A stretch of 35,664 nucleotides of DNA. Source: Micavibrio aeruginosavorus (GTDB taxonomy: Bacteria > Pseudomonadota > Alphaproteobacteria > UBA9219). Below the pieces are notes generated by a model. It did not search any database. It was not told the DNA's origin and was given only the letters and a program-made list of their open reading frames with translations. The number at the start of each line of letters is the position of its first letter. Position 1 is the first letter of the stretch. Below are positions 1 to 35,664 of this stretch, in pieces. The stretch is taken from assembly GCA_020720905.1 (NCBI GenBank), contig DYNT01000001.1, forward strand, positions 1 to 35,664, read 5' to 3'. A program made the translations under genes and the position numbers.

Positions 1-1337
1 GGATCAAAAATCAAGCCGCTGTCCAAGCCGTTATTGATGTTGTGGTGTCCCTTTCTACTTTGTTTAGCTCCCTTTTTGACGAGACGGAGGAGAAGCTGGC
101 CTCTGATACGCGTGCGCTTTTATATGGGCAGATGGTTAACGCTAAGGTTGAAGAAAGCCTGACGCAGGCGCGCATTGATGGGGGGACGCTCAATACTTTT
201 CGTCGTGCCTCGGTTGCTACCACCATGCAGGGAACGACTCCTAAAAACGAATACTTATGCAAAAAGATTGCGGCGCATCAGCTGACGACAACGACGCAGG
301 ACTTTGAAAAAGAAGTGTCGCGTATGGCCGCCGAGGCGATCAGCAATCGCTATCGTTGTCCAACGTGTGATGGTTGGGGGCCTGATTATGTTGGCAAAGA
401 ATCGGCGCGGCGGTGCGCGCAAGGGTATGGCAATCCCTCGATTGATGGTGCCAAGGCGAGCTGTGAGAAAAAGCTGAGTGATGGGCGAAGCCTTGCTGAC
501 GCCGATCTTGCGCCGCTTGATGAGGGGCAGAGTTATCAGATGCCCAAAATGATTTCCAAGGCCTATACCGATAGTGTAACGGGAGCCAGTCTGGTTGTCA
601 GCGTCCCTGATCCTCAAAATGATCAACAGCGTTTATGGGGTGCGGCTTGGGATAACATCTTCTTGTTGGCGGGGCCACGCCCTACGCCTCGGCATGGGAA
701 AGGGATGAAGACGCCTGTTGGCAAGGTGGAGCGCACCCTGTTCAATCATTGTTTGTCGAGCCAAAACGCCCTTATCAAACAATGCACGGATTTGTTGGCT
801 TATTACACGCGGCCCAATTGTGAAGAAATGCCAGCCTTGTGCGAGGCGCAACAAGAAAAATGTTTGGCTGCGACGAAGATTATTGATTTAGCTCCCTTCG
901 ATCAATGTGAAAAAGGGCTTAGTGCTTACGAAGAGGAGAAGATAAACCAACTTCTTTGCAACAGTACACAACATTATACGGACATGGTTCATGCGGGTTC
1001 GACTTATGATCTTTTGACGGGGTCTAGTGATCTTTGTGACGCCTCTTGGTCACGATGGCGCACGGTTGTGGACAAAAAACACGCGCATTGCACGGCAGCC
1101 ATCGATGGGCTGCAACGGTTAGCATCCTGTTGGGGAGCCGTTGATTCGCTTGGTCGTGGCTCTGCGGCGCTTGAGGATGGGCTGGCAGGCGATGGTTCTT
1201 CCGTTGTGCGCGCTTCGCAGCCGGCGATGGGTGTGCCCATTTATAAGGCCAAATGGTCAACACAGCCGCGACAAAAGGATGCGCTGTCATTCGATGCGGC
1301 AGAACGCGATCCCTTATTGCAAGCTGTTAGCCCATGA
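1..1337 (+). CDS. Secreted Cys-rich paralog A, unknown family (5' end outside window; reading frame starts at nt 3)
   Basis: The frame is open from nt 3 with no upstream stop. The GTG at 42 in the ORF track is probably not the true start. It aligns along its length with the three downstream paralogs, sharing motifs PKNEYLC, QNxxQRxW...LAGPRPT, C(T/A)DLLAY(Y/H)TRP and GLSAY. It carries a C-terminal tail with VVRASQP. Confidence 0.8.
   Translation, partial: IKNQAAVQAVIDVVVSLSTLFSSLFDETEEKLASDTRALLYGQMVNAKVEESLTQARIDGGTLNTFRRASVATTMQGTTPKNEYLCKKIAAHQLTTTTQDFEKEVSRMAAEAISNRYRCPTCDGWGPDYVGKESARRCAQGYGNPSIDGAKASCEKKLSDGRSLADADLAPLDEGQSYQMPKMISKAYTDSVTGASLVVSVPDPQNDQQRLWGAAWDNIFLLAGPRPTPRHGKGMKTPVGKVERTLFNHCLSSQNALIKQCTDLLAYYTRPNCEEMPALCEAQQEKCLAATKIIDLAPFDQCEKGLSAYEEEKINQLLCNSTQHYTDMVHAGSTYDLLTGSSDLCDASWSRWRTVVDKKHAHCTAAIDGLQRLASCWGAVDSLGRGSAALEDGLAGDGSSVVRASQPAMGVPIYKAKWSTQPRQKDALSFDAAERDPLLQAVSP
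254..874 (+). repeat. Copy 1 of 621-bp near-identical block shared by paralogs A and B
   Basis: Offset by 1558 nt to 1812-2432. I found one mismatch (C271 vs T1829). The forward protein and both antisense ORF translations in the track are identical apart from that site. Flanking sequence diverges abruptly. Confidence 0.9.
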
Positions 1338-1356
1338 GGCGGTTGGTGGAAAAAAG

Positions 1357-2736
1357 ATGAAAACACTATCAACTCTTTTTTTAAGAGCGATTCTCGTTGT
1401 TATCGTTGCCTTGAGCTCTGGGCTGATGAACCTTGGCATAGATCCTTATGCGGGAGGTCTTGTCCTAACGGGTCCTCGCGCAAGCGCTGCGGAAGTTATT
1501 TTTAATCCCTTTAAATTGGCGGCCAATCTGGTGCAAGCGGCTGCGGAAAAAGCGAAAGAGGTTATAGAAGAAAGCAATCTGGCAAGTATTATTAGTGGCA
1601 TGACAGGGGTTTATGATCTTCTTGTGGATCAATTTCAAGAATTGAATGATGCCATGAAAGAGAGCTCTCAAGCAAAAAATGCGGCTTTACAGGTTGATGC
1701 GGTGATGGAGATAACCTCTATGCAAGCCCAAATAGATGCGGCAACATCCAATACTCTTTTGAAGGCGCAGTTGGACACCTTGTCTCAAGGGGGGGCTCCT
1801 AAAGGTGAGTATTTATGCAAAAAGATTGTGGCGCATCAGCTGACGACAACGACGCAGGACTTTGAAAAAGAAGTGTCGCGTATGGCCGCCGAGGCGATCA
1901 GCAATCGCTATCGTTGTCCAACGTGTGATGGTTGGGGGCCTGATTATGTTGGCAAAGAATCGGCGCGGCGGTGCGCGCAAGGGTATGGCAATCCCTCGAT
2001 TGATGGTGCCAAGGCGAGCTGTGAGAAAAAGCTGAGTGATGGGCGAAGCCTTGCTGACGCCGATCTTGCGCCGCTTGATGAGGGGCAGAGTTATCAGATG
2101 CCCAAAATGATTTCCAAGGCCTATACCGATAGTGTAACGGGAGCCAGTCTGGTTGTCAGCGTCCCTGATCCTCAAAATGATCAACAGCGTTTATGGGGTG
2201 CGGCTTGGGATAACATCTTCTTGTTGGCGGGGCCACGCCCTACGCCTCGGCATGGGAAAGGGATGAAGACGCCTGTTGGCAAGGTGGAGCGCACCCTGTT
2301 CAATCATTGTTTGTCGAGCCAAAACGCCCTTATCAAACAATGCACGGATTTGTTGGCTTATTACACGCGGCCCAATTGTGAAGAAATGCCAGCCTTGTGC
2401 GAGGCGCAACAAGAAAAATGTTTGGCTGCGACAGGATTTTTGGACTTGGCGCCTTACAAAGATTGCGGAAAGAATGGCGCGATCACGGCTTGGCAGGGAT
2501 TAAGCGCCCATGAGACAGAACAAATTAATCAATACTTGTGTAAGAGCGAGCAGAATAACAATAATTTACTGCAGGAGGGGGCTCAGCACAAAGATTTGAT
2601 TTTGGATATGGCTTATCTTTGTTCCTTGTCCGAGCAGGCGTGGAAGGAATCGGTGGCGCTTAAACATGAAAATTATCGCGCAGCAACGCAAGGATTGCAA
2701 AAGCTTTCCACCTGTTGGGCTGCTGTTGGGAAATAA
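1357..2736 (+). CDS. Secreted Cys-rich paralog B, unknown family
   Basis: ATG at 1357 lies 6 nt after GGTGGA and encodes MKTLSTLFLRAILVVIVALSS, a signal-like hydrophobic N-terminus. The longer 1141 start overlaps the tail of paralog A and was rejected. The central 207 aa are identical to paralog A except one residue. There are about 14 Cys. The protein ends right after CWAAVGK. Confidence 0.85.
   Translation: MKTLSTLFLRAILVVIVALSSGLMNLGIDPYAGGLVLTGPRASAAEVIFNPFKLAANLVQAAAEKAKEVIEESNLASIISGMTGVYDLLVDQFQELNDAMKESSQAKNAALQVDAVMEITSMQAQIDAATSNTLLKAQLDTLSQGGAPKGEYLCKKIVAHQLTTTTQDFEKEVSRMAAEAISNRYRCPTCDGWGPDYVGKESARRCAQGYGNPSIDGAKASCEKKLSDGRSLADADLAPLDEGQSYQMPKMISKAYTDSVTGASLVVSVPDPQNDQQRLWGAAWDNIFLLAGPRPTPRHGKGMKTPVGKVERTLFNHCLSSQNALIKQCTDLLAYYTRPNCEEMPALCEAQQEKCLAATGFLDLAPYKDCGKNGAITAWQGLSAHETEQINQYLCKSEQNNNNLLQEGAQHKDLILDMAYLCSLSEQAWKESVALKHENYRAATQGLQKLSTCWAAVGK
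1812..2432 (+). repeat. Copy 2 of 621-bp near-identical block shared by paralogs A and B
   Basis: See copy 1. Confidence 0.9.
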
Positions 2737-2804
2737 GCCGGTTTGGTGGTTGTCAGGGCGCTATGTTGTAGATGGGCTCTCTATGAGATAAAGGGGTAGG
2801 AGGA

Positions 2805-4352
2805 ATGATAATGCGAGCTATCAAAAAGACGATGTTGGTTCTTTCTCTGATCCTTTGTTTTTTAATGGGGGGAAGTTTTCTGAATCCAACGCCTGCTTAC
2901 GCCGGAAGCCCTGTCGTTACGGATCCTGCTAATTTTGCTGCGACCATGATGGAGTGGGGCGAGCGCTTGGCGGCGATGGCGAAAAAGAGCGCTCTTCTTG
3001 GACAGATTATTTCTTTGATCACATCCGTTCATAACATTATCAATAGCGGCTTTTCTGCCATGACGGATTCAACAAAACAGGATACAAAGCTTAATATCGC
3101 AGGACAACAGGGGCTTGCGCTTATCAAACAGGAAGGCGCGCAGGCTTGGATTGATAGCGATACGTCGGATGCTCTTCTTGCGGCGCAACTTAAGCTTGTG
3201 GCCGATCACGTTGCGCCTAAAAATGAGTATTTATGCAAGGCGACGTTGTTGAATCAATTAACGGGAACAACGGAAGATTTTGAGCGTGGCGTTGCCAGAT
3301 TGGTGCTTAAGGCTATTGAAAGTACAGGCCGTGGCCCAATGGATGATTATGATGGCCCCCAATATGCTTTCGATGAAGAAACCTTGCGCGGCGCAGCAGG
3401 CTTTGGCAATAGTGTTGTGGATGGTTATGATGCGGCTTATAGCGATACCAGCACGACTGTTGGGCCGACCAAGCGGCTTTTTATTGATGCCGATTTGATG
3501 CCTTTTTCGATGGATGGCGCTGTGCCGCTTGAATTGCCACAGTTTACAGCCAAGGCGGTTAATCTTCCCAGCGGAACAATCGTCTCGGCAAGCGTTCCTA
3601 CGCCCCAAAATGAAAATCAAAGAATGTGGCTTGCGGGACTCTACTATTGTTTTCAGCTTGCAGGGCCTCGCCCAACGGCCTCTTGGGGGGACAAAATGAC
3701 GACTCCCCAAGGTCTTGTCGAAAGGGCTCGTTTTGATCATGCCTTAGCCATGCAGAGCGCGATGATTAAGCCTTGTGCGGATTTGTTAGCTTATCATACG
3801 CGTCCGGATTCAAAGGATCTTGCTTCAGCGCCCCTTATCAAGGCGCAACATGAAAGTTGTGCTGCGGCGAAGGGGTATATAAGCGACGAGGATATGAAGG
3901 AAAAATTCAGCAATTGTTTGTCCGATGATTTTAAGGGAATGAGCGCTTATCAGGCAGAGCTTTTAAGCCATTCGATTTGTAAAAGTGAACACCACGCTAT
4001 CTCTTTAAGGCAAGCAGGTGCTACGCCGCCTGAATTGATTAATGACACGATCAAATGTTCTGCGGCGTGGAATACATGGCAGGCTAAGGTTTCTGCTAAA
4101 CAAGGATCTTTGGTTGATGTCGTCGCAGGGATTCAAGAAACCAAAGGCAATTGGGGGGGGATAGGCAATAACATTGCGGGATTGGCGGAACAGGAGAAGG
4201 ACAAGGCTCATCGTGTTGTTAGGGCTTCAAAGCCCAGTCATCAGCCTCCCGTGGCGCAAGACATTAAAGCGCAGAAAATCCCGTTGCTTCCTCGGCATGG
4301 AATTCCCTTTGCGGCGGATGAAGTGACATGGCCTATGGCCGTGTCGCAATAA
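2805..4352 (+). CDS. Secreted Cys-rich paralog C, unknown family
   Basis: A strong RBS (AGGAGGA) precedes the ATG at 2805 (or 2811). The signal peptide ends AYA|GSP. It shares motifs with A, B and D: PKNEYLC, PQNENQRMW..QLAGPRPT, CADLLAYHTRPD, GMSAYQAE. The C-terminal tail carries VVRASKP. Confidence 0.85.
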   Translation: MIMRAIKKTMLVLSLILCFLMGGSFLNPTPAYAGSPVVTDPANFAATMMEWGERLAAMAKKSALLGQIISLITSVHNIINSGFSAMTDSTKQDTKLNIAGQQGLALIKQEGAQAWIDSDTSDALLAAQLKLVADHVAPKNEYLCKATLLNQLTGTTEDFERGVARLVLKAIESTGRGPMDDYDGPQYAFDEETLRGAAGFGNSVVDGYDAAYSDTSTTVGPTKRLFIDADLMPFSMDGAVPLELPQFTAKAVNLPSGTIVSASVPTPQNENQRMWLAGLYYCFQLAGPRPTASWGDKMTTPQGLVERARFDHALAMQSAMIKPCADLLAYHTRPDSKDLASAPLIKAQHESCAAAKGYISDEDMKEKFSNCLSDDFKGMSAYQAELLSHSICKSEHHAISLRQAGATPPELINDTIKCSAAWNTWQAKVSAKQGSLVDVVAGIQETKGNWGGIGNNIAGLAEQEKDKAHRVVRASKPSHQPPVAQDIKAQKIPLLPRHGIPFAADEVTWPMAVSQ

Positions 4353-4370
4353 AGGCAAAGGAACACAAAG

Positions 4371-5783
4371 ATGAGCGTTTGGCCTGCAATAAAAAAGTCC
4401 TTGCAAAGAGAGGATAGAAAAAGAAAGAAGCCGCGTAAGAGGCTGTCTTTCTTTTTTGTGCTAACGGTCATTTTTTTTGTTTTTAGCATAATGTGGCCGC
4501 TGCAGAGCTATGCCATTAAGAATGGGGATACGCCCGTTAGTGCCCAAGAAAATGCTTATACAACCGCAAGTGTTTTACAGGAATTTGCCGATTTTTCGAC
4601 GGAAAATGGATCGTGGGCGTCAATTAAGGCGGGATTCACAACGGTCATGACCACCTTTCAGACTCTTATGAAAAAGTTCTGGGACTTTCATGGCCAATCG
4701 ACTGTTGGGAAATTAACGGCACAAAGGCTTCAGGCGACCATAACGACAGAAGCGTGGCAAGCTGCGTTGGATGCCAGTACCGAGAACGCCGTTCTTGAAG
4801 AAAAAATGAAACATTTAGCGGATCATATCATGCCACCTGCTTCAGAACAGTTTCTGTGCAATCTTATTCTTGCGCGGCAAGGCGTGCCCGTTATGACCGA
4901 GTTTGCGCGTATTATTTCCAAGGTTGTGGCCAAGGGTATTGATGCCCGTTCCCGTAGCAGGGGGAGCGATGGCAATGGTCCGCAATATGCCATGGATGCG
5001 TGGAACATCAAGTGCGGCAAGTATGGCGCTGACAGACCTAAAACAGGGAATGCTATTGATGGTGTGCCAAAGGCATGCCGTGCAGAAGAAACGGCACCTG
5101 CCATTGGCTATGCTGGTGGCGATGTGAGCATGGACACGTTAAGCCGAGAAAAGGTTTATACTGTGCCGCCTGTTAAAGAAGAGACCATGATGATTAATGG
5201 AAAGATGGAAACGGTTGCAGACTTTTTTCCTGATAAAAACAGTAAAGACTATGAAGCGCATCGGCAATGGCTTATGGCGCGGCAATATTGTTATAATCTT
5301 GCTGGCCCGCGCCTTACCCCTCCGCGTGACGAAGATCTGGATACGCCCGCAGGAAAGGCCAATTTCACCTTGTTTACAAGCTGCCTATCACGGCAAAGCG
5401 CTTTTGTTAAAGCTTGCACGGATCGTTTGGGCAAGTTAACGCGACCCGATTGTTCCACTGATGACTTTAAGGAGTTTTGTGACGCCTCTATTCAAGCGTG
5501 CGATGCAGCGCGTGAGTCTCAAATTGTGCTGCCTCCTGAATTTAATAACTGTCAAAGTGGGCTAAGTTTGTATCAGGCGGAATATCTTTCAAACGCTCTT
5601 TGTGGCTCAACGCGTCGCCTTCAAGCTGATACACATGGTGGGGAGCAGGATCATAAAAAGGTCAGTACGCTGTTAATGTGCCAAATCATGAGGGAAGTGT
5701 CAGAGAAACGACAGCAGGAAGAAGATAAGGCGTTTGTAAGAGCCGTGCAGGGGATGCAGAATATGAAGGGGTGCTGGGACTAG
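4371..5783 (+). CDS. Secreted Cys-rich paralog D (most divergent), unknown family
   Basis: The N-terminus is basic, followed by a hydrophobic stretch ending QSYA|I, which looks like a signal peptide. It retains EQFLC, NLAGPRLT, CTDRLGKLTRPDC, GLSLYQAEYL and a terminal GCWD. There are about 13 Cys. Confidence 0.8.
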   Translation: MSVWPAIKKSLQREDRKRKKPRKRLSFFFVLTVIFFVFSIMWPLQSYAIKNGDTPVSAQENAYTTASVLQEFADFSTENGSWASIKAGFTTVMTTFQTLMKKFWDFHGQSTVGKLTAQRLQATITTEAWQAALDASTENAVLEEKMKHLADHIMPPASEQFLCNLILARQGVPVMTEFARIISKVVAKGIDARSRSRGSDGNGPQYAMDAWNIKCGKYGADRPKTGNAIDGVPKACRAEETAPAIGYAGGDVSMDTLSREKVYTVPPVKEETMMINGKMETVADFFPDKNSKDYEAHRQWLMARQYCYNLAGPRLTPPRDEDLDTPAGKANFTLFTSCLSRQSAFVKACTDRLGKLTRPDCSTDDFKEFCDASIQACDAARESQIVLPPEFNNCQSGLSLYQAEYLSNALCGSTRRLQADTHGGEQDHKKVSTLLMCQIMREVSEKRQQEEDKAFVRAVQGMQNMKGCWD

Positions 5784-5904
5784 GGAGCCTTTTGCACGCT
5801 TCGTTAACCAAATAAACGCTATGCTCATGCCCTAAGTGGACAGAGGCGGCTTCGGCATGGCAGACTATGGTTCACTATAGAGAACATTTTTAAATGGATG
5901 CGCC

Positions 5905-6747
5905 ATGGTTACGATAACATCAAATGAATCGGAAAAAGACGTAAGTGCCCATCTTCAAACGATGGTGGCTTCTTTTCGTCAAGTCGGTCTGCCTCTTTTG
6001 CAGGCGATGGTTGACGTTTCTGGAAGCGGCGCGGCTGAGGCAGAAAGTGTCCAAGAGCAGCGCATGGGGGATTTAATTGAGTGTGCCGTTCTTTTGAGCC
6101 GTGAACTGGCCAAAGAAATGGGCGCTGATGAGGGGGCTCTTGCCCCATCCGTGCGGTGGAATTTGGCCGGATCGGCAAGTCAGATCGTAGCGGCCAACTA
6201 TCAAGCGACGGGACAGGTTCTATCGGCCGAGGCTATAGCGCGGCTTGTTCATATTGCTACGACACTTCAGGAAAAATTTAAAAGTCAGATCCCTGTTGGC
6301 GGAGAAACACTTCCCAATACCGTTGCGACGTTTCGCGCTAAGATGATGGAGGGGTTTGTTCCTGTCATTGGCGCTGTTGCCCAATATGCTTTTGGTCGCG
6401 CCGAACATGACTTATTGGCCGAAATTTCAGAAAGGCTTGTCAAGACAGCCGAGCAAGTGACGCGAACGCTTGCCGCACCTGGTTCGTCTCCTGAACAGTG
6501 GCGTCTTTTGTGTTGGACCATTCTGCGGGCGGCGGGACAGATTTATACGGAAAGTCATTATGCTGAGGCGGATCGTTTGAACGCCATGGCTCCCGATGAT
6601 CAAGCGGACTACTTTGCGCAGCATAGCTCAGCTGTTCCTATGACACAGGTTTGGCAAGCTTTTAATCAGCGCATGGCGATGCTTGCGACGTTGTCCTCTT
6701 ATTTAGAGGTTCCCCCTTCTGCTCATTTAGAAGATCAAGGGTGGTGA
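5905..6747 (+). CDS. Hypothetical cytoplasmic protein (no signal peptide, acidic, Ala/Leu-rich)
   Basis: A 280-aa ORF fills the gap between paralog D and the transglycosylase gene. It is co-directional and ends 4 nt before the next start. I recognise no motif. The RBS is weak. Confidence 0.55.
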   Translation: MVTITSNESEKDVSAHLQTMVASFRQVGLPLLQAMVDVSGSGAAEAESVQEQRMGDLIECAVLLSRELAKEMGADEGALAPSVRWNLAGSASQIVAANYQATGQVLSAEAIARLVHIATTLQEKFKSQIPVGGETLPNTVATFRAKMMEGFVPVIGAVAQYAFGRAEHDLLAEISERLVKTAEQVTRTLAAPGSSPEQWRLLCWTILRAAGQIYTESHYAEADRLNAMAPDDQADYFAQHSSAVPMTQVWQAFNQRMAMLATLSSYLEVPPSAHLEDQGW

Positions 6748-6751
6748 TCTT

Positions 6752-7207
6752 ATGCTAACCGCTCAAGCCCTTGCCGCTTGTATGATGCTTGCTTCGCAAA
6801 CGTATCATGTTCCGCCAGCTGTGATGGTGGGCATTATGCACGTTGAGGGGGGGCGCGTTGGGCAACAGGTTGGTCCCAACAGCAACGGAACGTATGATCT
6901 GGGCCCCATGCAGGTTAATACACGGTGGATCCCTCAATTGGCTCACGCTTGGGGCGTTGATAAAAAAGTTGCGCATCGGCTTCTTCGTGACGATGGCTGC
7001 GTCAATGTTCGTGTTGCCGCTTGGATCCTTGGCCAAAAAATAAAAGAAGCAGGGTCTCTTTATGGGGGCATTGCTTACTATCATTCGGCAACGCCTGGCA
7101 TTGGACCTCGTTATGCTGCCAAGGTTATTGCCGTGATGGAGCTCAAGGGGCTTATCAAACGGGGCTATGCAAAAACGAAGAATCAGGCTTACTATGCACA
7201 GCGTTGA
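6752..7207 (+). CDS. Lytic transglycosylase, SLT domain (VirB1 / TrbN / R64 PilT-like specialised peptidoglycan hydrolase)
   Basis: Motifs IMHVEGGR (candidate catalytic Glu), NSNGTYDLGPMQVN and AYYHS match the pattern of secretion- and pilus-associated SLT enzymes. The size is 151 aa. Confidence 0.85.
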   Translation: MLTAQALAACMMLASQTYHVPPAVMVGIMHVEGGRVGQQVGPNSNGTYDLGPMQVNTRWIPQLAHAWGVDKKVAHRLLRDDGCVNVRVAAWILGQKIKEAGSLYGGIAYYHSATPGIGPRYAAKVIAVMELKGLIKRGYAKTKNQAYYAQR

Positions 7208-7262
7208 TTCTTTTTTGATTCCCTAACACGCTTTTCCCCTATGCAAGAGGAGATTTAAGACG

Positions 7263-8252
7263 ATGAGAATAACCCGTTTTTTAAGAATGATGGTTGGCAG
7301 TGTTGCCCTGTTGGTGAGCGGGGCTTCTTTTGGTTTTGCGCAAGCGCCTTCTGATATAAGCGGGCCTTCTTCCCTTTTTAACATCAATGTGCGTCCCCCT
7401 GATATTAACGCGATACCTGTTTTAATGAATCTTGTGAAAAGTGGTGGGAAATTATATTTTCTTGGTGAACGCTCTGGCATGCTTGGTTGGTTTATCATTA
7501 AGGATGGGCAGGTTCAGATCATCTATTTGTCTCCAGATAAGCAAACGGCGTTGATCGGTGGCATGTTTTCGGCGCAGGGAGAGAATGTGACTTCGCCTCA
7601 AATTAGTGCCTTGGTTGAAAAAAACACCGAAGTCAAGGCTTTGTTGTCGGGAACAGCGCAACAACAACGTGAAGTTTATAATGCGGGTGCGCCAGATGGC
7701 GCTGGCTCTGTTCCAGCTGGAGAACACAAGGCTGAGGCCGCCTCTCAGGGAGGGGCGAGCTTAGGGGGATTGCCGTCAGCGGCTTTGTCTCCTGGGGAAC
7801 GCCTTATGCAGGATCTTAAGGCTGCGGCTGGTGTGACGATGGGGCAGAATGAATCGGCTGAATTGATCATGGTTGCGGCTCCTGACTGCCCTAATTGTAA
7901 GAAAACATGGATGGAATTGCGAGATTCTGTTCGGAATAACAAGATTCAGGTGCGTGTTGTTCCCGTTTATAACAGTACGGGGGAGGGCGAGATTCGCGTT
8001 GCTGCGCAGCTGCTTAAAACGGCCAATCCTCTTGAGGCATGGGATCGTTATGTTGAGGGCGATGCTGCGGCTTTAGCTGGAGAGCCTGACGACATGGCGC
8101 GCCGCGCTGTTATAGGCAACCTTAATCTTGTCGCAAAGTGGAACATTCAAGGGTATCCCTATATGGTTTATCGGGGGAAGGATGGCCGAATCAAGATTGT
8201 GCAAGGGAAGCCAGAGCGCATGGCGGCTGTGTTGACGGACTTAAGTCGTTAA
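7263..8252 (+). CDS. Periplasmic DsbC/DsbG-like thiol:disulfide isomerase (TrbB-like)
   Basis: It has a signal peptide (ASFGFAQA). A DsbC-type N-terminal dimerisation region is followed by a thioredoxin fold with a CPNC active site (APDCPNCKK). The downstream GYPYMVY is a candidate cis-Pro loop. Confidence 0.8.
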   Translation: MRITRFLRMMVGSVALLVSGASFGFAQAPSDISGPSSLFNINVRPPDINAIPVLMNLVKSGGKLYFLGERSGMLGWFIIKDGQVQIIYLSPDKQTALIGGMFSAQGENVTSPQISALVEKNTEVKALLSGTAQQQREVYNAGAPDGAGSVPAGEHKAEAASQGGASLGGLPSAALSPGERLMQDLKAAAGVTMGQNESAELIMVAAPDCPNCKKTWMELRDSVRNNKIQVRVVPVYNSTGEGEIRVAAQLLKTANPLEAWDRYVEGDAAALAGEPDDMARRAVIGNLNLVAKWNIQGYPYMVYRGKDGRIKIVQGKPERMAAVLTDLSR

Positions 8253-8264
8253 CAGGGGGAGGAT

Positions 8265-8549
8265 ATGGGGTTTTTAAGCAAGCCATCCAAGTTTTCCAAG
8301 GGAAGGGCTCTGCTGCCTTCTCTTGATGTTAGGGGGCGTGGCGGACTGCAAACCTTTCTTTCCTTTCCAAAGGGAAAGGACGAAAAAATTCCTAATGCCT
8401 CTTTGGTTTATGGTATTTTTTCTGCCGCGCTGCTGTCTTTTTCCCTTTATCATTTGTTTACCGGCTTATGGTTTACTGCCTTCTTGTTGTGTGTGGTGGC
8501 CTTGATTGTTTTTGGGTTTTCTCTCTATTTTCTCCGCTATTCAGGGTGA
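8265..8549 (+). CDS. Small inner-membrane protein (2 predicted TM helices), unknown function
   Basis: A good RBS (GGGGGAGGA) precedes the ATG at 8265. There are two long hydrophobic segments in the C-terminal half. It is co-directional and tightly packed. Confidence 0.55.
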   Translation: MGFLSKPSKFSKGRALLPSLDVRGRGGLQTFLSFPKGKDEKIPNASLVYGIFSAALLSFSLYHLFTGLWFTAFLLCVVALIVFGFSLYFLRYSG

Positions 8550-8661
8550 ATAATTCGTGGAAGAGCCTATAATCAGGGAGCCTGATTATAGTAAAACTAA
8601 GAACGGTCTTCCTTCTGCTGAAGGGAGGCGTCAAGGCGTTATCTTTATGATGGTGGATGTG

Positions 8662-9159
8662 ATGACAATGATAAAAATCATGCCAATGGTGGCGTTGTTG
8701 GGGGTTGGCGTTCTTGTATCGGGGTGTGTTACATCGACGAGCATGACCCCTGTTGCGACGGAGCCTGATGTTGTTAGTGTGCGTTTGGCACAGGCAGCAG
8801 AAAAAGCCTCGAATGCGCTGGATTCTCTTTCTGGTATTGAACAATACCGTGAACCACAGCTTCCTGCGCCTGATGATTATTCTTCTGCGCCGCCTTCTCT
8901 AACGCAACTTATTTCCATTCAGTGGTCGGGGCCTATTGATCAAATCTTGCAAACGTTAGCAACGCGGGCAGGAATGCGTTATAGAACGATCGGAAGCCCA
9001 TCGGGCGTTCCCCTTCTTGTCAATCTAGACGTTTATCAAAAGCCGTTGATTGAGGTTCTTCACGACCTTGGCCTTCAGGCGGGGCGTCGGGCCGATGTTT
9101 CGGTTGATAACATCAATAACTCGATAGAGATCCGCTATGCACCTGTTGACAGAATCTAA
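8662..9159 (+). CDS. dotD: DotD / TraH-like outer-membrane lipoprotein (T4BSS core component family)
   Basis: Lipobox LVSGC. The C-terminal region is WSGPIDQILQTLATRAGMRYRTIGSPSGVPLLVNL...IEVLHDLGLQAGRRADVSV...IEIRYA. It tracks Legionella DotD (WSGPIEEL...FRFRVLGKSPSVPVLISI...YQAGKKASIHV...VELRYA, from memory). I chose the start at ATG 8662, after GGTGGA. The ORF is open from 8557. Confidence 0.85.
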   Translation: MTMIKIMPMVALLGVGVLVSGCVTSTSMTPVATEPDVVSVRLAQAAEKASNALDSLSGIEQYREPQLPAPDDYSSAPPSLTQLISIQWSGPIDQILQTLATRAGMRYRTIGSPSGVPLLVNLDVYQKPLIEVLHDLGLQAGRRADVSVDNINNSIEIRYAPVDRI

Positions 9160-10009
9160 TCCATCTAAAAGCCGGCGTCTTCTTTTGGCGCCCCTTTTTA
9201 TCGCAATCCTTTTTGCGTTGAGCGTTTCTGGGGCGTTGGCGCAACAAACGGTGGCGACAGAGGCCTCGCCACCTCCGCCTGTTCTAAAAGATTTGCAGGA
9301 ACAAAGTAGCGGCGAAGACTCTGGAAAAACAGATGTGATGGGTTTGCAAATCAGGCATGATGCTTTGCGTGAAGCGGCTCTTTCCTATGGCGCTCGTGGC
9401 GGGTTGGCTTATCGCACTTTTGAAATCCAAAGGCGTCTTGTTGAACATGAGGCGAGTCTTTCAAAGATTTTTAATTTTACACGGTTGTTGATTAGTGCCC
9501 CCTCTGGTCTACTTATTGAGCCGCCCATTGTCAGCGAAGCGCAGCGTGCCGTTATCGTCAATGGTGGGGGGCAAGAAGCGGCTGTTTCGGATCGCGTTTT
9601 GCGAATCAACAAAGCGGCTCGTATTGTAACGGCTCCGCGTAATTGGCTCCTCTATTTAGAGCGCGACTGGGGCACTGTTGATGCGCCTCCAGGGCTGTTG
9701 CTTCCTCGCAATGATGAGGAGCGCGCCCAATGGAAAACTTTAGTGCAAGAGGGGTGGAATGCGGGCGTTGCGCAAGCCGAGGAGACCTTTGAATCTGATC
9801 TTGATCGGATGACCAATGATTATATCGGGATGGTTCATTATCGCACGTTGTTGGTGCAAGGGATGATTTCTCCCCCTTATGCGATGCATGAAGATCGTGG
9901 CGTAACGGGTGGCGGTTCTGAAATGAGGGTGGGTGATCGTGGCGTTTCGATCACGGGGCCTTCTGTTCTTATTCCTCGGAGCGATAAGTGGACAACGGCA
10001 CTCCGTTAA
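9137..10009 (+). CDS. dotC: DotC / TraI-like periplasmic/outer-membrane T4BSS core protein
   Basis: It has a signal peptide. Motifs LREAALSYGARGGLAYR, IEPPIV and MISPPYAMHEDRGVTGGGSEMRVGDRGVSIT closely resemble DotC (LKETALSVGAQAGLAWR, ILPPVL, MVSPPYVSHTDLGVTGDGSEIHIDDRVLRIT, from memory). It overlaps dotD by 23 nt. No lipobox is seen. Confidence 0.85.
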   Translation: MHLLTESNPSKSRRLLLAPLFIAILFALSVSGALAQQTVATEASPPPPVLKDLQEQSSGEDSGKTDVMGLQIRHDALREAALSYGARGGLAYRTFEIQRRLVEHEASLSKIFNFTRLLISAPSGLLIEPPIVSEAQRAVIVNGGGQEAAVSDRVLRINKAARIVTAPRNWLLYLERDWGTVDAPPGLLLPRNDEERAQWKTLVQEGWNAGVAQAEETFESDLDRMTNDYIGMVHYRTLLVQGMISPPYAMHEDRGVTGGGSEMRVGDRGVSITGPSVLIPRSDKWTTALR

Positions 10010-11250
10010 ATCTCAGTGTGGACGATTTTCAGGTTCGACTTGCGGCGGGTTGGACTAATGAGCCTGTGCGCATTCAAGAAGAACACATAGATGATCTCTT
10101 ATTATGGTGTGTCCATAGCCGCGCTACCGATGTCAGCATTCAAACGGATCGCCCTATTGTTATCGAAGTGGACGGTGTTCTCTATCCCATAACGCAGCGA
10201 GCCATGGATTCGGCGGATATGGCCAATATCTTGATGCGTATTTATGGGCCTGAAGCTTTGGCGAAACTGGCCTCTGGCGTTGATTTGGATCTATCTTATG
10301 AGGTTAGGCCTGAGCGTTTAACACGTTATCGTTTTCGTACCAATATCACGGCTATTTTAAGTCGTGGGCGTGATTCTGTCCAAATTACATTGCGCAGTTT
10401 GCCTGGATTGCCCCCAAGTATGGTTGATTTGGGAATAGAAGAGCCCATTATACGGAACTGGTCGCCGCGACAGGGCTTGATTTTAGTAACGGGGCCTACG
10501 GGAAGTGGGAAAACAACCCTTTTGGCTTCGGGATGCCGAATGCTGATTGAGAGAGAACAGGGCTCCGGCAAGCTTCTAACGTATGAAGCACCTATCGAAT
10601 ATGTTTATGACAGCATTACGGGGCCGCGTTCTCTTGTGGCTCAATCGGAAGTGCCGCGCCACATCCCCTCTTTTGCGGCAGGGGTGCGTAATGCTTTGCG
10701 TCGCAAACCTAACATCATTCTTGTGGGTGAGGCTCGTGATAGGGAAACGATGTCGGCGGCCATTGAGGCAGGACAAACGGGGCATTTGGTTTTTTCAACG
10801 GTTCATACTGTGGGCGTTGCCGCAACGGTAAGGCGTATTGTCAGCGTTTTTGAGCCCGCAGAACGAAGCGAACGCGCTTTTGCCTTAATGGAAACATTGC
10901 GCATGGTTGTGACCCAAGCGTTGGTTCCTAAAGTGGGGGGGGGGCGCATTGGATTAAGGGAATATTTGGTTTTTGATGACAACATTCGAGAACAACTTTT
11001 AGATATGCCTGTTGATAAATGGACGCTGGAGACCCAGCGCTTTCTTGTTCGCTATGGGCAAACGATGCAACAATCCGCTAATAGGGCGTTTAAGCAAGGG
11101 CTTATTGATCGCAGAACGTATCTGGTTTTAACAAAAGGTTATACGATCGATGAGGGGGATTATGACCCTTCTGTTGCCGATCCCATAGAAAAAGAGCCCG
11201 ATCATGATCTTGAAACGATACCCGATGATGATGATACGACGATGATTTAA
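9988..11250 (+). CDS. dotB: DotB / TraJ-like PilT-family hexameric secretion ATPase
   Basis: Walker A is LVTGPTGSGKTT, Walker B is IILVGEARD, and the His box is GHLVFSTVHT. It sits directly after dotD-dotC, as in the Legionella dotDCB operon. The GTG start overlaps the dotC end. The C-terminal tail is acidic (PDDDDTTMI). Confidence 0.85.
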   Translation: MDNGTPLNLSVDDFQVRLAAGWTNEPVRIQEEHIDDLLLWCVHSRATDVSIQTDRPIVIEVDGVLYPITQRAMDSADMANILMRIYGPEALAKLASGVDLDLSYEVRPERLTRYRFRTNITAILSRGRDSVQITLRSLPGLPPSMVDLGIEEPIIRNWSPRQGLILVTGPTGSGKTTLLASGCRMLIEREQGSGKLLTYEAPIEYVYDSITGPRSLVAQSEVPRHIPSFAAGVRNALRRKPNIILVGEARDRETMSAAIEAGQTGHLVFSTVHTVGVAATVRRIVSVFEPAERSERAFALMETLRMVVTQALVPKVGGGRIGLREYLVFDDNIREQLLDMPVDKWTLETQRFLVRYGQTMQQSANRAFKQGLIDRRTYLVLTKGYTIDEGDYDPSVADPIEKEPDHDLETIPDDDDTTMI

Positions 11251-11290
11251 AAAGGGGGGGGCTGCTTTTTGCTTCCTAAAAGGAGAGACA

Positions 11291-11557
11291 ATGGACATTC
11301 ATTGGAGAAACACACAAAAGCCCGTTCGCTTTCTCTTTCTTGATGCGCGTGCCTTTTTTGGCGTTATTCTTTTCCTTGTTCATGCTAGAATGTGGGTTTT
11401 CGTTCTCGTTTGTTTTTATATTTTTATGTTTTGGCTTTTTGAAAAGCGCGGTCTGTCTTTTGAATCGGCTGTGCGAGCGATTCGTTGTTGGGCTCTAGGG
11501 CGACGGCGTCCCGCGAACAGCCGTCGAGCGATTCGAAACATGGTCGATTTTTCGTGA
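11291..11557 (+). CDS. icmT: IcmT / TraK-like small inner-membrane T4BSS protein
   Basis: An 88-aa protein with RBS AAGGAGAGA. The sequence HWRNTQKPVRFLFLDARAFFGVILFLVHARMW..., one TM helix and a basic C-terminus resemble IcmT (HWRDSARTP.FFF.D..AAFP.VLFLLHIR.W, from memory). Its position after dotB matches traH-I-J-K order in IncI plasmids. Confidence 0.75.
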   Translation: MDIHWRNTQKPVRFLFLDARAFFGVILFLVHARMWVFVLVCFYIFMFWLFEKRGLSFESAVRAIRCWALGRRRPANSRRAIRNMVDFS

Positions 11558-11563
11558 GGCTAT

Positions 11564-11594
11564 CCTTCTCGTGAATGAAGGGCTGGTTTTTTTT
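11564..11594 (+). terminator. Weak candidate intrinsic terminator after icmT
   Basis: A 5-bp stem CCTTC/GAAGG (11564-11568 / 11577-11581) has an 8-nt loop. It is followed 5 nt later by T8 (11587-11594). The stem is short. Confidence 0.3.
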
Positions 11595-11921
11595 AGGCTC
11601 CCTTGCCCAATTTTTTAAAACGATAGCCTCTCCACCTTTCTCCTACGCTGCTTCGCAGCTTCGGCGCGGTAGGTCGCGGGGATGACAACGGGATCCTTTG
11701 TCCCTTTGTGAACCAACGTATGGTTGGATTGCTATAAACACGGCTTGTCATTTTGATGGAGAAACGAAAGGGATTCTTGTTTTTTCAAAGCGTGGCGGTG
11801 TGTCTAAAAATACACACTCTTCTGTTGAATGGTGTCGGGGCGATTCGTCTTAGGTTGCTCTCCTTGCGTTCATCCTTTAAGCTTTCTTGCGAATCGCCTT
11901 CGCTCGAAAAAGGGCCTAGAA

Positions 11922-12929
11922 ATGCAAAAAAACAATCGTCGTTCTACCATTCTTTTCCTCGGATACCTTCCTCTTGTCGCTGGGGCTTTGTTGTCAACAA
12001 CGCCAGCCTATGCAGGGTTTAAGTGGGTTTCCTCGGATGCGGTGCAAAGCACCAATGTCTCTGTCACGCCGCAAGCCGCGCCGGCAACAGGTTCTGTTCC
12101 CACTTCTTTCGGGGGGGCAGAAGCTGTTGTTATTGAGTCTGCGCCCGCTTCACAAGAAGCCGCGTTTTCGACTCTTGCAAAAGAAAAGTCAAAGACGCCT
12201 CATGATGATGTTGTCGTCAAGGGGTTTGCTGATCGTGTCCCCCTTTCTGTCGCGTTGCGTCAAGTTTTGCCGCCTGAAATCGGCTTCTCTGTCGCTCAGG
12301 ACGTTAGTTTGGGAACGCCTGTTTCTTGGCGGGGCGGGGCGCCTTGGCGTCAGGTTTTAAAAGATATGCTGTCGCCATCTGGTTTGACCATGCGTGAGCA
12401 AGGGCAAATGGTTCATGTTGTTCATATGACAGAGGGACAGGATTCGGCGTTGTCGTTGGACAAGCCCCTTCCCCCTGTTTCAGGGAATGGGAAACCGTTG
12501 TCTTTGTTGCCGTCCCTTTCTGCTGTTGCGCCTAAGTCCGCTGGCTCTTCGCCTGCGCCCTTGGCGTCATCCTCTGGTTTTTTGAGTGCGCCGAACGCCC
12601 TTGCGTCTGGCGTGGAGCGCTCCCCAGTTGTGGCTGACTCGTCAGCCGCTGGTTTGGGGGCTTGGCAAGCTAACAGCGGGGACATGCTTAAAAAGACGCT
12701 TGAGACATGGGGGCGGAACGCCAATGTTGAGGTTAGCTGGCAAGCTGAATACGATTATCCTGTTCAGGCCTCTGTTTCTTTTTCGGGAGATTTCGAAGGG
12801 GCTGTTCGCAATCTTTTGTCTGGATTTCAAGAGGCAAAGCCACAGCCGGTGGGGTACTTATATAACAATCAGTCTGCTGGTCAGACCGTTCTTGTCATCC
12901 AAACGCGCGGTAATAATTACAGCGAATAA
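11922..12929 (+). CDS. pilL: PilL-like type IVb pilus biogenesis protein (TcpQ-type C-terminal domain)
   Basis: The signal peptide ends PAYA|G. The linker is long and Ser/Pro/Ala-rich. The C-terminal WQANSGDMLKKTLETWGRNANVEVSWQAEYDYPV...FSGDFEGAVRNLL is typical of the PilL/TcpQ domain. It lies immediately upstream of the pilN secretin, as in R64/SPI-7. The start is taken at ATG 11922; the ORF is open from 11829. Confidence 0.75.
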   Translation: MQKNNRRSTILFLGYLPLVAGALLSTTPAYAGFKWVSSDAVQSTNVSVTPQAAPATGSVPTSFGGAEAVVIESAPASQEAAFSTLAKEKSKTPHDDVVVKGFADRVPLSVALRQVLPPEIGFSVAQDVSLGTPVSWRGGAPWRQVLKDMLSPSGLTMREQGQMVHVVHMTEGQDSALSLDKPLPPVSGNGKPLSLLPSLSAVAPKSAGSSPAPLASSSGFLSAPNALASGVERSPVVADSSAAGLGAWQANSGDMLKKTLETWGRNANVEVSWQAEYDYPVQASVSFSGDFEGAVRNLLSGFQEAKPQPVGYLYNNQSAGQTVLVIQTRGNNYSE

Positions 12930-12941
12930 TGAGGCCTAAAC

Positions 12942-14543
12942 ATGAGCTTCCGTCATCTTGCCCTTTTCTTGGTTGTTATTGCGCTCTTGGGCTGTAATAA
13001 TGAAAAAAACAGGAACCTTATTGATCAGCGTGTCGAGAGGGTAGAGCGCGTTGCTAAAAAAGCAACGCTCCCTGCGCCTCCCAAAAGCTATGATCCTCTT
13101 ACGGTTTCAGACAAGGTTTGGTCTGGCAATTCGTCAACGCGTCTTCGTCGCGGCATTCCTTTGCCAGGCAAGTATGAAGGCTCTTATGGCGTGACCCTTA
13201 TTTCAAGTGAGCCCCTTTCGTTGAGCGAGATTGGATCGGCTGTTGGTGTTCAAACGGGCTTGCCTGTGCGCATTGCTTCTGGTGCAGCGGGTGGGTTGGG
13301 TGATGGTGATAATGGTACGGGCGCAATGGAAGGCAAGATGCTCGTTTCTTATGAAGGGCCGTTGTCTGGCCTTTTAGATTTGGTCTCGGGTAACTTTGGC
13401 ATTAGTTGGCGTTTTGATGGCACGGCGATCAAGCTTTCTCGTTTTGAAACGCGCGTGTTTGTCGTTGAATCGTTACCTGGAACGCAGTCCATTAAGGATG
13501 GCATAAAAGAAGATTCGGGAAGTAGCGGCGGGAGCAGCAGCACTTCTAGCGCTGGCGGAAGTTATAGCATGAGCTCTAGCAGTTCCTTGCAGCAATCTTC
13601 TGAAATGAGCGTTGAGATGAAGGTATGGGATGAGTTGGAGAAGACCCTTTCTTCGATTTTGGGTGGGGTTGGTTCGGTTTCTCTTTCGCCCTCTAGTGGG
13701 ACGGCTGTTGTGACAACGACACCGGAGCTTATGCAAGTTGTTGCCAAATTTATGGAAGAGGAAAACCAGCGTTTATCACAACAAATTGCCATCAATGTTG
13801 AAATTTATACGGTCGCTCTTTCCGATAATGCAGACTTTAATGTGACGTTTACTTCTGCGTTGAAGAAAATTAGCAGCGGTCTTGATCTTAATATCACGCA
13901 AGGCGTGGCGGGATTGGGATCTGCGGCGGTTTCTGATGGCGCATCTATGTCGCTGGCTATTTTGGATCCGAATAAGACAGGGCAGATTACAAGCGTGTTT
14001 TCTGCCCTCTCTTCCATTGGGGATACGACGCGCGTTTCCCAATTCCCTCTAACAACATTGAATAATCGTACGGTCTCTCGCCGTATTGGTGAAGACGTGA
14101 CCTATGTTGCGGCTATTTCAAAGACGGTTGGAACCTCAACAACCAGCGAGTCGGTCACGGTTACGCCTGGAACGGTTCGTGATGGGTTTTCGCTGCAGTT
14201 GACCCCCCGTCTTTTGCAAGATGGCCGTATCATGTTGCAGTATTCGCTTAGCTTGATCGATTTGCTCCAGCTGGTTGAATTTAATACTGGGGATGCTGGC
14301 AATGTTCAATTGCCACAAACGGCAAGCCGTGTTTTTGTTCAGCAAGCCATGCTCAAGAGCGGATCAACGCTCATTTTAGGTGGCTATGATGATGAAAAGA
14401 CAAGCCAGTCCTCCAATGGTGTTGGGAATGCTTACAACTACTTCCTTGGGGGTGGTTCTTCGAATGATAAAACGCGCACCATGATGTTTATTGTCATTAC
14501 ACCACAAGTCGTGAGCGTTCAGAAAACGGAGCAAATTGAATGA
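12942..14543 (+). CDS. pilN: PilN-type lipoprotein secretin of type IVb pilus
   Basis: Lipobox LLGC|N. The C-terminal secretin domain reads ...STLILGGYDDEK...NYFLGGGSSNDKTRTMMFIVITPQVV. There is an internal Ser-rich low-complexity stretch. Size and position match R64 PilN. Confidence 0.9.
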   Translation: MSFRHLALFLVVIALLGCNNEKNRNLIDQRVERVERVAKKATLPAPPKSYDPLTVSDKVWSGNSSTRLRRGIPLPGKYEGSYGVTLISSEPLSLSEIGSAVGVQTGLPVRIASGAAGGLGDGDNGTGAMEGKMLVSYEGPLSGLLDLVSGNFGISWRFDGTAIKLSRFETRVFVVESLPGTQSIKDGIKEDSGSSGGSSSTSSAGGSYSMSSSSSLQQSSEMSVEMKVWDELEKTLSSILGGVGSVSLSPSSGTAVVTTTPELMQVVAKFMEEENQRLSQQIAINVEIYTVALSDNADFNVTFTSALKKISSGLDLNITQGVAGLGSAAVSDGASMSLAILDPNKTGQITSVFSALSSIGDTTRVSQFPLTTLNNRTVSRRIGEDVTYVAAISKTVGTSTTSESVTVTPGTVRDGFSLQLTPRLLQDGRIMLQYSLSLIDLLQLVEFNTGDAGNVQLPQTASRVFVQQAMLKSGSTLILGGYDDEKTSQSSNGVGNAYNYFLGGGSSNDKTRTMMFIVITPQVVSVQKTEQIE

Positions 14544-15805
14544 CCGCTGGCCTTGTTACCATTGGTCGCAAACAATATGCCAGTGGCTTGTATTGGGAAA
14601 ACAGTCCCAGTGGCCGCATATCGCAGGCTGCGAAAGAGGCCGCCAAGCAACCGGGGACGCAAGCCGATTATTTTGCGGCACGATCAGGGAATAAACAGGG
14701 GCGAGTTCCTCAATTCGGGTTAGTTCAAGCTGTTGAAGGGTTCCGTTCTGGTCTTCCTTCTTTAGCAGGATGTTTGGCTAATAAGCAGCCAGGTTCTTGG
14801 ATTGGTGCCTTTCGTTTGCGCGAAGGAACGGCTGTCGTCGTTGTGCGGGATGATCTTATTGTCCCCGATGGTGACCGCTTCTTTCAAGATGAAACAGAGG
14901 CTCGTGATCATCTTTATCAGGAAATGGCGATTGGTGGATTTCAGCGCATTTATGCGCCAGAGCCATGGGGCGTTCCTGGTGCCGATACGATGCCCATCAC
15001 CCTTTTGTTGGATGAAAGTTCGGACGTTCGCCTTCATGGGGTTGCCCTGTCTCAACAGGCCAAGACAGGGATTGTGATTGGGGGGATGCTTTTGCTCCTT
15101 GTCATTGGTGTTGGCTGGTATATTCAAGATCAAAAGGAGAAAGAAGAGGTGCTTCGTCTCCAGCAGCTTGCGGCGATGGAGCGCATGAAGGCTGAGGCGG
15201 CCAAGCTCCTTCCTCTTCAGCAACAAGTGGTTTATCCACCACCAGAACGCAAATGGGAAAAACAGCCCAAATCGTTAGAAGTGATCGCGGCGTGTCAAAA
15301 AGCGCTTGAGCAGGTTGTCGTCGGTATCAGTGGATGGAACATCTCAAGCATAAAGTGTTCGCCAAAAAGCTTAGAGATTTCTTGGTCTCGAACGGGTGGT
15401 TTTTCAAATCCGCCACCTAAAACCGTTGTTTCTGTTTCGGGCGAGCAAGCTTCTGGAAGTGTTGCTTTTGAGCCGTTGTCGCCTCGTGGTGATGAATATC
15501 TTGTTAATCCTGATGTTATAACAGGGCGTTATTTAAGCCAGAATTGGACAGGGACTTTGCGGCGTGAGCCGGATGATCCTCCTCCTCCTCCTCCTCCTGG
15601 CTATAAAGGGGAGTGGAATCCTCCACCAGCCCCATGGGTTAAGCGTTCTTTTACGTTTACTGTTCCAGTATTGCCGTGGACACTACCGGACTTCTTAATG
15701 GATATCCCAGGAGTCATCGTGGATTCACTGGCTCTTACGGGCGGTGGTGTTGGAAGCAAAAACAGTTGGAAGGTTGAAGGAGTGATTTATGAAAATCGCC
15801 GTTAA
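14540..15805 (+). CDS. pilO: PilO-like (R64 PilO / PilO2 family) type IVb pilus accessory protein, bitopic membrane protein
   Basis: The N-terminus TIGRKQYASGLYWE resembles the PilO2 family signature. There is a central TM helix (GIVIGGMLLLLVIGVGWYI). The ATGA start/stop overlap with pilN suggests translational coupling. It contains a poly-Pro tract. Confidence 0.75.
   Translation: MTAGLVTIGRKQYASGLYWENSPSGRISQAAKEAAKQPGTQADYFAARSGNKQGRVPQFGLVQAVEGFRSGLPSLAGCLANKQPGSWIGAFRLREGTAVVVVRDDLIVPDGDRFFQDETEARDHLYQEMAIGGFQRIYAPEPWGVPGADTMPITLLLDESSDVRLHGVALSQQAKTGIVIGGMLLLLVIGVGWYIQDQKEKEEVLRLQQLAAMERMKAEAAKLLPLQQQVVYPPPERKWEKQPKSLEVIAACQKALEQVVVGISGWNISSIKCSPKSLEISWSRTGGFSNPPPKTVVSVSGEQASGSVAFEPLSPRGDEYLVNPDVITGRYLSQNWTGTLRREPDDPPPPPPPGYKGEWNPPPAPWVKRSFTFTVPVLPWTLPDFLMDIPGVIVDSLALTGGGVGSKNSWKVEGVIYENRR
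15578..15598 (+). repeat. (CCT)7 trinucleotide repeat encoding Pro7 inside pilO-like gene
   Basis: Direct reading of 15578-15598 gives cct x7. The protein reads PDDPPPPPPPGY. Confidence 0.95.
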
Positions 15806-16574
15806 AACATCTCTTGCCGCCATGGCGTTGTCTATGGGGTTGGCTTCTGGGTTTTCGTCCTTCTCTTGGGCGGAAGGAAGGCTTGCTGCGCCGCCATCCA
15901 ATCCTGTAAGCCAACAGGAAGCCTCCTCAGTCAAGGAGGTTTTGGATTCGATTAAGGTTCCAGAAAGCAGCAGCAAGGCGACAAAAAAGGAAAAATCTGA
16001 AAAAGACGATAAGGACGATGATTCGATGGAGTCGCCTAAAGTTCCTGATTCCGTGAAGGGCGTGGTTAAGCGTTTAAATACAGCGACAAAGGACGTCACC
16101 ATTGAAGACCTCAATGCGGCGCGGGAAGCGGTTGTGAAATTAGATGTCTTAATTGACATTGAAAAAAGGCTGAATGATTTGACAACGTTGCGTCAAGAAA
16201 GAGAAGAGAAGGAAGGCTCGCTCTCTGGGGCTTTCCCTGCTGGGGCTTTGGGTGGCGCTGCTATGCCTCCCCCTCTTTTAGCGTCCTCTGCCGGTTCTTC
16301 TGCACAGCCAGCTTCTCCCTCTGTGTCCATGCTTCCTGTTGTTATGCCAGAAAAAGACATTGATGTTACAAAGATTATGGGGGCGTCTGGCCGTTATGTG
16401 GCATCGATTAAAATGGCAGAAGGCGAAGAGCGACAGGTTCGGGCTGGCGATAAACTGCCTGATGGAACCGTCATTGATTCCGTTTCTCGTCAGGGGGTTA
16501 CGATTTTATCTCCTAGTAAGAAAAAAAGCACAATCCAAGTCAAAGACATCAGCGCTGTTTTTGGTGGTCGGTAA
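15789..16574 (+). CDS. pilP: PilP-like type IVb pilus biogenesis protein
   Basis: It has a signal peptide and an acidic/Lys-rich linker. The C-terminal region YVASIKMAEGEERQVRAGDKLPDGTVIDSVSRQGVTIL resembles the PilP beta-domain. It overlaps the pilO end by 17 nt. Confidence 0.7.
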   Translation: MKIAVKTSLAAMALSMGLASGFSSFSWAEGRLAAPPSNPVSQQEASSVKEVLDSIKVPESSSKATKKEKSEKDDKDDDSMESPKVPDSVKGVVKRLNTATKDVTIEDLNAAREAVVKLDVLIDIEKRLNDLTTLRQEREEKEGSLSGAFPAGALGGAAMPPPLLASSAGSSAQPASPSVSMLPVVMPEKDIDVTKIMGASGRYVASIKMAEGEERQVRAGDKLPDGTVIDSVSRQGVTILSPSKKKSTIQVKDISAVFGGR

Positions 16575-16692
16575 AGGATTTATTGACGAACCGATGCCTA
16601 TACTTTGTTGCGGTATGTTCGCCCTGCTCTAAGCTCTAAGGATTGGTGACCATGGTTGTTGCTGGGGCGTGATCACAGGATTGGTTTGACTC

Positions 16693-18669
16693 GTGCTGGA
16701 TATTCTAGAAGAAATAAAAGAAGCCATAAGCTCCGCATTTCAAGGAAAAGCGGCTGGTGGGCGTGCGTCCGAAATTCCGCCATCAAAGCTGACCAATGTT
16801 GCCCCGCCGACAATCAGAGCTAAGGCAAAAACGTCAGGAGGGATGACGCAATCCTCAAGTGTTTCTGAAAAAGCATCGACGGAAACCTCATCTCAAGAAA
16901 AGGATAAGCAAGAGAGTTCTTCGGATGGCGCGATCTCTGCTGAAAAGCCTGGTGCGATGATTGAACGTCCAGCGGAAATAATCATTGAGGATGAACGTAG
17001 TCTTGCAATTGCTGGGGGCTTAGAGTTTTCAGGCGATGTTCTGACGGTTGAGGGCGGGAAGCTTAAAATTCCTGATGAATCGCGCAATTTATGCGTGTTG
17101 TTTGAAAATGGGATGTGGCTGGTTAGCGCCTCGCACCGGTTGTCTCCGTTGGTGACATCGGTGGCGCAGATGGCGGCGCGACATGGGCATCAGATTAATC
17201 CAGCACGCTATGTAACGCCCAATATCATTCGTCAAGCTTATCTCTATGCTGATAGAAAGGCGTCGGTTTCGCGGCTTGATGATAACGCTGTGCGCCGCCG
17301 TATCGTTGATACGTTGCAAAAGGCTGTTGAAGCTGGAGCAAATGACGTTCATATCGAGGCCAGCGATGGGCGCACCCGCATCGAATTCCGTATTGATGGC
17401 GCCTTGCGCTTGTGGGAGACGTGGACGCAAAAAGAGGGCGAGCTGATGTTGTCGTCCGTTTACTCCCATTCGGTGGGACAATCGGGCGCGACTGCAAATT
17501 GGCAAGAACCTCAAGCGGCCATGTTGACGTCCACCTCCACGGGGCCTGATGCGCTGGCGTTGCCTAAGGGCGTTATCTCGGTTCGCTGTCAGTGGGTTCC
17601 GTTGTCGGATGGGGGGCGCTATTTGGATATGCGCCTTCAATATGACTCGGCGCATTTGTTTGGCGAAAACTTTATTATGGCCGACGTGGACTCCCTTGGG
17701 TTTTCACAAGAACAGCTTAAGGTCGTCCAAAGCCTTCGGCAAGCGCCCGGCGGCATGCGCGTGTTTGCGGGGCCTGTTAATCAGGGGAAGACTACAACGC
17801 TGCGTGTGACGCTTAATCGCCGCATGGCGGAAACCAATATGCAGTTAAACTGTTTGTTGGTTGAAGATCCTCCTGAAGGCGGCATCGTTGGGGCGCGGCA
17901 GGTTGGTGTTTCTTCTTCGGTCAAAGACGAGCAGCGCGAAAAATCTTTTGTTGAAATTATGCGCTGCGCGCTGCGCCTTGACCCTGACATTGTCATGCTT
18001 GGTGAGGTTCGCGACATTCAAACGGCCAAATTCGCCTTTCGTTTGGCGTTAACGGGGCGTCAAGTTTATACGACGACGCACGTTTATGCTGCGCTTGCGG
18101 TTCCGCAGCGCTTGCGCGACATTGGCATGGAACCTTACCTTGTCTATGATCATCATTTGCTTCGCGGTATGTTTTGTCAAAGGTTGCTGCGTGGCATGTG
18201 TTCCCATTGCCGAATTCCGTTGGCTGATGCGCACTCTGAACTGGGGCCGCATTATAAAGACTTGGCCCGTCGTGTTCGGGCAGGGCTTGCCATTATGGAT
18301 TCCTCACGCAAGGGAGGCAGCGTTGGCGTTTATGACCGTTTGTCCGAGCCCGACTTGCGCAATGTTTATATTGCCAATCCAGAGGGTTGTTCCCATTGTT
18401 TCCGTGGTCGCGCAGGAAGAACCATTTGCGCAGAAGTGATCGAAACAGATCAGAAAATCATGGAGCTTTTGCAAGATAACCGCATGGAAGAAGCGCGGGA
18501 TTATTGGCTGTCGCCAACGGGCATGAATGGCGTTACCATGTTGTGGCATTCTTTGGAAAAAATCAGACGTGGCGAAGTTTCTCCTGATGATGCCGAATTT
18601 GAAGTTGGCATTATGGCCACTGAGAAAGAAGTGATCGAAGTTGAACAAAGACTTGGGGTGATGCCATGA
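16693..18669 (+). CDS. pilQ: PilQ-like GspE-family assembly ATPase of type IVb pilus
   Basis: Walker A is GPVNQGKTTT, Walker B-like is DIVMLGEVRD, and the His-box region is QVYTTTHV. A tetracysteine motif reads CSHC...CSHC..GR..ICAEV. The start is uncertain: it is a GTG at 16693, preceding an approximately 130-aa Ser/Lys-rich N-terminal extension. Confidence 0.85.
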   Translation: MLDILEEIKEAISSAFQGKAAGGRASEIPPSKLTNVAPPTIRAKAKTSGGMTQSSSVSEKASTETSSQEKDKQESSSDGAISAEKPGAMIERPAEIIIEDERSLAIAGGLEFSGDVLTVEGGKLKIPDESRNLCVLFENGMWLVSASHRLSPLVTSVAQMAARHGHQINPARYVTPNIIRQAYLYADRKASVSRLDDNAVRRRIVDTLQKAVEAGANDVHIEASDGRTRIEFRIDGALRLWETWTQKEGELMLSSVYSHSVGQSGATANWQEPQAAMLTSTSTGPDALALPKGVISVRCQWVPLSDGGRYLDMRLQYDSAHLFGENFIMADVDSLGFSQEQLKVVQSLRQAPGGMRVFAGPVNQGKTTTLRVTLNRRMAETNMQLNCLLVEDPPEGGIVGARQVGVSSSVKDEQREKSFVEIMRCALRLDPDIVMLGEVRDIQTAKFAFRLALTGRQVYTTTHVYAALAVPQRLRDIGMEPYLVYDHHLLRGMFCQRLLRGMCSHCRIPLADAHSELGPHYKDLARRVRAGLAIMDSSRKGGSVGVYDRLSEPDLRNVYIANPEGCSHCFRGRAGRTICAEVIETDQKIMELLQDNRMEEARDYWLSPTGMNGVTMLWHSLEKIRRGEVSPDDAEFEVGIMATEKEVIEVEQRLGVMP

Positions 18670-19775
18670 GCTTGAATGAGATAGCGATTGATACAGAGGC
18701 GCTTAGTCGCCGATGGGCGCAGCTTCAGTTTAAAAATAATCGCAAGCAACGCTTTCGTGTTTATCGTAAGCTAGAGGGCATGCTTCGCATGAACGAAGCG
18801 CTTTCACGCTCTCTTGACCGCCTTTATCAAAATGCTTCTGAAATGGGGAAGCATCCAGATCGTCCGGCCGCCGTGGCTTTAAGGGAATGGTTTTTGAAAG
18901 ATCGTGAGGGGCTGGGGCTTTCCGATGCGATGGAGGGATGGGTTCCTGATTCAGAACTTTATATGATTCGTGCTGGCGAAGAGTCGGGCACGATGGCCAA
19001 GGCTTTCGCGTCGATCCAAACCATCGGGGCGCGGGCGCGTGAGATGCGCGGTGCTGTGACGTATGCCGTGGCCTATCCAGGCTTTATGATTATCTTGGTT
19101 TCTTTTGTTTTATGGATGTTTGGCGTTAATTTGATTCAAAACATGCGTAAAACAGCCCCTCCCAGTGTTATGGCGGCGATGGGCGGCGTTGCGACAGTTT
19201 CGGATTTTATTGCCAATTGGGGAATATGGGTTTTAGTGGGCATTGCGGCAACATCGATGTTTATTACGGTGACCCTGCCTGTTTGGAAGGGACCCTTGCG
19301 CGCCAAGTTTGATATGTGGCCGCCATGGTCGTGGTATCGCGTTTTGCAGGGCAGTGGATTTTTGTTGGGGCTTTCCGCTCTTTTAGGGTCGCAGGTTCCT
19401 TTGAAAAGAGCCTTAGAGATTTTGGAGGATCAAGCCAAACCATGGTTGCGTGAGCGCGTGGGATCGGCGCGGCAAGAGGTTTTGCGTGGGCGCAATTTGG
19501 GGGAAGCGCTTAGAACAGGGCGTTATAATTTTCCTGATCCGGGCGTCGCGGTTGATCTTGAAATCTTGTCAGAACGCGCCGATGTTGGCAGCGTTATTGA
19601 GCAAGTGACGGACGAATGGATTACGGATCAAATCGAAGTGCTTAAAGGGCAGGCGGCTATTACGCGTAATCTTGGGTTAGCCGTGGTAGGCGGAACAATC
19701 GCGTGGGCGATGCAGTCCGTTTTTGCGGTCGTGACCGAGGTTTCAAAAGGCTCAGGCGGCATGAGCGGCATGTAA
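18666..19775 (+). CDS. pilR: PilR-like GspF-family inner-membrane platform protein
   Basis: The polytopic architecture is of the T2SS-F type. The ATGA overlap with pilQ suggests coupling. The 369-aa size and position match R64 PilR. Confidence 0.85.
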   Translation: MSLNEIAIDTEALSRRWAQLQFKNNRKQRFRVYRKLEGMLRMNEALSRSLDRLYQNASEMGKHPDRPAAVALREWFLKDREGLGLSDAMEGWVPDSELYMIRAGEESGTMAKAFASIQTIGARAREMRGAVTYAVAYPGFMIILVSFVLWMFGVNLIQNMRKTAPPSVMAAMGGVATVSDFIANWGIWVLVGIAATSMFITVTLPVWKGPLRAKFDMWPPWSWYRVLQGSGFLLGLSALLGSQVPLKRALEILEDQAKPWLRERVGSARQEVLRGRNLGEALRTGRYNFPDPGVAVDLEILSERADVGSVIEQVTDEWITDQIEVLKGQAAITRNLGLAVVGGTIAWAMQSVFAVVTEVSKGSGGMSGM

Positions 19776-19792
19776 GGAAAAAGGATAGTACG

Positions 19793-20419
19793 ATGATCAA
19801 GAAAAATCGCGGCATGACGCTTACGGAGCTTGCCATTGTTTTGGGCGCGATGGGGCTTGTCATGGGGGCTGTCTGGGTCATTGTTGGGACGGTATGGGAT
19901 GGCTATCGGTTTCAAAAAATGAGCCAGCAGATCCAAACCGTTACGCGTTCTTTGCAGGATTATTATGGGAACATCGGTGGGATTTATAGTGTACTCGGCC
20001 CTCCCCCTGTTCCGTATGCCGATAATACGGATATAACGGCTATTGTGGACGATGATGATCGGCGTCTTATTCCCATAGAAATGCGCCTGAACAAAAGCGT
20101 GGAGGGATCAGGCCTTCGCCATGCTCTGGGTGGCGTAATGACTGTGCAAAGCATTGCTGCTGGCGGCGGTTTTCGTTTACGGCTGCAAGGCTTGAATCAA
20201 GACGCGTGCATTAAGCTTGTTATGCAGTTTCCCGTGCTTTTGCCTGAGTTGGGTGTGACGTTTATGGGCACGGTTGCAGACAGTACAAATATTGATCTAA
20301 GCAATTTTGTTAATCCAAGCAGCGGGGATGCTCTTCCTCTTTCTCTTCAGAACGCCACGCAGTGGTGCAACGTTCCAACCAATAACGAGGTGCGCTTTGA
20401 GTTCAGAGTTCGTATGTAA
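19793..20419 (+). CDS. pilS: PilS-like type IVb major prepilin
   Basis: RBS AAGGAAAAAGGA precedes the ATG at 19793. The class III signal peptide is MIKKNRG|MTLTELAIVLGAMGLVMG, with Gly at -1 and Glu at +5. Confidence 0.85.
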   Translation: MIKKNRGMTLTELAIVLGAMGLVMGAVWVIVGTVWDGYRFQKMSQQIQTVTRSLQDYYGNIGGIYSVLGPPPVPYADNTDITAIVDDDDRRLIPIEMRLNKSVEGSGLRHALGGVMTVQSIAAGGGFRLRLQGLNQDACIKLVMQFPVLLPELGVTFMGTVADSTNIDLSNFVNPSSGDALPLSLQNATQWCNVPTNNEVRFEFRVRM

Positions 20420-21011
20420 ACGCGCAGGGTTCAGCCTTCTTGAATTGGCCATTGTTTTTGCCATCATTGGCATCGTTTTGGCAGCGCTGTGGGGCGTTGT
20501 CGGTATGGTGCGCGAAAACATCAAACGTGAAGAGGCGGTGGCGCAAATGACGGCCATCGTCGGCAAGATCCGTGACTATTACGCGGGGCGTGCTTGCGCC
20601 TCAACAAATTTCGGTTGTCCAGTCATTGATACGGATTTAACGAATTATTTATTTAGGCAAAGTGTGTTGCTTCCTGAACAACTGCGTGATCGCGTCGCCG
20701 TTCTTTTGGTAGCGGATCATCCGTGGGGATCTGTCGGCGCAAATGGCGTTTTATTAGCGGGTGGCGGCCTTATCGTGCGTTCTGTCGGTGATGGGCGCGA
20801 TTCCTTTCAGGTTGAGCTTCTGGGGCTTAAAGGATCCAGCTGTGTGGCGTTGGCCAGCGCCTTATCAAGCGCGGGTGCGCCAAAGGGGCTGACGGGCATG
20901 ACCATTAATGGAGGTGCTGGCCTAGGGCTTCCCGTTACGCCAGAGGCGGCGGCGGTAGAGTGTGTTGCTGCAACCAACAGGATAAACAGCGTTTATAGCC
21001 TTAGGCTTTAG
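20397..21011 (+). CDS. PilV-like minor prepilin (start uncertain; TTG 20397 or ATG 20328)
   Basis: The class III signal is ...CKRAG|FSLLELAIVFAIIGIVLAAL, with Gly at -1 and Glu at +5. The reading frame overlaps the pilS 3' end. No in-frame ATG lies close to the leader; a TTG sits at 20397. Confidence 0.7.
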   Translation: MSSEFVCKRAGFSLLELAIVFAIIGIVLAALWGVVGMVRENIKREEAVAQMTAIVGKIRDYYAGRACASTNFGCPVIDTDLTNYLFRQSVLLPEQLRDRVAVLLVADHPWGSVGANGVLLAGGGLIVRSVGDGRDSFQVELLGLKGSSCVALASALSSAGAPKGLTGMTINGGAGLGLPVTPEAAAVECVAATNRINSVYSLRL

Positions 21012-21038
21012 GATTACCCCCTTCCTTTTTGAGAAGGC

Positions 21039-21058
21039 AGGCGGACTGCGCCTTTTTT
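21039..21058 (+). terminator. Candidate intrinsic terminator at end of pil operon
   Basis: Stem AGGCG (21039-21043) / CGCCT (21049-21053) has a 5-nt loop and runs into T6 (21053-21058). It lies 28 nt after the pilV-like stop. Confidence 0.45.
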
Positions 21059-21159
21059 GCGGCGAACTTTTTCTTTTTTACTCATAATTTTGCCATGGGG
21101 GTATGGCTTTATAAGAACCATGACGGCTTGTCCGTTCAACCCAACGATGGAGAAACTTT

Positions 21160-21693
21160 ATGAACAAGAAACCTCTTATCATGGCTTCCGCTCTTCTTTC
21201 TGTCATTTTAATTTCCGGCATGGCTCAGGCCAAAACGGAAACGGTTCCCGTCACGTCAGCAACGAAAGTAACGCAGGAGGCCACGGACAAAGCGGCTCGC
21301 CCTATGCCCCCTATGATGGCCAATCTTTCTGAAGCGGGTCAAAAATTATTGCAAGAGGCCATGACGAAAGGACATGAGGCCGACAAGGCAACATTTGACG
21401 ATATGAAAACAAAGAGAAGCGAATTGGGCGAAATCTTAAAGGCCGCCACTTTTGACAAGGCGGCCTATCTTGCTAAGGAGCAAGAGATCCAAGCGCTGCA
21501 CGCTAAAATGACGGCTTCTCATTTTGAAGCCTTCGCCTCGGCAGCTTCTCAAATGACGCAGGAAGACAGGACCCAACTGGCTAACAGGCCACAACACCCT
21601 AGGCAAGGTGGCCTGAACGCGCCTCATGGCAAGATGCGGGATGGCAAAGGCCCCATGCCTATGGCGGGGACTGAAGAGGGAGCCAAGCAATAA
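21160..21693 (+). CDS. Periplasmic Spy/CpxP/ZraP-family-like protein (Met-rich termini)
   Basis: RBS GGAGA. The signal peptide ends GMAQA|K. The body is helical with LSEAGQKLLQEAM and QMTQEDRTQL repeats typical of the LTxxQ family. PMPPMM and GPMPMAG motifs are present. Confidence 0.6.
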   Translation: MNKKPLIMASALLSVILISGMAQAKTETVPVTSATKVTQEATDKAARPMPPMMANLSEAGQKLLQEAMTKGHEADKATFDDMKTKRSELGEILKAATFDKAAYLAKEQEIQALHAKMTASHFEAFASAASQMTQEDRTQLANRPQHPRQGGLNAPHGKMRDGKGPMPMAGTEEGAKQ

Positions 21694-21773
21694 GCGGTTT
21701 GTGAAAAAGAATTGGCGGCGCTTTGCGCCTTGGCATGGCGTCGCCAATGGCTGCTTCAAAAAAGGGGGATAGA

Positions 21774-22208
21774 ATGAAACGATTTTTTGTAAGCTTGATG
21801 GCCATTCTTGTTGTCGCTGTTGTTATCGGTGGGCTTCCAGCTCCAGCACATGCGGACACATCGTTTTCTTTTTCGATTAATGATGGGCATCGTCATCCGC
21901 ATCATCCGCGTCATCCGTCTGTGTGGCATGGGCCGCCTCATGCCCATCCTTTTCATCGGGCGTACTATGCTCCCCATTGGTATGCGCCGCCACCACGTCG
22001 CGTTGTTTATCAAGCGACAGTCGTGCAGCCTGTGCGTTATGTAAGTGAACCCTCTTTATTGGCCGACCCTGTTTCCCCATCGTTTTATAACGGTCAGGGT
22101 CAATTGTGCCGTGAGTACCAAGCCATGACGCAGATTGGGTTTTACAAAGAAATGGCCTATGGCACAGCTTGTTTGCAGCCCGATGGGGCATGGCGTATTG
22201 TGGATTAA
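21774..22208 (+). CDS. His/Pro-rich periplasmic protein with C-terminal surface-antigen-like Cys pair domain
   Basis: RBS AAGGGGGA precedes the ATG at 21774. The signal peptide ends AHA|D. A His/Pro-rich tract reads HRHPHHPRHPSVWHGPPHAHPFH. The C-terminal CREYQ...YGTACLQPDGAWRIV resembles the alphaproteobacterial outer-membrane surface antigen motif. Confidence 0.6.
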   Translation: MKRFFVSLMAILVVAVVIGGLPAPAHADTSFSFSINDGHRHPHHPRHPSVWHGPPHAHPFHRAYYAPHWYAPPPRRVVYQATVVQPVRYVSEPSLLADPVSPSFYNGQGQLCREYQAMTQIGFYKEMAYGTACLQPDGAWRIVD

Positions 22209-22211
22209 GGA

Positions 22212-22799
22212 ATGATGCCCTCGCCACAAGATATGAAAGCGTCTCTTCGCTGTCTTCTGCGAGGGCGACGCAAGGCCGTGAGCGTCTTGGAGGCGCAGAA
22301 GGCAGCCTTAGCGTTGCGCGATGTGTTTTTGGCGCATGTCACATTGCCCCCCCGTGCCTTGGTAGCGGCTTATAGCGCCTGTGGCTCAGAAATCAATCCG
22401 TGTCCCCTTATCCAAGAATTGGAGGCTAGAGGTCATCCCCTTTGCTTGCCGTGTTTGCCTGAAGACGATAGTCTCTTGATGTTTCGTTCCTATGCCTTGG
22501 GAGATCCTTTGCTAATGGGGGCGCACTCTATCCCCGTCCCTTTGGCTGGCGCAGCGCTTGTAGAGCCAGATGTTTTTCTTGTGCCCTTGGTCGGGTTTGA
22601 TCGCGCGGGGCATCGGTTGGGGCAAGGCGGCGGCTTTTATGATCGTGCCCTCGCCCACGCTCGATCTTTGCGTCCTATCAAAGCGATTGGCCTTGCCTAC
22701 AGCGTGCAGGAGGAGCCTTTTCTTCCCCTTGAATCCCATGATAGGGGGCTGGATAGTATTGTGACAGAAAAAGATTTTTTTGACTCTTTCTATTTATAA
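22212..22799 (+). CDS. 5-formyltetrahydrofolate cyclo-ligase
   Basis: The family motif GHRLGQGGGFYDR is present, together with LVPLVGFD and upstream conserved blocks. The size is 195 aa. The exact start is uncertain. Confidence 0.8.
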   Translation: MMPSPQDMKASLRCLLRGRRKAVSVLEAQKAALALRDVFLAHVTLPPRALVAAYSACGSEINPCPLIQELEARGHPLCLPCLPEDDSLLMFRSYALGDPLLMGAHSIPVPLAGAALVEPDVFLVPLVGFDRAGHRLGQGGGFYDRALAHARSLRPIKAIGLAYSVQEEPFLPLESHDRGLDSIVTEKDFFDSFYL

Positions 22800-22954
22800 T
22801 TTCGGGATCGACCCAAAAAGAAATTTATAAAAGAGAGTCGTATTGGCAACACTTTTTATGAATGGTTAGTAAACCGTTAATGAAAGCATTGCCCGCTGAT
22901 TTTCTCCCCTCTACCTTGAACAAAGTGATTCGTTTTGTCAGGGTGCGTCGGTTC

Positions 22955-23449
22955 ATGAGCCTTAGGCCTCTTCTCATCTTGTTTGTTTCGACGGGCAATG
23001 CAGCGCGCAGCTCCATGGCTGAGGCTTTCTTGAACGCTAAGGGCAGTGAAGCTTATCGTGCGCGAAGTGCTGGGGTTGCGCCTTGGGGGGCGTTGGCTCC
23101 ACGCACCAAATCCCTTTTGGAAGACGCAGGGTATCAAACGCATAAACTTTACCCCAAAAAATGGCAGGATTTTTATGCGGCGGCGCATTTGGTCAAGGTT
23201 GATATGATTATAACCTTGTCGCAAGAGGCGCATGACCTCTTGCCCCTTGATTGGCCGCATGATCCTGTGCGGGCTCATTGGCTTGTGGACGATCCTTTGG
23301 CCAGTGAGCGCGCCGATGTGCAAGAATGGAAGTTTCGCAAATGTTATGCGACGCTTGAAGCGCGTGTGGCCACGTTGGTGCGTTGCCGCCCAGCGGCCTC
23401 GGCTAGTGAATGGTTTGTGCGGCTTAAGGAAATCGGGATGGTGGTTTAG
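22955..23449 (+). CDS. LMW-PTP / ArsC (thioredoxin-coupled type)-fold protein lacking all catalytic cysteines
   Basis: The P-loop region ILFVSTGNAARSSMAEAF compares with the canonical (I/V)CTGNSCRSQMAE. ITLSQEAHDLL compares with TLCSDADNNC. The DDP motif is retained. The start is taken at the internal ATG 22955. Confidence 0.7.
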   Translation: MSLRPLLILFVSTGNAARSSMAEAFLNAKGSEAYRARSAGVAPWGALAPRTKSLLEDAGYQTHKLYPKKWQDFYAAAHLVKVDMIITLSQEAHDLLPLDWPHDPVRAHWLVDDPLASERADVQEWKFRKCYATLEARVATLVRCRPAASASEWFVRLKEIGMVV

Positions 23450-23455
23450 GCGTGG

Positions 23456-24421
23456 TTACCGCGTGGCCATAAGCGCCGATACTCTCAGGGCGGCTGGGCC
23501 GATCAAAACGACAAACAGCGGTGGCAAAATAAAAAGAATCATGGGAACTGTCAAAATGGCTGGTAGGGCCGCTGCTTTTTCTTCGGCCTTCATAATCCGA
23601 TCTTCGCGCATTTCGGCAGAGAGAACGCGTAAGGCTTGAGCCAACGGTGTCCCGTATTTCTCCGTTTGAATAAGGGTATTCACAAGGGCAATGATGCTGG
23701 GCAGGGGAATGCGCTCAGACAAGCCACGCAATGCTTTGTGGCGATCAGGCAAAAAGTTTAATTCAACCCCCGTTAAGGCAAGCTCTTCGGATAGCTCTGG
23801 CGCAGTGGGGGCGATTTCTCGGCTCACGCGGTCAAAGGCTGCGTCAAGGCCAAGCCCCGCTTCAGCGCAAATGACAAGAAGATCCAGCGCATCTGGGGTT
23901 GCTTTGCGTAAAACGTCTTCTCGTTTTTGACTCATGTTTTTGACCAAGACATCCGGCAGCATCCAGCCGATGAGGGCGGCCACAAGCGGAATGAATAAAG
24001 CGGCGGAGGCGGGGATATCGATCATTTTGACGATGACGAAAAAGAAAAAGCTCGTCGCGCTCAGGCCTGCCATAAGGGCGAGTTTGGCAAAAAGAAAAAC
24101 AAACATCGTGTCGCGTGAATGATAGCCTGCGCGGCGAAGTTTAAGGCGCAAGCCGTCAAGGCTTTTGCCTTGCGTCAGTTTAAGCCATTCGACCACTTGT
24201 TTCATAAGGCCATGCTTTTGCAAGCTGGCACGGCGCGAGTTTTTCTTACGGCGCTCGCCTTCAAATTCGTCGCGGCGCTGGGCTATGGATTTAAGGCGAT
24301 CGGGAAGGGGATCGTTGTCAATGAACGCTGTCCACACCAACACAACGACGACAAAAGCCGCCAAGCCGCATAAAGCGGCTAGGAAATCTGGACTATTAAA
24401 AAGAGCTCCTATTTTCGGCAT
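23456..24421 (-). CDS. tadC: TadC, Tad/Flp pilus inner-membrane platform protein
   Basis: A T2SS-F-type domain (DALDLLVICAEAGLGLDAAFDRVSRE) and polytopic architecture. It is the last gene of the cpa/tad operon. Confidence 0.85.
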   Translation of the reverse strand: MPKIGALFNSPDFLAALCGLAAFVVVVLVWTAFIDNDPLPDRLKSIAQRRDEFEGERRKKNSRRASLQKHGLMKQVVEWLKLTQGKSLDGLRLKLRRAGYHSRDTMFVFLFAKLALMAGLSATSFFFFVIVKMIDIPASAALFIPLVAALIGWMLPDVLVKNMSQKREDVLRKATPDALDLLVICAEAGLGLDAAFDRVSREIAPTAPELSEELALTGVELNFLPDRHKALRGLSERIPLPSIIALVNTLIQTEKYGTPLAQALRVLSAEMREDRIMKAEEKAAALPAILTVPMILFILPPLFVVLIGPAALRVSALMATR

Positions 24422-24426
24422 GGTGG

Positions 24427-25407
24427 TTAAATCTCAAAGTTGATCATTTGTTTCATGACAAGAACGCCCAGACCTAGCCATGTTAGTCCGCCACCCAAAA
24501 GGAATTTCCCTTTTGTTTCATTCAGCAAAATCATCATGTATTCCGAATTGACTACCATCAAAAGGGTGAACATCAAAAAAGGCAACGACCCGATAATCAT
24601 GGCCGATGCGCGGGCTTCGGATGACATGGCTTTGATTTTCTGTTTGAGTTGCCTGCGCTTGCGGAGAAGCTCGGCCAGATTGCCAAGTGTTTCAGCAAGG
24701 TTGCCCCCCGTTTCTCGTTGGATGGCAAGGGCAATAATGAAAAAACGATATTCGGGCGTATTAAGACGGCTTGCGACTTCCCACATGGATTCTTCCAGTG
24801 AGCGCCCCATGCGCACGCCATCGCTGATGCGACTGAACTCAAGGCCTAAAGGATCGGGAAGCTCTTGCCCCACGGTGGCGATGGTCTCGGTGATGGGGAG
24901 GCCAGATCGAAGTCCTCGGCAAATTGTATCGATGGCTTCGGGAAAGATGCTTAGGAATTTTAGAGTGCGTTTTTTGCCCATGCGGCCTGTGATCATATGG
25001 GGGAGGTAAAGGCCAACAGCAATGCTCATAAAAAAAGAAACAGGTTTGGCCCAGTGGATAAGGTGGGTGAAAACAAGATAAAAAACGCCAATGGCGATGG
25101 CGTTGATCATAAGATATTCGCCAAGCGAGATATTTTTGCCGGTGCAGGCTAGACGTTGCCTCATTTTTTCGGGATTGGGCAGTGTCGTTTTGATGATGCG
25201 ATCAAAGAGAGGAATGGCGCTGTCGCTTGTGCGGCGGCGGAGCGTTGTGGTTGTTTCCTTCAAGCTTTTGGCGGGGGCTTCGCCGCTGACGCGATCCAAG
25301 CGCTTCTTGACGGAGGAAGAGCCATTGTCTTGCCAAAAAAGCGCGACCAAAACCAAAAGAAGAAGGCCGCCGCCGACCACAATAATCAAGGTAAGGGAGG
25401 GGGTCAT
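24427..25407 (-). CDS. tadB: TadB, Tad/Flp pilus inner-membrane platform protein
   Basis: A T2SS-F-type domain (FPEAIDTICRGLRSGLPITETI). It has an ATGA overlap with cpaF. Confidence 0.85.
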   Translation of the reverse strand: MTPSLTLIIVVGGGLLLLVLVALFWQDNGSSSVKKRLDRVSGEAPAKSLKETTTTLRRRTSDSAIPLFDRIIKTTLPNPEKMRQRLACTGKNISLGEYLMINAIAIGVFYLVFTHLIHWAKPVSFFMSIAVGLYLPHMITGRMGKKRTLKFLSIFPEAIDTICRGLRSGLPITETIATVGQELPDPLGLEFSRISDGVRMGRSLEESMWEVASRLNTPEYRFFIIALAIQRETGGNLAETLGNLAELLRKRRQLKQKIKAMSSEARASAMIIGSLPFLMFTLLMVVNSEYMMILLNETKGKFLLGGGLTWLGLGVLVMKQMINFEI

Positions 25408-27068
25408 GACAGCGCCTCCAGCAAATCTTTTTCAAGCCCGTAATAGGCGGCCTTGGGCAAACAGTGGGGGCGCAGGCCGTTGTTCTTGAAATCAACGGTC
25501 AGGCGTCCATCGGGGAGTTCGCCTGTGACATCGCACACGAACAAATCCTGCATCGAGATGACCTCGCCTTCCATGCCCGTCACCTCGGAAATATGCGTGA
25601 CGCGCCGCGACCCGTCGCGCATGCGGCTAACTTGAATAATCATATCGACGGCTGAGGCTATTTGTTGACGAATAGCGCGAGGCGCTAGGTTCGCGCCGCC
25701 AAGGCCAACCATGTTTTCAAGGCGCATGATGGCCTCGCGTGGGCGGTTGGCGTGAACGGTGGACAAAGAGCCATCATGACCGGTGTTCATGGCTTGCAGC
25801 ATATCGATGGCCTCGCCGCCGCGTGTTTCACCGACGATGATGCGATCAGGCCGCATGCGCAAAGCGTTTTTTAGCAAATCGCGCATGGTAATTTCGCCGT
25901 GGCCTTCAAGGTTAGCGGGGCGCGTTTCAAGGCGGACGACGTGCGGCTGCTGCAATTGCAGCTCGGCAGCGTCTTCAATGGTCACCACGCGCTCACCATG
26001 ATCAATCATTTGGGATAGGGCGTTGAGTAATGTTGTCTTTCCCGATCCTGTGCCGCCAGAAATCAAAATGTTCAGGCGGCAACGCCCCACGATACGCAGC
26101 ACTTGCGCCATTTGCGGCGAAATGCTGCCGAATTTGATCATGGAATCGAGCGTGATTTTCTTTTTGGAGAATTTACGGATGGTAATGGTGGGGCCGTCGA
26201 TGGCCAAGGGGGGAATGATGATGTTGACGCGACTGCCATCCATCAAACGCGCATCGCAAAGGGGGGAGCTTTCATCAATGCGGCGGCCAATGGCGGTCAC
26301 GATGCGCGTGGCGATAGAGAGAACATGCGCGTTATCGCGGAACGTCACGTCGGTGAGCGTCAGCTTGCCCTTGCTCTCGCAATAGACCTGCTTGGGGCCA
26401 TTGACCATGACTTCTGAAACGCTTTCATCAGCCAGCAAAGGTTCTAAGGGGCCAAGGCCGAGCATATCGTTGAGGAGCTGCTCAACCAGCTCTAACCGTT
26501 CGGCGGCATTAAGCTGTGTTTTGGTTTCGATCAAAAGCTCGCCGATCAGGCCTTTTAAATCACGTGCCAAATCCTCGCGTGCCATGCGCGCGGCGGCTGA
26601 CGTATCAATCCGATCAAGGATAAGCGGCTGAAGTTTAAGCTTGGCCTGACCAACGCTTGTACGGCTGGCGGTGCTGATCGCAAGGGGCTCAACATGGCGG
26701 GGTGGGGGGGGCGGCGCTTCCTCAACCTCTGGCGTGGGGGGGACAAAAGAAGTCACCGTTGTTGCGTTGGCTGGGGCAATTGTCGCCTTTGCGTTTTCGG
26801 GTTTGGCCACTTGACCCAGCAAAGCGTTACTCAGCACGTTGACAAAATCGCGTTGATCCAGAAGGTTCAGTTCAATCCCTTGTTGGCTGAGGAAGGCCAG
26901 TGCAAAGTTTTTAATCTCGCGGTTGATCTCTACGCGTGGCATTGTCTTAATTTTTTCTTTGGGAAAAGCTTTCGTCAATTCCGGCATAAGGCGGTCGCGC
27001 AAAACAACAAGCGTACCATCAGCCGCAAGGATTCTCGCCTCCAGATTTCCCTGCGCGTCGGCGGTCAT
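25404..27068 (-). CDS. cpaF: CpaF/TadA secretion ATPase
   Basis: Walker A is [16 protein letters not shown], Walker B is [10 protein letters not shown], and IIVGETRG and [12 protein letters not shown] are present. An N-terminal extension carries a PPPPP tract. Confidence 0.9.
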
Positions 27069-28282
27069 TTCTTGGCATCCTCCTTGGCGGCTGATTTAAA
27101 GAGCCCCCCTAAAAGCCCGCTGCTTTTCTTAGGCGCGGCGGCCTTATCCTCTGGCGTTTCTAAAAACGACTTGGCGAGCGCTAGCATCGCCTTAGTTAGG
27201 GCGGCTGAAGGGGCAAGAGCGCCCAGCATTTTACCGGCATTGTTGGCGGCGGTCATGTTTTTATGATCGTCGGGGAGGGTGAAATCAATCTTGGCTTGCG
27301 TGCCTTTGGCAAAGGCGGCCTCATCAACGGCTGAAGGACGGCTTGCGCTGACGCGTGTGGCGACTTGCGTGATTTTGGCGGTGGAGCCAAGGCCTTTTAG
27401 CGTTGTGCGAATACGCAGCGTGTCGCGAATGCCAACCAACGACATCTCGGTCACCAGCACGATTTCATGCGCGGTGGCTAGGATGCGTTTTTGCGTGGCG
27501 ATCATATGGCGCGGCATATCGATGATGACGGCGTTATAGGTGCTTTTCATTTCCTTCAAAAGAGCGGCGATGGCGGCGGCATCGACATGGATGACGTCTT
27601 CAATGGATTCCTCGGCGCTGAGCACGGCAAAGGATTCGCTTTCGCTGATAAGAGCGCCCGCAATCATCAAGCCATCCACGCGCTGGGGTGAGCTGACAAC
27701 ATCGCGAAGGCCATGGCCCGGTTCGATATCCAAGGCCAACGCGCTTGTCCCAAACTGCAAATCCATATCCAAAAGGGCGCTTTTTTGCTTCAGGTTGTGG
27801 GCGATGAGCCACGCGGTATTGGCGGCCACGGGGCTGGCGCCAACGCCGCCGCGCACGCCCATCACAACAATAATGCGGGCGTCTTTGTGGGAGCCATGGG
27901 CACCGCCCTTTTCGCCTTGCGAGGCGGAGAGCATAGTTTGCGTCAAGATTTCGGGCGTGACGGGCTTGACCAGATAATCGCTAAGCCCTGCGGCCATCAT
28001 GCTGCGGTAAAGCGTCACATCGTTGGCGCTGCCCAGTGCGACAAGGTGGCTGGCGGGGCCGCACAGGCTCACAAGCCTTGCGGCTAGTTGGATGGGTTGT
28101 TCTTGTCCATCAAAATCAATCAACGCCAATTTAGGCGGCGCATCGGATTCTAAAAGCGAAGCGAACAGCTCAGGGCCGCCGCGCTGAATGGTATCGGCGG
28201 GAAACCCCTGTTTTTCCGCCCAGCCTTGTACCTGAAGGGCGGTTTCGTCATCATTGATAAAAGCCATAAACTCGTTATGCAT
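27065..28282 (-). CDS. cpaE: CpaE/TadZ ParA/MinD-like pilus localisation ATPase with N-terminal receiver-like domain
   Basis: The deviant Walker A reads VVMGVRGGVGASPVAANTA. Position and size are typical. It has a 4-nt overlap with cpaF. Confidence 0.85.
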   Translation of the reverse strand: MHNEFMAFINDDETALQVQGWAEKQGFPADTIQRGGPELFASLLESDAPPKLALIDFDGQEQPIQLAARLVSLCGPASHLVALGSANDVTLYRSMMAAGLSDYLVKPVTPEILTQTMLSASQGEKGGAHGSHKDARIIVVMGVRGGVGASPVAANTAWLIAHNLKQKSALLDMDLQFGTSALALDIEPGHGLRDVVSSPQRVDGLMIAGALISESESFAVLSAEESIEDVIHVDAAAIAALLKEMKSTYNAVIIDMPRHMIATQKRILATAHEIVLVTEMSLVGIRDTLRIRTTLKGLGSTAKITQVATRVSASRPSAVDEAAFAKGTQAKIDFTLPDDHKNMTAANNAGKMLGALAPSAALTKAMLALAKSFLETPEDKAAAPKKSSGLLGGLFKSAAKEDAKK

Positions 28283-28321
28283 AGCGCACCTGATGATATC
28301 CTTTGTGTTCTTTTTGTTAAA

Positions 28322-28735
28322 TTACGGCGTTGTCCCCGTGCTTGCTGGCGCTTGCTCTGTGGGGGCGTCTGCTTTGGCGTCTATAAGGGCTCTTGTTTTT
28401 CCAGTGCGATAATTGTTCATGGACGAAGCAGCCAGCGTGCCGTCGGCTTTTCCCAAAGGCTTTCCTTCAATCAAATCTTCGGGGCGATCAACGTGCGCAG
28501 CCAAATTACGCGCAGCGGCGCAGCCCAGCTGCGGCGTGATTGTGTTTTCATTGTCTCCTATAGATGTTGTCGCCCAGCTTGGACAATCGGGAGGGACGGC
28601 GACGCTGTCGCTTTCCTTGGCCGAGGGCATAAGGCGGATGCGGTAATCGGGGGCGGGCGTTGCCTCGCAACCGGCAAGGCACAGCGCGGCGAAAGGCAAA
28701 GCAAGAAGGAAGGTGCGAGAAAAAGAAGGCGTCAT
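28322..28735 (-). CDS. cpaD: CpaD pilus biogenesis lipoprotein
   Basis: Lipobox LAGC. The motif GCAAARNLAAHVDRPEDLIEG..LGKADG and the YRTGK pattern are characteristic of CpaD. Confidence 0.8.
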   Translation of the reverse strand: MTPSFSRTFLLALPFAALCLAGCEATPAPDYRIRLMPSAKESDSVAVPPDCPSWATTSIGDNENTITPQLGCAAARNLAAHVDRPEDLIEGKPLGKADGTLAASSMNNYRTGKTRALIDAKADAPTEQAPASTGTTP

Positions 28736-28738
28736 GGG

Positions 28739-30361
28739 TTACTCCACAATAAAGCCGCCAGGGCCTTGCGGCGCGGGCGCTTTGGTTTTGGTGGGCGCAG
28801 CAGAAAGTGGCGTGGACATCAGCGACGCAGAAGGCGTGACGACCTCACGCGCTGTTCCTTCATGGGCGACGGGAATCACAGGCGCAGCGATAGGTTGCGG
28901 CGATTCCTCGGCCATGGGTTCCATGGGACTTAAGGTGGCGCGAGGCTCACCGCTTAAAGGTCTTGCGGCAGGGTCGCTGTTTGTCTCACGCAGGCGGAAG
29001 ATGCGATCAGTATCCGAAGGCGGCGCAAAGCCGTCTGTCGGTAACGCCAACTGTTCTTGCGTTGCGGGCTTGACGATATAGGGCGTGATGATGATAACCA
29101 ATTCGCTTTCATTGTTTTGAAAGCGTGTGGAGCGGAACAGCGGTCCCAAAACGGGAATGTCGCCCAAGAACGGATATTTATCGACCGACTGGGTTTGCTG
29201 GTTGTTCAAAAGACCGGCGATGGCAAAGCTTTGTCCGCTGTTCAGCTCAATCGTTGTTTCGGCGCGTCGTGTCGTCAGGGCGGGCACTTGAACTGTCCCG
29301 ATGGTGACAGCGCCAGCGGCAGAAAGTTGGCTGACTTCGGGGCGAACGTGCAGATTGATGCGATCCTCCCCGATCACCGTTGGCGTGAAGGCTAGGGAAA
29401 CGCCGTACTGTTTCCATTCGATGGTGACGTTTTCGTTTTGGGGGACAGGGATGGGGAACTCACCGCCCGCAAGGAAGCTGGCCGTTTCCCCTGACATGGC
29501 GGTTAAAGACGGCTCGGCCAAAATGGTGATCAGGCCGTTTTTGGCCAACGCGTCAATCATGCTGTTGACGCTGTGATGGCCGCTGTTATAGGTCGCGGCG
29601 ATGGCATCATTGGTTGATCCGTCCAAGCTGGTGCGCGTGAGAGCTGTTGCGCCTGCTGTAATGAAATCAGCCCCTGTCGCAAGGCCAAAGGCAAAGCCGC
29701 CAACGTTGCTGATGGTTTCCCAATTGATGCCAAAGCGTTTGTCCACATCGCGGGACACTTCGGCGAAGCGCACGCGAATTTGAATCTGATTGTTGGCTTT
29801 AACATGGATGCGATTGATAATATCGCCATCTCTGGGGATATAGCGCACCGCAAGGCGGCGGGCATCTTCAACGGCGGCGGCATCCGCAACGTCGCCCGAC
29901 AACACAATGCCATTGGGAATGGATTCAACCTTGATGGTGCTGCTGGGCAAAACGGTGCGCAGCGTCTCACGCAGCGCTGCAAGGTTTTGTGTGACCATCA
30001 CCGTTTTGTAAACCAGATCATGCCCGTCTTTATCCGTAATCTTAAGCGTCGTATGGCCTTCCTTCTTGCCATAGATCATCACGGACAGGGGCGAGATTAC
30101 TTGCACATCCGCAATATCAGGGTTTGCAATAAAAACCGTGGCGGCAGGCGCGTTGAACTTAACAGGCACGCTTTTATCGATGAGCACCTCAAGCGTTGTC
30201 GGTTTTTTCTCGGTAGTAGCCTTCTCCAATTTTTCGGCTTTAATGGTTTTATCGGGCGTTGCGGCCAAGGCGCTCGCGCTACTCGCCATAAGGCCCGCGC
30301 AGAGCGTCACGATGACCATCGAAGCAAGAAGGGTAATTTTTGATAAACGCATGGTCGGCAT
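28739..30361 (-). CDS. cpaC: CpaC/RcpA Tad secretin
   Basis: It has a signal peptide, BON-like N-terminal repeats and a secretin domain (FAIAGLL...YPFLGDIPVLGPLFRS...ESELVIIITPYIV). There is an approximately 90-aa Pro/Ala/Ser-rich C-terminal extension. Confidence 0.9.
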   Translation of the reverse strand: MPTMRLSKITLLASMVIVTLCAGLMASSASALAATPDKTIKAEKLEKATTEKKPTTLEVLIDKSVPVKFNAPAATVFIANPDIADVQVISPLSVMIYGKKEGHTTLKITDKDGHDLVYKTVMVTQNLAALRETLRTVLPSSTIKVESIPNGIVLSGDVADAAAVEDARRLAVRYIPRDGDIINRIHVKANNQIQIRVRFAEVSRDVDKRFGINWETISNVGGFAFGLATGADFITAGATALTRTSLDGSTNDAIAATYNSGHHSVNSMIDALAKNGLITILAEPSLTAMSGETASFLAGGEFPIPVPQNENVTIEWKQYGVSLAFTPTVIGEDRINLHVRPEVSQLSAAGAVTIGTVQVPALTTRRAETTIELNSGQSFAIAGLLNNQQTQSVDKYPFLGDIPVLGPLFRSTRFQNNESELVIIITPYIVKPATQEQLALPTDGFAPPSDTDRIFRLRETNSDPAARPLSGEPRATLSPMEPMAEESPQPIAAPVIPVAHEGTAREVVTPSASLMSTPLSAAPTKTKAPAPQGPGGFIVE

Positions 30362-30363
30362 CC

Positions 30364-31323
30364 TTATTGTTGGGGAAGGTCAAAGATAGCTTCCGTTGAT
30401 TCTTTGCCCCGTATGATTTGAATTTTTTGCGTTGCGCCCGAACGATTGGCGGGGCTTGGCAGAACTTGGCTGACATCGCTGTCCCACGTTAGCGCATCGC
30501 TGGCGGGGGGCAGCGCTGGAATCCCGCCTGCCAACGTGGCGGCATCCAAAGCCACATCGGGAACGGCGGGTTGCTGCGATGGCATCATGGTGGCTGTTGT
30601 CGTTTGATCGGCGGCCTTATCCGTAACCGGATCGTTGGCCATGCTGCGCAAAGCCAAAGAAACCGTGCCGATTTGCGTGATCAGCGCCATCGTTTCGGCT
30701 TGCTTGGGCGTGACTTCCAACGTGGCGACTTGTGCGATTTTCGGTTCGGTCACTTGGTCGTTCATCTTTTGATCAAGGGCAAGGACGCGCACGTTTTTGA
30801 TCATCGTTTCGCTGACGCGGCGCTCGTCCGATCCCACATCGCCTTTACGCCCGATGGTGTGCGTGACGATAATATCCACATGATCGCCTGGAAAAACAAA
30901 ACCCGCCACGCCAGCGACAGGCGTGATGGCAATGGACACGGCACGCATGCCCGCCGTCAGGGCGGCGGCCATAAAGCCTTGCTCACCGGGTTTGACGGTG
31001 CGACCCGTCATGATGGGTTCGCCCGTGCGCATGCCATAGCGCACAACTTGACCCGTGTAATCCGTGATGTTGGCGACGCCCTTAACGGCTTGACCCGTGA
31101 CGCCTTCTTCCTTGGGCCAGACTTGCCATTTCAAGTCGGCGTCTTTGATCATGGCTCCGGCGGGCAGGTCCTTTGCGGCGACAAGGATTTCCTGTGTCGG
31201 CGTTGCTTTCGTTTCCACGGTGGCCGTTCCGTTGCCTTTGGATAGCATGGTGCGGGCGACGATGACGGTTCCCCCGGCGATCATCAAAGCGATAAGCAAA
31301 AGAAAGATTTTTTTAGCAGGCAT
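30364..31323 (-). CDS. cpaB: CpaB/RcpC Flp pilus assembly protein
   Basis: An N-terminal TM anchor, a SAF-like domain (ILVAAKDLPAGAMI) and an RcpC region. It lies between cpaA and cpaC. Confidence 0.85.
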   Translation of the reverse strand: MPAKKIFLLLIALMIAGGTVIVARTMLSKGNGTATVETKATPTQEILVAAKDLPAGAMIKDADLKWQVWPKEEGVTGQAVKGVANITDYTGQVVRYGMRTGEPIMTGRTVKPGEQGFMAAALTAGMRAVSIAITPVAGVAGFVFPGDHVDIIVTHTIGRKGDVGSDERRVSETMIKNVRVLALDQKMNDQVTEPKIAQVATLEVTPKQAETMALITQIGTVSLALRSMANDPVTDKAADQTTTATMMPSQQPAVPDVALDAATLAGGIPALPPASDALTWDSDVSQVLPSPANRSGATQKIQIIRGKESTEAIFDLPQQ

Positions 31324-31335
31324 GGTTTTTTCTCC

Positions 31336-31845
31336 TTAGCCTTTTGCTGGAAGCAAAGCGGGGTTGAGCAAAAGCGCGAGTGTGCAAAGGCCGCCCAGCG
31401 CGATGGCGATGCCATAGGGAAGCGGCGTTTTGGATAGCTTTGTTTTTATGGCCTCGTCCTTTTCATGGCGCAGGCGCATAAAAGTCATTGCGCCAAGTCC
31501 CAGCGCCAAAAGGCCGCCTGAAAGGGCTGTGATGAAAAGGAATAAAACAGCGTGCGTAGAGCCCGCCCACAGGCTGATAACGGATAACAATTTGATGTCG
31601 CCTGCGCCTGCCCAGTTCTTCAGAAAAACGAGATACCCAAGGCCGAACGTGGCGAGAAAAACCCATACATGATTTTCCCAGTGAATCGTGATGGGCGCGG
31701 CATAAACATACATGGGGAACAACAGCAACAGCGCGGCGCACGCCGCGTTGGGAATGCGATAGCGCACAGCGTCGCTTGCAGCGGCAAGAACCATCACGAT
31801 TCCCGCAAGAGCAATGATAAAATGAAAGAGCATTTCTGGATTCAT
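31336..31845 (-). CDS. cpaA: CpaA/TadV A24-family prepilin peptidase (no methyltransferase domain)
   Basis: Two catalytic Asp contexts are present: SDAVRYRIPN and GAGDIKLL. The start is taken at the internal ATG 31845 (MNPEMLFHFIIAL...). The 70 upstream codons of the track ORF look non-coding. Confidence 0.8.
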   Translation of the reverse strand: MNPEMLFHFIIALAGIVMVLAAASDAVRYRIPNAACAALLLLFPMYVYAAPITIHWENHVWVFLATFGLGYLVFLKNWAGAGDIKLLSVISLWAGSTHAVLFLFITALSGGLLALGLGAMTFMRLRHEKDEAIKTKLSKTPLPYGIAIALGGLCTLALLLNPALLPAKG

Positions 31846-32286
31846 ACGCGACCTCTTTTGCGCCTGAGGCGCTATGGGACTAACTATGCGATAGATATGA
31901 TTAATAGGAGGTGAATCGGTTAAGAGGCGGAGGGGAGCCGTTCTCCTCTTTCGAAGGAGCGTACCTAAGGCGGTTGCCCCATGGTTTCGGGTTTTAAGGC
32001 GTGGGGGAAAAAAGAAGGCAAGGTTCGGCATTGTCATAAGTGACGAATAACACATTCTGTGGCATAAATCAATAAAAATCTTTCATATATCGGGAAATAT
32101 CTTTGCTTGTTAAAAACGCGAATCTCATTGTTTTCAATACAAAAATGACTATTGGTTAACAATTTTCTTTTGTGTTATGGTTTTAACCATGATTCTTTTC
32201 GTTAAAACGATCTTAACGAAAGGGGTGGTTATCTTCTCTTGCTCTTGAAATCGAAAGGTTTCAGGTTTTTTTGTTTGGTCAGGCGC

Positions 32287-33162
32287 ATGAGTCTAAACTT
32301 TTTCATCGGTTTAATCACGGCTGTTGCCTGCACGCTCGGTGGCTATGTCTTCGAAGGCGGTCATCTTTCGGTGCTGGCGGATGCTGCGCCGATTGAAATC
32401 GTCATTATGGGCGGGACGGCGGCGGGTGGTTTTATTATTGCCAATCCAAAGTCTGTGAAAAAAGGCGTTGGAAAGTCGATGAAGCTTCTTATCAAGAAGC
32501 CGAAATTCAACAAAGAATCTTATATCGAGCTTTTGTCGCTTATGTATCAGATTTTCAAGTTGGCGAAAACCAAAGGCATGTTGGCGTTAGAGGCACATGT
32601 CGAAAAGCCAGAGGAAAGCAGCATTTTTCAAGCGTTTCCGGGATTCCTTCACAACCATCATGCGGTTGAGTTTTTCTGCGATTATCTGCGGCTTTTTACC
32701 CTTGGCGCGGATAAGCCGTTTGAGATCGAGGCGCTGATGGATGAAGAGCTGGAAGTTCATCATGCTGAGAATGAAGCGATCGCGGCGGCGGTTCAATCCA
32801 TTGCGGATGGTATGCCCGCCATCGGTATTGTGGCTGCCGTGCTTGGCGTTATTCACACGATGGGCTCGATTTCCGAACCGCCAGAGGTTTTGGGGCGTCT
32901 TATCGGCGGCGCGCTTGTTGGAACGTTTATGGGTGTGTGGACGGCCTACGGTTTTGTGGGGCCGATGGGCACGTTTATTAAGGCGACGCAGGATGCCGAA
33001 TCGAAGTACCTCCAATGCCTTAAGATTGGCATGCTGGCGCATTTGCAAGGCTTTGCGCCATCGATATCGATTGAGTACGCGCGCAAAACCTTGATGGCTG
33101 ATGTGCGCCCCAGCTTTACGGAAGTGGAAGAAGCGACACAAGCTTTGTCCGCGCCATCGTAA
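32287..33162 (+). CDS. motA: Flagellar stator protein MotA
   Basis: Colinear similarity to E. coli MotA (from memory): GGYVFEGGHLSVL, FEIEALMDEELEVHH, MPAIGIVAAVLGVIHTMG, RPSFTEVEE. The start is taken at ATG 32287. Confidence 0.85.
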   Translation: MSLNFFIGLITAVACTLGGYVFEGGHLSVLADAAPIEIVIMGGTAAGGFIIANPKSVKKGVGKSMKLLIKKPKFNKESYIELLSLMYQIFKLAKTKGMLALEAHVEKPEESSIFQAFPGFLHNHHAVEFFCDYLRLFTLGADKPFEIEALMDEELEVHHAENEAIAAAVQSIADGMPAIGIVAAVLGVIHTMGSISEPPEVLGRLIGGALVGTFMGVWTAYGFVGPMGTFIKATQDAESKYLQCLKIGMLAHLQGFAPSISIEYARKTLMADVRPSFTEVEEATQALSAPS

Positions 33163-33171
33163 GGGAATGGC

Positions 33172-34206
33172 ATGGCCGATCACAACCAACCCATTATTAT
33201 TATCAGGAAAAAGAAAAAGGGCGGGCACGCGGGGCATCATGGCGGCGCGTGGAAGGTGGCTTATGCCGATTTCGTGACGGCCATGATGTCGTTCTTTTTG
33301 TTGCTTTGGCTTTTGAACGTCACCACGTCCGATCAACGCAAAGGCATCGCGGATTATTTTGCGCCGATGGCAATTTCGCATTCCGAAGGCGGCTCCGGCG
33401 GCGTGATGGGTGGCAAAGCGATCACGATGCCCGATGGGGCCGAGATTTCGGCGTCCTCGCCGCCTGGGCTTGATGATCGTTCGATGGCGACGGTTGGCAA
33501 GGGCGATGAGGGCGAGGAAGACGTCTTAGGCAAAAGTGAAACCTCAGCCGACGGCCATGCGGCAGAAGATAAAAAGGCTGAGGATAAGGCGGCGTTGACG
33601 CCAGAGGAAAAGCTGGCGCAAGCGCAAGACCAAGTGACGAAGGATGCCATTGCCTTGGCCGAGTCGATGAAGAAAGAAGAAGCCAAGTTCAAAGCGGCGG
33701 CCGAGATGTTGAAGCAAGCGCTTTTAGGCAATCCCGCGATGAAGGATTTGGCGGAGTATCTTGTGATCGATCAAACGCCAGAGGGGCTTCGCATTCAAAT
33801 TATCGATAAAGATAAGTTTTCGCTGTTTCCCTCTGGCTCGTCTAGCCCTTATGAAAAAGGGCGCGATTTGCTGCGCCTTGTCGGGCAGGTTCTCTCTAAA
33901 TTGCCGAATAAAATCTCGGTCACGGGCCATACGGACAGCAACCCTTATCCGACCGGATCGCGCCGCGATAATTGGGATCTGTCAACGGATCGCGCCAATG
34001 TGTCTCGCTCTGAATTAACGATAGGCGGCGTCGTGCGTGAGAGGATTGCGCGTGTGGTGGGGTTGGCGGATCAAGAGCCGTTTGTGCCGAACGATCCTAA
34101 AGATTCTCGCAACCGCCGTATCAGCATCGTTTTGCTAAGGCAAGCGACGCCGTTTGTGCTGAACCCGCCTGCGCTTCCCGCAGGCTCAACAAAGGAAACG
34201 CCATGA
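33172..34206 (+). CDS. motB: Flagellar stator protein MotB (OmpA-like C-terminal domain)
   Basis: The N-terminal segment is GGAWKVAYADFVTAMMSFFLLLWLLN, a plug/TM region with the conserved Asp. The C-terminal region is VTGHTDSNPY...NWDLSTDRA...RNRRISIVLL. Confidence 0.85.
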   Translation: MADHNQPIIIIRKKKKGGHAGHHGGAWKVAYADFVTAMMSFFLLLWLLNVTTSDQRKGIADYFAPMAISHSEGGSGGVMGGKAITMPDGAEISASSPPGLDDRSMATVGKGDEGEEDVLGKSETSADGHAAEDKKAEDKAALTPEEKLAQAQDQVTKDAIALAESMKKEEAKFKAAAEMLKQALLGNPAMKDLAEYLVIDQTPEGLRIQIIDKDKFSLFPSGSSSPYEKGRDLLRLVGQVLSKLPNKISVTGHTDSNPYPTGSRRDNWDLSTDRANVSRSELTIGGVVRERIARVVGLADQEPFVPNDPKDSRNRRISIVLLRQATPFVLNPPALPAGSTKETP

Positions 34207-34991
34207 CCTCTTTTTCTTCCGATACCATGAAGCAGCTTGCCGGTAAAAAAGGGCTTGTGATCGGCATCGCCAATGACAGCTCTATCGCGTGGGGCTGTGG
34301 CAAAGCGTTCAAGCGCTTTGGTGCAGATTTGGCCGTGACGTATTTGAATGAAAAAACGAAACAGTATGTCGCGCCCTTGGCCGAGAGGTTAGAGGCTTCC
34401 ATCTTTTTGCCGTGCGATGTGCAAGAAGCGGGCGCGTTAGAGGCTGTTTTTGCCGCGATTGAGAAGCAGTGGGGGCAGTTGGATTTTGTTTTGCACTCCA
34501 TCGCTTTCGCCCCGCGTGAGGATTTGCATGGCCGCTTGACCGATTCTTCGCAAGAGGGCTTTCGGATTGCGATGGACGTATCGTGCCATTCGTTTATACG
34601 GACGGCGAAATTGGCTGAGCCTTTGATGAAAAACGGCGGCAGCCTTTTCGCCATGAGCTATTACGGCGCGGAAAAAGTTGTTGAGCATTACAATTTGATG
34701 GGGCCTGTCAAAGCGGCGCTGGAGGCTAGCGTGCGCTATTTGGCTTATGAATTGGGCGGCAAGGGCATTCGCGTCCACGCCATTTCCCCAGGGCCGATTA
34801 AGACTCGCGCCGCCAGCGGCATTGCGCATTTTGACGAATTGATGGATAAAGCGGCCGAGCGCGCGCCGATGCAACGGCTTGTTTCCATCGATGATGTTGG
34901 CGCGGCCACGGCGTTGCTGGCGACCGATGCCGCCAAACTGATCACAGGGGAAACCCTTTATGTTGATGGCGGCCTTCACATTTTGGGGTAG
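34203..34991 (+). CDS. fabI: Enoyl-[acyl-carrier-protein] reductase (NADH) FabI
   Basis: GKKGLVIGIANDSSIAWG is the nucleotide-binding motif. SYYGAEKVVEHYNLMGPVKAALE is the Tyr/Lys catalytic region. ISPGPIKT is present. It has an ATGA overlap with motB. Confidence 0.9.
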   Translation: MTSFSSDTMKQLAGKKGLVIGIANDSSIAWGCGKAFKRFGADLAVTYLNEKTKQYVAPLAERLEASIFLPCDVQEAGALEAVFAAIEKQWGQLDFVLHSIAFAPREDLHGRLTDSSQEGFRIAMDVSCHSFIRTAKLAEPLMKNGGSLFAMSYYGAEKVVEHYNLMGPVKAALEASVRYLAYELGGKGIRVHAISPGPIKTRAASGIAHFDELMDKAAERAPMQRLVSIDDVGAATALLATDAAKLITGETLYVDGGLHILG

Positions 34992-35062
34992 GCTATTAAT
35001 CCGACAATAAGTTGGTTTACAAAGAGATGAATAATCCTGTTGTCATGTGTGGACGCTCTCGT

Positions 35063-35082
35063 CCCGCCGCCCTTGCGGCGGG
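35063..35082. terminator. GC-rich hairpin between convergent fabI and DUF2155 genes (possible bidirectional terminator or REP-like element)
   Basis: An 8-bp perfect stem CCCGCCGC / GCGGCGGG with loop CCTT. There is no adjacent T- or A-tract, so a terminator call is weak. Confidence 0.3.
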
Positions 35083-35177
35083 CGAAGAGAGGGAGGGCGG
35101 GGATCCCGTTTGGTTTCTTTTAAATTTGCCAAATCTTGAACTGTTTTGAGTCTCTATGATTTTGTGCTTCTCCTTTT

Positions 35178-35582
35178 TTAAGGAGTCGTTGCCGTTGCGC
35201 TGCTCTTACATCCCATCAGCCATAAATCATAGACGGGATGCTCCATCGCTGATAAAGCGGGGCTCGAGGCGAACATCCAGCCCTTAAAAACGCCCGTTTC
35301 TGTTTGTCCCGTCTTCATTTCGCTGACCTCCAAAAAGGCCGCCGATTCCGGCGTTTCATCAGGGGTTGTTTCGCGGCAGCTATGCGCCGTAATGAAAAGC
35401 GTGCCAAACTTATAGGGTGTTTCCGTTTGGACATCGATTTCTTCGACCCGCGCCGTCACCTTGTCCAAAACGCGCAAAGTCGCCATGGGCTTTTCCACGC
35501 TGGGCGCAGCGGCATAAGCGGCAGGCGAGGCAGCCAACAACGCCACAATCCCACCCCAAAAAACGAGTGAGCGCCTCTTCAC
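35178..35582 (-). CDS. DUF2155-family periplasmic protein
   Basis: It has a signal peptide (AAYA|A). The sequence ATLRVLDKVTARVEEIDVQ...FGTLFITAHSCRETTPDETPESAAFLEV is characteristic of alphaproteobacterial DUF2155. It uses a GTG start. Confidence 0.75.
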   Translation of the reverse strand: MKRRSLVFWGGIVALLAASPAAYAAAPSVEKPMATLRVLDKVTARVEEIDVQTETPYKFGTLFITAHSCRETTPDETPESAAFLEVSEMKTGQTETGVFKGWMFASSPALSAMEHPVYDLWLMGCKSSATATTP

Positions 35583-35664
35583 GGGAGCGTCGGCTCAGCC
35601 GCAGGAGCAGGAGCGACAGGAACGGGAGCCGCAGCGGGTGGCGCAGCGGGTGGCGCGGCGGGCG
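35579..35664 (-). CDS. 3' end of an upstream gene with Pro/Ala-rich C-terminal tail (partial)
   Basis: On the minus strand the frame is open from the window edge. It reads ...PAAPPAAPPAAAPVPVAPAPAAEPTLP* and its TGA overlaps the GTG start of the DUF2155 gene (GTGA). Only 27 codons are visible. Confidence 0.3.
   Translation of the reverse strand, partial: PAAPPAAPPAAAPVPVAPAPAAEPTLP

What the first reader, a model, noticed from the sequence alone, without database searches (positions are those of the whole stretch)
1..21011. Hybrid locus: a DotD-DotC-DotB-IcmT module joined to an R64-type type IVb pilus module, with none of the rest of a T4BSS visible
Seen: about 20 co-directional genes with tiny gaps or overlaps. 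After a transglycosylase, a DsbC-like protein and a small membrane protein, the order is dotD, dotC, dotB, icmT. A 364-bp gap follows, then pilL, pilN, pilO, pilP, pilQ, pilR, pilS and a pilV-like gene.

Established: dotDCB is one operon in Legionella. In IncI1 plasmids such as R64, the homologues traH-I-J-K sit inside a roughly 20-gene tra block. That block is separate from the pilI-V thin-pilus operon. A functional T4BSS also needs DotG/DotH/DotF, DotO (IcmB), the DotL coupling protein and DotA. None of these, and no relaxase, nikAB/oriT, rci or shufflon, lies in these 21 kb.

Inference: one possibility is a minimal chimeric envelope machine. In it, the DotC/DotD outer-membrane lipoprotein pair would work with the PilN secretin and the type IVb assembly platform. 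The alternative is an unusually rearranged IncI-like element whose remaining genes lie upstream of nt 1.
Basis: partly seen in the sequence, partly recalled or inferred. Interest (0 to 1): 0.8.

Follow-up and report, generated by a model that had tools for sequence, protein, structure and literature searches.

The report
Chromosomal DotDCB-IcmT plus type IVb pilus cluster
A group of uncultured Micavibrio-like bacteria keeps four Dot/Icm secretion genes next to a complete type IVb pilus operon in the chromosome, under strong selection and with no other secretion-system or plasmid-transfer genes nearby, so this may be a new hybrid cell-surface machine rather than a piece of a plasmid.

Summary
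Profile searches identify DotD, DotC, DotB, IcmT, then PilL, N, O, P, Q, R and two prepilins. All are co-directional and many overlap.

In 8 related contigs of 15-824 kb, the left flank is housekeeping DNA, for example groESL, purMN or flagellar genes. The window's right flank is chromosomal (folate ligase, Tad pilus, motAB, fabI).

The cluster is a syntenic, vertically inherited locus in a large environmental clade. One relative is titled Micavibrio sp. I found 50 distinct DotC loci, and pil follows icmT in 24 of 28 informative ones.

The dot genes are as constrained as the pilus genes, with dN/dS of 0.035-0.058. No DotA, G, H, I or O, relaxase or integrase was detected in 694 kb of related loci. 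A coupling-protein gene sits upstream in three.

The juxtaposition itself is not new. The conjugative plasmid pND6-2 carries dotDCB-icmT directly upstream of pilL-V, with the rest of its T4BSS in other operons.

My best reading, at about 0.4, is a pilus-centred hybrid apparatus that has co-opted DotD, DotC, DotB and IcmT. The main rival, at about 0.35, is that the remaining Dot/Icm genes lie elsewhere in the chromosome. I could not test that.

The parts
1..1337 (+). Cys-rich secreted paralog 1, with its N-terminus cut by the window edge
   Evidence: No in-frame stop in nt 1-41. It is 55-63% identical to full-length 513-521-aa paralogs in L006 and L008. No Pfam or NCBIfam hit.
1351..2736 (+). 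Cys-rich secreted paralog 2, with a signal peptide
   Evidence: It shares a 648-nt tract at 98.6% identity with paralog 1 (238-885 vs 1796-2442), which indicates gene conversion.
2805..4352 (+). Cys-rich secreted paralog 3, with a signal peptide ending AYA|G
   Evidence: Only 10 homologues found in 5.8 billion proteins. AF2 core pLDDT is 70-89, with no significant PDB fold match. Five Cys columns are invariant.
4371..5783 (+). Cys-rich secreted paralog 4
   Evidence: dN/dS against L011 is 0.17.
5905..6747 (+). Clade-specific 280-aa all-alpha protein with no signal peptide ('u280')
   Evidence: 323 homologues, all hypothetical, with no Pfam domain; several have the same longest-contig length as DotC-clade hits. 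AF2 pLDDT 84.8, nine helices, no natural PDB match. Present upstream of dotD in 25 of 26 loci.
6752..7207 (+). Small lytic transglycosylase (SLT, TrbN/IagB-like)
   Evidence: PF01464, and NF010463 at 2.3e-22. Present in 26 of 26 loci. dN/dS 0.036.
7263..8252 (+). DsbG/DsbC-like periplasmic thiol:disulfide isomerase
   Evidence: NF008657 at 7e-23, and Thioredoxin_2. Present in 23 of 26 loci.
8265..8549 (+). 94-aa membrane protein ('u94')
   Evidence: The translation shows a C-terminal hydrophobic hairpin. Present in 24 of 26 loci.
8557..9159 (+). DotD/TraH lipoprotein (ORF from 8557; likely start near 8668; lipobox LVSGC)
   Evidence: PF16816, E 5.5e-26. NF033882 at 93 bits. Relatives are 157-171 aa. 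dN/dS 0.050.
9137..10009 (+). DotC/TraI, with a Sec signal peptide and no lipobox Cys
   Evidence: PF16932, E 2e-70. PDB DotC 6x62, E 1.2e-38. dN/dS 0.049. N-terminal sequences compared.
9988..11250 (+). DotB/TraJ hexameric ATPase
   Evidence: PDB DotB 6geb, E 2.5e-103. TIGR02524 at 397 bits. 88-95% identical in relatives. dN/dS 0.035.
11291..11557 (+). IcmT/TraK small inner-membrane protein
   Evidence: NF038220, 79.6 bits against a cut-off of 40. dN/dS 0.058.
11558..11921 (.). Intergenic gap between the dot and pil modules, with a weak terminator-like hairpin at 11563-11582
   Evidence: The pattern scan as a whole did not differ from shuffled sequence.
11922..12929 (+). PilL, with a C-terminal TcpQ domain
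   Evidence: PF10671, E 1e-16. Collinear with the pND6-2 TcpQ-family gene.
12942..14543 (+). PilN-type lipoprotein secretin (lipobox LLGC)
   Evidence: Secretin plus Secretin_N_2. TIGR02520 at 277.6 bits, against a cut-off of 287.65. 28-32% identical to BfpB and PilN.
14540..15805 (+). PilO (PilO2 family)
   Evidence: PF06864, E 1.3e-32, full length.
15789..16574 (+). PilP
   Evidence: TIGR03021, 39.2 bits, above 34.65.
16693..18669 (+). PilQ assembly ATPase (T2SSE/GspE family)
   Evidence: PF00437, E 1.4e-52. dN/dS 0.046.
18666..19775 (+). PilR platform protein (T2SSF)
   Evidence: PF00482. dN/dS 0.028.
19793..20419 (+). PilS-like prepilin (MIKKNRG|MTLTE)
   Evidence: N_methyl motif. Sequence. 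dN/dS 0.23.
20412..21011 (+). Second prepilin (VCKRAG|FSLLE). It is PilV-like only by position: about 199 aa and no shufflon.
   Evidence: N_methyl at 3.8e-7 and a weak PilS_N hit. No sfx-like repeats and no rci.
21160..35664 (.). Right-hand chromosomal flank, not part of the cluster. It holds a CpxP/Spy-like gene, 5-FTHF cyclo-ligase, LMW-PTP, a Tad/Flp pilus locus on the - strand, motAB, fabI and DUF2155.
   Evidence: The same flank occurs in the Micavibrio sp. MAG (L011).

Best explanation
**What it is.** The region is the larger part of a roughly 23-25 kb chromosomal gene cluster. The cluster is inherited vertically in a large clade of uncultured Micavibrio-like Alphaproteobacteria. It most likely descends from the contiguous dotDCB-icmT + pilL-V segment of an MPF_I conjugation system of the pND6-2/IncI type, and it is no longer part of a mobile element.

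**Proposed working model (inferred, not shown).** The cluster builds a type IVb pilus-centred envelope apparatus.
- PilQ and PilR, with PilO and PilP, polymerise the two pilins through the PilN lipoprotein secretin. PilL (TcpQ-like) stabilises the secretin.
- The retained Dot parts are exactly those with type II secretion or type IV pilus affinities. DotD has a secretin-N0-like fold. DotC and DotD act like a pilotin. DotB is a PilT-like ATPase. In this model DotD and DotC form a periplasmic or outer-membrane collar on the secretin, or pilot it into place. DotB, with IcmT in the inner membrane, supplies a second motor for retraction or export.
- The SLT enzyme opens the peptidoglycan.
- The DsbC/G-like isomerase folds the fast-evolving, multi-copy Cys-rich secreted proteins. 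These proteins are the variable adhesins or cargo used for cell-cell (prey or host) contact.
For: **Shown**
- All gene assignments hold.
- The right flank is chromosomal.
- In relatives the left flank is housekeeping DNA, in contigs of up to 824 kb.
- The closest relative with both flanks conserved is titled Micavibrio sp..
- The DotC clade is large. There are 1935 hits at E<1e-30, and the top 120 are 63-89% identical. The best plasmid DotC is about 41% identical.
- There are 50 distinct loci. Pil follows icmT in 24 of 28. The upstream genes SLT, u280, u94 and Dsb are present in 23 to 26 of 26 loci.
- Against L011, at dS of about 0.8-0.9, dN/dS is 0.050 for DotD, 0.049 for DotC, 0.035 for DotB and 0.058 for IcmT. 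That equals PilN, PilQ and PilR (0.028-0.061) and is lower than the flanking housekeeping genes (0.086-0.105).
- tblastn found no DotA, G, H, I or O, MobF or integrase in 59 loci totalling 694 kb.
- The Cys-rich paralogs evolve fast (dN/dS 0.17; 26-72% identity to their best-matching copy in relatives). Copy number ranges from 1 to 5, and one pair shows a gene-conversion tract.

**From the literature**
- DotD resembles the secretin N0 domain, DotC and DotD behave like a pilotin, and DotB is close to PilT (PMC2951367).
- dotDCB-icmT is an independent operon in pPAD8/pND6-2 (PMC11826091). It sits directly upstream of pilL-V there.
Against: - No physical or genetic link between the Dot proteins and the pilus machine was tested.
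- In every characterised T4BSS, DotC and DotD work with DotH and DotG, and DotB docks on DotO.
- T4BSS genes are commonly split over several loci (Legionella; pPAD8). Local absence therefore does not show that the genome lacks them.
- In 4 of 28 loci the dot module is followed by housekeeping genes instead of pil. One more distant locus has pilL-Q without dot genes upstream. The two modules are therefore separable.
- Three loci carry a T4CP-like gene upstream. This hints at further T4SS parts in some lineages.
- Single-query tblastn could miss very divergent DotG, DotH or DotI.
- A predatory lifestyle is inferred only from the title of a MAG record. Cultured M. aeruginosavorus ARL-13 shows no such cluster next to its Tad locus.
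Confidence: 0.4

Rival explanations
1. **Split but complete T4BSS.** The window shows only one region of a full Dot/Icm-type system, consisting of the dotDCB-icmT operon and its thin-pilus operon as in pND6-2/IncI. The other roughly 12-20 genes (dotO, G, H, I, L, M, A and so on) lie at one or more distant chromosomal sites. The system would translocate effectors or DNA in the usual T4BSS way, with the pilus as an accessory for attachment.
For: - pPAD8/pND6-2 plasmids carry four separately transcribed dot/icm operons, including dotDCB-icmT.
- In pND6-2, DotI, DotH and DotG lie about 12 kb away on the other strand.
- Legionella keeps dotDCB apart from the icm region (established knowledge).
- Strong purifying selection on all four Dot genes is what would be expected if their normal partners exist.
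- A T4CP-like gene (TraG-D_C domain) sits co-directionally upstream in L038, L049 and L053.
Against: - No other Dot/Icm gene appears within 10 kb of dotC in any of 50 distinct loci, in 694 kb examined, including contigs of 0.2-0.8 Mb.
- The constant neighbours of the module are clade-specific unknown genes (u280, u94, Cys-rich proteins), not T4BSS genes.
- The only genome paper on the genus reports no type IV secretion system (PMC3189940). That strain does not show this cluster next to its Tad locus, so the point is weak.
Confidence: 0.35
2. **Two independent devices side by side.** The pil operon makes an ordinary type IVb pilus on its own. Separately, u280-SLT-Dsb-u94-DotD-DotC-DotB-IcmT, together with the upstream Cys-rich, SLT-domain and Ivy genes, form a novel reduced export device that does not use the pilus machine. 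The two are adjacent only because their plasmid ancestor had them adjacent.
For: - The dot module keeps its upstream partners in 23 to 26 of 26 loci.
- It lacks a pil neighbour in L043, L044 and L051, where SBP, truB, ruvCAB and tolQR follow instead.
- L058 has the pil genes rearranged upstream, and L010 has pil without dot.
- A 364-nt gap with a terminator-like hairpin separates the modules in the window.
Against: - Without PilN there is no recognisable outer-membrane channel in the dot module, because DotH and DotG are absent.
- Adjacency is kept in 24 of 28 loci across deep divergence, down to about 45% PilN identity.
- The two modules are under equal selective constraint.
Confidence: 0.15
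3. **Ordinary or decaying IncI-like element.** The region is part of an integrated conjugative element or plasmid remnant. It is either still mobile, with its other genes just outside the window, or it is eroding.
For: The gene order is collinear with pND6-2 at 23-41% identity. G+C is about 0.50, against 0.54-0.575 in the neighbouring Tad locus.
Against: - Both flanks are housekeeping genes, and the position is syntenic among closer relatives (L006/L011, L007, L008).
- There is no integrase, relaxase, tRNA or att-like repeat.
- dN/dS of 0.03-0.06 rules out decay.
- Within-clade identity is 63-95%, against at most 41% to any plasmid.
Confidence: 0.03

Closest known systems
pND6-2 / pPAD8 family of Pseudomonas conjugative plasmids (MPF_I, dot/icm T4BSS plus pil operon)
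   Same: The order is identical: dotD-dotC-dotB-icmT, then pilL(TcpQ)-pilN-pilO-pilP-pilQ-pilR-pilS. In pPAD8, dotDCB-icmT is an independently transcribed operon (PMC11826091).
   Different: - The plasmids also carry icmLKEGCJB, icmP-icmO, dotA, a replicon and partition genes, and they conjugate.
- They have parM and one further gene between icmT and pilL, a PilT-like ATPase, and a long shufflon-type PilV.
- Protein identity to the window is only 23-41%.
- They lack u280, u94, the Dsb gene and the Cys-rich paralogs upstream of dotD.
IncI1 (R64-type) transfer region
   Same: It has traH-I-J-K (DotD, C, B and IcmT homologues) and a pilL-N-O-P-Q-R-S type IVb thin-pilus operon on the same strand and as neighbours.
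   Different: - The order is reversed: pilI-V, shufflon/rci, traE-G, then traHIJK.
- It is followed by traL-Y, including DotI, H, G, O and A homologues.
- It has PilM, the PilT transglycosylase, the PilU peptidase, the shufflon and a MOBP relaxase.
- DotC identity to the window is about 33%.
Legionella pneumophila Dot/Icm T4BSS (dotDCB operon of region I)
   Same: The window carries orthologues of DotD, DotC, DotB and IcmT. By NCBIfam score, the window's DotB is closer to Dot/Icm DotB than to plasmid TraJ. The window's DotC matches the cryo-EM DotC chain.
   Different: - Legionella has about 25 further dot/icm genes and no linked type IVb pilus.
- In Legionella icmT is in region II (established knowledge).
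- Most DotC proteins of this clade lack a lipobox.
Stand-alone type IVb pili (BFP of EPEC, TCP of Vibrio cholerae)
   Same: They share a lipoprotein secretin of the BfpB/PilN type (28-32% identity), a TcpQ-domain partner, a GspE-type ATPase, a GspF-type platform protein and prepilins.
   Different: They have no Dot/Icm genes. BFP has its own retraction ATPase, BfpF. The pilins in the window have short leader peptides of 6-7 aa.

Membership tests
Type IVB secretion system (Dot/Icm, MPF_I) | DotC/TraI and DotD/TraH outer-membrane pair | tested here: met
   PF16932 at 2e-70 and PF16816 at 5.5e-26. PDB DotC match.
Type IVB secretion system (Dot/Icm, MPF_I) | DotB/TraJ ATPase and IcmT/TraK | tested here: met
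   6geb DotB at 2.5e-103. TIGR02524 at 397 bits, which is the best hit but below the equivalog cut-off of 463. NF038220 above its cut-off.
Type IVB secretion system (Dot/Icm, MPF_I) | VirB4-like ATPase DotO/IcmB (TraU) | tested here: not met
   No such ORF in the window. No tblastn hit in 59 related loci totalling 694 kb. The rest of the genome could not be searched.
Type IVB secretion system (Dot/Icm, MPF_I) | Core proteins DotG, DotH and DotI (TraO, N, M) and DotA/TraY | tested here: not met
   Absent from the window and from all related loci by Pfam or tblastn. Single-sequence queries are of limited sensitivity, and genome-wide absence was not testable.
Type IVB secretion system (Dot/Icm, MPF_I) | Coupling protein (DotL/T4CP) | tested here: inconclusive
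   None in the window, nor in the upstream DNA of its closest relatives. A TraG-D_C-domain gene lies upstream of Wzy_C in L038, L049 and L053.
Conjugative plasmid or ICE of the IncI type | Relaxase/oriT, integrase or replicon, and insertion-site signatures | tested here: not met
   No relaxase or integrase. No tRNA. Housekeeping flanks and conserved synteny among closer relatives.
R64-type type IVb (thin) pilus | PilL, PilN secretin, PilO, PilP, PilQ ATPase, PilR platform and PilS prepilin | tested here: met
   PilN scores 277.6 against a cut-off of 287.65. PilP is above its cut-off. Collinear with pND6-2 and IncI1.
R64-type type IVb (thin) pilus | PilV tip adhesin with shufflon and Rci recombinase | tested here: not met
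   The second prepilin is only about 199 aa. There is no sfx-type repeat family and no recombinase.
R64-type type IVb (thin) pilus | Dedicated prepilin peptidase (PilU), PilM, PilK and the PilT transglycosylase inside the operon | tested here: not met
   None lies between pilL and 21011. An SLT gene lies in the dot module, and a Peptidase_A24 gene lies in the neighbouring Tad locus at 31336-32055.

The most novel reading that the evidence does not exclude
The cluster may encode a self-sufficient hybrid nanomachine. In it, a type IVb pilus platform and secretin work with DotD and DotC as a collar or pilotin, and with DotB and IcmT as a second motor. There would be no VirB4-like ATPase and no DotG/DotH channel. 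Micavibrio-like bacteria would use the machine to attach to other cells, or to deliver the variable Cys-rich proteins to them. Such a machine would also indicate that dotDCB-icmT is at heart a type IV pilus or type II secretion-derived module, as the DotD structure paper suspected, and that it can function outside a T4BSS.
Probability: 0.3. Interest if true: 0.85.

Novelty: new variant of a known kind. Interest (0 to 1): 0.62.

Why it matters
If the four Dot genes work with the pilus machine, this would be the first T4BSS subset shown to function outside a T4BSS. It would give a natural test of the old proposal that DotD, DotC and DotB are the secretin-like and PilT-like part of the system. 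It would also point to a candidate contact or predation apparatus in a widespread, uncultured group related to Micavibrio, whose attack mechanism is unknown.

If the remaining Dot/Icm genes are instead found elsewhere in the genome, the result is still a first record of a chromosomal Dot/Icm-type system with a thin pilus in this lineage. In either case the fast-evolving Cys-rich paralogs, the u280 protein, and the Ivy and SLT-domain pair are new candidates for function.

Tried and rejected
- **Fetching the window's own upstream DNA.** Exact-protein look-ups returned only short Logan contigs from SRR1560848. The 49.8-kb NCBI contig is not indexed.
- **First genome scan with ORF1.** It found nothing.
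- **Cys-rich family.** There was no Pfam, NCBIfam or plasmid hit. The AF2 model was of moderate quality (pLDDT 56.5, core 70-89) and Foldseek found no PDB match with E<0.2. The DotA-IcmX chain at rank 5 (E 0.62, probability 0.18) is not significant. A profile search against the PDB found nothing. hhalign against three unannotated proteins of the Methylocella plasmid T4BSS region (candidate TraW/TraX/TraP equivalents by position) found nothing.
- **u280.** The AF2 model is confident (pLDDT 84.8), but it matched only designed helical repeats.
- **Promoter and terminator scan.** Counts did not differ from shuffled sequence.
- **Rfam and tRNA scans.** Nothing was found.
- **Looking for the cluster in M. 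aeruginosavorus ARL-13 through the paper's gene table.** Nothing like it lies next to that strain's Tad locus. This says nothing about genomes that do have the cluster.
- **Chasing the T4CP upstream.** No indexed protein matched L038, L049 or L053. The nearest indexable relative, L067, has flagellar genes upstream instead.
- **R64 accession.** It is not in the plasmid collection. An IncI1 plasmid was used in its place.
- **Decay hypothesis.** Rejected on dN/dS.

Full report
**1. Observation**

The window has 20 co-directional ORFs between nt 1 and 21011.
- DotD: PF16816, 5.5e-26.
- DotC/TraI: PF16932, 2e-70. It also matches the cryo-EM DotC chain 6x62 at 1.2e-38.
- DotB: a T2SSE-family ATPase whose best solved relative is DotB 6geb at 2.5e-103, against PilT at 1.7e-46. 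Its best NCBIfam model is Dot/Icm DotB at 397 bits, ahead of TraJ at 239 and PilT at 228.
- IcmT/TraK: NF038220, 79.6 bits against a cut-off of 40.
- After a 364-nt gap come PilL (TcpQ domain), PilN (Secretin plus Secretin_N_2), PilO (PF06864), PilP (TIGR03021, above its cut-off), PilQ (T2SSE), PilR (T2SSF) and two prepilins.
- Upstream of dotD are an SLT/TrbN-like transglycosylase, a DsbG/C-like thioredoxin and a 94-aa membrane protein.
- Overlaps of 4-23 nt link dotD/C, dotC/B, pilN/O, pilO/P, pilQ/R and pilS/V.

It holds four paralogous Cys-rich proteins of about 460-515 aa with signal peptides and no known family. The first of them runs off the left edge of the window. These are followed by a conserved 280-aa all-alpha protein, 'u280'. 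There is no relaxase, rci, shufflon, tRNA or Rfam element.

**2. Surroundings**

To the right of 21011 the DNA is ordinary chromosome. It holds a CpxP/Spy-like gene, 5-formyl-THF cyclo-ligase, LMW phosphatase, a full Tad/Flp pilus locus, motAB, fabI and DUF2155.

The window's own upstream DNA could not be retrieved. Homologues of the Cys-rich protein and of DotC led to related contigs instead.
- In DYDA01000004.1 (97.6 kb, titled 'Micavibrio sp. isolate IMS_BF') the cluster has the same right flank as the window. Its left end reads groEL-groES, SpoU, Wzy_C, Ivy, a ~410-aa SLT-domain protein, a ~225-aa unknown and then the Cys-rich paralogs.
- The same layout recurs in a JGI contig, with purM-purN and SpoU on the left, and in a Logan contig that starts at the gene preceding Ivy, so no left flank is visible there.
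- It recurs in 824-kb and 627-kb contigs.
- It also recurs in a 219-kb contig where flagellin, FlbT and FlaF lie on the left.

The alternative that the rest of an IncI-like element lies just upstream is therefore not supported.

**3. How widespread and how constrained**

DotC has 1935 relatives at E<1e-30. The best 120 are all 63-89% identical and come from metagenomes and MAGs labelled Bdellovibrionales or Alphaproteobacteria bacterium. The best plasmid DotC is about 41% identical.

A metagenome scan with a clade profile gave 50 more loci. Together with the earlier loci there are 50 distinct DotC loci.
- Of 28 loci with at least 1.5 kb of sequence after icmT, 24 continue with pilL or pilN.
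- Of 26 loci with enough upstream sequence, SLT is present in 26, DotD in 26, u280 in 25, u94 in 24 and Dsb in 23.

In four loci housekeeping genes follow icmT: an SBP gene, truB, ruvCAB and tolQR. In L058 the pil genes are rearranged upstream, and the more distant L010 has pilL-Q with no dot genes upstream. The modules are therefore usually linked, but not always.

Against the Micavibrio sp. MAG (dS about 0.8-0.9), dN/dS values are as follows.

| Genes | dN/dS |
|---|---|
| DotD | 0.050 |
| DotC | 0.049 |
| DotB | 0.035 |
| IcmT | 0.058 |
| PilN, PilQ, PilR | 0.028-0.061 |
| Flanking housekeeping genes | 0.086-0.105 |
| Cys-rich paralogs | 0.17 |
| Pilins | 0.20-0.23 |

The dot genes are working genes, not relics.

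**4. Is anything else of a T4BSS nearby?**

I ran tblastn with DotA, DotI, DotH, DotG, DotO, T4CP, MobF and an integrase, taken from the Methylocella p2 and pND6-2 plasmids, against 59 loci totalling 694 kb. The only hit was a T4CP-like gene. It carries a TraG-D_C domain by Pfam and lies at the left edge of three loci (L038, L049, L053). It is co-directional with the cluster and separated from Wzy_C by glycosyltransferase genes. Its own upstream DNA could not be reached.

Whether DotO, DotG, DotH, DotL or DotA lie elsewhere in these genomes could not be tested. This is the main open point.

**5. Comparison with known systems**

The juxtaposition is not new in itself.
- Plasmid pND6-2 (MPF_I, shown to conjugate according to PMC11826091) carries dotD-dotC-dotB-icmT, two unrelated genes, and then pilL-N-O-P-Q-R-S-T-V. 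DotI, DotH and DotG lie elsewhere on the plasmid. This block is collinear with the window at 23-41% protein identity.
- In the sister plasmid pPAD8, dotDCB-icmT is one of four independently transcribed dot/icm operons.
- In an IncI1 plasmid the pil operon, the shufflon recombinase, traE-G, traHIJK and traL-Y follow one another on one strand. The pil and traHIJK genes are therefore neighbours there too, in the opposite order.

What is new here is the setting. The locus is chromosomal, syntenic and deeply conserved. It has its own accessory genes (u280, u94, Dsb, Cys-rich paralogs, Ivy plus an SLT-domain protein, Wzy_C) and no mobility genes.

**6. Mechanism**

The four retained Dot genes are the ones without VirB counterparts, and three of them have known ties to type II secretion and type IV pilus machines. 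According to PMC2951367:
- DotD has the fold of the secretin N0 domain.
- DotC and DotD act like pilotins for DotH.
- DotB groups with PilT.

This makes a pilus-centred hybrid plausible. PilN would be the channel, with PilL, DotD and DotC around it. PilQ would be the assembly motor, and DotB with IcmT a second motor. The Dsb enzyme would fold the variable Cys-rich proteins, which would serve as adhesins or cargo. None of this was tested, and I give it about 0.4.

The main rival is an ordinary T4BSS split over several chromosomal sites, at about 0.35. A third reading, two unrelated devices left side by side by ancestry, gets about 0.15. A decaying or still-mobile IncI-like element is effectively excluded.

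**7. Unknown proteins**

- The Cys-rich family has five invariant cysteine columns. Its AF2 model is of moderate quality and has no significant fold match.
- u280 gives a confident nine-helix model with no natural structural relative. It has 323 homologues, all unannotated.
- A ~500-aa protein in the T4CP-bearing loci aligns weakly but collinearly with the Cys-rich profile.

**8. Literature**

No paper in the searchable library links Micavibrio with a T4BSS. [quoted passage not shown] Its gene table shows no such cluster beside the Tad locus.

**Verdict**

This is a new variant of a known kind, and it is moderately to highly interesting pending a whole-genome check for the missing Dot/Icm genes.

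Noticed in passing
window 238-885 and 1796-2442: A 648-nt tract is 98.6% identical between Cys-rich paralogs 1 and 2, while the rest of the two genes is much more divergent. This points to recent gene conversion, or less likely an assembly artefact. The Logan assembly of the same sample breaks at this repeat.
   Followed up: partly
window 23456-32055 (- strand): A complete Tad/Flp pilus locus (TadC, TadB, CpaF, CpaE, CpaD, CpaC, CpaB and an A24 prepilin peptidase) lies about 2.4 kb from the end of the type IVb pilus operon. Its peptidase is the only prepilin peptidase in the window, so it may also process the PilS-like and PilV-like prepilins.
   Followed up: no
L038 1-1100, L049 3-1889, L053 2-1105: In one sub-clade a type IV coupling-protein-like gene (TraG-D_C domain, 24-34% identical to the Methylocella plasmid T4CP) lies co-directionally upstream of the cluster. 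It is followed by GT1 and GT25 glycosyltransferases and Wzy_C. What lies upstream of it could not be reached.
   Followed up: partly
L006 3128-6943; L012 1043-4989; L007 1956-5686: The conserved left end of the cluster, outside the window, holds a Wzy_C-domain protein (O-antigen-ligase or pilin-glycosylase-like), an Ivy-type lysozyme or transglycosylase inhibitor, and a ~400-aa secreted protein with an N-terminal SLT domain. The last two look like an enzyme and inhibitor pair.
   Followed up: partly
L010 1-14400; L043, L044, L051, L058: The modules can be uncoupled. L010 has pilL-N-O-P-Q preceded by an ABC-F ATPase and a 374-aa unknown, with no dot genes. L043, L044 and L051 have the dot module followed by truB, ruvCAB and tolQR. 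L058 has pilQ-pilR upstream of the dot module.
   Followed up: partly
window 9137-9260 and alignment A4: DotC in the window, and in most members of the clade, has an ordinary signal peptide and no lipobox cysteine. IncI1 TraI is annotated as a lipoprotein. A few clade members (P0055, P0081) do have a lipobox.
   Followed up: partly
window 1-21000 vs 23000-32000: G+C is about 0.46-0.53 in the cluster, against 0.54-0.575 in the neighbouring Tad locus. GC skew is positive throughout the window.
   Followed up: no
window 21160-22208: Two small secreted proteins sit between the pilus operon and the folate gene. One is a CpxP/Spy-like Metal_resist protein. The other is a His/Pro-rich 161-aa protein. 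Both are conserved in the same place in the Micavibrio sp. MAG. In L010 the Metal_resist and folate-ligase pair lies on the other side of the pil genes.
   Followed up: no

Follow-up and report, generated by a model that had tools for sequence, protein, structure and literature searches.

Four tandem paralogous genes at the left end of the window (the whole analysed stretch of 35,664 nucleotides) are assigned here, with moderate confidence, to a cysteine-rich, so far un-annotated branch of the TraW/IcmX (VirB5-class) stalk-tip family of type IVB/IncI machines. Proteins of the TraW/IcmX class are exported and, as oligomers, make up the tip of the central stalk in type IVB and IncI-type conjugation machines. 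Under this assignment, about 160 protein clusters absent from curated libraries would gain a name and a role open to testing. It would also show that tip proteins of the VirB5/IcmX class can carry many disulfides and exist as stable sets of multiple paralogs. The surrounding genes point to a conserved chromosomal type IVB and thin-pilus locus in uncultured Micavibrio-like bacteria; a literature search found no paper tying Micavibrio to type IVB systems.

Relationship to TraW and IcmX

Curated models do not recognize the paralogs. Neither the four proteins nor ten remote family members matched any Pfam or NCBIfam model at E<=0.01, and searches of PDB sequences with the family profiles (A2, A3) returned chance helical matches only, which agrees with the earlier note, where the family was called unrecognised. 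That note had also judged the motifs unlike IcmX. Profile–profile comparison, which it had proposed, ties the family to TraW, which in IncI systems corresponds to IcmX. Alignment of the 123-sequence family alignment with a 7-sequence TraW alignment by hhalign gave a score of 40–44 (E 5e-5 to 1.4e-4, probability 52–67%) over ~160 colinear columns, family 269–441 corresponding to TraW 210–372, i.e., in the C-terminal half of the family. All 61 controls scored <=23.8 (reversed profile, 15.0; 30 column shuffles, mean 14.1, max 23.8; 30 block shuffles, mean 16.2, max 20.2). The score climbs with profile depth (25, 31, 44), and when the family is split into two non-overlapping halves, either half recovers the same aligned region at scores of 32–35.

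The signal is seen at the profile level. NCBIfam conj_TraW (NF033888), which gives IncI1 TraW 555 bits, has no hit at E<=0.01 in the four paralogs, and a single TraW or TraF sequence against the family profile gives a probability of <=0.2. The step from TraW to IcmX rests on the literature, since a search of PDB sequences with the TraW profile did not retrieve IcmX; TraW (IncI), IcmX, VirB5 and TrwJ are listed as counterparts in a common row of a review table (PMC12624023).

The structure model, built by AF2 on paralog C with the 123-sequence alignment (pLDDT 85.4), opens with a signal peptide; a helix of 94 residues at the N-terminus comes next, then a mixed extended domain, and a C-terminal helix of 43 residues closes it. 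The helical N-terminal third described earlier is thus modelled as a continuous helix over residues 41–134. The predicted order of parts matches that of IcmX, in which an N-terminal helix is followed by an extended domain and C-terminal helices (bioRxiv 10.1101/2025.06.23.660953). Foldseek comparison with the PDB gave nothing significant with either of two models, and no match at E<=0.001 with the pLDDT 85 model; the match of top probability in both runs, chain 9ngy_AP1 of the DotA-IcmX entry, had a non-significant E of 0.3–0.5 and TM of 0.16–0.21 and is taken as IcmX by chain length only.

The family resembles IncI1 (R64-type) TraW and Legionella IcmX in Sec export, similar size (400–466 aa), order of parts, the ~160-residue profile match and adjacency to DotD, DotC, DotB and IcmT. 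It differs in having 7–19 cysteines with covarying pairs, against 3–4 in TraW, in being missed by the curated TraW model, in its variable copy number, in a C-terminal peptide conserved in many members and in its location on chromosomes of uncultured MAGs.

Type IVB gene neighbourhood

The features of the window are listed in Table 1. In all loci with enough flank the family lies upstream of the series Z-SLT-Trx-u94-DotD-DotC-DotB-IcmT-PilL-PilN-PilO. The suggestion that the paralogs belong to the adjacent machine is thereby strengthened, and so is their place in a type IVB gene set, because DotD, DotC, DotB and IcmT follow them in all loci. The co-occurrence survey envisaged in the earlier note gave, together with this linkage to dot and pil genes, a copy number of 1–5 per locus. 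No gene of the locus is better conserved than Z (59–88% identity across lineages). The actual start of DotD is probably internal to its open reading frame. IcmT/TraK is listed as the VirB3 counterpart (PMC12624023).

Table 1. Coordinates of the paralogs and of the neighbouring genes in the window.
Feature	Position	Strand	Remarks
Paralog A	3-1337 (listed 1..1337), 5'-cut by window edge	+	444+ aa; family HMM E=2.6e-148; A/B clade
Paralog B	1357-2736	+	459 aa; signal-peptide-like N-terminus; A/B clade
Paralog C	2805-4352	+	515 aa (513 aa from ATG at 2811); P0001 100% identical
Paralog D	4371-5783	+	470 aa; short form, C-terminal end GCWD
Z	5905-6747	+	280 aa, no signal peptide; conserved cytoplasmic protein
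Small lytic transglycosylase	6752-7207	+	SLT domain, TrbN/IagB-like, VirB1 role; Pfam/NCBIfam
DsbG/DsbC-like periplasmic thioredoxin-fold protein	7263-8252	+	CPNC motif, signal peptide, NCBIfam DsbG
u94	8265-8549	+	94-aa membrane protein; NCBIfam IcmV_IVB E=0.024, weak; conserved in all loci
DotD/TraH lipoprotein	8557-9159	+	Pfam DotD 5.5e-26, NCBIfam 1.7e-26
DotC/TraI lipoprotein	9137-10009	+	Pfam T4SS_TraI 2.1e-70
DotB/TraJ ATPase	9988-11250	+	Pfam T2SSE 3.3e-35; position as traJ in IncI1 and pND6-2 plasmids
IcmT/TraK	11291-11557	+	NCBIfam IcmT_TraK 1.5e-22
IncI-type type IVb (thin) pilus genes	11829-21011	+	whole pil block
PilL	11829-12929	+	pil block
PilN secretin	12942-14543	+	pil block
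PilO	14540-15805	+	pil block
PilP	15789-16574	+	pil block
PilQ ATPase	16693-18669	+	pil block
PilR	18666-19775	+	pil block
Two prepilins	~19793-20419, ~20418-21011	+	pil block

The array had been taken for the head of the locus, which it is not: in related loci two more conserved genes (~400–460 aa and ~200–255 aa) and a Wzy_C gene are found upstream. Immediately upstream of the family, DotM and a DotL-like coupling protein are encoded in loci L038 and L040 (Pfam); phmmer finds both in L044 and L055 as well, and in L046 only the DotL-like protein. In L040 and L055 these genes are preceded by a DotO/TraU (VirB4-class) fragment. The presence of DotO, DotM and DotL directly upstream in some lineages indicates a genuine type IVB system, and the idea that DotD, DotC and DotB are orphans serving the pilus alone was dropped because these genes are contiguous in related loci. 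DotA/TraY-like, DotG and DotH genes were seen neither in the window nor within 10 kb in any locus. Comparison of Z with IncI1 TraE and of the upstream 413-aa protein with TraF revealed no similarity, and HMMs built for the accessory families (X, Y, Z, u94, Trx), run on the IncI1 and pND6-2 open reading frames, gave as their sole signal a weak SLT-like N-terminus of X.

Copies, cysteines and the identical tract

The four open reading frames are co-directional, contain no internal stops on translation and encode proteins that align over their full length (identity A–B 70%, A–C 36%, A–D 27%). Four consecutive paralogs of 460–515 aa had been described from the sequence, and this description stands. 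The motifs reported with it (P.xE(Y/F)LC, LAGPR.T, TP.G, C(T/A)D.L...TRP(N/D), GLS.Y and a terminal CW) fall in columns that are invariant or nearly so. Signal peptides, likewise claimed, are borne out by family-wide sequence features: among 131 full-length members, 124 have a hydrophobic core near the N-terminus, 122 a preceding K/R and 104 a later AxA. The copies end in one of two ways. Paralogs A (tail of ~60 aa, ending ...LLQAVSP) and C (ending ...GIPFAADEVTWPMAVSQ) are long forms; B is, like D, a short form and ends in CWAAVGK. In many members (long forms) a C-terminal peptide, ...SADE(I/V)x(L/W)Pxx(V/A)xQ, is conserved.

The family is represented by 160 cluster representatives. The carriers are uncultured MAGs labelled Micavibrio sp. 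and Rhodospirillaceae (Alphaproteobacteria); the locus is chromosomal, some related loci lying on contigs of up to 824 kb. Neither a DNA search nor a tblastn search of PLSDB returned a match. Promoter and terminator scans stayed at chance level, and an Rfam scan found nothing.

A recent, diverging amplification is not supported: in four genomes, groups C and D and also the A/B pair have orthologs at corresponding positions. Many related loci hold a single copy. The copies here are old, position-conserved paralogs. Identity among them is 25–48%, with the identical A/B tract described below as the sole exception; group D is the most divergent and supplies the last gene of the array in all cases.

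Over ~609 bp, A and B are 100% identical (about 262–870 = 1820–2428, offset 1558, + strand). The tract spans the central domain of both genes and is explained by gene conversion or by an assembly-sensitive repeat. In the Logan assembly of run SRR1560848 it is collapsed into one hybrid A/B gene: contig L002, which begins exactly at window position 1, jumps the tract and runs from A's left flank straight into B's right flank. Both this contig and the 609 shared bases would fit a four-copy array that is partly an assembly artefact, the true genome having only three, one of them an A/B hybrid gene. We regard such an artefact as quite unlikely. Unique sequences right of A and left of B are present in the window, each with the repeat as its outer boundary, which makes a tandem pair the simplest reading; moreover, the orthologous loci of two other genomes carry distinct A and B with no identical tract in common.

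The cysteines number 15 in A (partial), 14 in B, 8 in C (7 in the mature protein) and 13 in D, close to the earlier counts of about 14 for B and about 7 for C. In the family alignment seven pairs of cysteine columns co-occur (phi 0.58 to 1.00), in two cases without exception (69/69 and 78/78), whereas the conserved C144 is without a partner. Disulfides are indicated by this paired gain and loss of columns. With seven covarying pairs and a DsbG-like gene co-encoded throughout, the paralogs are very probably disulfide-bonded, as had been proposed. The DsbC-like CPNC gene noted before matches NCBIfam DsbG at 7.3e-23, which falls short of the curated cut-off, and, weakly, Thioredoxin_2 (1.3e-4), and has a signal peptide; given its constant linkage to the array, the isomerase probably aids folding of the paralogs. 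F-type TraN, TraU and TraH, transfer proteins of the periplasm or outer membrane, are likewise rich in cysteine, and a dedicated DsbC-like protein (TrbB/TraF thioredoxin-like) is encoded alongside them. The locus shares with them the combination of cysteine-rich proteins and a DsbC-like partner, but the machine here is MPF_I/type IVB, and the paralogs, having no Pfam or NCBIfam match, do not match the models of F-type TraN, TraU or TraH.

Alternative roles, the proposed tip mechanism and a possible mixed tip

Type IVb pili export soluble proteins such as TcpF (Vibrio cholerae TCP) and CofJ (ETEC CFA/III). The paralogs could be adhesins or colonisation factors of this kind, secreted or displayed by the adjacent pilus. 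Such a role would fit the constant linkage of the array to PilL-PilO, with PilP-PilR and two pilins also in the window, the signal-peptide features and disulfides, as in extracellular proteins, and the terminal peptide of the long forms, a possible docking signal. It is nevertheless unlikely in our view: the paralogs have no sequence or fold likeness to any TcpF/CofJ-type protein, the IncI1 and pND6-2 plasmids have the same pil genes without a family member, and the profile comparison points to TraW, which is a component of type IVB machines.

Translocated or released effectors or toxins, e.g., a multi-component helical pore-former like those of the tripartite ClyA family, are a very unlikely explanation. 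Tandem paralogs, long helices with beta hairpins in the AF2 model and the labelling of the source MAGs as Micavibrio sp. and Rhodospirillaceae would be compatible with it, and a first, low-confidence model weakly matched XaxB, ClyA and Hbl B. The confident model (pLDDT 85), however, gave no ClyA/Hbl/Nhe/XaxAB fold in Foldseek, nor any other significant match, and many loci have one copy only. Effectors translocated by Dot/Icm are not known for Sec signal peptides or for a high cysteine content. In the gene list of M. aeruginosavorus ARL-13, a sequenced predator, no such locus is found beside the tad or groESL genes; for this reason no claim about predation is made.

In the preferred reading, the paralogs are TraW/IcmX-class tip proteins. 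Sequence features indicate export of each protein by Sec, and the covariation indicates that three to seven disulfides form within each molecule as it folds in the periplasm. By analogy with the IcmX and VirB5 pentamers, the proteins may oligomerize via the long N- and C-terminal helices. The oligomer would stand on the machine axis, below the DotC/DotD outer-membrane cap, and, on firing of the machine, may be thrust outward to make contact with a target cell. In this lineage a single ancestral gene would have given rise to four or five old, non-redundant copies, which either co-assemble as a mixed tip or supply alternative tips. VirB5-class tips in the literature consulted are pentamers of one single protein. 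A more specific proposal is that the four or five paralogs form a hetero-oligomeric, possibly pentameric, mixed tip, linked through the conserved, unpaired Cys144 and anchored by the ...SADEIxLPxxVxQ peptide of the long forms, on a chromosomal machine in which a type IVB channel is coupled to an IncI-type thin pilus and with which Micavibrio-like bacteria attack or exploit other cells; we hold it to be improbable in this full form. If such a mixed tip existed, or if the copies determined target range, this would bear on how type IVB machines recognize and breach target cells.

The tandem copies of the Bartonella Trw system had been offered as a parallel. The analogy holds in that TrwJ stands in the same VirB5 row as TraW/IcmX (PMC12624023), several tandem VirB5-class copies (trwJ) occur in one secretion locus, and recombination between copies has its likeness here in the identical A/B tract. 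It fails as regards recent co-amplified copies: identities are 25–48%, and one gene is multiplied. Unlike in Trw, the tip gene alone is multiplied, without neighbours of VirB6 or VirB7 role; the copies are old and position-orthologous, and the machine is of type IVB, not type IVA.

Genes, cysteines and copies of the paralog family

Position 1 of the window falls within a gene, paralog A, which is followed by paralogs B, C and D. The earlier note had described four secreted cysteine-rich paralogs here, and ORF translation bears this out: the four co-directional proteins can be aligned over their full length (identity A-B 70%, A-C 36%, A-D 27%), the motifs listed in that note are invariant columns of the alignment, and A, B, C and D contain 15, 14, 8 and 13 cysteines, respectively. 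The DsbC-like protein reported downstream is likewise confirmed: it is DsbG/DsbC-like, has a thioredoxin fold and bears both a signal peptide and the CPNC motif.

Features of the window and of related loci (L numbers)
Feature	Locus	Position	Remarks
Paralog A	window	3-1337	444+ aa, cut
A, A-B identical tract	window	262-870	609 bp
A, long C-terminus	window	about 1150-1337	
Paralog B	window	1357-2736	459 aa
B, A-B identical tract	window	1820-2428	609 bp
Paralog C	window	2805-4352	515 aa
C, Cys144	window	about 3234-3236	A3 column 383
C, long C-terminus	window	about 4150-4352	
Paralog D	window	4371-5783	470 aa
Z	window	5905-6747	280 aa
Z	L001	13158-14015	
Z	L006	12906-13772	
Z	L008	11737-12660	
Z	L020	13594-14439	
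DsbG/DsbC-like protein	window	7263-8252	
Two-helix membrane protein	window	8265-8549	94 aa
tad/cpa pilus locus	window	23456-32055	- strand
A24 prepilin peptidase	window	31336-32055	
X	L001	4999-6240	about 400-460 aa
Y	L001	6266-6943	about 200-255 aa
Wzy_C region	L001	3128-4941	
Wzy_C region	L005		
Wzy_C region	L006		
Wzy_C region	L008	2257-5989	
Wzy_C region	L038	4438-7534	
Wzy_C region	L040	5114-7404	
TraF	L010, IncI1 plasmid pSH1148_107	17218-18420	

None of the four proteins matches Pfam or NCBIfam. A word-indexed search retrieved ten relatives only, and an exhaustive HMM search yielded 160 family clusters among 1.84 billion representatives (121 of them below 1e-30); ten remote members are also without a Pfam match. 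Signal-peptide features are near-universal, the hydrophobic core being present in 124 of 131 full-length members.

Across the 123-sequence family alignment A3, cysteines are gained or lost strictly as pairs. In paralog C numbering these are 336/345 (co-occurrence 69/69, phi 1.00), 313/449 (78/78, phi 1.00), 177/180 (phi 0.96), 352/371 (0.89), 196/212 (0.86), 392/418 (0.77) and 282/324 (0.58). Judged from the alignment, such co-occurrence is characteristic of disulfide bonds. The P.xEYLC motif directly after the long N-terminal helix contains Cys144, which 118 of the 122 sequences share and which lacks a covarying partner; since it is unpaired, the number of cysteines in the mature protein is odd in 89% of members. 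This residue may form an intermolecular disulfide.

By their C-termini, family members fall into two classes. Short forms (B and D in the window) stop just past the CW motif. Long forms (A and C) continue through a 50-90 aa linker into a conserved terminal peptide, ...P.G(V/R)P(V/F)SADE(I/V)x(L/W)Pxx(V/A)xQ, held at constant spacing to the carboxyl end, with the final Q in 22 of the 26 representatives bearing the peptide.

Copy number varies from five (L006) through four (window, L001, L004), three (L022, L024, L027, L051) and two (L008, L028, L030, L041) to one (about nine loci); no copy was detected in L048 and L052. In the clade of the window the copies form three groups, A/B, C and D, each orthologous and position-conserved in four genomes, and C and D show 45-72% identity to their orthologs vs 25-37% to paralogs. 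In each of two further lineages, the pair of copies consists of lineage-specific sisters. The array does not stem from recent amplification.

In the window, a tract of 609 bp is 100% identical between A and B, which fits recent gene conversion. In the Logan assembly of SRR1560848 (contig L002, 1-7185), the left flank of A runs directly into the right flank of B (offset 1558), so that a single hybrid gene results. The A/B copy number is assembly-sensitive, because the Logan assembly skips the tract; that A and B are both real genes is suggested by their separate orthologs in other genomes. The first base of contig L002 coincides with position 1 of the window, and the two assemblies thus share their upstream break point.

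Probable relation to TraW and IcmX

The family was compared by hhalign with an alignment of TraW, the IncI counterpart of Legionella IcmX (seven sequences from IncI1, IncK, IncL/M and other MPF_I plasmids). The score of 40-44 (E 5e-5 to 1.4e-4, probability 52-67%) comes from about 160 colinear columns, family 269-441 against TraW 210-372, which contain the motifs Q..W.AA..Y...AGPRP and GLS.YQ.E; with greedy alignment, colinearity extends over the full length. Controls scored 15.0 (reversed TraW profile), 14.1 on average (thirty column shuffles, sd 2.5, maximum 23.8) and 16.2 on average (thirty block shuffles, maximum 20.2). The score rose with family depth, from 25.2 (13 sequences) to 31.2 (37) and 44.0 (123), and the same region was recovered when the family was split into two disjoint halves (scores 32-35). 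A single TraW sequence gave nothing against the family, the curated TraW model did not match the paralogs, and the TraW profile did not retrieve IcmX from PDB sequences. At the level of profiles, the family is probably a remote homolog of TraW.

The onward link to IcmX comes from literature and architecture. VirB5, TrwJ, TrbJ, R64 TraW, CagL and IcmX share one row of a review table (PMC12624023). The AF2 model, poor with 13 sequences (pLDDT 56), reached 85.4 with 123 sequences (core above 95) and predicts a signal peptide, a 94-residue helix (41-134), a mixed domain of two beta hairpins and several helices, a 43-residue C-terminal helix (408-450) and a disordered tail. This domain order is the same as that published for IcmX (signal peptide, N-terminal helix, extended domain, C-terminal helices), which is termed VirB5-like and forms a pentamer atop DotA (10.1101/2025.06.23.660953). 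Foldseek found no significant match to PDB with either model; the top probability in both runs went to 9ngy_AP1, a non-significant lead (TM 0.16-0.21) from the Legionella DotA-IcmX protochannel entry, equated with IcmX by the size of the chain alone.

The family is best regarded as a new form of the TraW/IcmX (VirB5-class) tip protein, one that is rich in cysteines and often present in several copies. This membership is supported at the level of profile and architecture, not by curated models or significant fold matches, and the interpretation of the earlier note, in which tip components of the adjacent machine were one option, is partly supported overall. The analysis shows export signals, paired cysteines and a profile-level relation to TraW, and it shows that the family is constantly linked to a DsbG-like gene as well as to genes for type IVB secretion and the thin pilus. 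If IcmX and VirB5 serve as models, the proteins could oligomerise via their terminal helices, the oligomer would lie on the machine axis beneath the DotC/DotD cap, and surface exposure upon activation could follow.

Alternatively, the proteins could be pilus-dependent secreted factors of the TcpF/CofJ type. This is possible, but it has no similarity in its favour, and plasmids with the same pilus do without the family: in IncI1 plasmids and pND6-2, traH-I-J-K adjoins pilL-V and a family member is absent. A helical pore-former or effector lost its only hints with the confident AF2 model. No claim of a role in predation is made; the gene list of M. aeruginosavorus ARL-13 shows no locus of this kind next to tad or groESL, nor does the paper on its genome report a type IV secretion system (PMC3189940).

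Organisation of the locus

In the window the DsbG-like gene is followed by DotD, DotC/TraI, DotB/TraJ and IcmT/TraK, then by a full set of thin-pilus genes of the IncI type (PilL, N, O, P, Q, R and two prepilins), and finally by ordinary chromosomal genes and a tad locus. The nearest loci are in MAGs labelled Micavibrio sp. IMS_BF and Rhodospirillaceae bacterium UBA8914. Nine loci found via family members and 37 via the neighbouring gene Z share one gene order, in which, counted from the upstream end, Wzy_C (with or without glycosyltransferases, Ivy or M23 peptidase) is at position 1, X at 2, Y at 3, the family with its n copies at 4, Z next, SLT at 6, the DsbG-like protein at 7, the 94-aa membrane protein at 8, DotD, DotC, DotB and IcmT at 9, and PilL, PilN and PilO at 10. 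The locus is flanked by housekeeping genes, and the contigs are up to 824 kb long, which marks it as a chromosomal locus of long standing.

In L038 and L040, DotM and a DotL-like coupling protein (about 805-824 aa) lie immediately upstream (Pfam; DotM_C 3e-40 to 1e-47). With phmmer, the pair was also found in L044 and L055, and in L046 the DotL-like protein alone; the ORF ahead of them in L040 and L055 matches IncI1 TraU, a DotO/VirB4-class ATPase (2e-22 and 2e-9). Since these genes adjoin it in related lineages, the locus is part of a genuine type IVB system. In the lineage of the window, housekeeping genes occupy both flanks, and the remaining type IVB genes must therefore be located elsewhere.

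No gene of the locus is more conserved than Z (59-88% identity vs about 20-70% for the paralogs). Its product has no signal peptide and no Pfam or NCBIfam match, carries long invariant stretches such as PEQWRLLCW..LRAAG.IY.E.HYAEADRL and PMTQVWQAF.QRMAMLAT, and is a putative cytoplasmic component of this type IVB variant.

X and Y, two more conserved secreted proteins ahead of the array, are placed upstream of the window by synteny and occur also in L004-L006, L008, L017 and L020. Neither matches Pfam; the N-terminal part of X is weakly SLT-like, and Y has in common with X a cysteine-containing C-terminal domain (GKI.DTYCL.VY.DYF...IEAA). The O-antigen-ligase-like Wzy_C gene is always at the upstream edge, often with glycosyltransferases, an Ivy lysozyme-inhibitor homolog or an M23 peptidase, which hints at glycosylation of a locus product and self-protection against the locus transglycosylases.

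The two-helix membrane protein just 5' of DotD has a weak IcmV match (NCBIfam E=0.024). Legionella region I contains icmX, icmW, icmV, dotA and dotB-C-D, and the gene order here would loosely recall it if that match is real. IncI1 TraF, whose annotation goes no further than conjugal transfer protein, has a match in NCBIfam to the PorV/PorQ outer-membrane family (5.6e-15). The tad/cpa locus, 2.4 kb from the thin-pilus genes, is complete (TadC, TadB, CpaF, CpaE-like, CpaD, CpaC, CpaB, A24 prepilin peptidase); as the type IVb locus has no prepilin peptidase of its own, the A24 enzyme is the sole one in the window.

What the first reader, a model, noticed from the sequence alone, without database searches (positions are those of the whole stretch)
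254..2432. 621-bp block with a single mismatch shared by paralogs A and B inside otherwise diverged genes: a recent gene-conversion mosaic
Seen: nt 254-874 equals nt 1812-2432 (offset 1558) except C271 vs T1829, which gives Ala vs Val. Identity ends abruptly on both sides.
- On the left, PKNEY vs PKGEY already differ at several bases.
- On the right, from nt 875/2433, the proteins continue as KIIDLAPFDQCEKGLSAYEEE vs GFLDLAPYKDCGKNGAITAWQGLSAHETE.
- By eye, identity there is only roughly one third.
- The N-terminal thirds are likewise dissimilar.

Inference: the central domain has been homogenised recently by gene conversion or unequal recombination between tandem copies. The N- and C-terminal modules remain distinct. 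This pattern is expected for cassette-like shuffling or concerted evolution of a functional core with variable ends. It is also a potential assembly-collapse hazard.
Basis: seen in the sequence. Interest (0 to 1): 0.65.

Follow-up and report, generated by a model that had tools for sequence, protein, structure and literature searches.

The report
Gene-conversion tract between tandem secretion-system paralogs
Two neighbouring copies of an uncharacterised secretion-system gene share a 620-base central stretch that is almost letter-for-letter identical while their ends are old and different, which is an ordinary recent gene conversion, and it already misleads one public assembly.

Summary
The block is 255-874 = 1813-2432: 620 nt with one mismatch (C271/T1829, Ala/Val) and 603 nt perfect. 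Position 254/1812 also differs. Flanks are about 46% identical.

The two genes, A and B, are the first two of four tandem paralogs (A-D). [quoted passage not shown]

Two related genomes carry orthologous A and B. There the N- and C-terminal parts group by paralog, with bootstrap 77-100. Only the window's central blocks group with each other (bootstrap 100). Synonymous difference is 0.01 in the block against 0.6-0.7 (saturated) in every other pair. This is a recent, lineage-specific gene conversion, and the donor cannot be determined.

Caveat: a Logan assembly of run SRR1560848 starts at the same base as the window. It joins the A N-part, the block and the B C-part directly, dropping 1558 bp. 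This is either repeat collapse or a real deletion hybrid. Reads are needed to decide.

The phenomenon is well known. The family has no Pfam, NCBIfam or PDB match. Its confident predicted fold has no match either. Only a short N-terminal segment resembles VirB5.

The parts
1..1337 (+). Paralog A. It is 5'-truncated by the contig end, with about 77 codons missing by comparison with L001/L002 orthologs. N module 1-254, converted block 255-874, C module 875-1337 with a long C-terminal extension.
   Evidence: ORF and translation. Alignment with orthologs L1_A and L2_A. N and C segments fall in the A clade, bootstrap 100 and 99.
255..874 (+). Block copy 1, the central domain of A. It carries C271, the A-specific variant.
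   Evidence: 620 nt, one mismatch to 1813-2432; 272-874 is perfect.
875..1812 (+). Unique 938-nt interval between the two block copies: A C-terminal module, 19-nt spacer (1338-1356) and B N-terminal module. With one block copy it makes the 1558-bp unit that is absent from Logan contig L012.
   Evidence: L012 equals window 1-874 and then window 2433 onward. Orthologous sequence is present in L001 and L002.
1357..2736 (+). Paralog B (459 aa from the ATG at 1357). The database gene call starts at 1294 (480 aa, P0001). It has a signal peptide, then N module 1357-1812, block 1813-2432 and a short C module 2433-2736.
   Evidence: L2_B starts at the equivalent Met. N and C segments fall in the B clade, bootstrap 77 and 100.
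1813..2432 (+). Block copy 2, covering B residues 153-359. In the AlphaFold model this is the central alpha/beta domain lying between the long N-terminal helix (75-145) and the C-terminal helices (384-458). It carries T1829.
2805..4352 (+). Paralog C (database call 2811-4352, 513 aa, P0009). It is not involved in the conversion; its centre is about 53% nt identical to the block.
4371..5783 (+). Paralog D (470 aa), the most divergent of the four and not involved in the conversion.
7263..8252 (+). DsbG/DsbC-like periplasmic thiol:disulfide isomerase. It fits with disulfide-rich exported neighbours.
   Evidence: NCBIfam PRK11657 DsbG, E 7e-23. Pfam Thioredoxin_2, weak.
8557..11250 (+). DotD (8557-9159), DotC/TraI (9137-10009) and DotB (9988-11250). 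These type IVB secretion core genes define the locus.
   Evidence: Pfam DotD 5.5e-26, T4SS_TraI 2e-70 and T2SSE. TIGR02524 DotB 6e-119.

Best explanation
A and B are adjacent, anciently duplicated members of a four-gene tandem array (A-D). The genes encode Sec-exported, cysteine-rich proteins belonging to a chromosomal Dot/Icm-like type IVB secretion locus of an uncultured Micavibrio-like alphaproteobacterium. In the window's lineage only, a homologous-recombination event copied the central domain of one gene onto the other. This was a non-reciprocal gene conversion, or an equivalent double crossover between sister copies. The tract is about 620 bp (B residues 153-359). It happened so recently that only one or two substitutions separate the copies. 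The N- and C-terminal modules were not transferred and keep their old, paralog-specific sequences. In the model these modules are the long terminal helices. The tract ends where homology falls to about 45-50%. Shown here: the identity, the sharp boundaries, the orthology of the flanks, the incongruent segment trees and the unsaturated synonymous sites. Inferred: a RecA-type mechanism, and that the boundaries are set by loss of homology and/or by selection to keep matched N and C helices. The donor is undetermined. One consequence is that two 603-bp perfect direct repeats 1558 bp apart are now a substrate for unequal crossing-over (deletion hybrids, amplification) and for assembly collapse. One of these two is seen in Logan contig L012.
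For: Identity and boundaries are. Orthologous four-gene arrays occur in L001 (Logan SRR18595301) and L002/L009 (MAG 'Micavibrio sp. IMS_BF', DYDA01000004). Segment identities: N, W_A-L1_A 65% nt against W_A-W_B 44%; C, W_A-L1_A 69% and W_B-L1_B 72% against W_A-W_B 48%; centre, W_A-W_B 100% against 69-72% to all four orthologs. Bootstrap splits over 100 replicates: N, A clade 100 and B clade 77; C, 99 and 100; centre, W_A+W_B 100, with L1_A+L2_A 100 and L1_B+L2_B 98. Nei-Gojobori pS in the centre is 0.01 for W_A/W_B but 0.61-0.71 for every other pair, including A versus B within L001 (0.69) and L002 (0.67). Nucleotide-level constraint therefore cannot explain the identity. A versus B centres are only about 70% identical in L001 and L002 and 75-79% in short patches in L010. 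The junction A-N to block and the junction block to B-C are reproduced by an independent assembler (L012). The junctions block to A-C and B-N to block are in the window, and the B-specific bases T1812 and T1829 lie next to the B-N junction.
Against: No reads could be mapped. Both assemblies appear to come from one short-read run (SRR1560848), and a 603-bp repeat exceeds HiSeq 2000 read length. Bubble-popping or the 98%-identity merging of the original JGI pipeline (PMC4288042) could have erased a few real differences inside the block. 'One mismatch' is therefore a lower bound on the true divergence. That the window's contig comes from that JGI assembly is my inference. No second sample or strain carries full-length B. 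Diagnostic A/B sites inside the block are mixed (19 A-type and 18 B-type, interleaved). The block pair joins the B clade in only 62% of replicates and the A clade in 28%, so a simple one-donor story is not demonstrated.
Confidence: 0.8

Rival explanations
1. Assembly artefact. The true genome has either a single hybrid gene (A N-part, block, B C-part, as in Logan contig L012) or two genes whose centres differ. On this view the window's two identical blocks were created when short-read contigs were merged through a shared repeat.
For: L012 starts at the same base as the window. It is identical to window 1-874 and then jumps to window 2433, omitting 1558 bp. Run SRR1560848 was originally assembled with SOAPdenovo at several k values, then Newbler, then minimus2 at 98% identity with 80-nt overlaps (PMC4288042). 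That is a chimera-prone procedure, although the window's derivation from it is my inference. Two SNPs between L012 and the window (window 8631 and 8730) show strain heterogeneity in the sample.
Against: Logan contigs cannot contain any 31-mer twice by construction (PMC12424806). A collapsed representation is therefore forced whatever the truth is. The omitted 938-nt interval is real DNA with orthologs of the expected divergence in L001 and L002. It needs a central domain on both sides, and the window's order reproduces the ancestral A-B synteny exactly and in frame. If the centres were about 30% diverged as in relatives, no assembler would merge them, and L012's unbranched path from A-N to B-C could not exist.
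Confidence: 0.1
2. Both structures are real. The population in the cave biofilm is polymorphic. Some cells carry A plus B. Others carry a deletion hybrid, produced by unequal crossing-over between the two identical blocks. This adds to the conversion explanation rather than replacing it.
For: The L012 hybrid ORF is in frame and was called as a 391-aa product. Perfect 603-bp direct repeats are efficient recombination substrates (established knowledge). Strain-level SNPs exist in the sample. Deletion hybrids of paralog pairs arise repeatedly in E. coli evolution experiments (PMC13626634, listed; abstract only read).
Against: Logan's distinct-31-mer rule and graph simplification can produce L012 without any real deletion. 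No coverage data are available.
Confidence: 0.25
3. The identity reflects extreme purifying selection on the DNA itself, for example an embedded RNA, an antisense gene or a regulatory element, rather than recombination.
For: The block duplicates a 123-aa antisense ORF (255-626 and 1813-2184).
Against: Orthologous centres in L001 and L002 are saturated at synonymous sites (pS 0.6-0.7). There is no Rfam hit in the window. The antisense ORF is simply a by-product of the repeat.
Confidence: 0.01
4. A recent segmental duplication, rather than conversion, created the second block.
For: The arrangement is tandem with a fixed 1558-bp period.
Against: A tandem duplication would copy the whole 1558-bp unit. 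Here 938 bp of the unit is unique. A and B flanks each have their own orthologs in other genomes, so both genes predate the event.
Confidence: 0.02

Closest known systems
Concerted evolution of tandemly duplicated type IV secretion genes in Bartonella Trw (trwL = virB2; trwJ-trwI-trwH = virB5-virB7). Source: Nystedt et al. 2008, Mol Biol Evol 25:287, as cited and summarised in PMC2610397.
   Same: Both have tandem paralog arrays inside a type IV secretion locus in an alphaproteobacterium. Both encode exported components. In both, recombination homogenises parts of the copies while other parts stay variable. The window's family also shares a short VirB5-like N-terminal motif (hhalign probability 79%).
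   Different: The window's system is type IVB (Dot/Icm/IncI-like), not type IVA. The protein is about 450-530 aa with an unmatched fold, not a roughly 230-aa VirB5. Only one recent tract in one lineage is seen. Diversifying selection was not tested and synonymous sites are saturated.
Classical bacterial gene conversion between paralogs, for example tufA/tufB in Salmonella and rRNA operons. This comparison rests on my own knowledge and was not checked in papers here.
   Same: A RecA-type non-reciprocal transfer gives a near-identical tract with sharp ends inside otherwise diverged duplicates.
   Different: Those cases homogenise whole genes continuously. Here only a 620-bp internal domain is affected, and only in one lineage.
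IcmX of the Legionella Dot/Icm system (PDB 9NGY; PMC12501162) and its reported IncI counterpart TraW of R64. The IcmX-TraW correspondence is from my own memory.
   Same: The size is similar (466 aa) and so is the order of parts: signal peptide, N-terminal helix, middle 'extended' domain and C-terminal helices. Both are encoded in a type IVB locus and both are exported to the periplasm.
   Different: There is no detectable sequence or fold match. A 96-sequence profile against PDB found nothing. Foldseek with a pLDDT-87 model found nothing at E<0.1. hhalign against R64 TraW gave probability 0.1%. In IcmX the helices are the conserved part, whereas here the centre is conserved and the helices vary. 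No DotA/TraY gene lies next to the array.
Chimeric genes formed by deletion between paralogs in E. coli evolution experiments (PMC13626634, listed; abstract only read).
   Same: The L012 structure is exactly such a hybrid: the N-part of one paralog fused to the C-part of the next, within a shared stretch.
   Different: Here it may be only an assembly shortcut, and no phenotype is known.

Membership tests
Gene-conversion tract between paralogs | A near-identical internal tract with abrupt boundaries inside otherwise diverged duplicates, beyond chance | tested here: met
   620 nt at 99.84% identity against 46% outside. The longest shuffled run was 51 nt, against 603 observed.
Gene-conversion tract between paralogs | Phylogenetic incongruence: flanks group with orthologs while the tract groups with the paralog in the same genome | tested here: met
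   Bootstrap: N 100/77 and C 99/100 for the A and B clades; centre W_A+W_B 100.
Gene-conversion tract between paralogs | Synonymous sites are homogenised, so protein-level constraint cannot explain the identity | tested here: met
   pS is 0.01 in the tract against 0.61-0.71 in all other pairs.
Gene-conversion tract between paralogs | Both copies physically verified by reads or clones spanning each copy | not testable with these tools
   No read mapping was possible. The only other assembly (Logan L012) cannot hold a repeat twice.
Concerted evolution (recurrent homogenisation across lineages) | Independent recent tracts in related genomes | tested here: not met
   A versus B centres are 69-71% identical in L001 and L002, and 75-79% over fewer than 200 nt in L010. 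A and B centres form separate clades in L001 and L002.
Dot/Icm-type (type IVB) secretion locus | DotD, DotC/TraI, DotB and IcmT genes in one cluster | tested here: met
   Pfam and NCBIfam hits. IcmT_2 is called on the orthologous 88-90-aa gene in L004 and L013. A distant family member, P0085, sits in the same context.
VirB5/TrbJ family (PF07996) | Match to the family model over the helical bundle | tested here: not met
   No Pfam hit at E<=1 in 22 members. Foldseek listed no VirB5/TraC structure.
VirB5/TrbJ family (PF07996) | Signal peptide followed by the mature N-terminal PVxD-type motif that leads into helix 1 | tested here: inconclusive
   hhalign of the family against a 44-sequence VirB5 alignment gave probability 79% and E 1.6e-5, but over only 37 columns. 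Four or five weak NCBIfam hits to TrbJ/VirB5 models were found among about 100 members.
IcmX/TraW | Sequence or fold similarity to IcmX (PDB 9NGY) or to R64 TraW | tested here: not met
   Searches found nothing. This assumes 9NGY is in the PDB copies searched, which I did not verify.
IcmX/TraW | Gene adjacent to DotA/TraY | tested here: not met
   No DotA-like gene lies next to the array in the window or in L001-L007.

The most novel reading that the evidence does not exclude
The four-gene array may encode interchangeable VirB5/IcmX-position components (channel tip or adhesin) of a predator's type IVB machine. On this reading the head domain is kept uniform by conversion while the paired terminal helices diversify. 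Recombination between the identical heads would then generate hybrid genes, such as the one in L012, in natural populations. That would be a simple recombinational variation system for target or prey specificity, analogous to Bartonella trwJ amplification or the R64 PilV shufflon.
Probability: 0.1. Interest if true: 0.6.

Novelty: new member of a known kind. Interest (0 to 1): 0.35.

Why it matters
As biology it is a clean, datable example of domain-limited gene conversion in a secretion-system paralog array. That is useful but unsurprising. Practically, it flags a place where public assemblies of the same reads disagree: two genes in one, a fused hybrid gene in the other. Catalogues built from such contigs will contain a possibly fictitious chimeric protein.

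The more interesting by-product is the gene family. About 160 clusters at 50% identity have no annotation. The predicted fold is confident and has no solved relative. The genes hold a conserved position in Dot/Icm-like loci of Micavibrio-like bacteria and carry a VirB5-like N-terminus. The family is a candidate for the missing tip or channel component of these systems.

Tried and rejected
- Pfam, NCBIfam and PDB sequence searches with single proteins and with profiles of 22 and 96 sequences found nothing significant.
- Foldseek against PDB found nothing at E<0.1, with either a pLDDT-67 or a pLDDT-87 model.
- hhalign against R64 TraW and TraF found nothing.
- No plasmid match was found by megablast or tblastn, so this is not a known plasmid.
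- Exact-product look-ups for B (459 and 480 aa) and for a guessed partial A C-terminal product found no other contig.
- The genome-contig scan found only two related loci, L009 (the same record as L002) and L010. The metagenome-contig scan found one distant locus, L011. Neither found a close strain.
- Donor direction could not be resolved. Diagnostic sites are 19 to 18, the tree placement is 62 to 28, and GC and GC3 are uninformative.
- A nucleotide-level functional element was rejected: no Rfam or tRNA hit, and orthologs are saturated at synonymous sites.
- One rooted-tree support table gave misleading values after re-rooting. It was replaced by explicit split counting.
Full report
**Observation.** At offset 1558 the window matches itself from 255 to 874 (= 1813-2432) with a single mismatch, C271/T1829 (GCG Ala versus GTG Val).
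- Positions 272-874 (603 nt) are perfect.
- Mismatches resume immediately at 875/2433.
- In a codon alignment of the two genes, identity is 99.84% inside the block and 46.0% outside it over 526 nt.
- By segment, the N part is 44% nt / 27% aa identical and the C part 48% nt / 41% aa.
- Shuffling the difference positions 10,000 times never gave a perfect run longer than 51 nt.
- No other long repeat exists in the window.

**What the genes are.** The window opens inside gene A (..1337). It is followed by B (1357-2736), C (2805-4352) and D (4371-5783). All are on the + strand, 13-68 nt apart, and mutually alignable.
- B, C and D start with signal peptides.
- The family has several invariant or nearly invariant cysteines, at B residues C154, C329, C355, C370, C395 and C422. 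It also has motifs such as YLCK, LAGPRPTP and YYTRPNC.
- Downstream lie a 280-aa unknown protein, a lytic transglycosylase, a DsbG/DsbC-like isomerase, DotD, DotC/TraI, DotB and an IcmT-like gene.
- Next comes an R64-like type IVb thin-pilus cluster, and then a Tad/Flp pilus cluster on the other strand.
- The family has no Pfam, NCBIfam or PDB sequence match.
- An exhaustive profile search finds 161 clusters at 50% identity in 1.8 billion representatives.
- A distant member sits in the same DotD-DotC-DotB context.
- Related loci are chromosomal, next to groES/groEL. They carry three or four paralogs. One is labelled 'MAG Micavibrio sp.'.

**Structure.** With a 96-sequence alignment, AlphaFold2 gives mean pLDDT 87 and pTM 0.70.
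- The model has a signal peptide, a roughly 70-residue N-terminal helix (75-145), a central alpha/beta domain and long C-terminal helices (384-458).
- The block corresponds to residues 153-359, which is most of the central domain.
- Foldseek against PDB finds nothing at E<0.1.
- Weak NCBIfam hits are enriched for TrbJ/VirB5 models.
- hhalign against a 44-sequence VirB5 alignment gives 79% probability (E 1.6e-5). The match covers only 37 columns at the mature N-terminus: a PVxD-like motif and the start of helix 1.
- The order of parts resembles the published description of IcmX: signal peptide, N helix, extended domain and C helices, 466 aa (PMC12501162). No sequence or fold similarity was detectable.
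- I therefore treat 'VirB5/IcmX-position component' as a lead, not a classification.

**Why it is gene conversion.** L001 (Logan SRR18595301) and L002 (DYDA01000004) carry orthologous A, B, C and D genes.
- N segment: W_A groups with L1_A and L2_A (bootstrap 100), and W_B with L1_B and L2_B (77).
- C segment: the same grouping, at 99 and 100.
- Central segment: W_A and W_B are sisters (100), while L1_A+L2_A (100) and L1_B+L2_B (98) remain separate.
- Proportional synonymous difference in the centre is 0.01 for W_A/W_B. It is 0.61-0.71, which is saturated, for every other pair, including A versus B within L001 and within L002.
- Both genes therefore predate the split of these lineages. The centre is not under nucleotide-level constraint. 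The window's lineage alone has very recently replaced one centre with the other.
- The donor cannot be named. Of 43 nucleotide sites that distinguish the A and B centres in L001 and L002, the block has 19 A-type, 18 B-type and 6 other, interleaved.
- The block pair joins the B clade in 62% of replicates and the A clade in 28%. GC content is uninformative.
- In all lineages the A and B centres are closer to each other than their ends are (dN 0.24-0.28 against 0.44-1.0). This may reflect stronger constraint or older exchanges, and saturation prevents a decision.

**The assembly issue.** A look-up of paralog C's exact product returned Logan contig SRR1560848_8863 (L012, 7185 nt).
- L012 begins at exactly the window's first base and is identical to window 1-874.
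- It then continues as window 2433-8743, differing there at only two positions, window 8631 and 8730.
- It is thus an in-frame fusion of the A N-part, the block and the B C-part, lacking the 1558-bp unit.
- A second Logan contig from the same run matches window 9008-12561 perfectly.
- SRR1560848 is a sulfidic cave-biofilm metagenome from Frasassi/Acquasanta (HiSeq 2000). It was originally assembled with SOAPdenovo, Newbler and minimus2 (PMC4288042).
- The window very probably derives from the same reads. This is my inference from the shared contig end and the sequence identity.
- Logan contigs hold every 31-mer only once by construction (PMC12424806). They therefore cannot represent two block copies, and L012 does not prove a deletion.
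- Conversely, the window's two-copy order is the only arrangement that uses the unique 938-nt interval. That interval has proper orthologs elsewhere, and the order reproduces the ancestral synteny.
- The two assemblies together show all four junctions: A-N to block, block to A-C, B-N to block and block to B-C.
- What cannot be shown without reads is whether a few interior differences were erased by bubble-popping, and whether deletion hybrids really exist in the population.

**Verdict.** The interpretation as recent gene conversion is supported at about 0.8 confidence.
- The mechanism is textbook. The closest specific precedent is the concerted evolution of tandem trwJ/trwL copies in the Bartonella Trw system (Nystedt 2008, via PMC2610397).
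- Recurrent 'cassette' behaviour is not supported, because the relatives lack recent tracts.
- Interest is moderate to low for the conversion itself. The unannotated family, conserved in Dot/Icm-like (type IVB) loci and with an unmatched fold, is the part most worth following.

Noticed in passing
L012 (Logan SRR1560848_8863) against window 1-8743: A public contig fuses the A N-part, the block and the B C-part, omitting window 875-2432 (or equivalently 255-1812). It starts at exactly the same base as the window. A chimeric 391-aa 'protein' is called from it.
   Followed up: yes
window 8631 and 8730: These are the only two differences between L012 and the window outside the repeat. They lie just before L012 ends (window 8743). 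This suggests strain-level variants in the sample that break the k=31 graph.
   Followed up: partly
window 1 (contig end): Two different assemblers end at the identical base inside gene A. This points to a data-determined end, either a coverage drop or a branch point such as another variable or repeated segment upstream in A. The first 77 or so codons of A are missing.
   Followed up: no
window 1357-5783, and family-wide: The paralog family has a confident AlphaFold model (pLDDT 87) with no PDB fold match. Its mature N-terminus gives a local VirB5/TrbJ-like profile match (hhalign 79%).
   Followed up: partly
window 11829-21011: An R64-like type IVb thin-pilus cluster lies directly after dotD-dotC-dotB-icmT. 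It comprises a TcpQ/PilL-like gene, a secretin, PilO, an ATPase, a T2SSF protein and two overlapping prepilin-like ORFs (19703-20419 and 20307-21011). This is an IncI-like gene order, but on a chromosome.
   Followed up: partly
window 23456-32055 (- strand): A complete-looking Tad/Flp pilus cluster: two TadB/C-like genes, a TadA ATPase, a ParA-like TadZ, an RcpA secretin, RcpC/CpaB and a prepilin peptidase. The region therefore carries three envelope-spanning machines side by side.
   Followed up: no
L004 463-835 against 854-1226: In a more distant relative (the locus also found in GCA_009929575.1), two adjacent small genes (126 and 134 aa) upstream of groEL are 90% identical over 373 nt. This is another young tandem duplicate or conversion in the same neighbourhood.
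   Followed up: no
L003, L004-L007 against window, L001, L002, L010: The array has three paralogs in some genomes and four in others. The A/B pair corresponds to a single gene in the three-paralog loci. The A/B duplication is therefore younger than the C and D splits but older than the window/L001/L002 divergence.
   Followed up: partly
window 255-626 and 1813-2184 (- strand): Identical 123-aa antisense ORFs appear in the ORF list only because the block is repeated. There is no evidence that they are genes.
   Followed up: yes
window 1294-1356: The database gene call for B (P0001, 480 aa) starts 21 codons upstream of the ATG at 1357 and overlaps the end of A. The 1357 start has a GGTGGA ribosome-binding-like motif, places the signal peptide at the N-terminus and matches the L002 ortholog.
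   Followed up: partly
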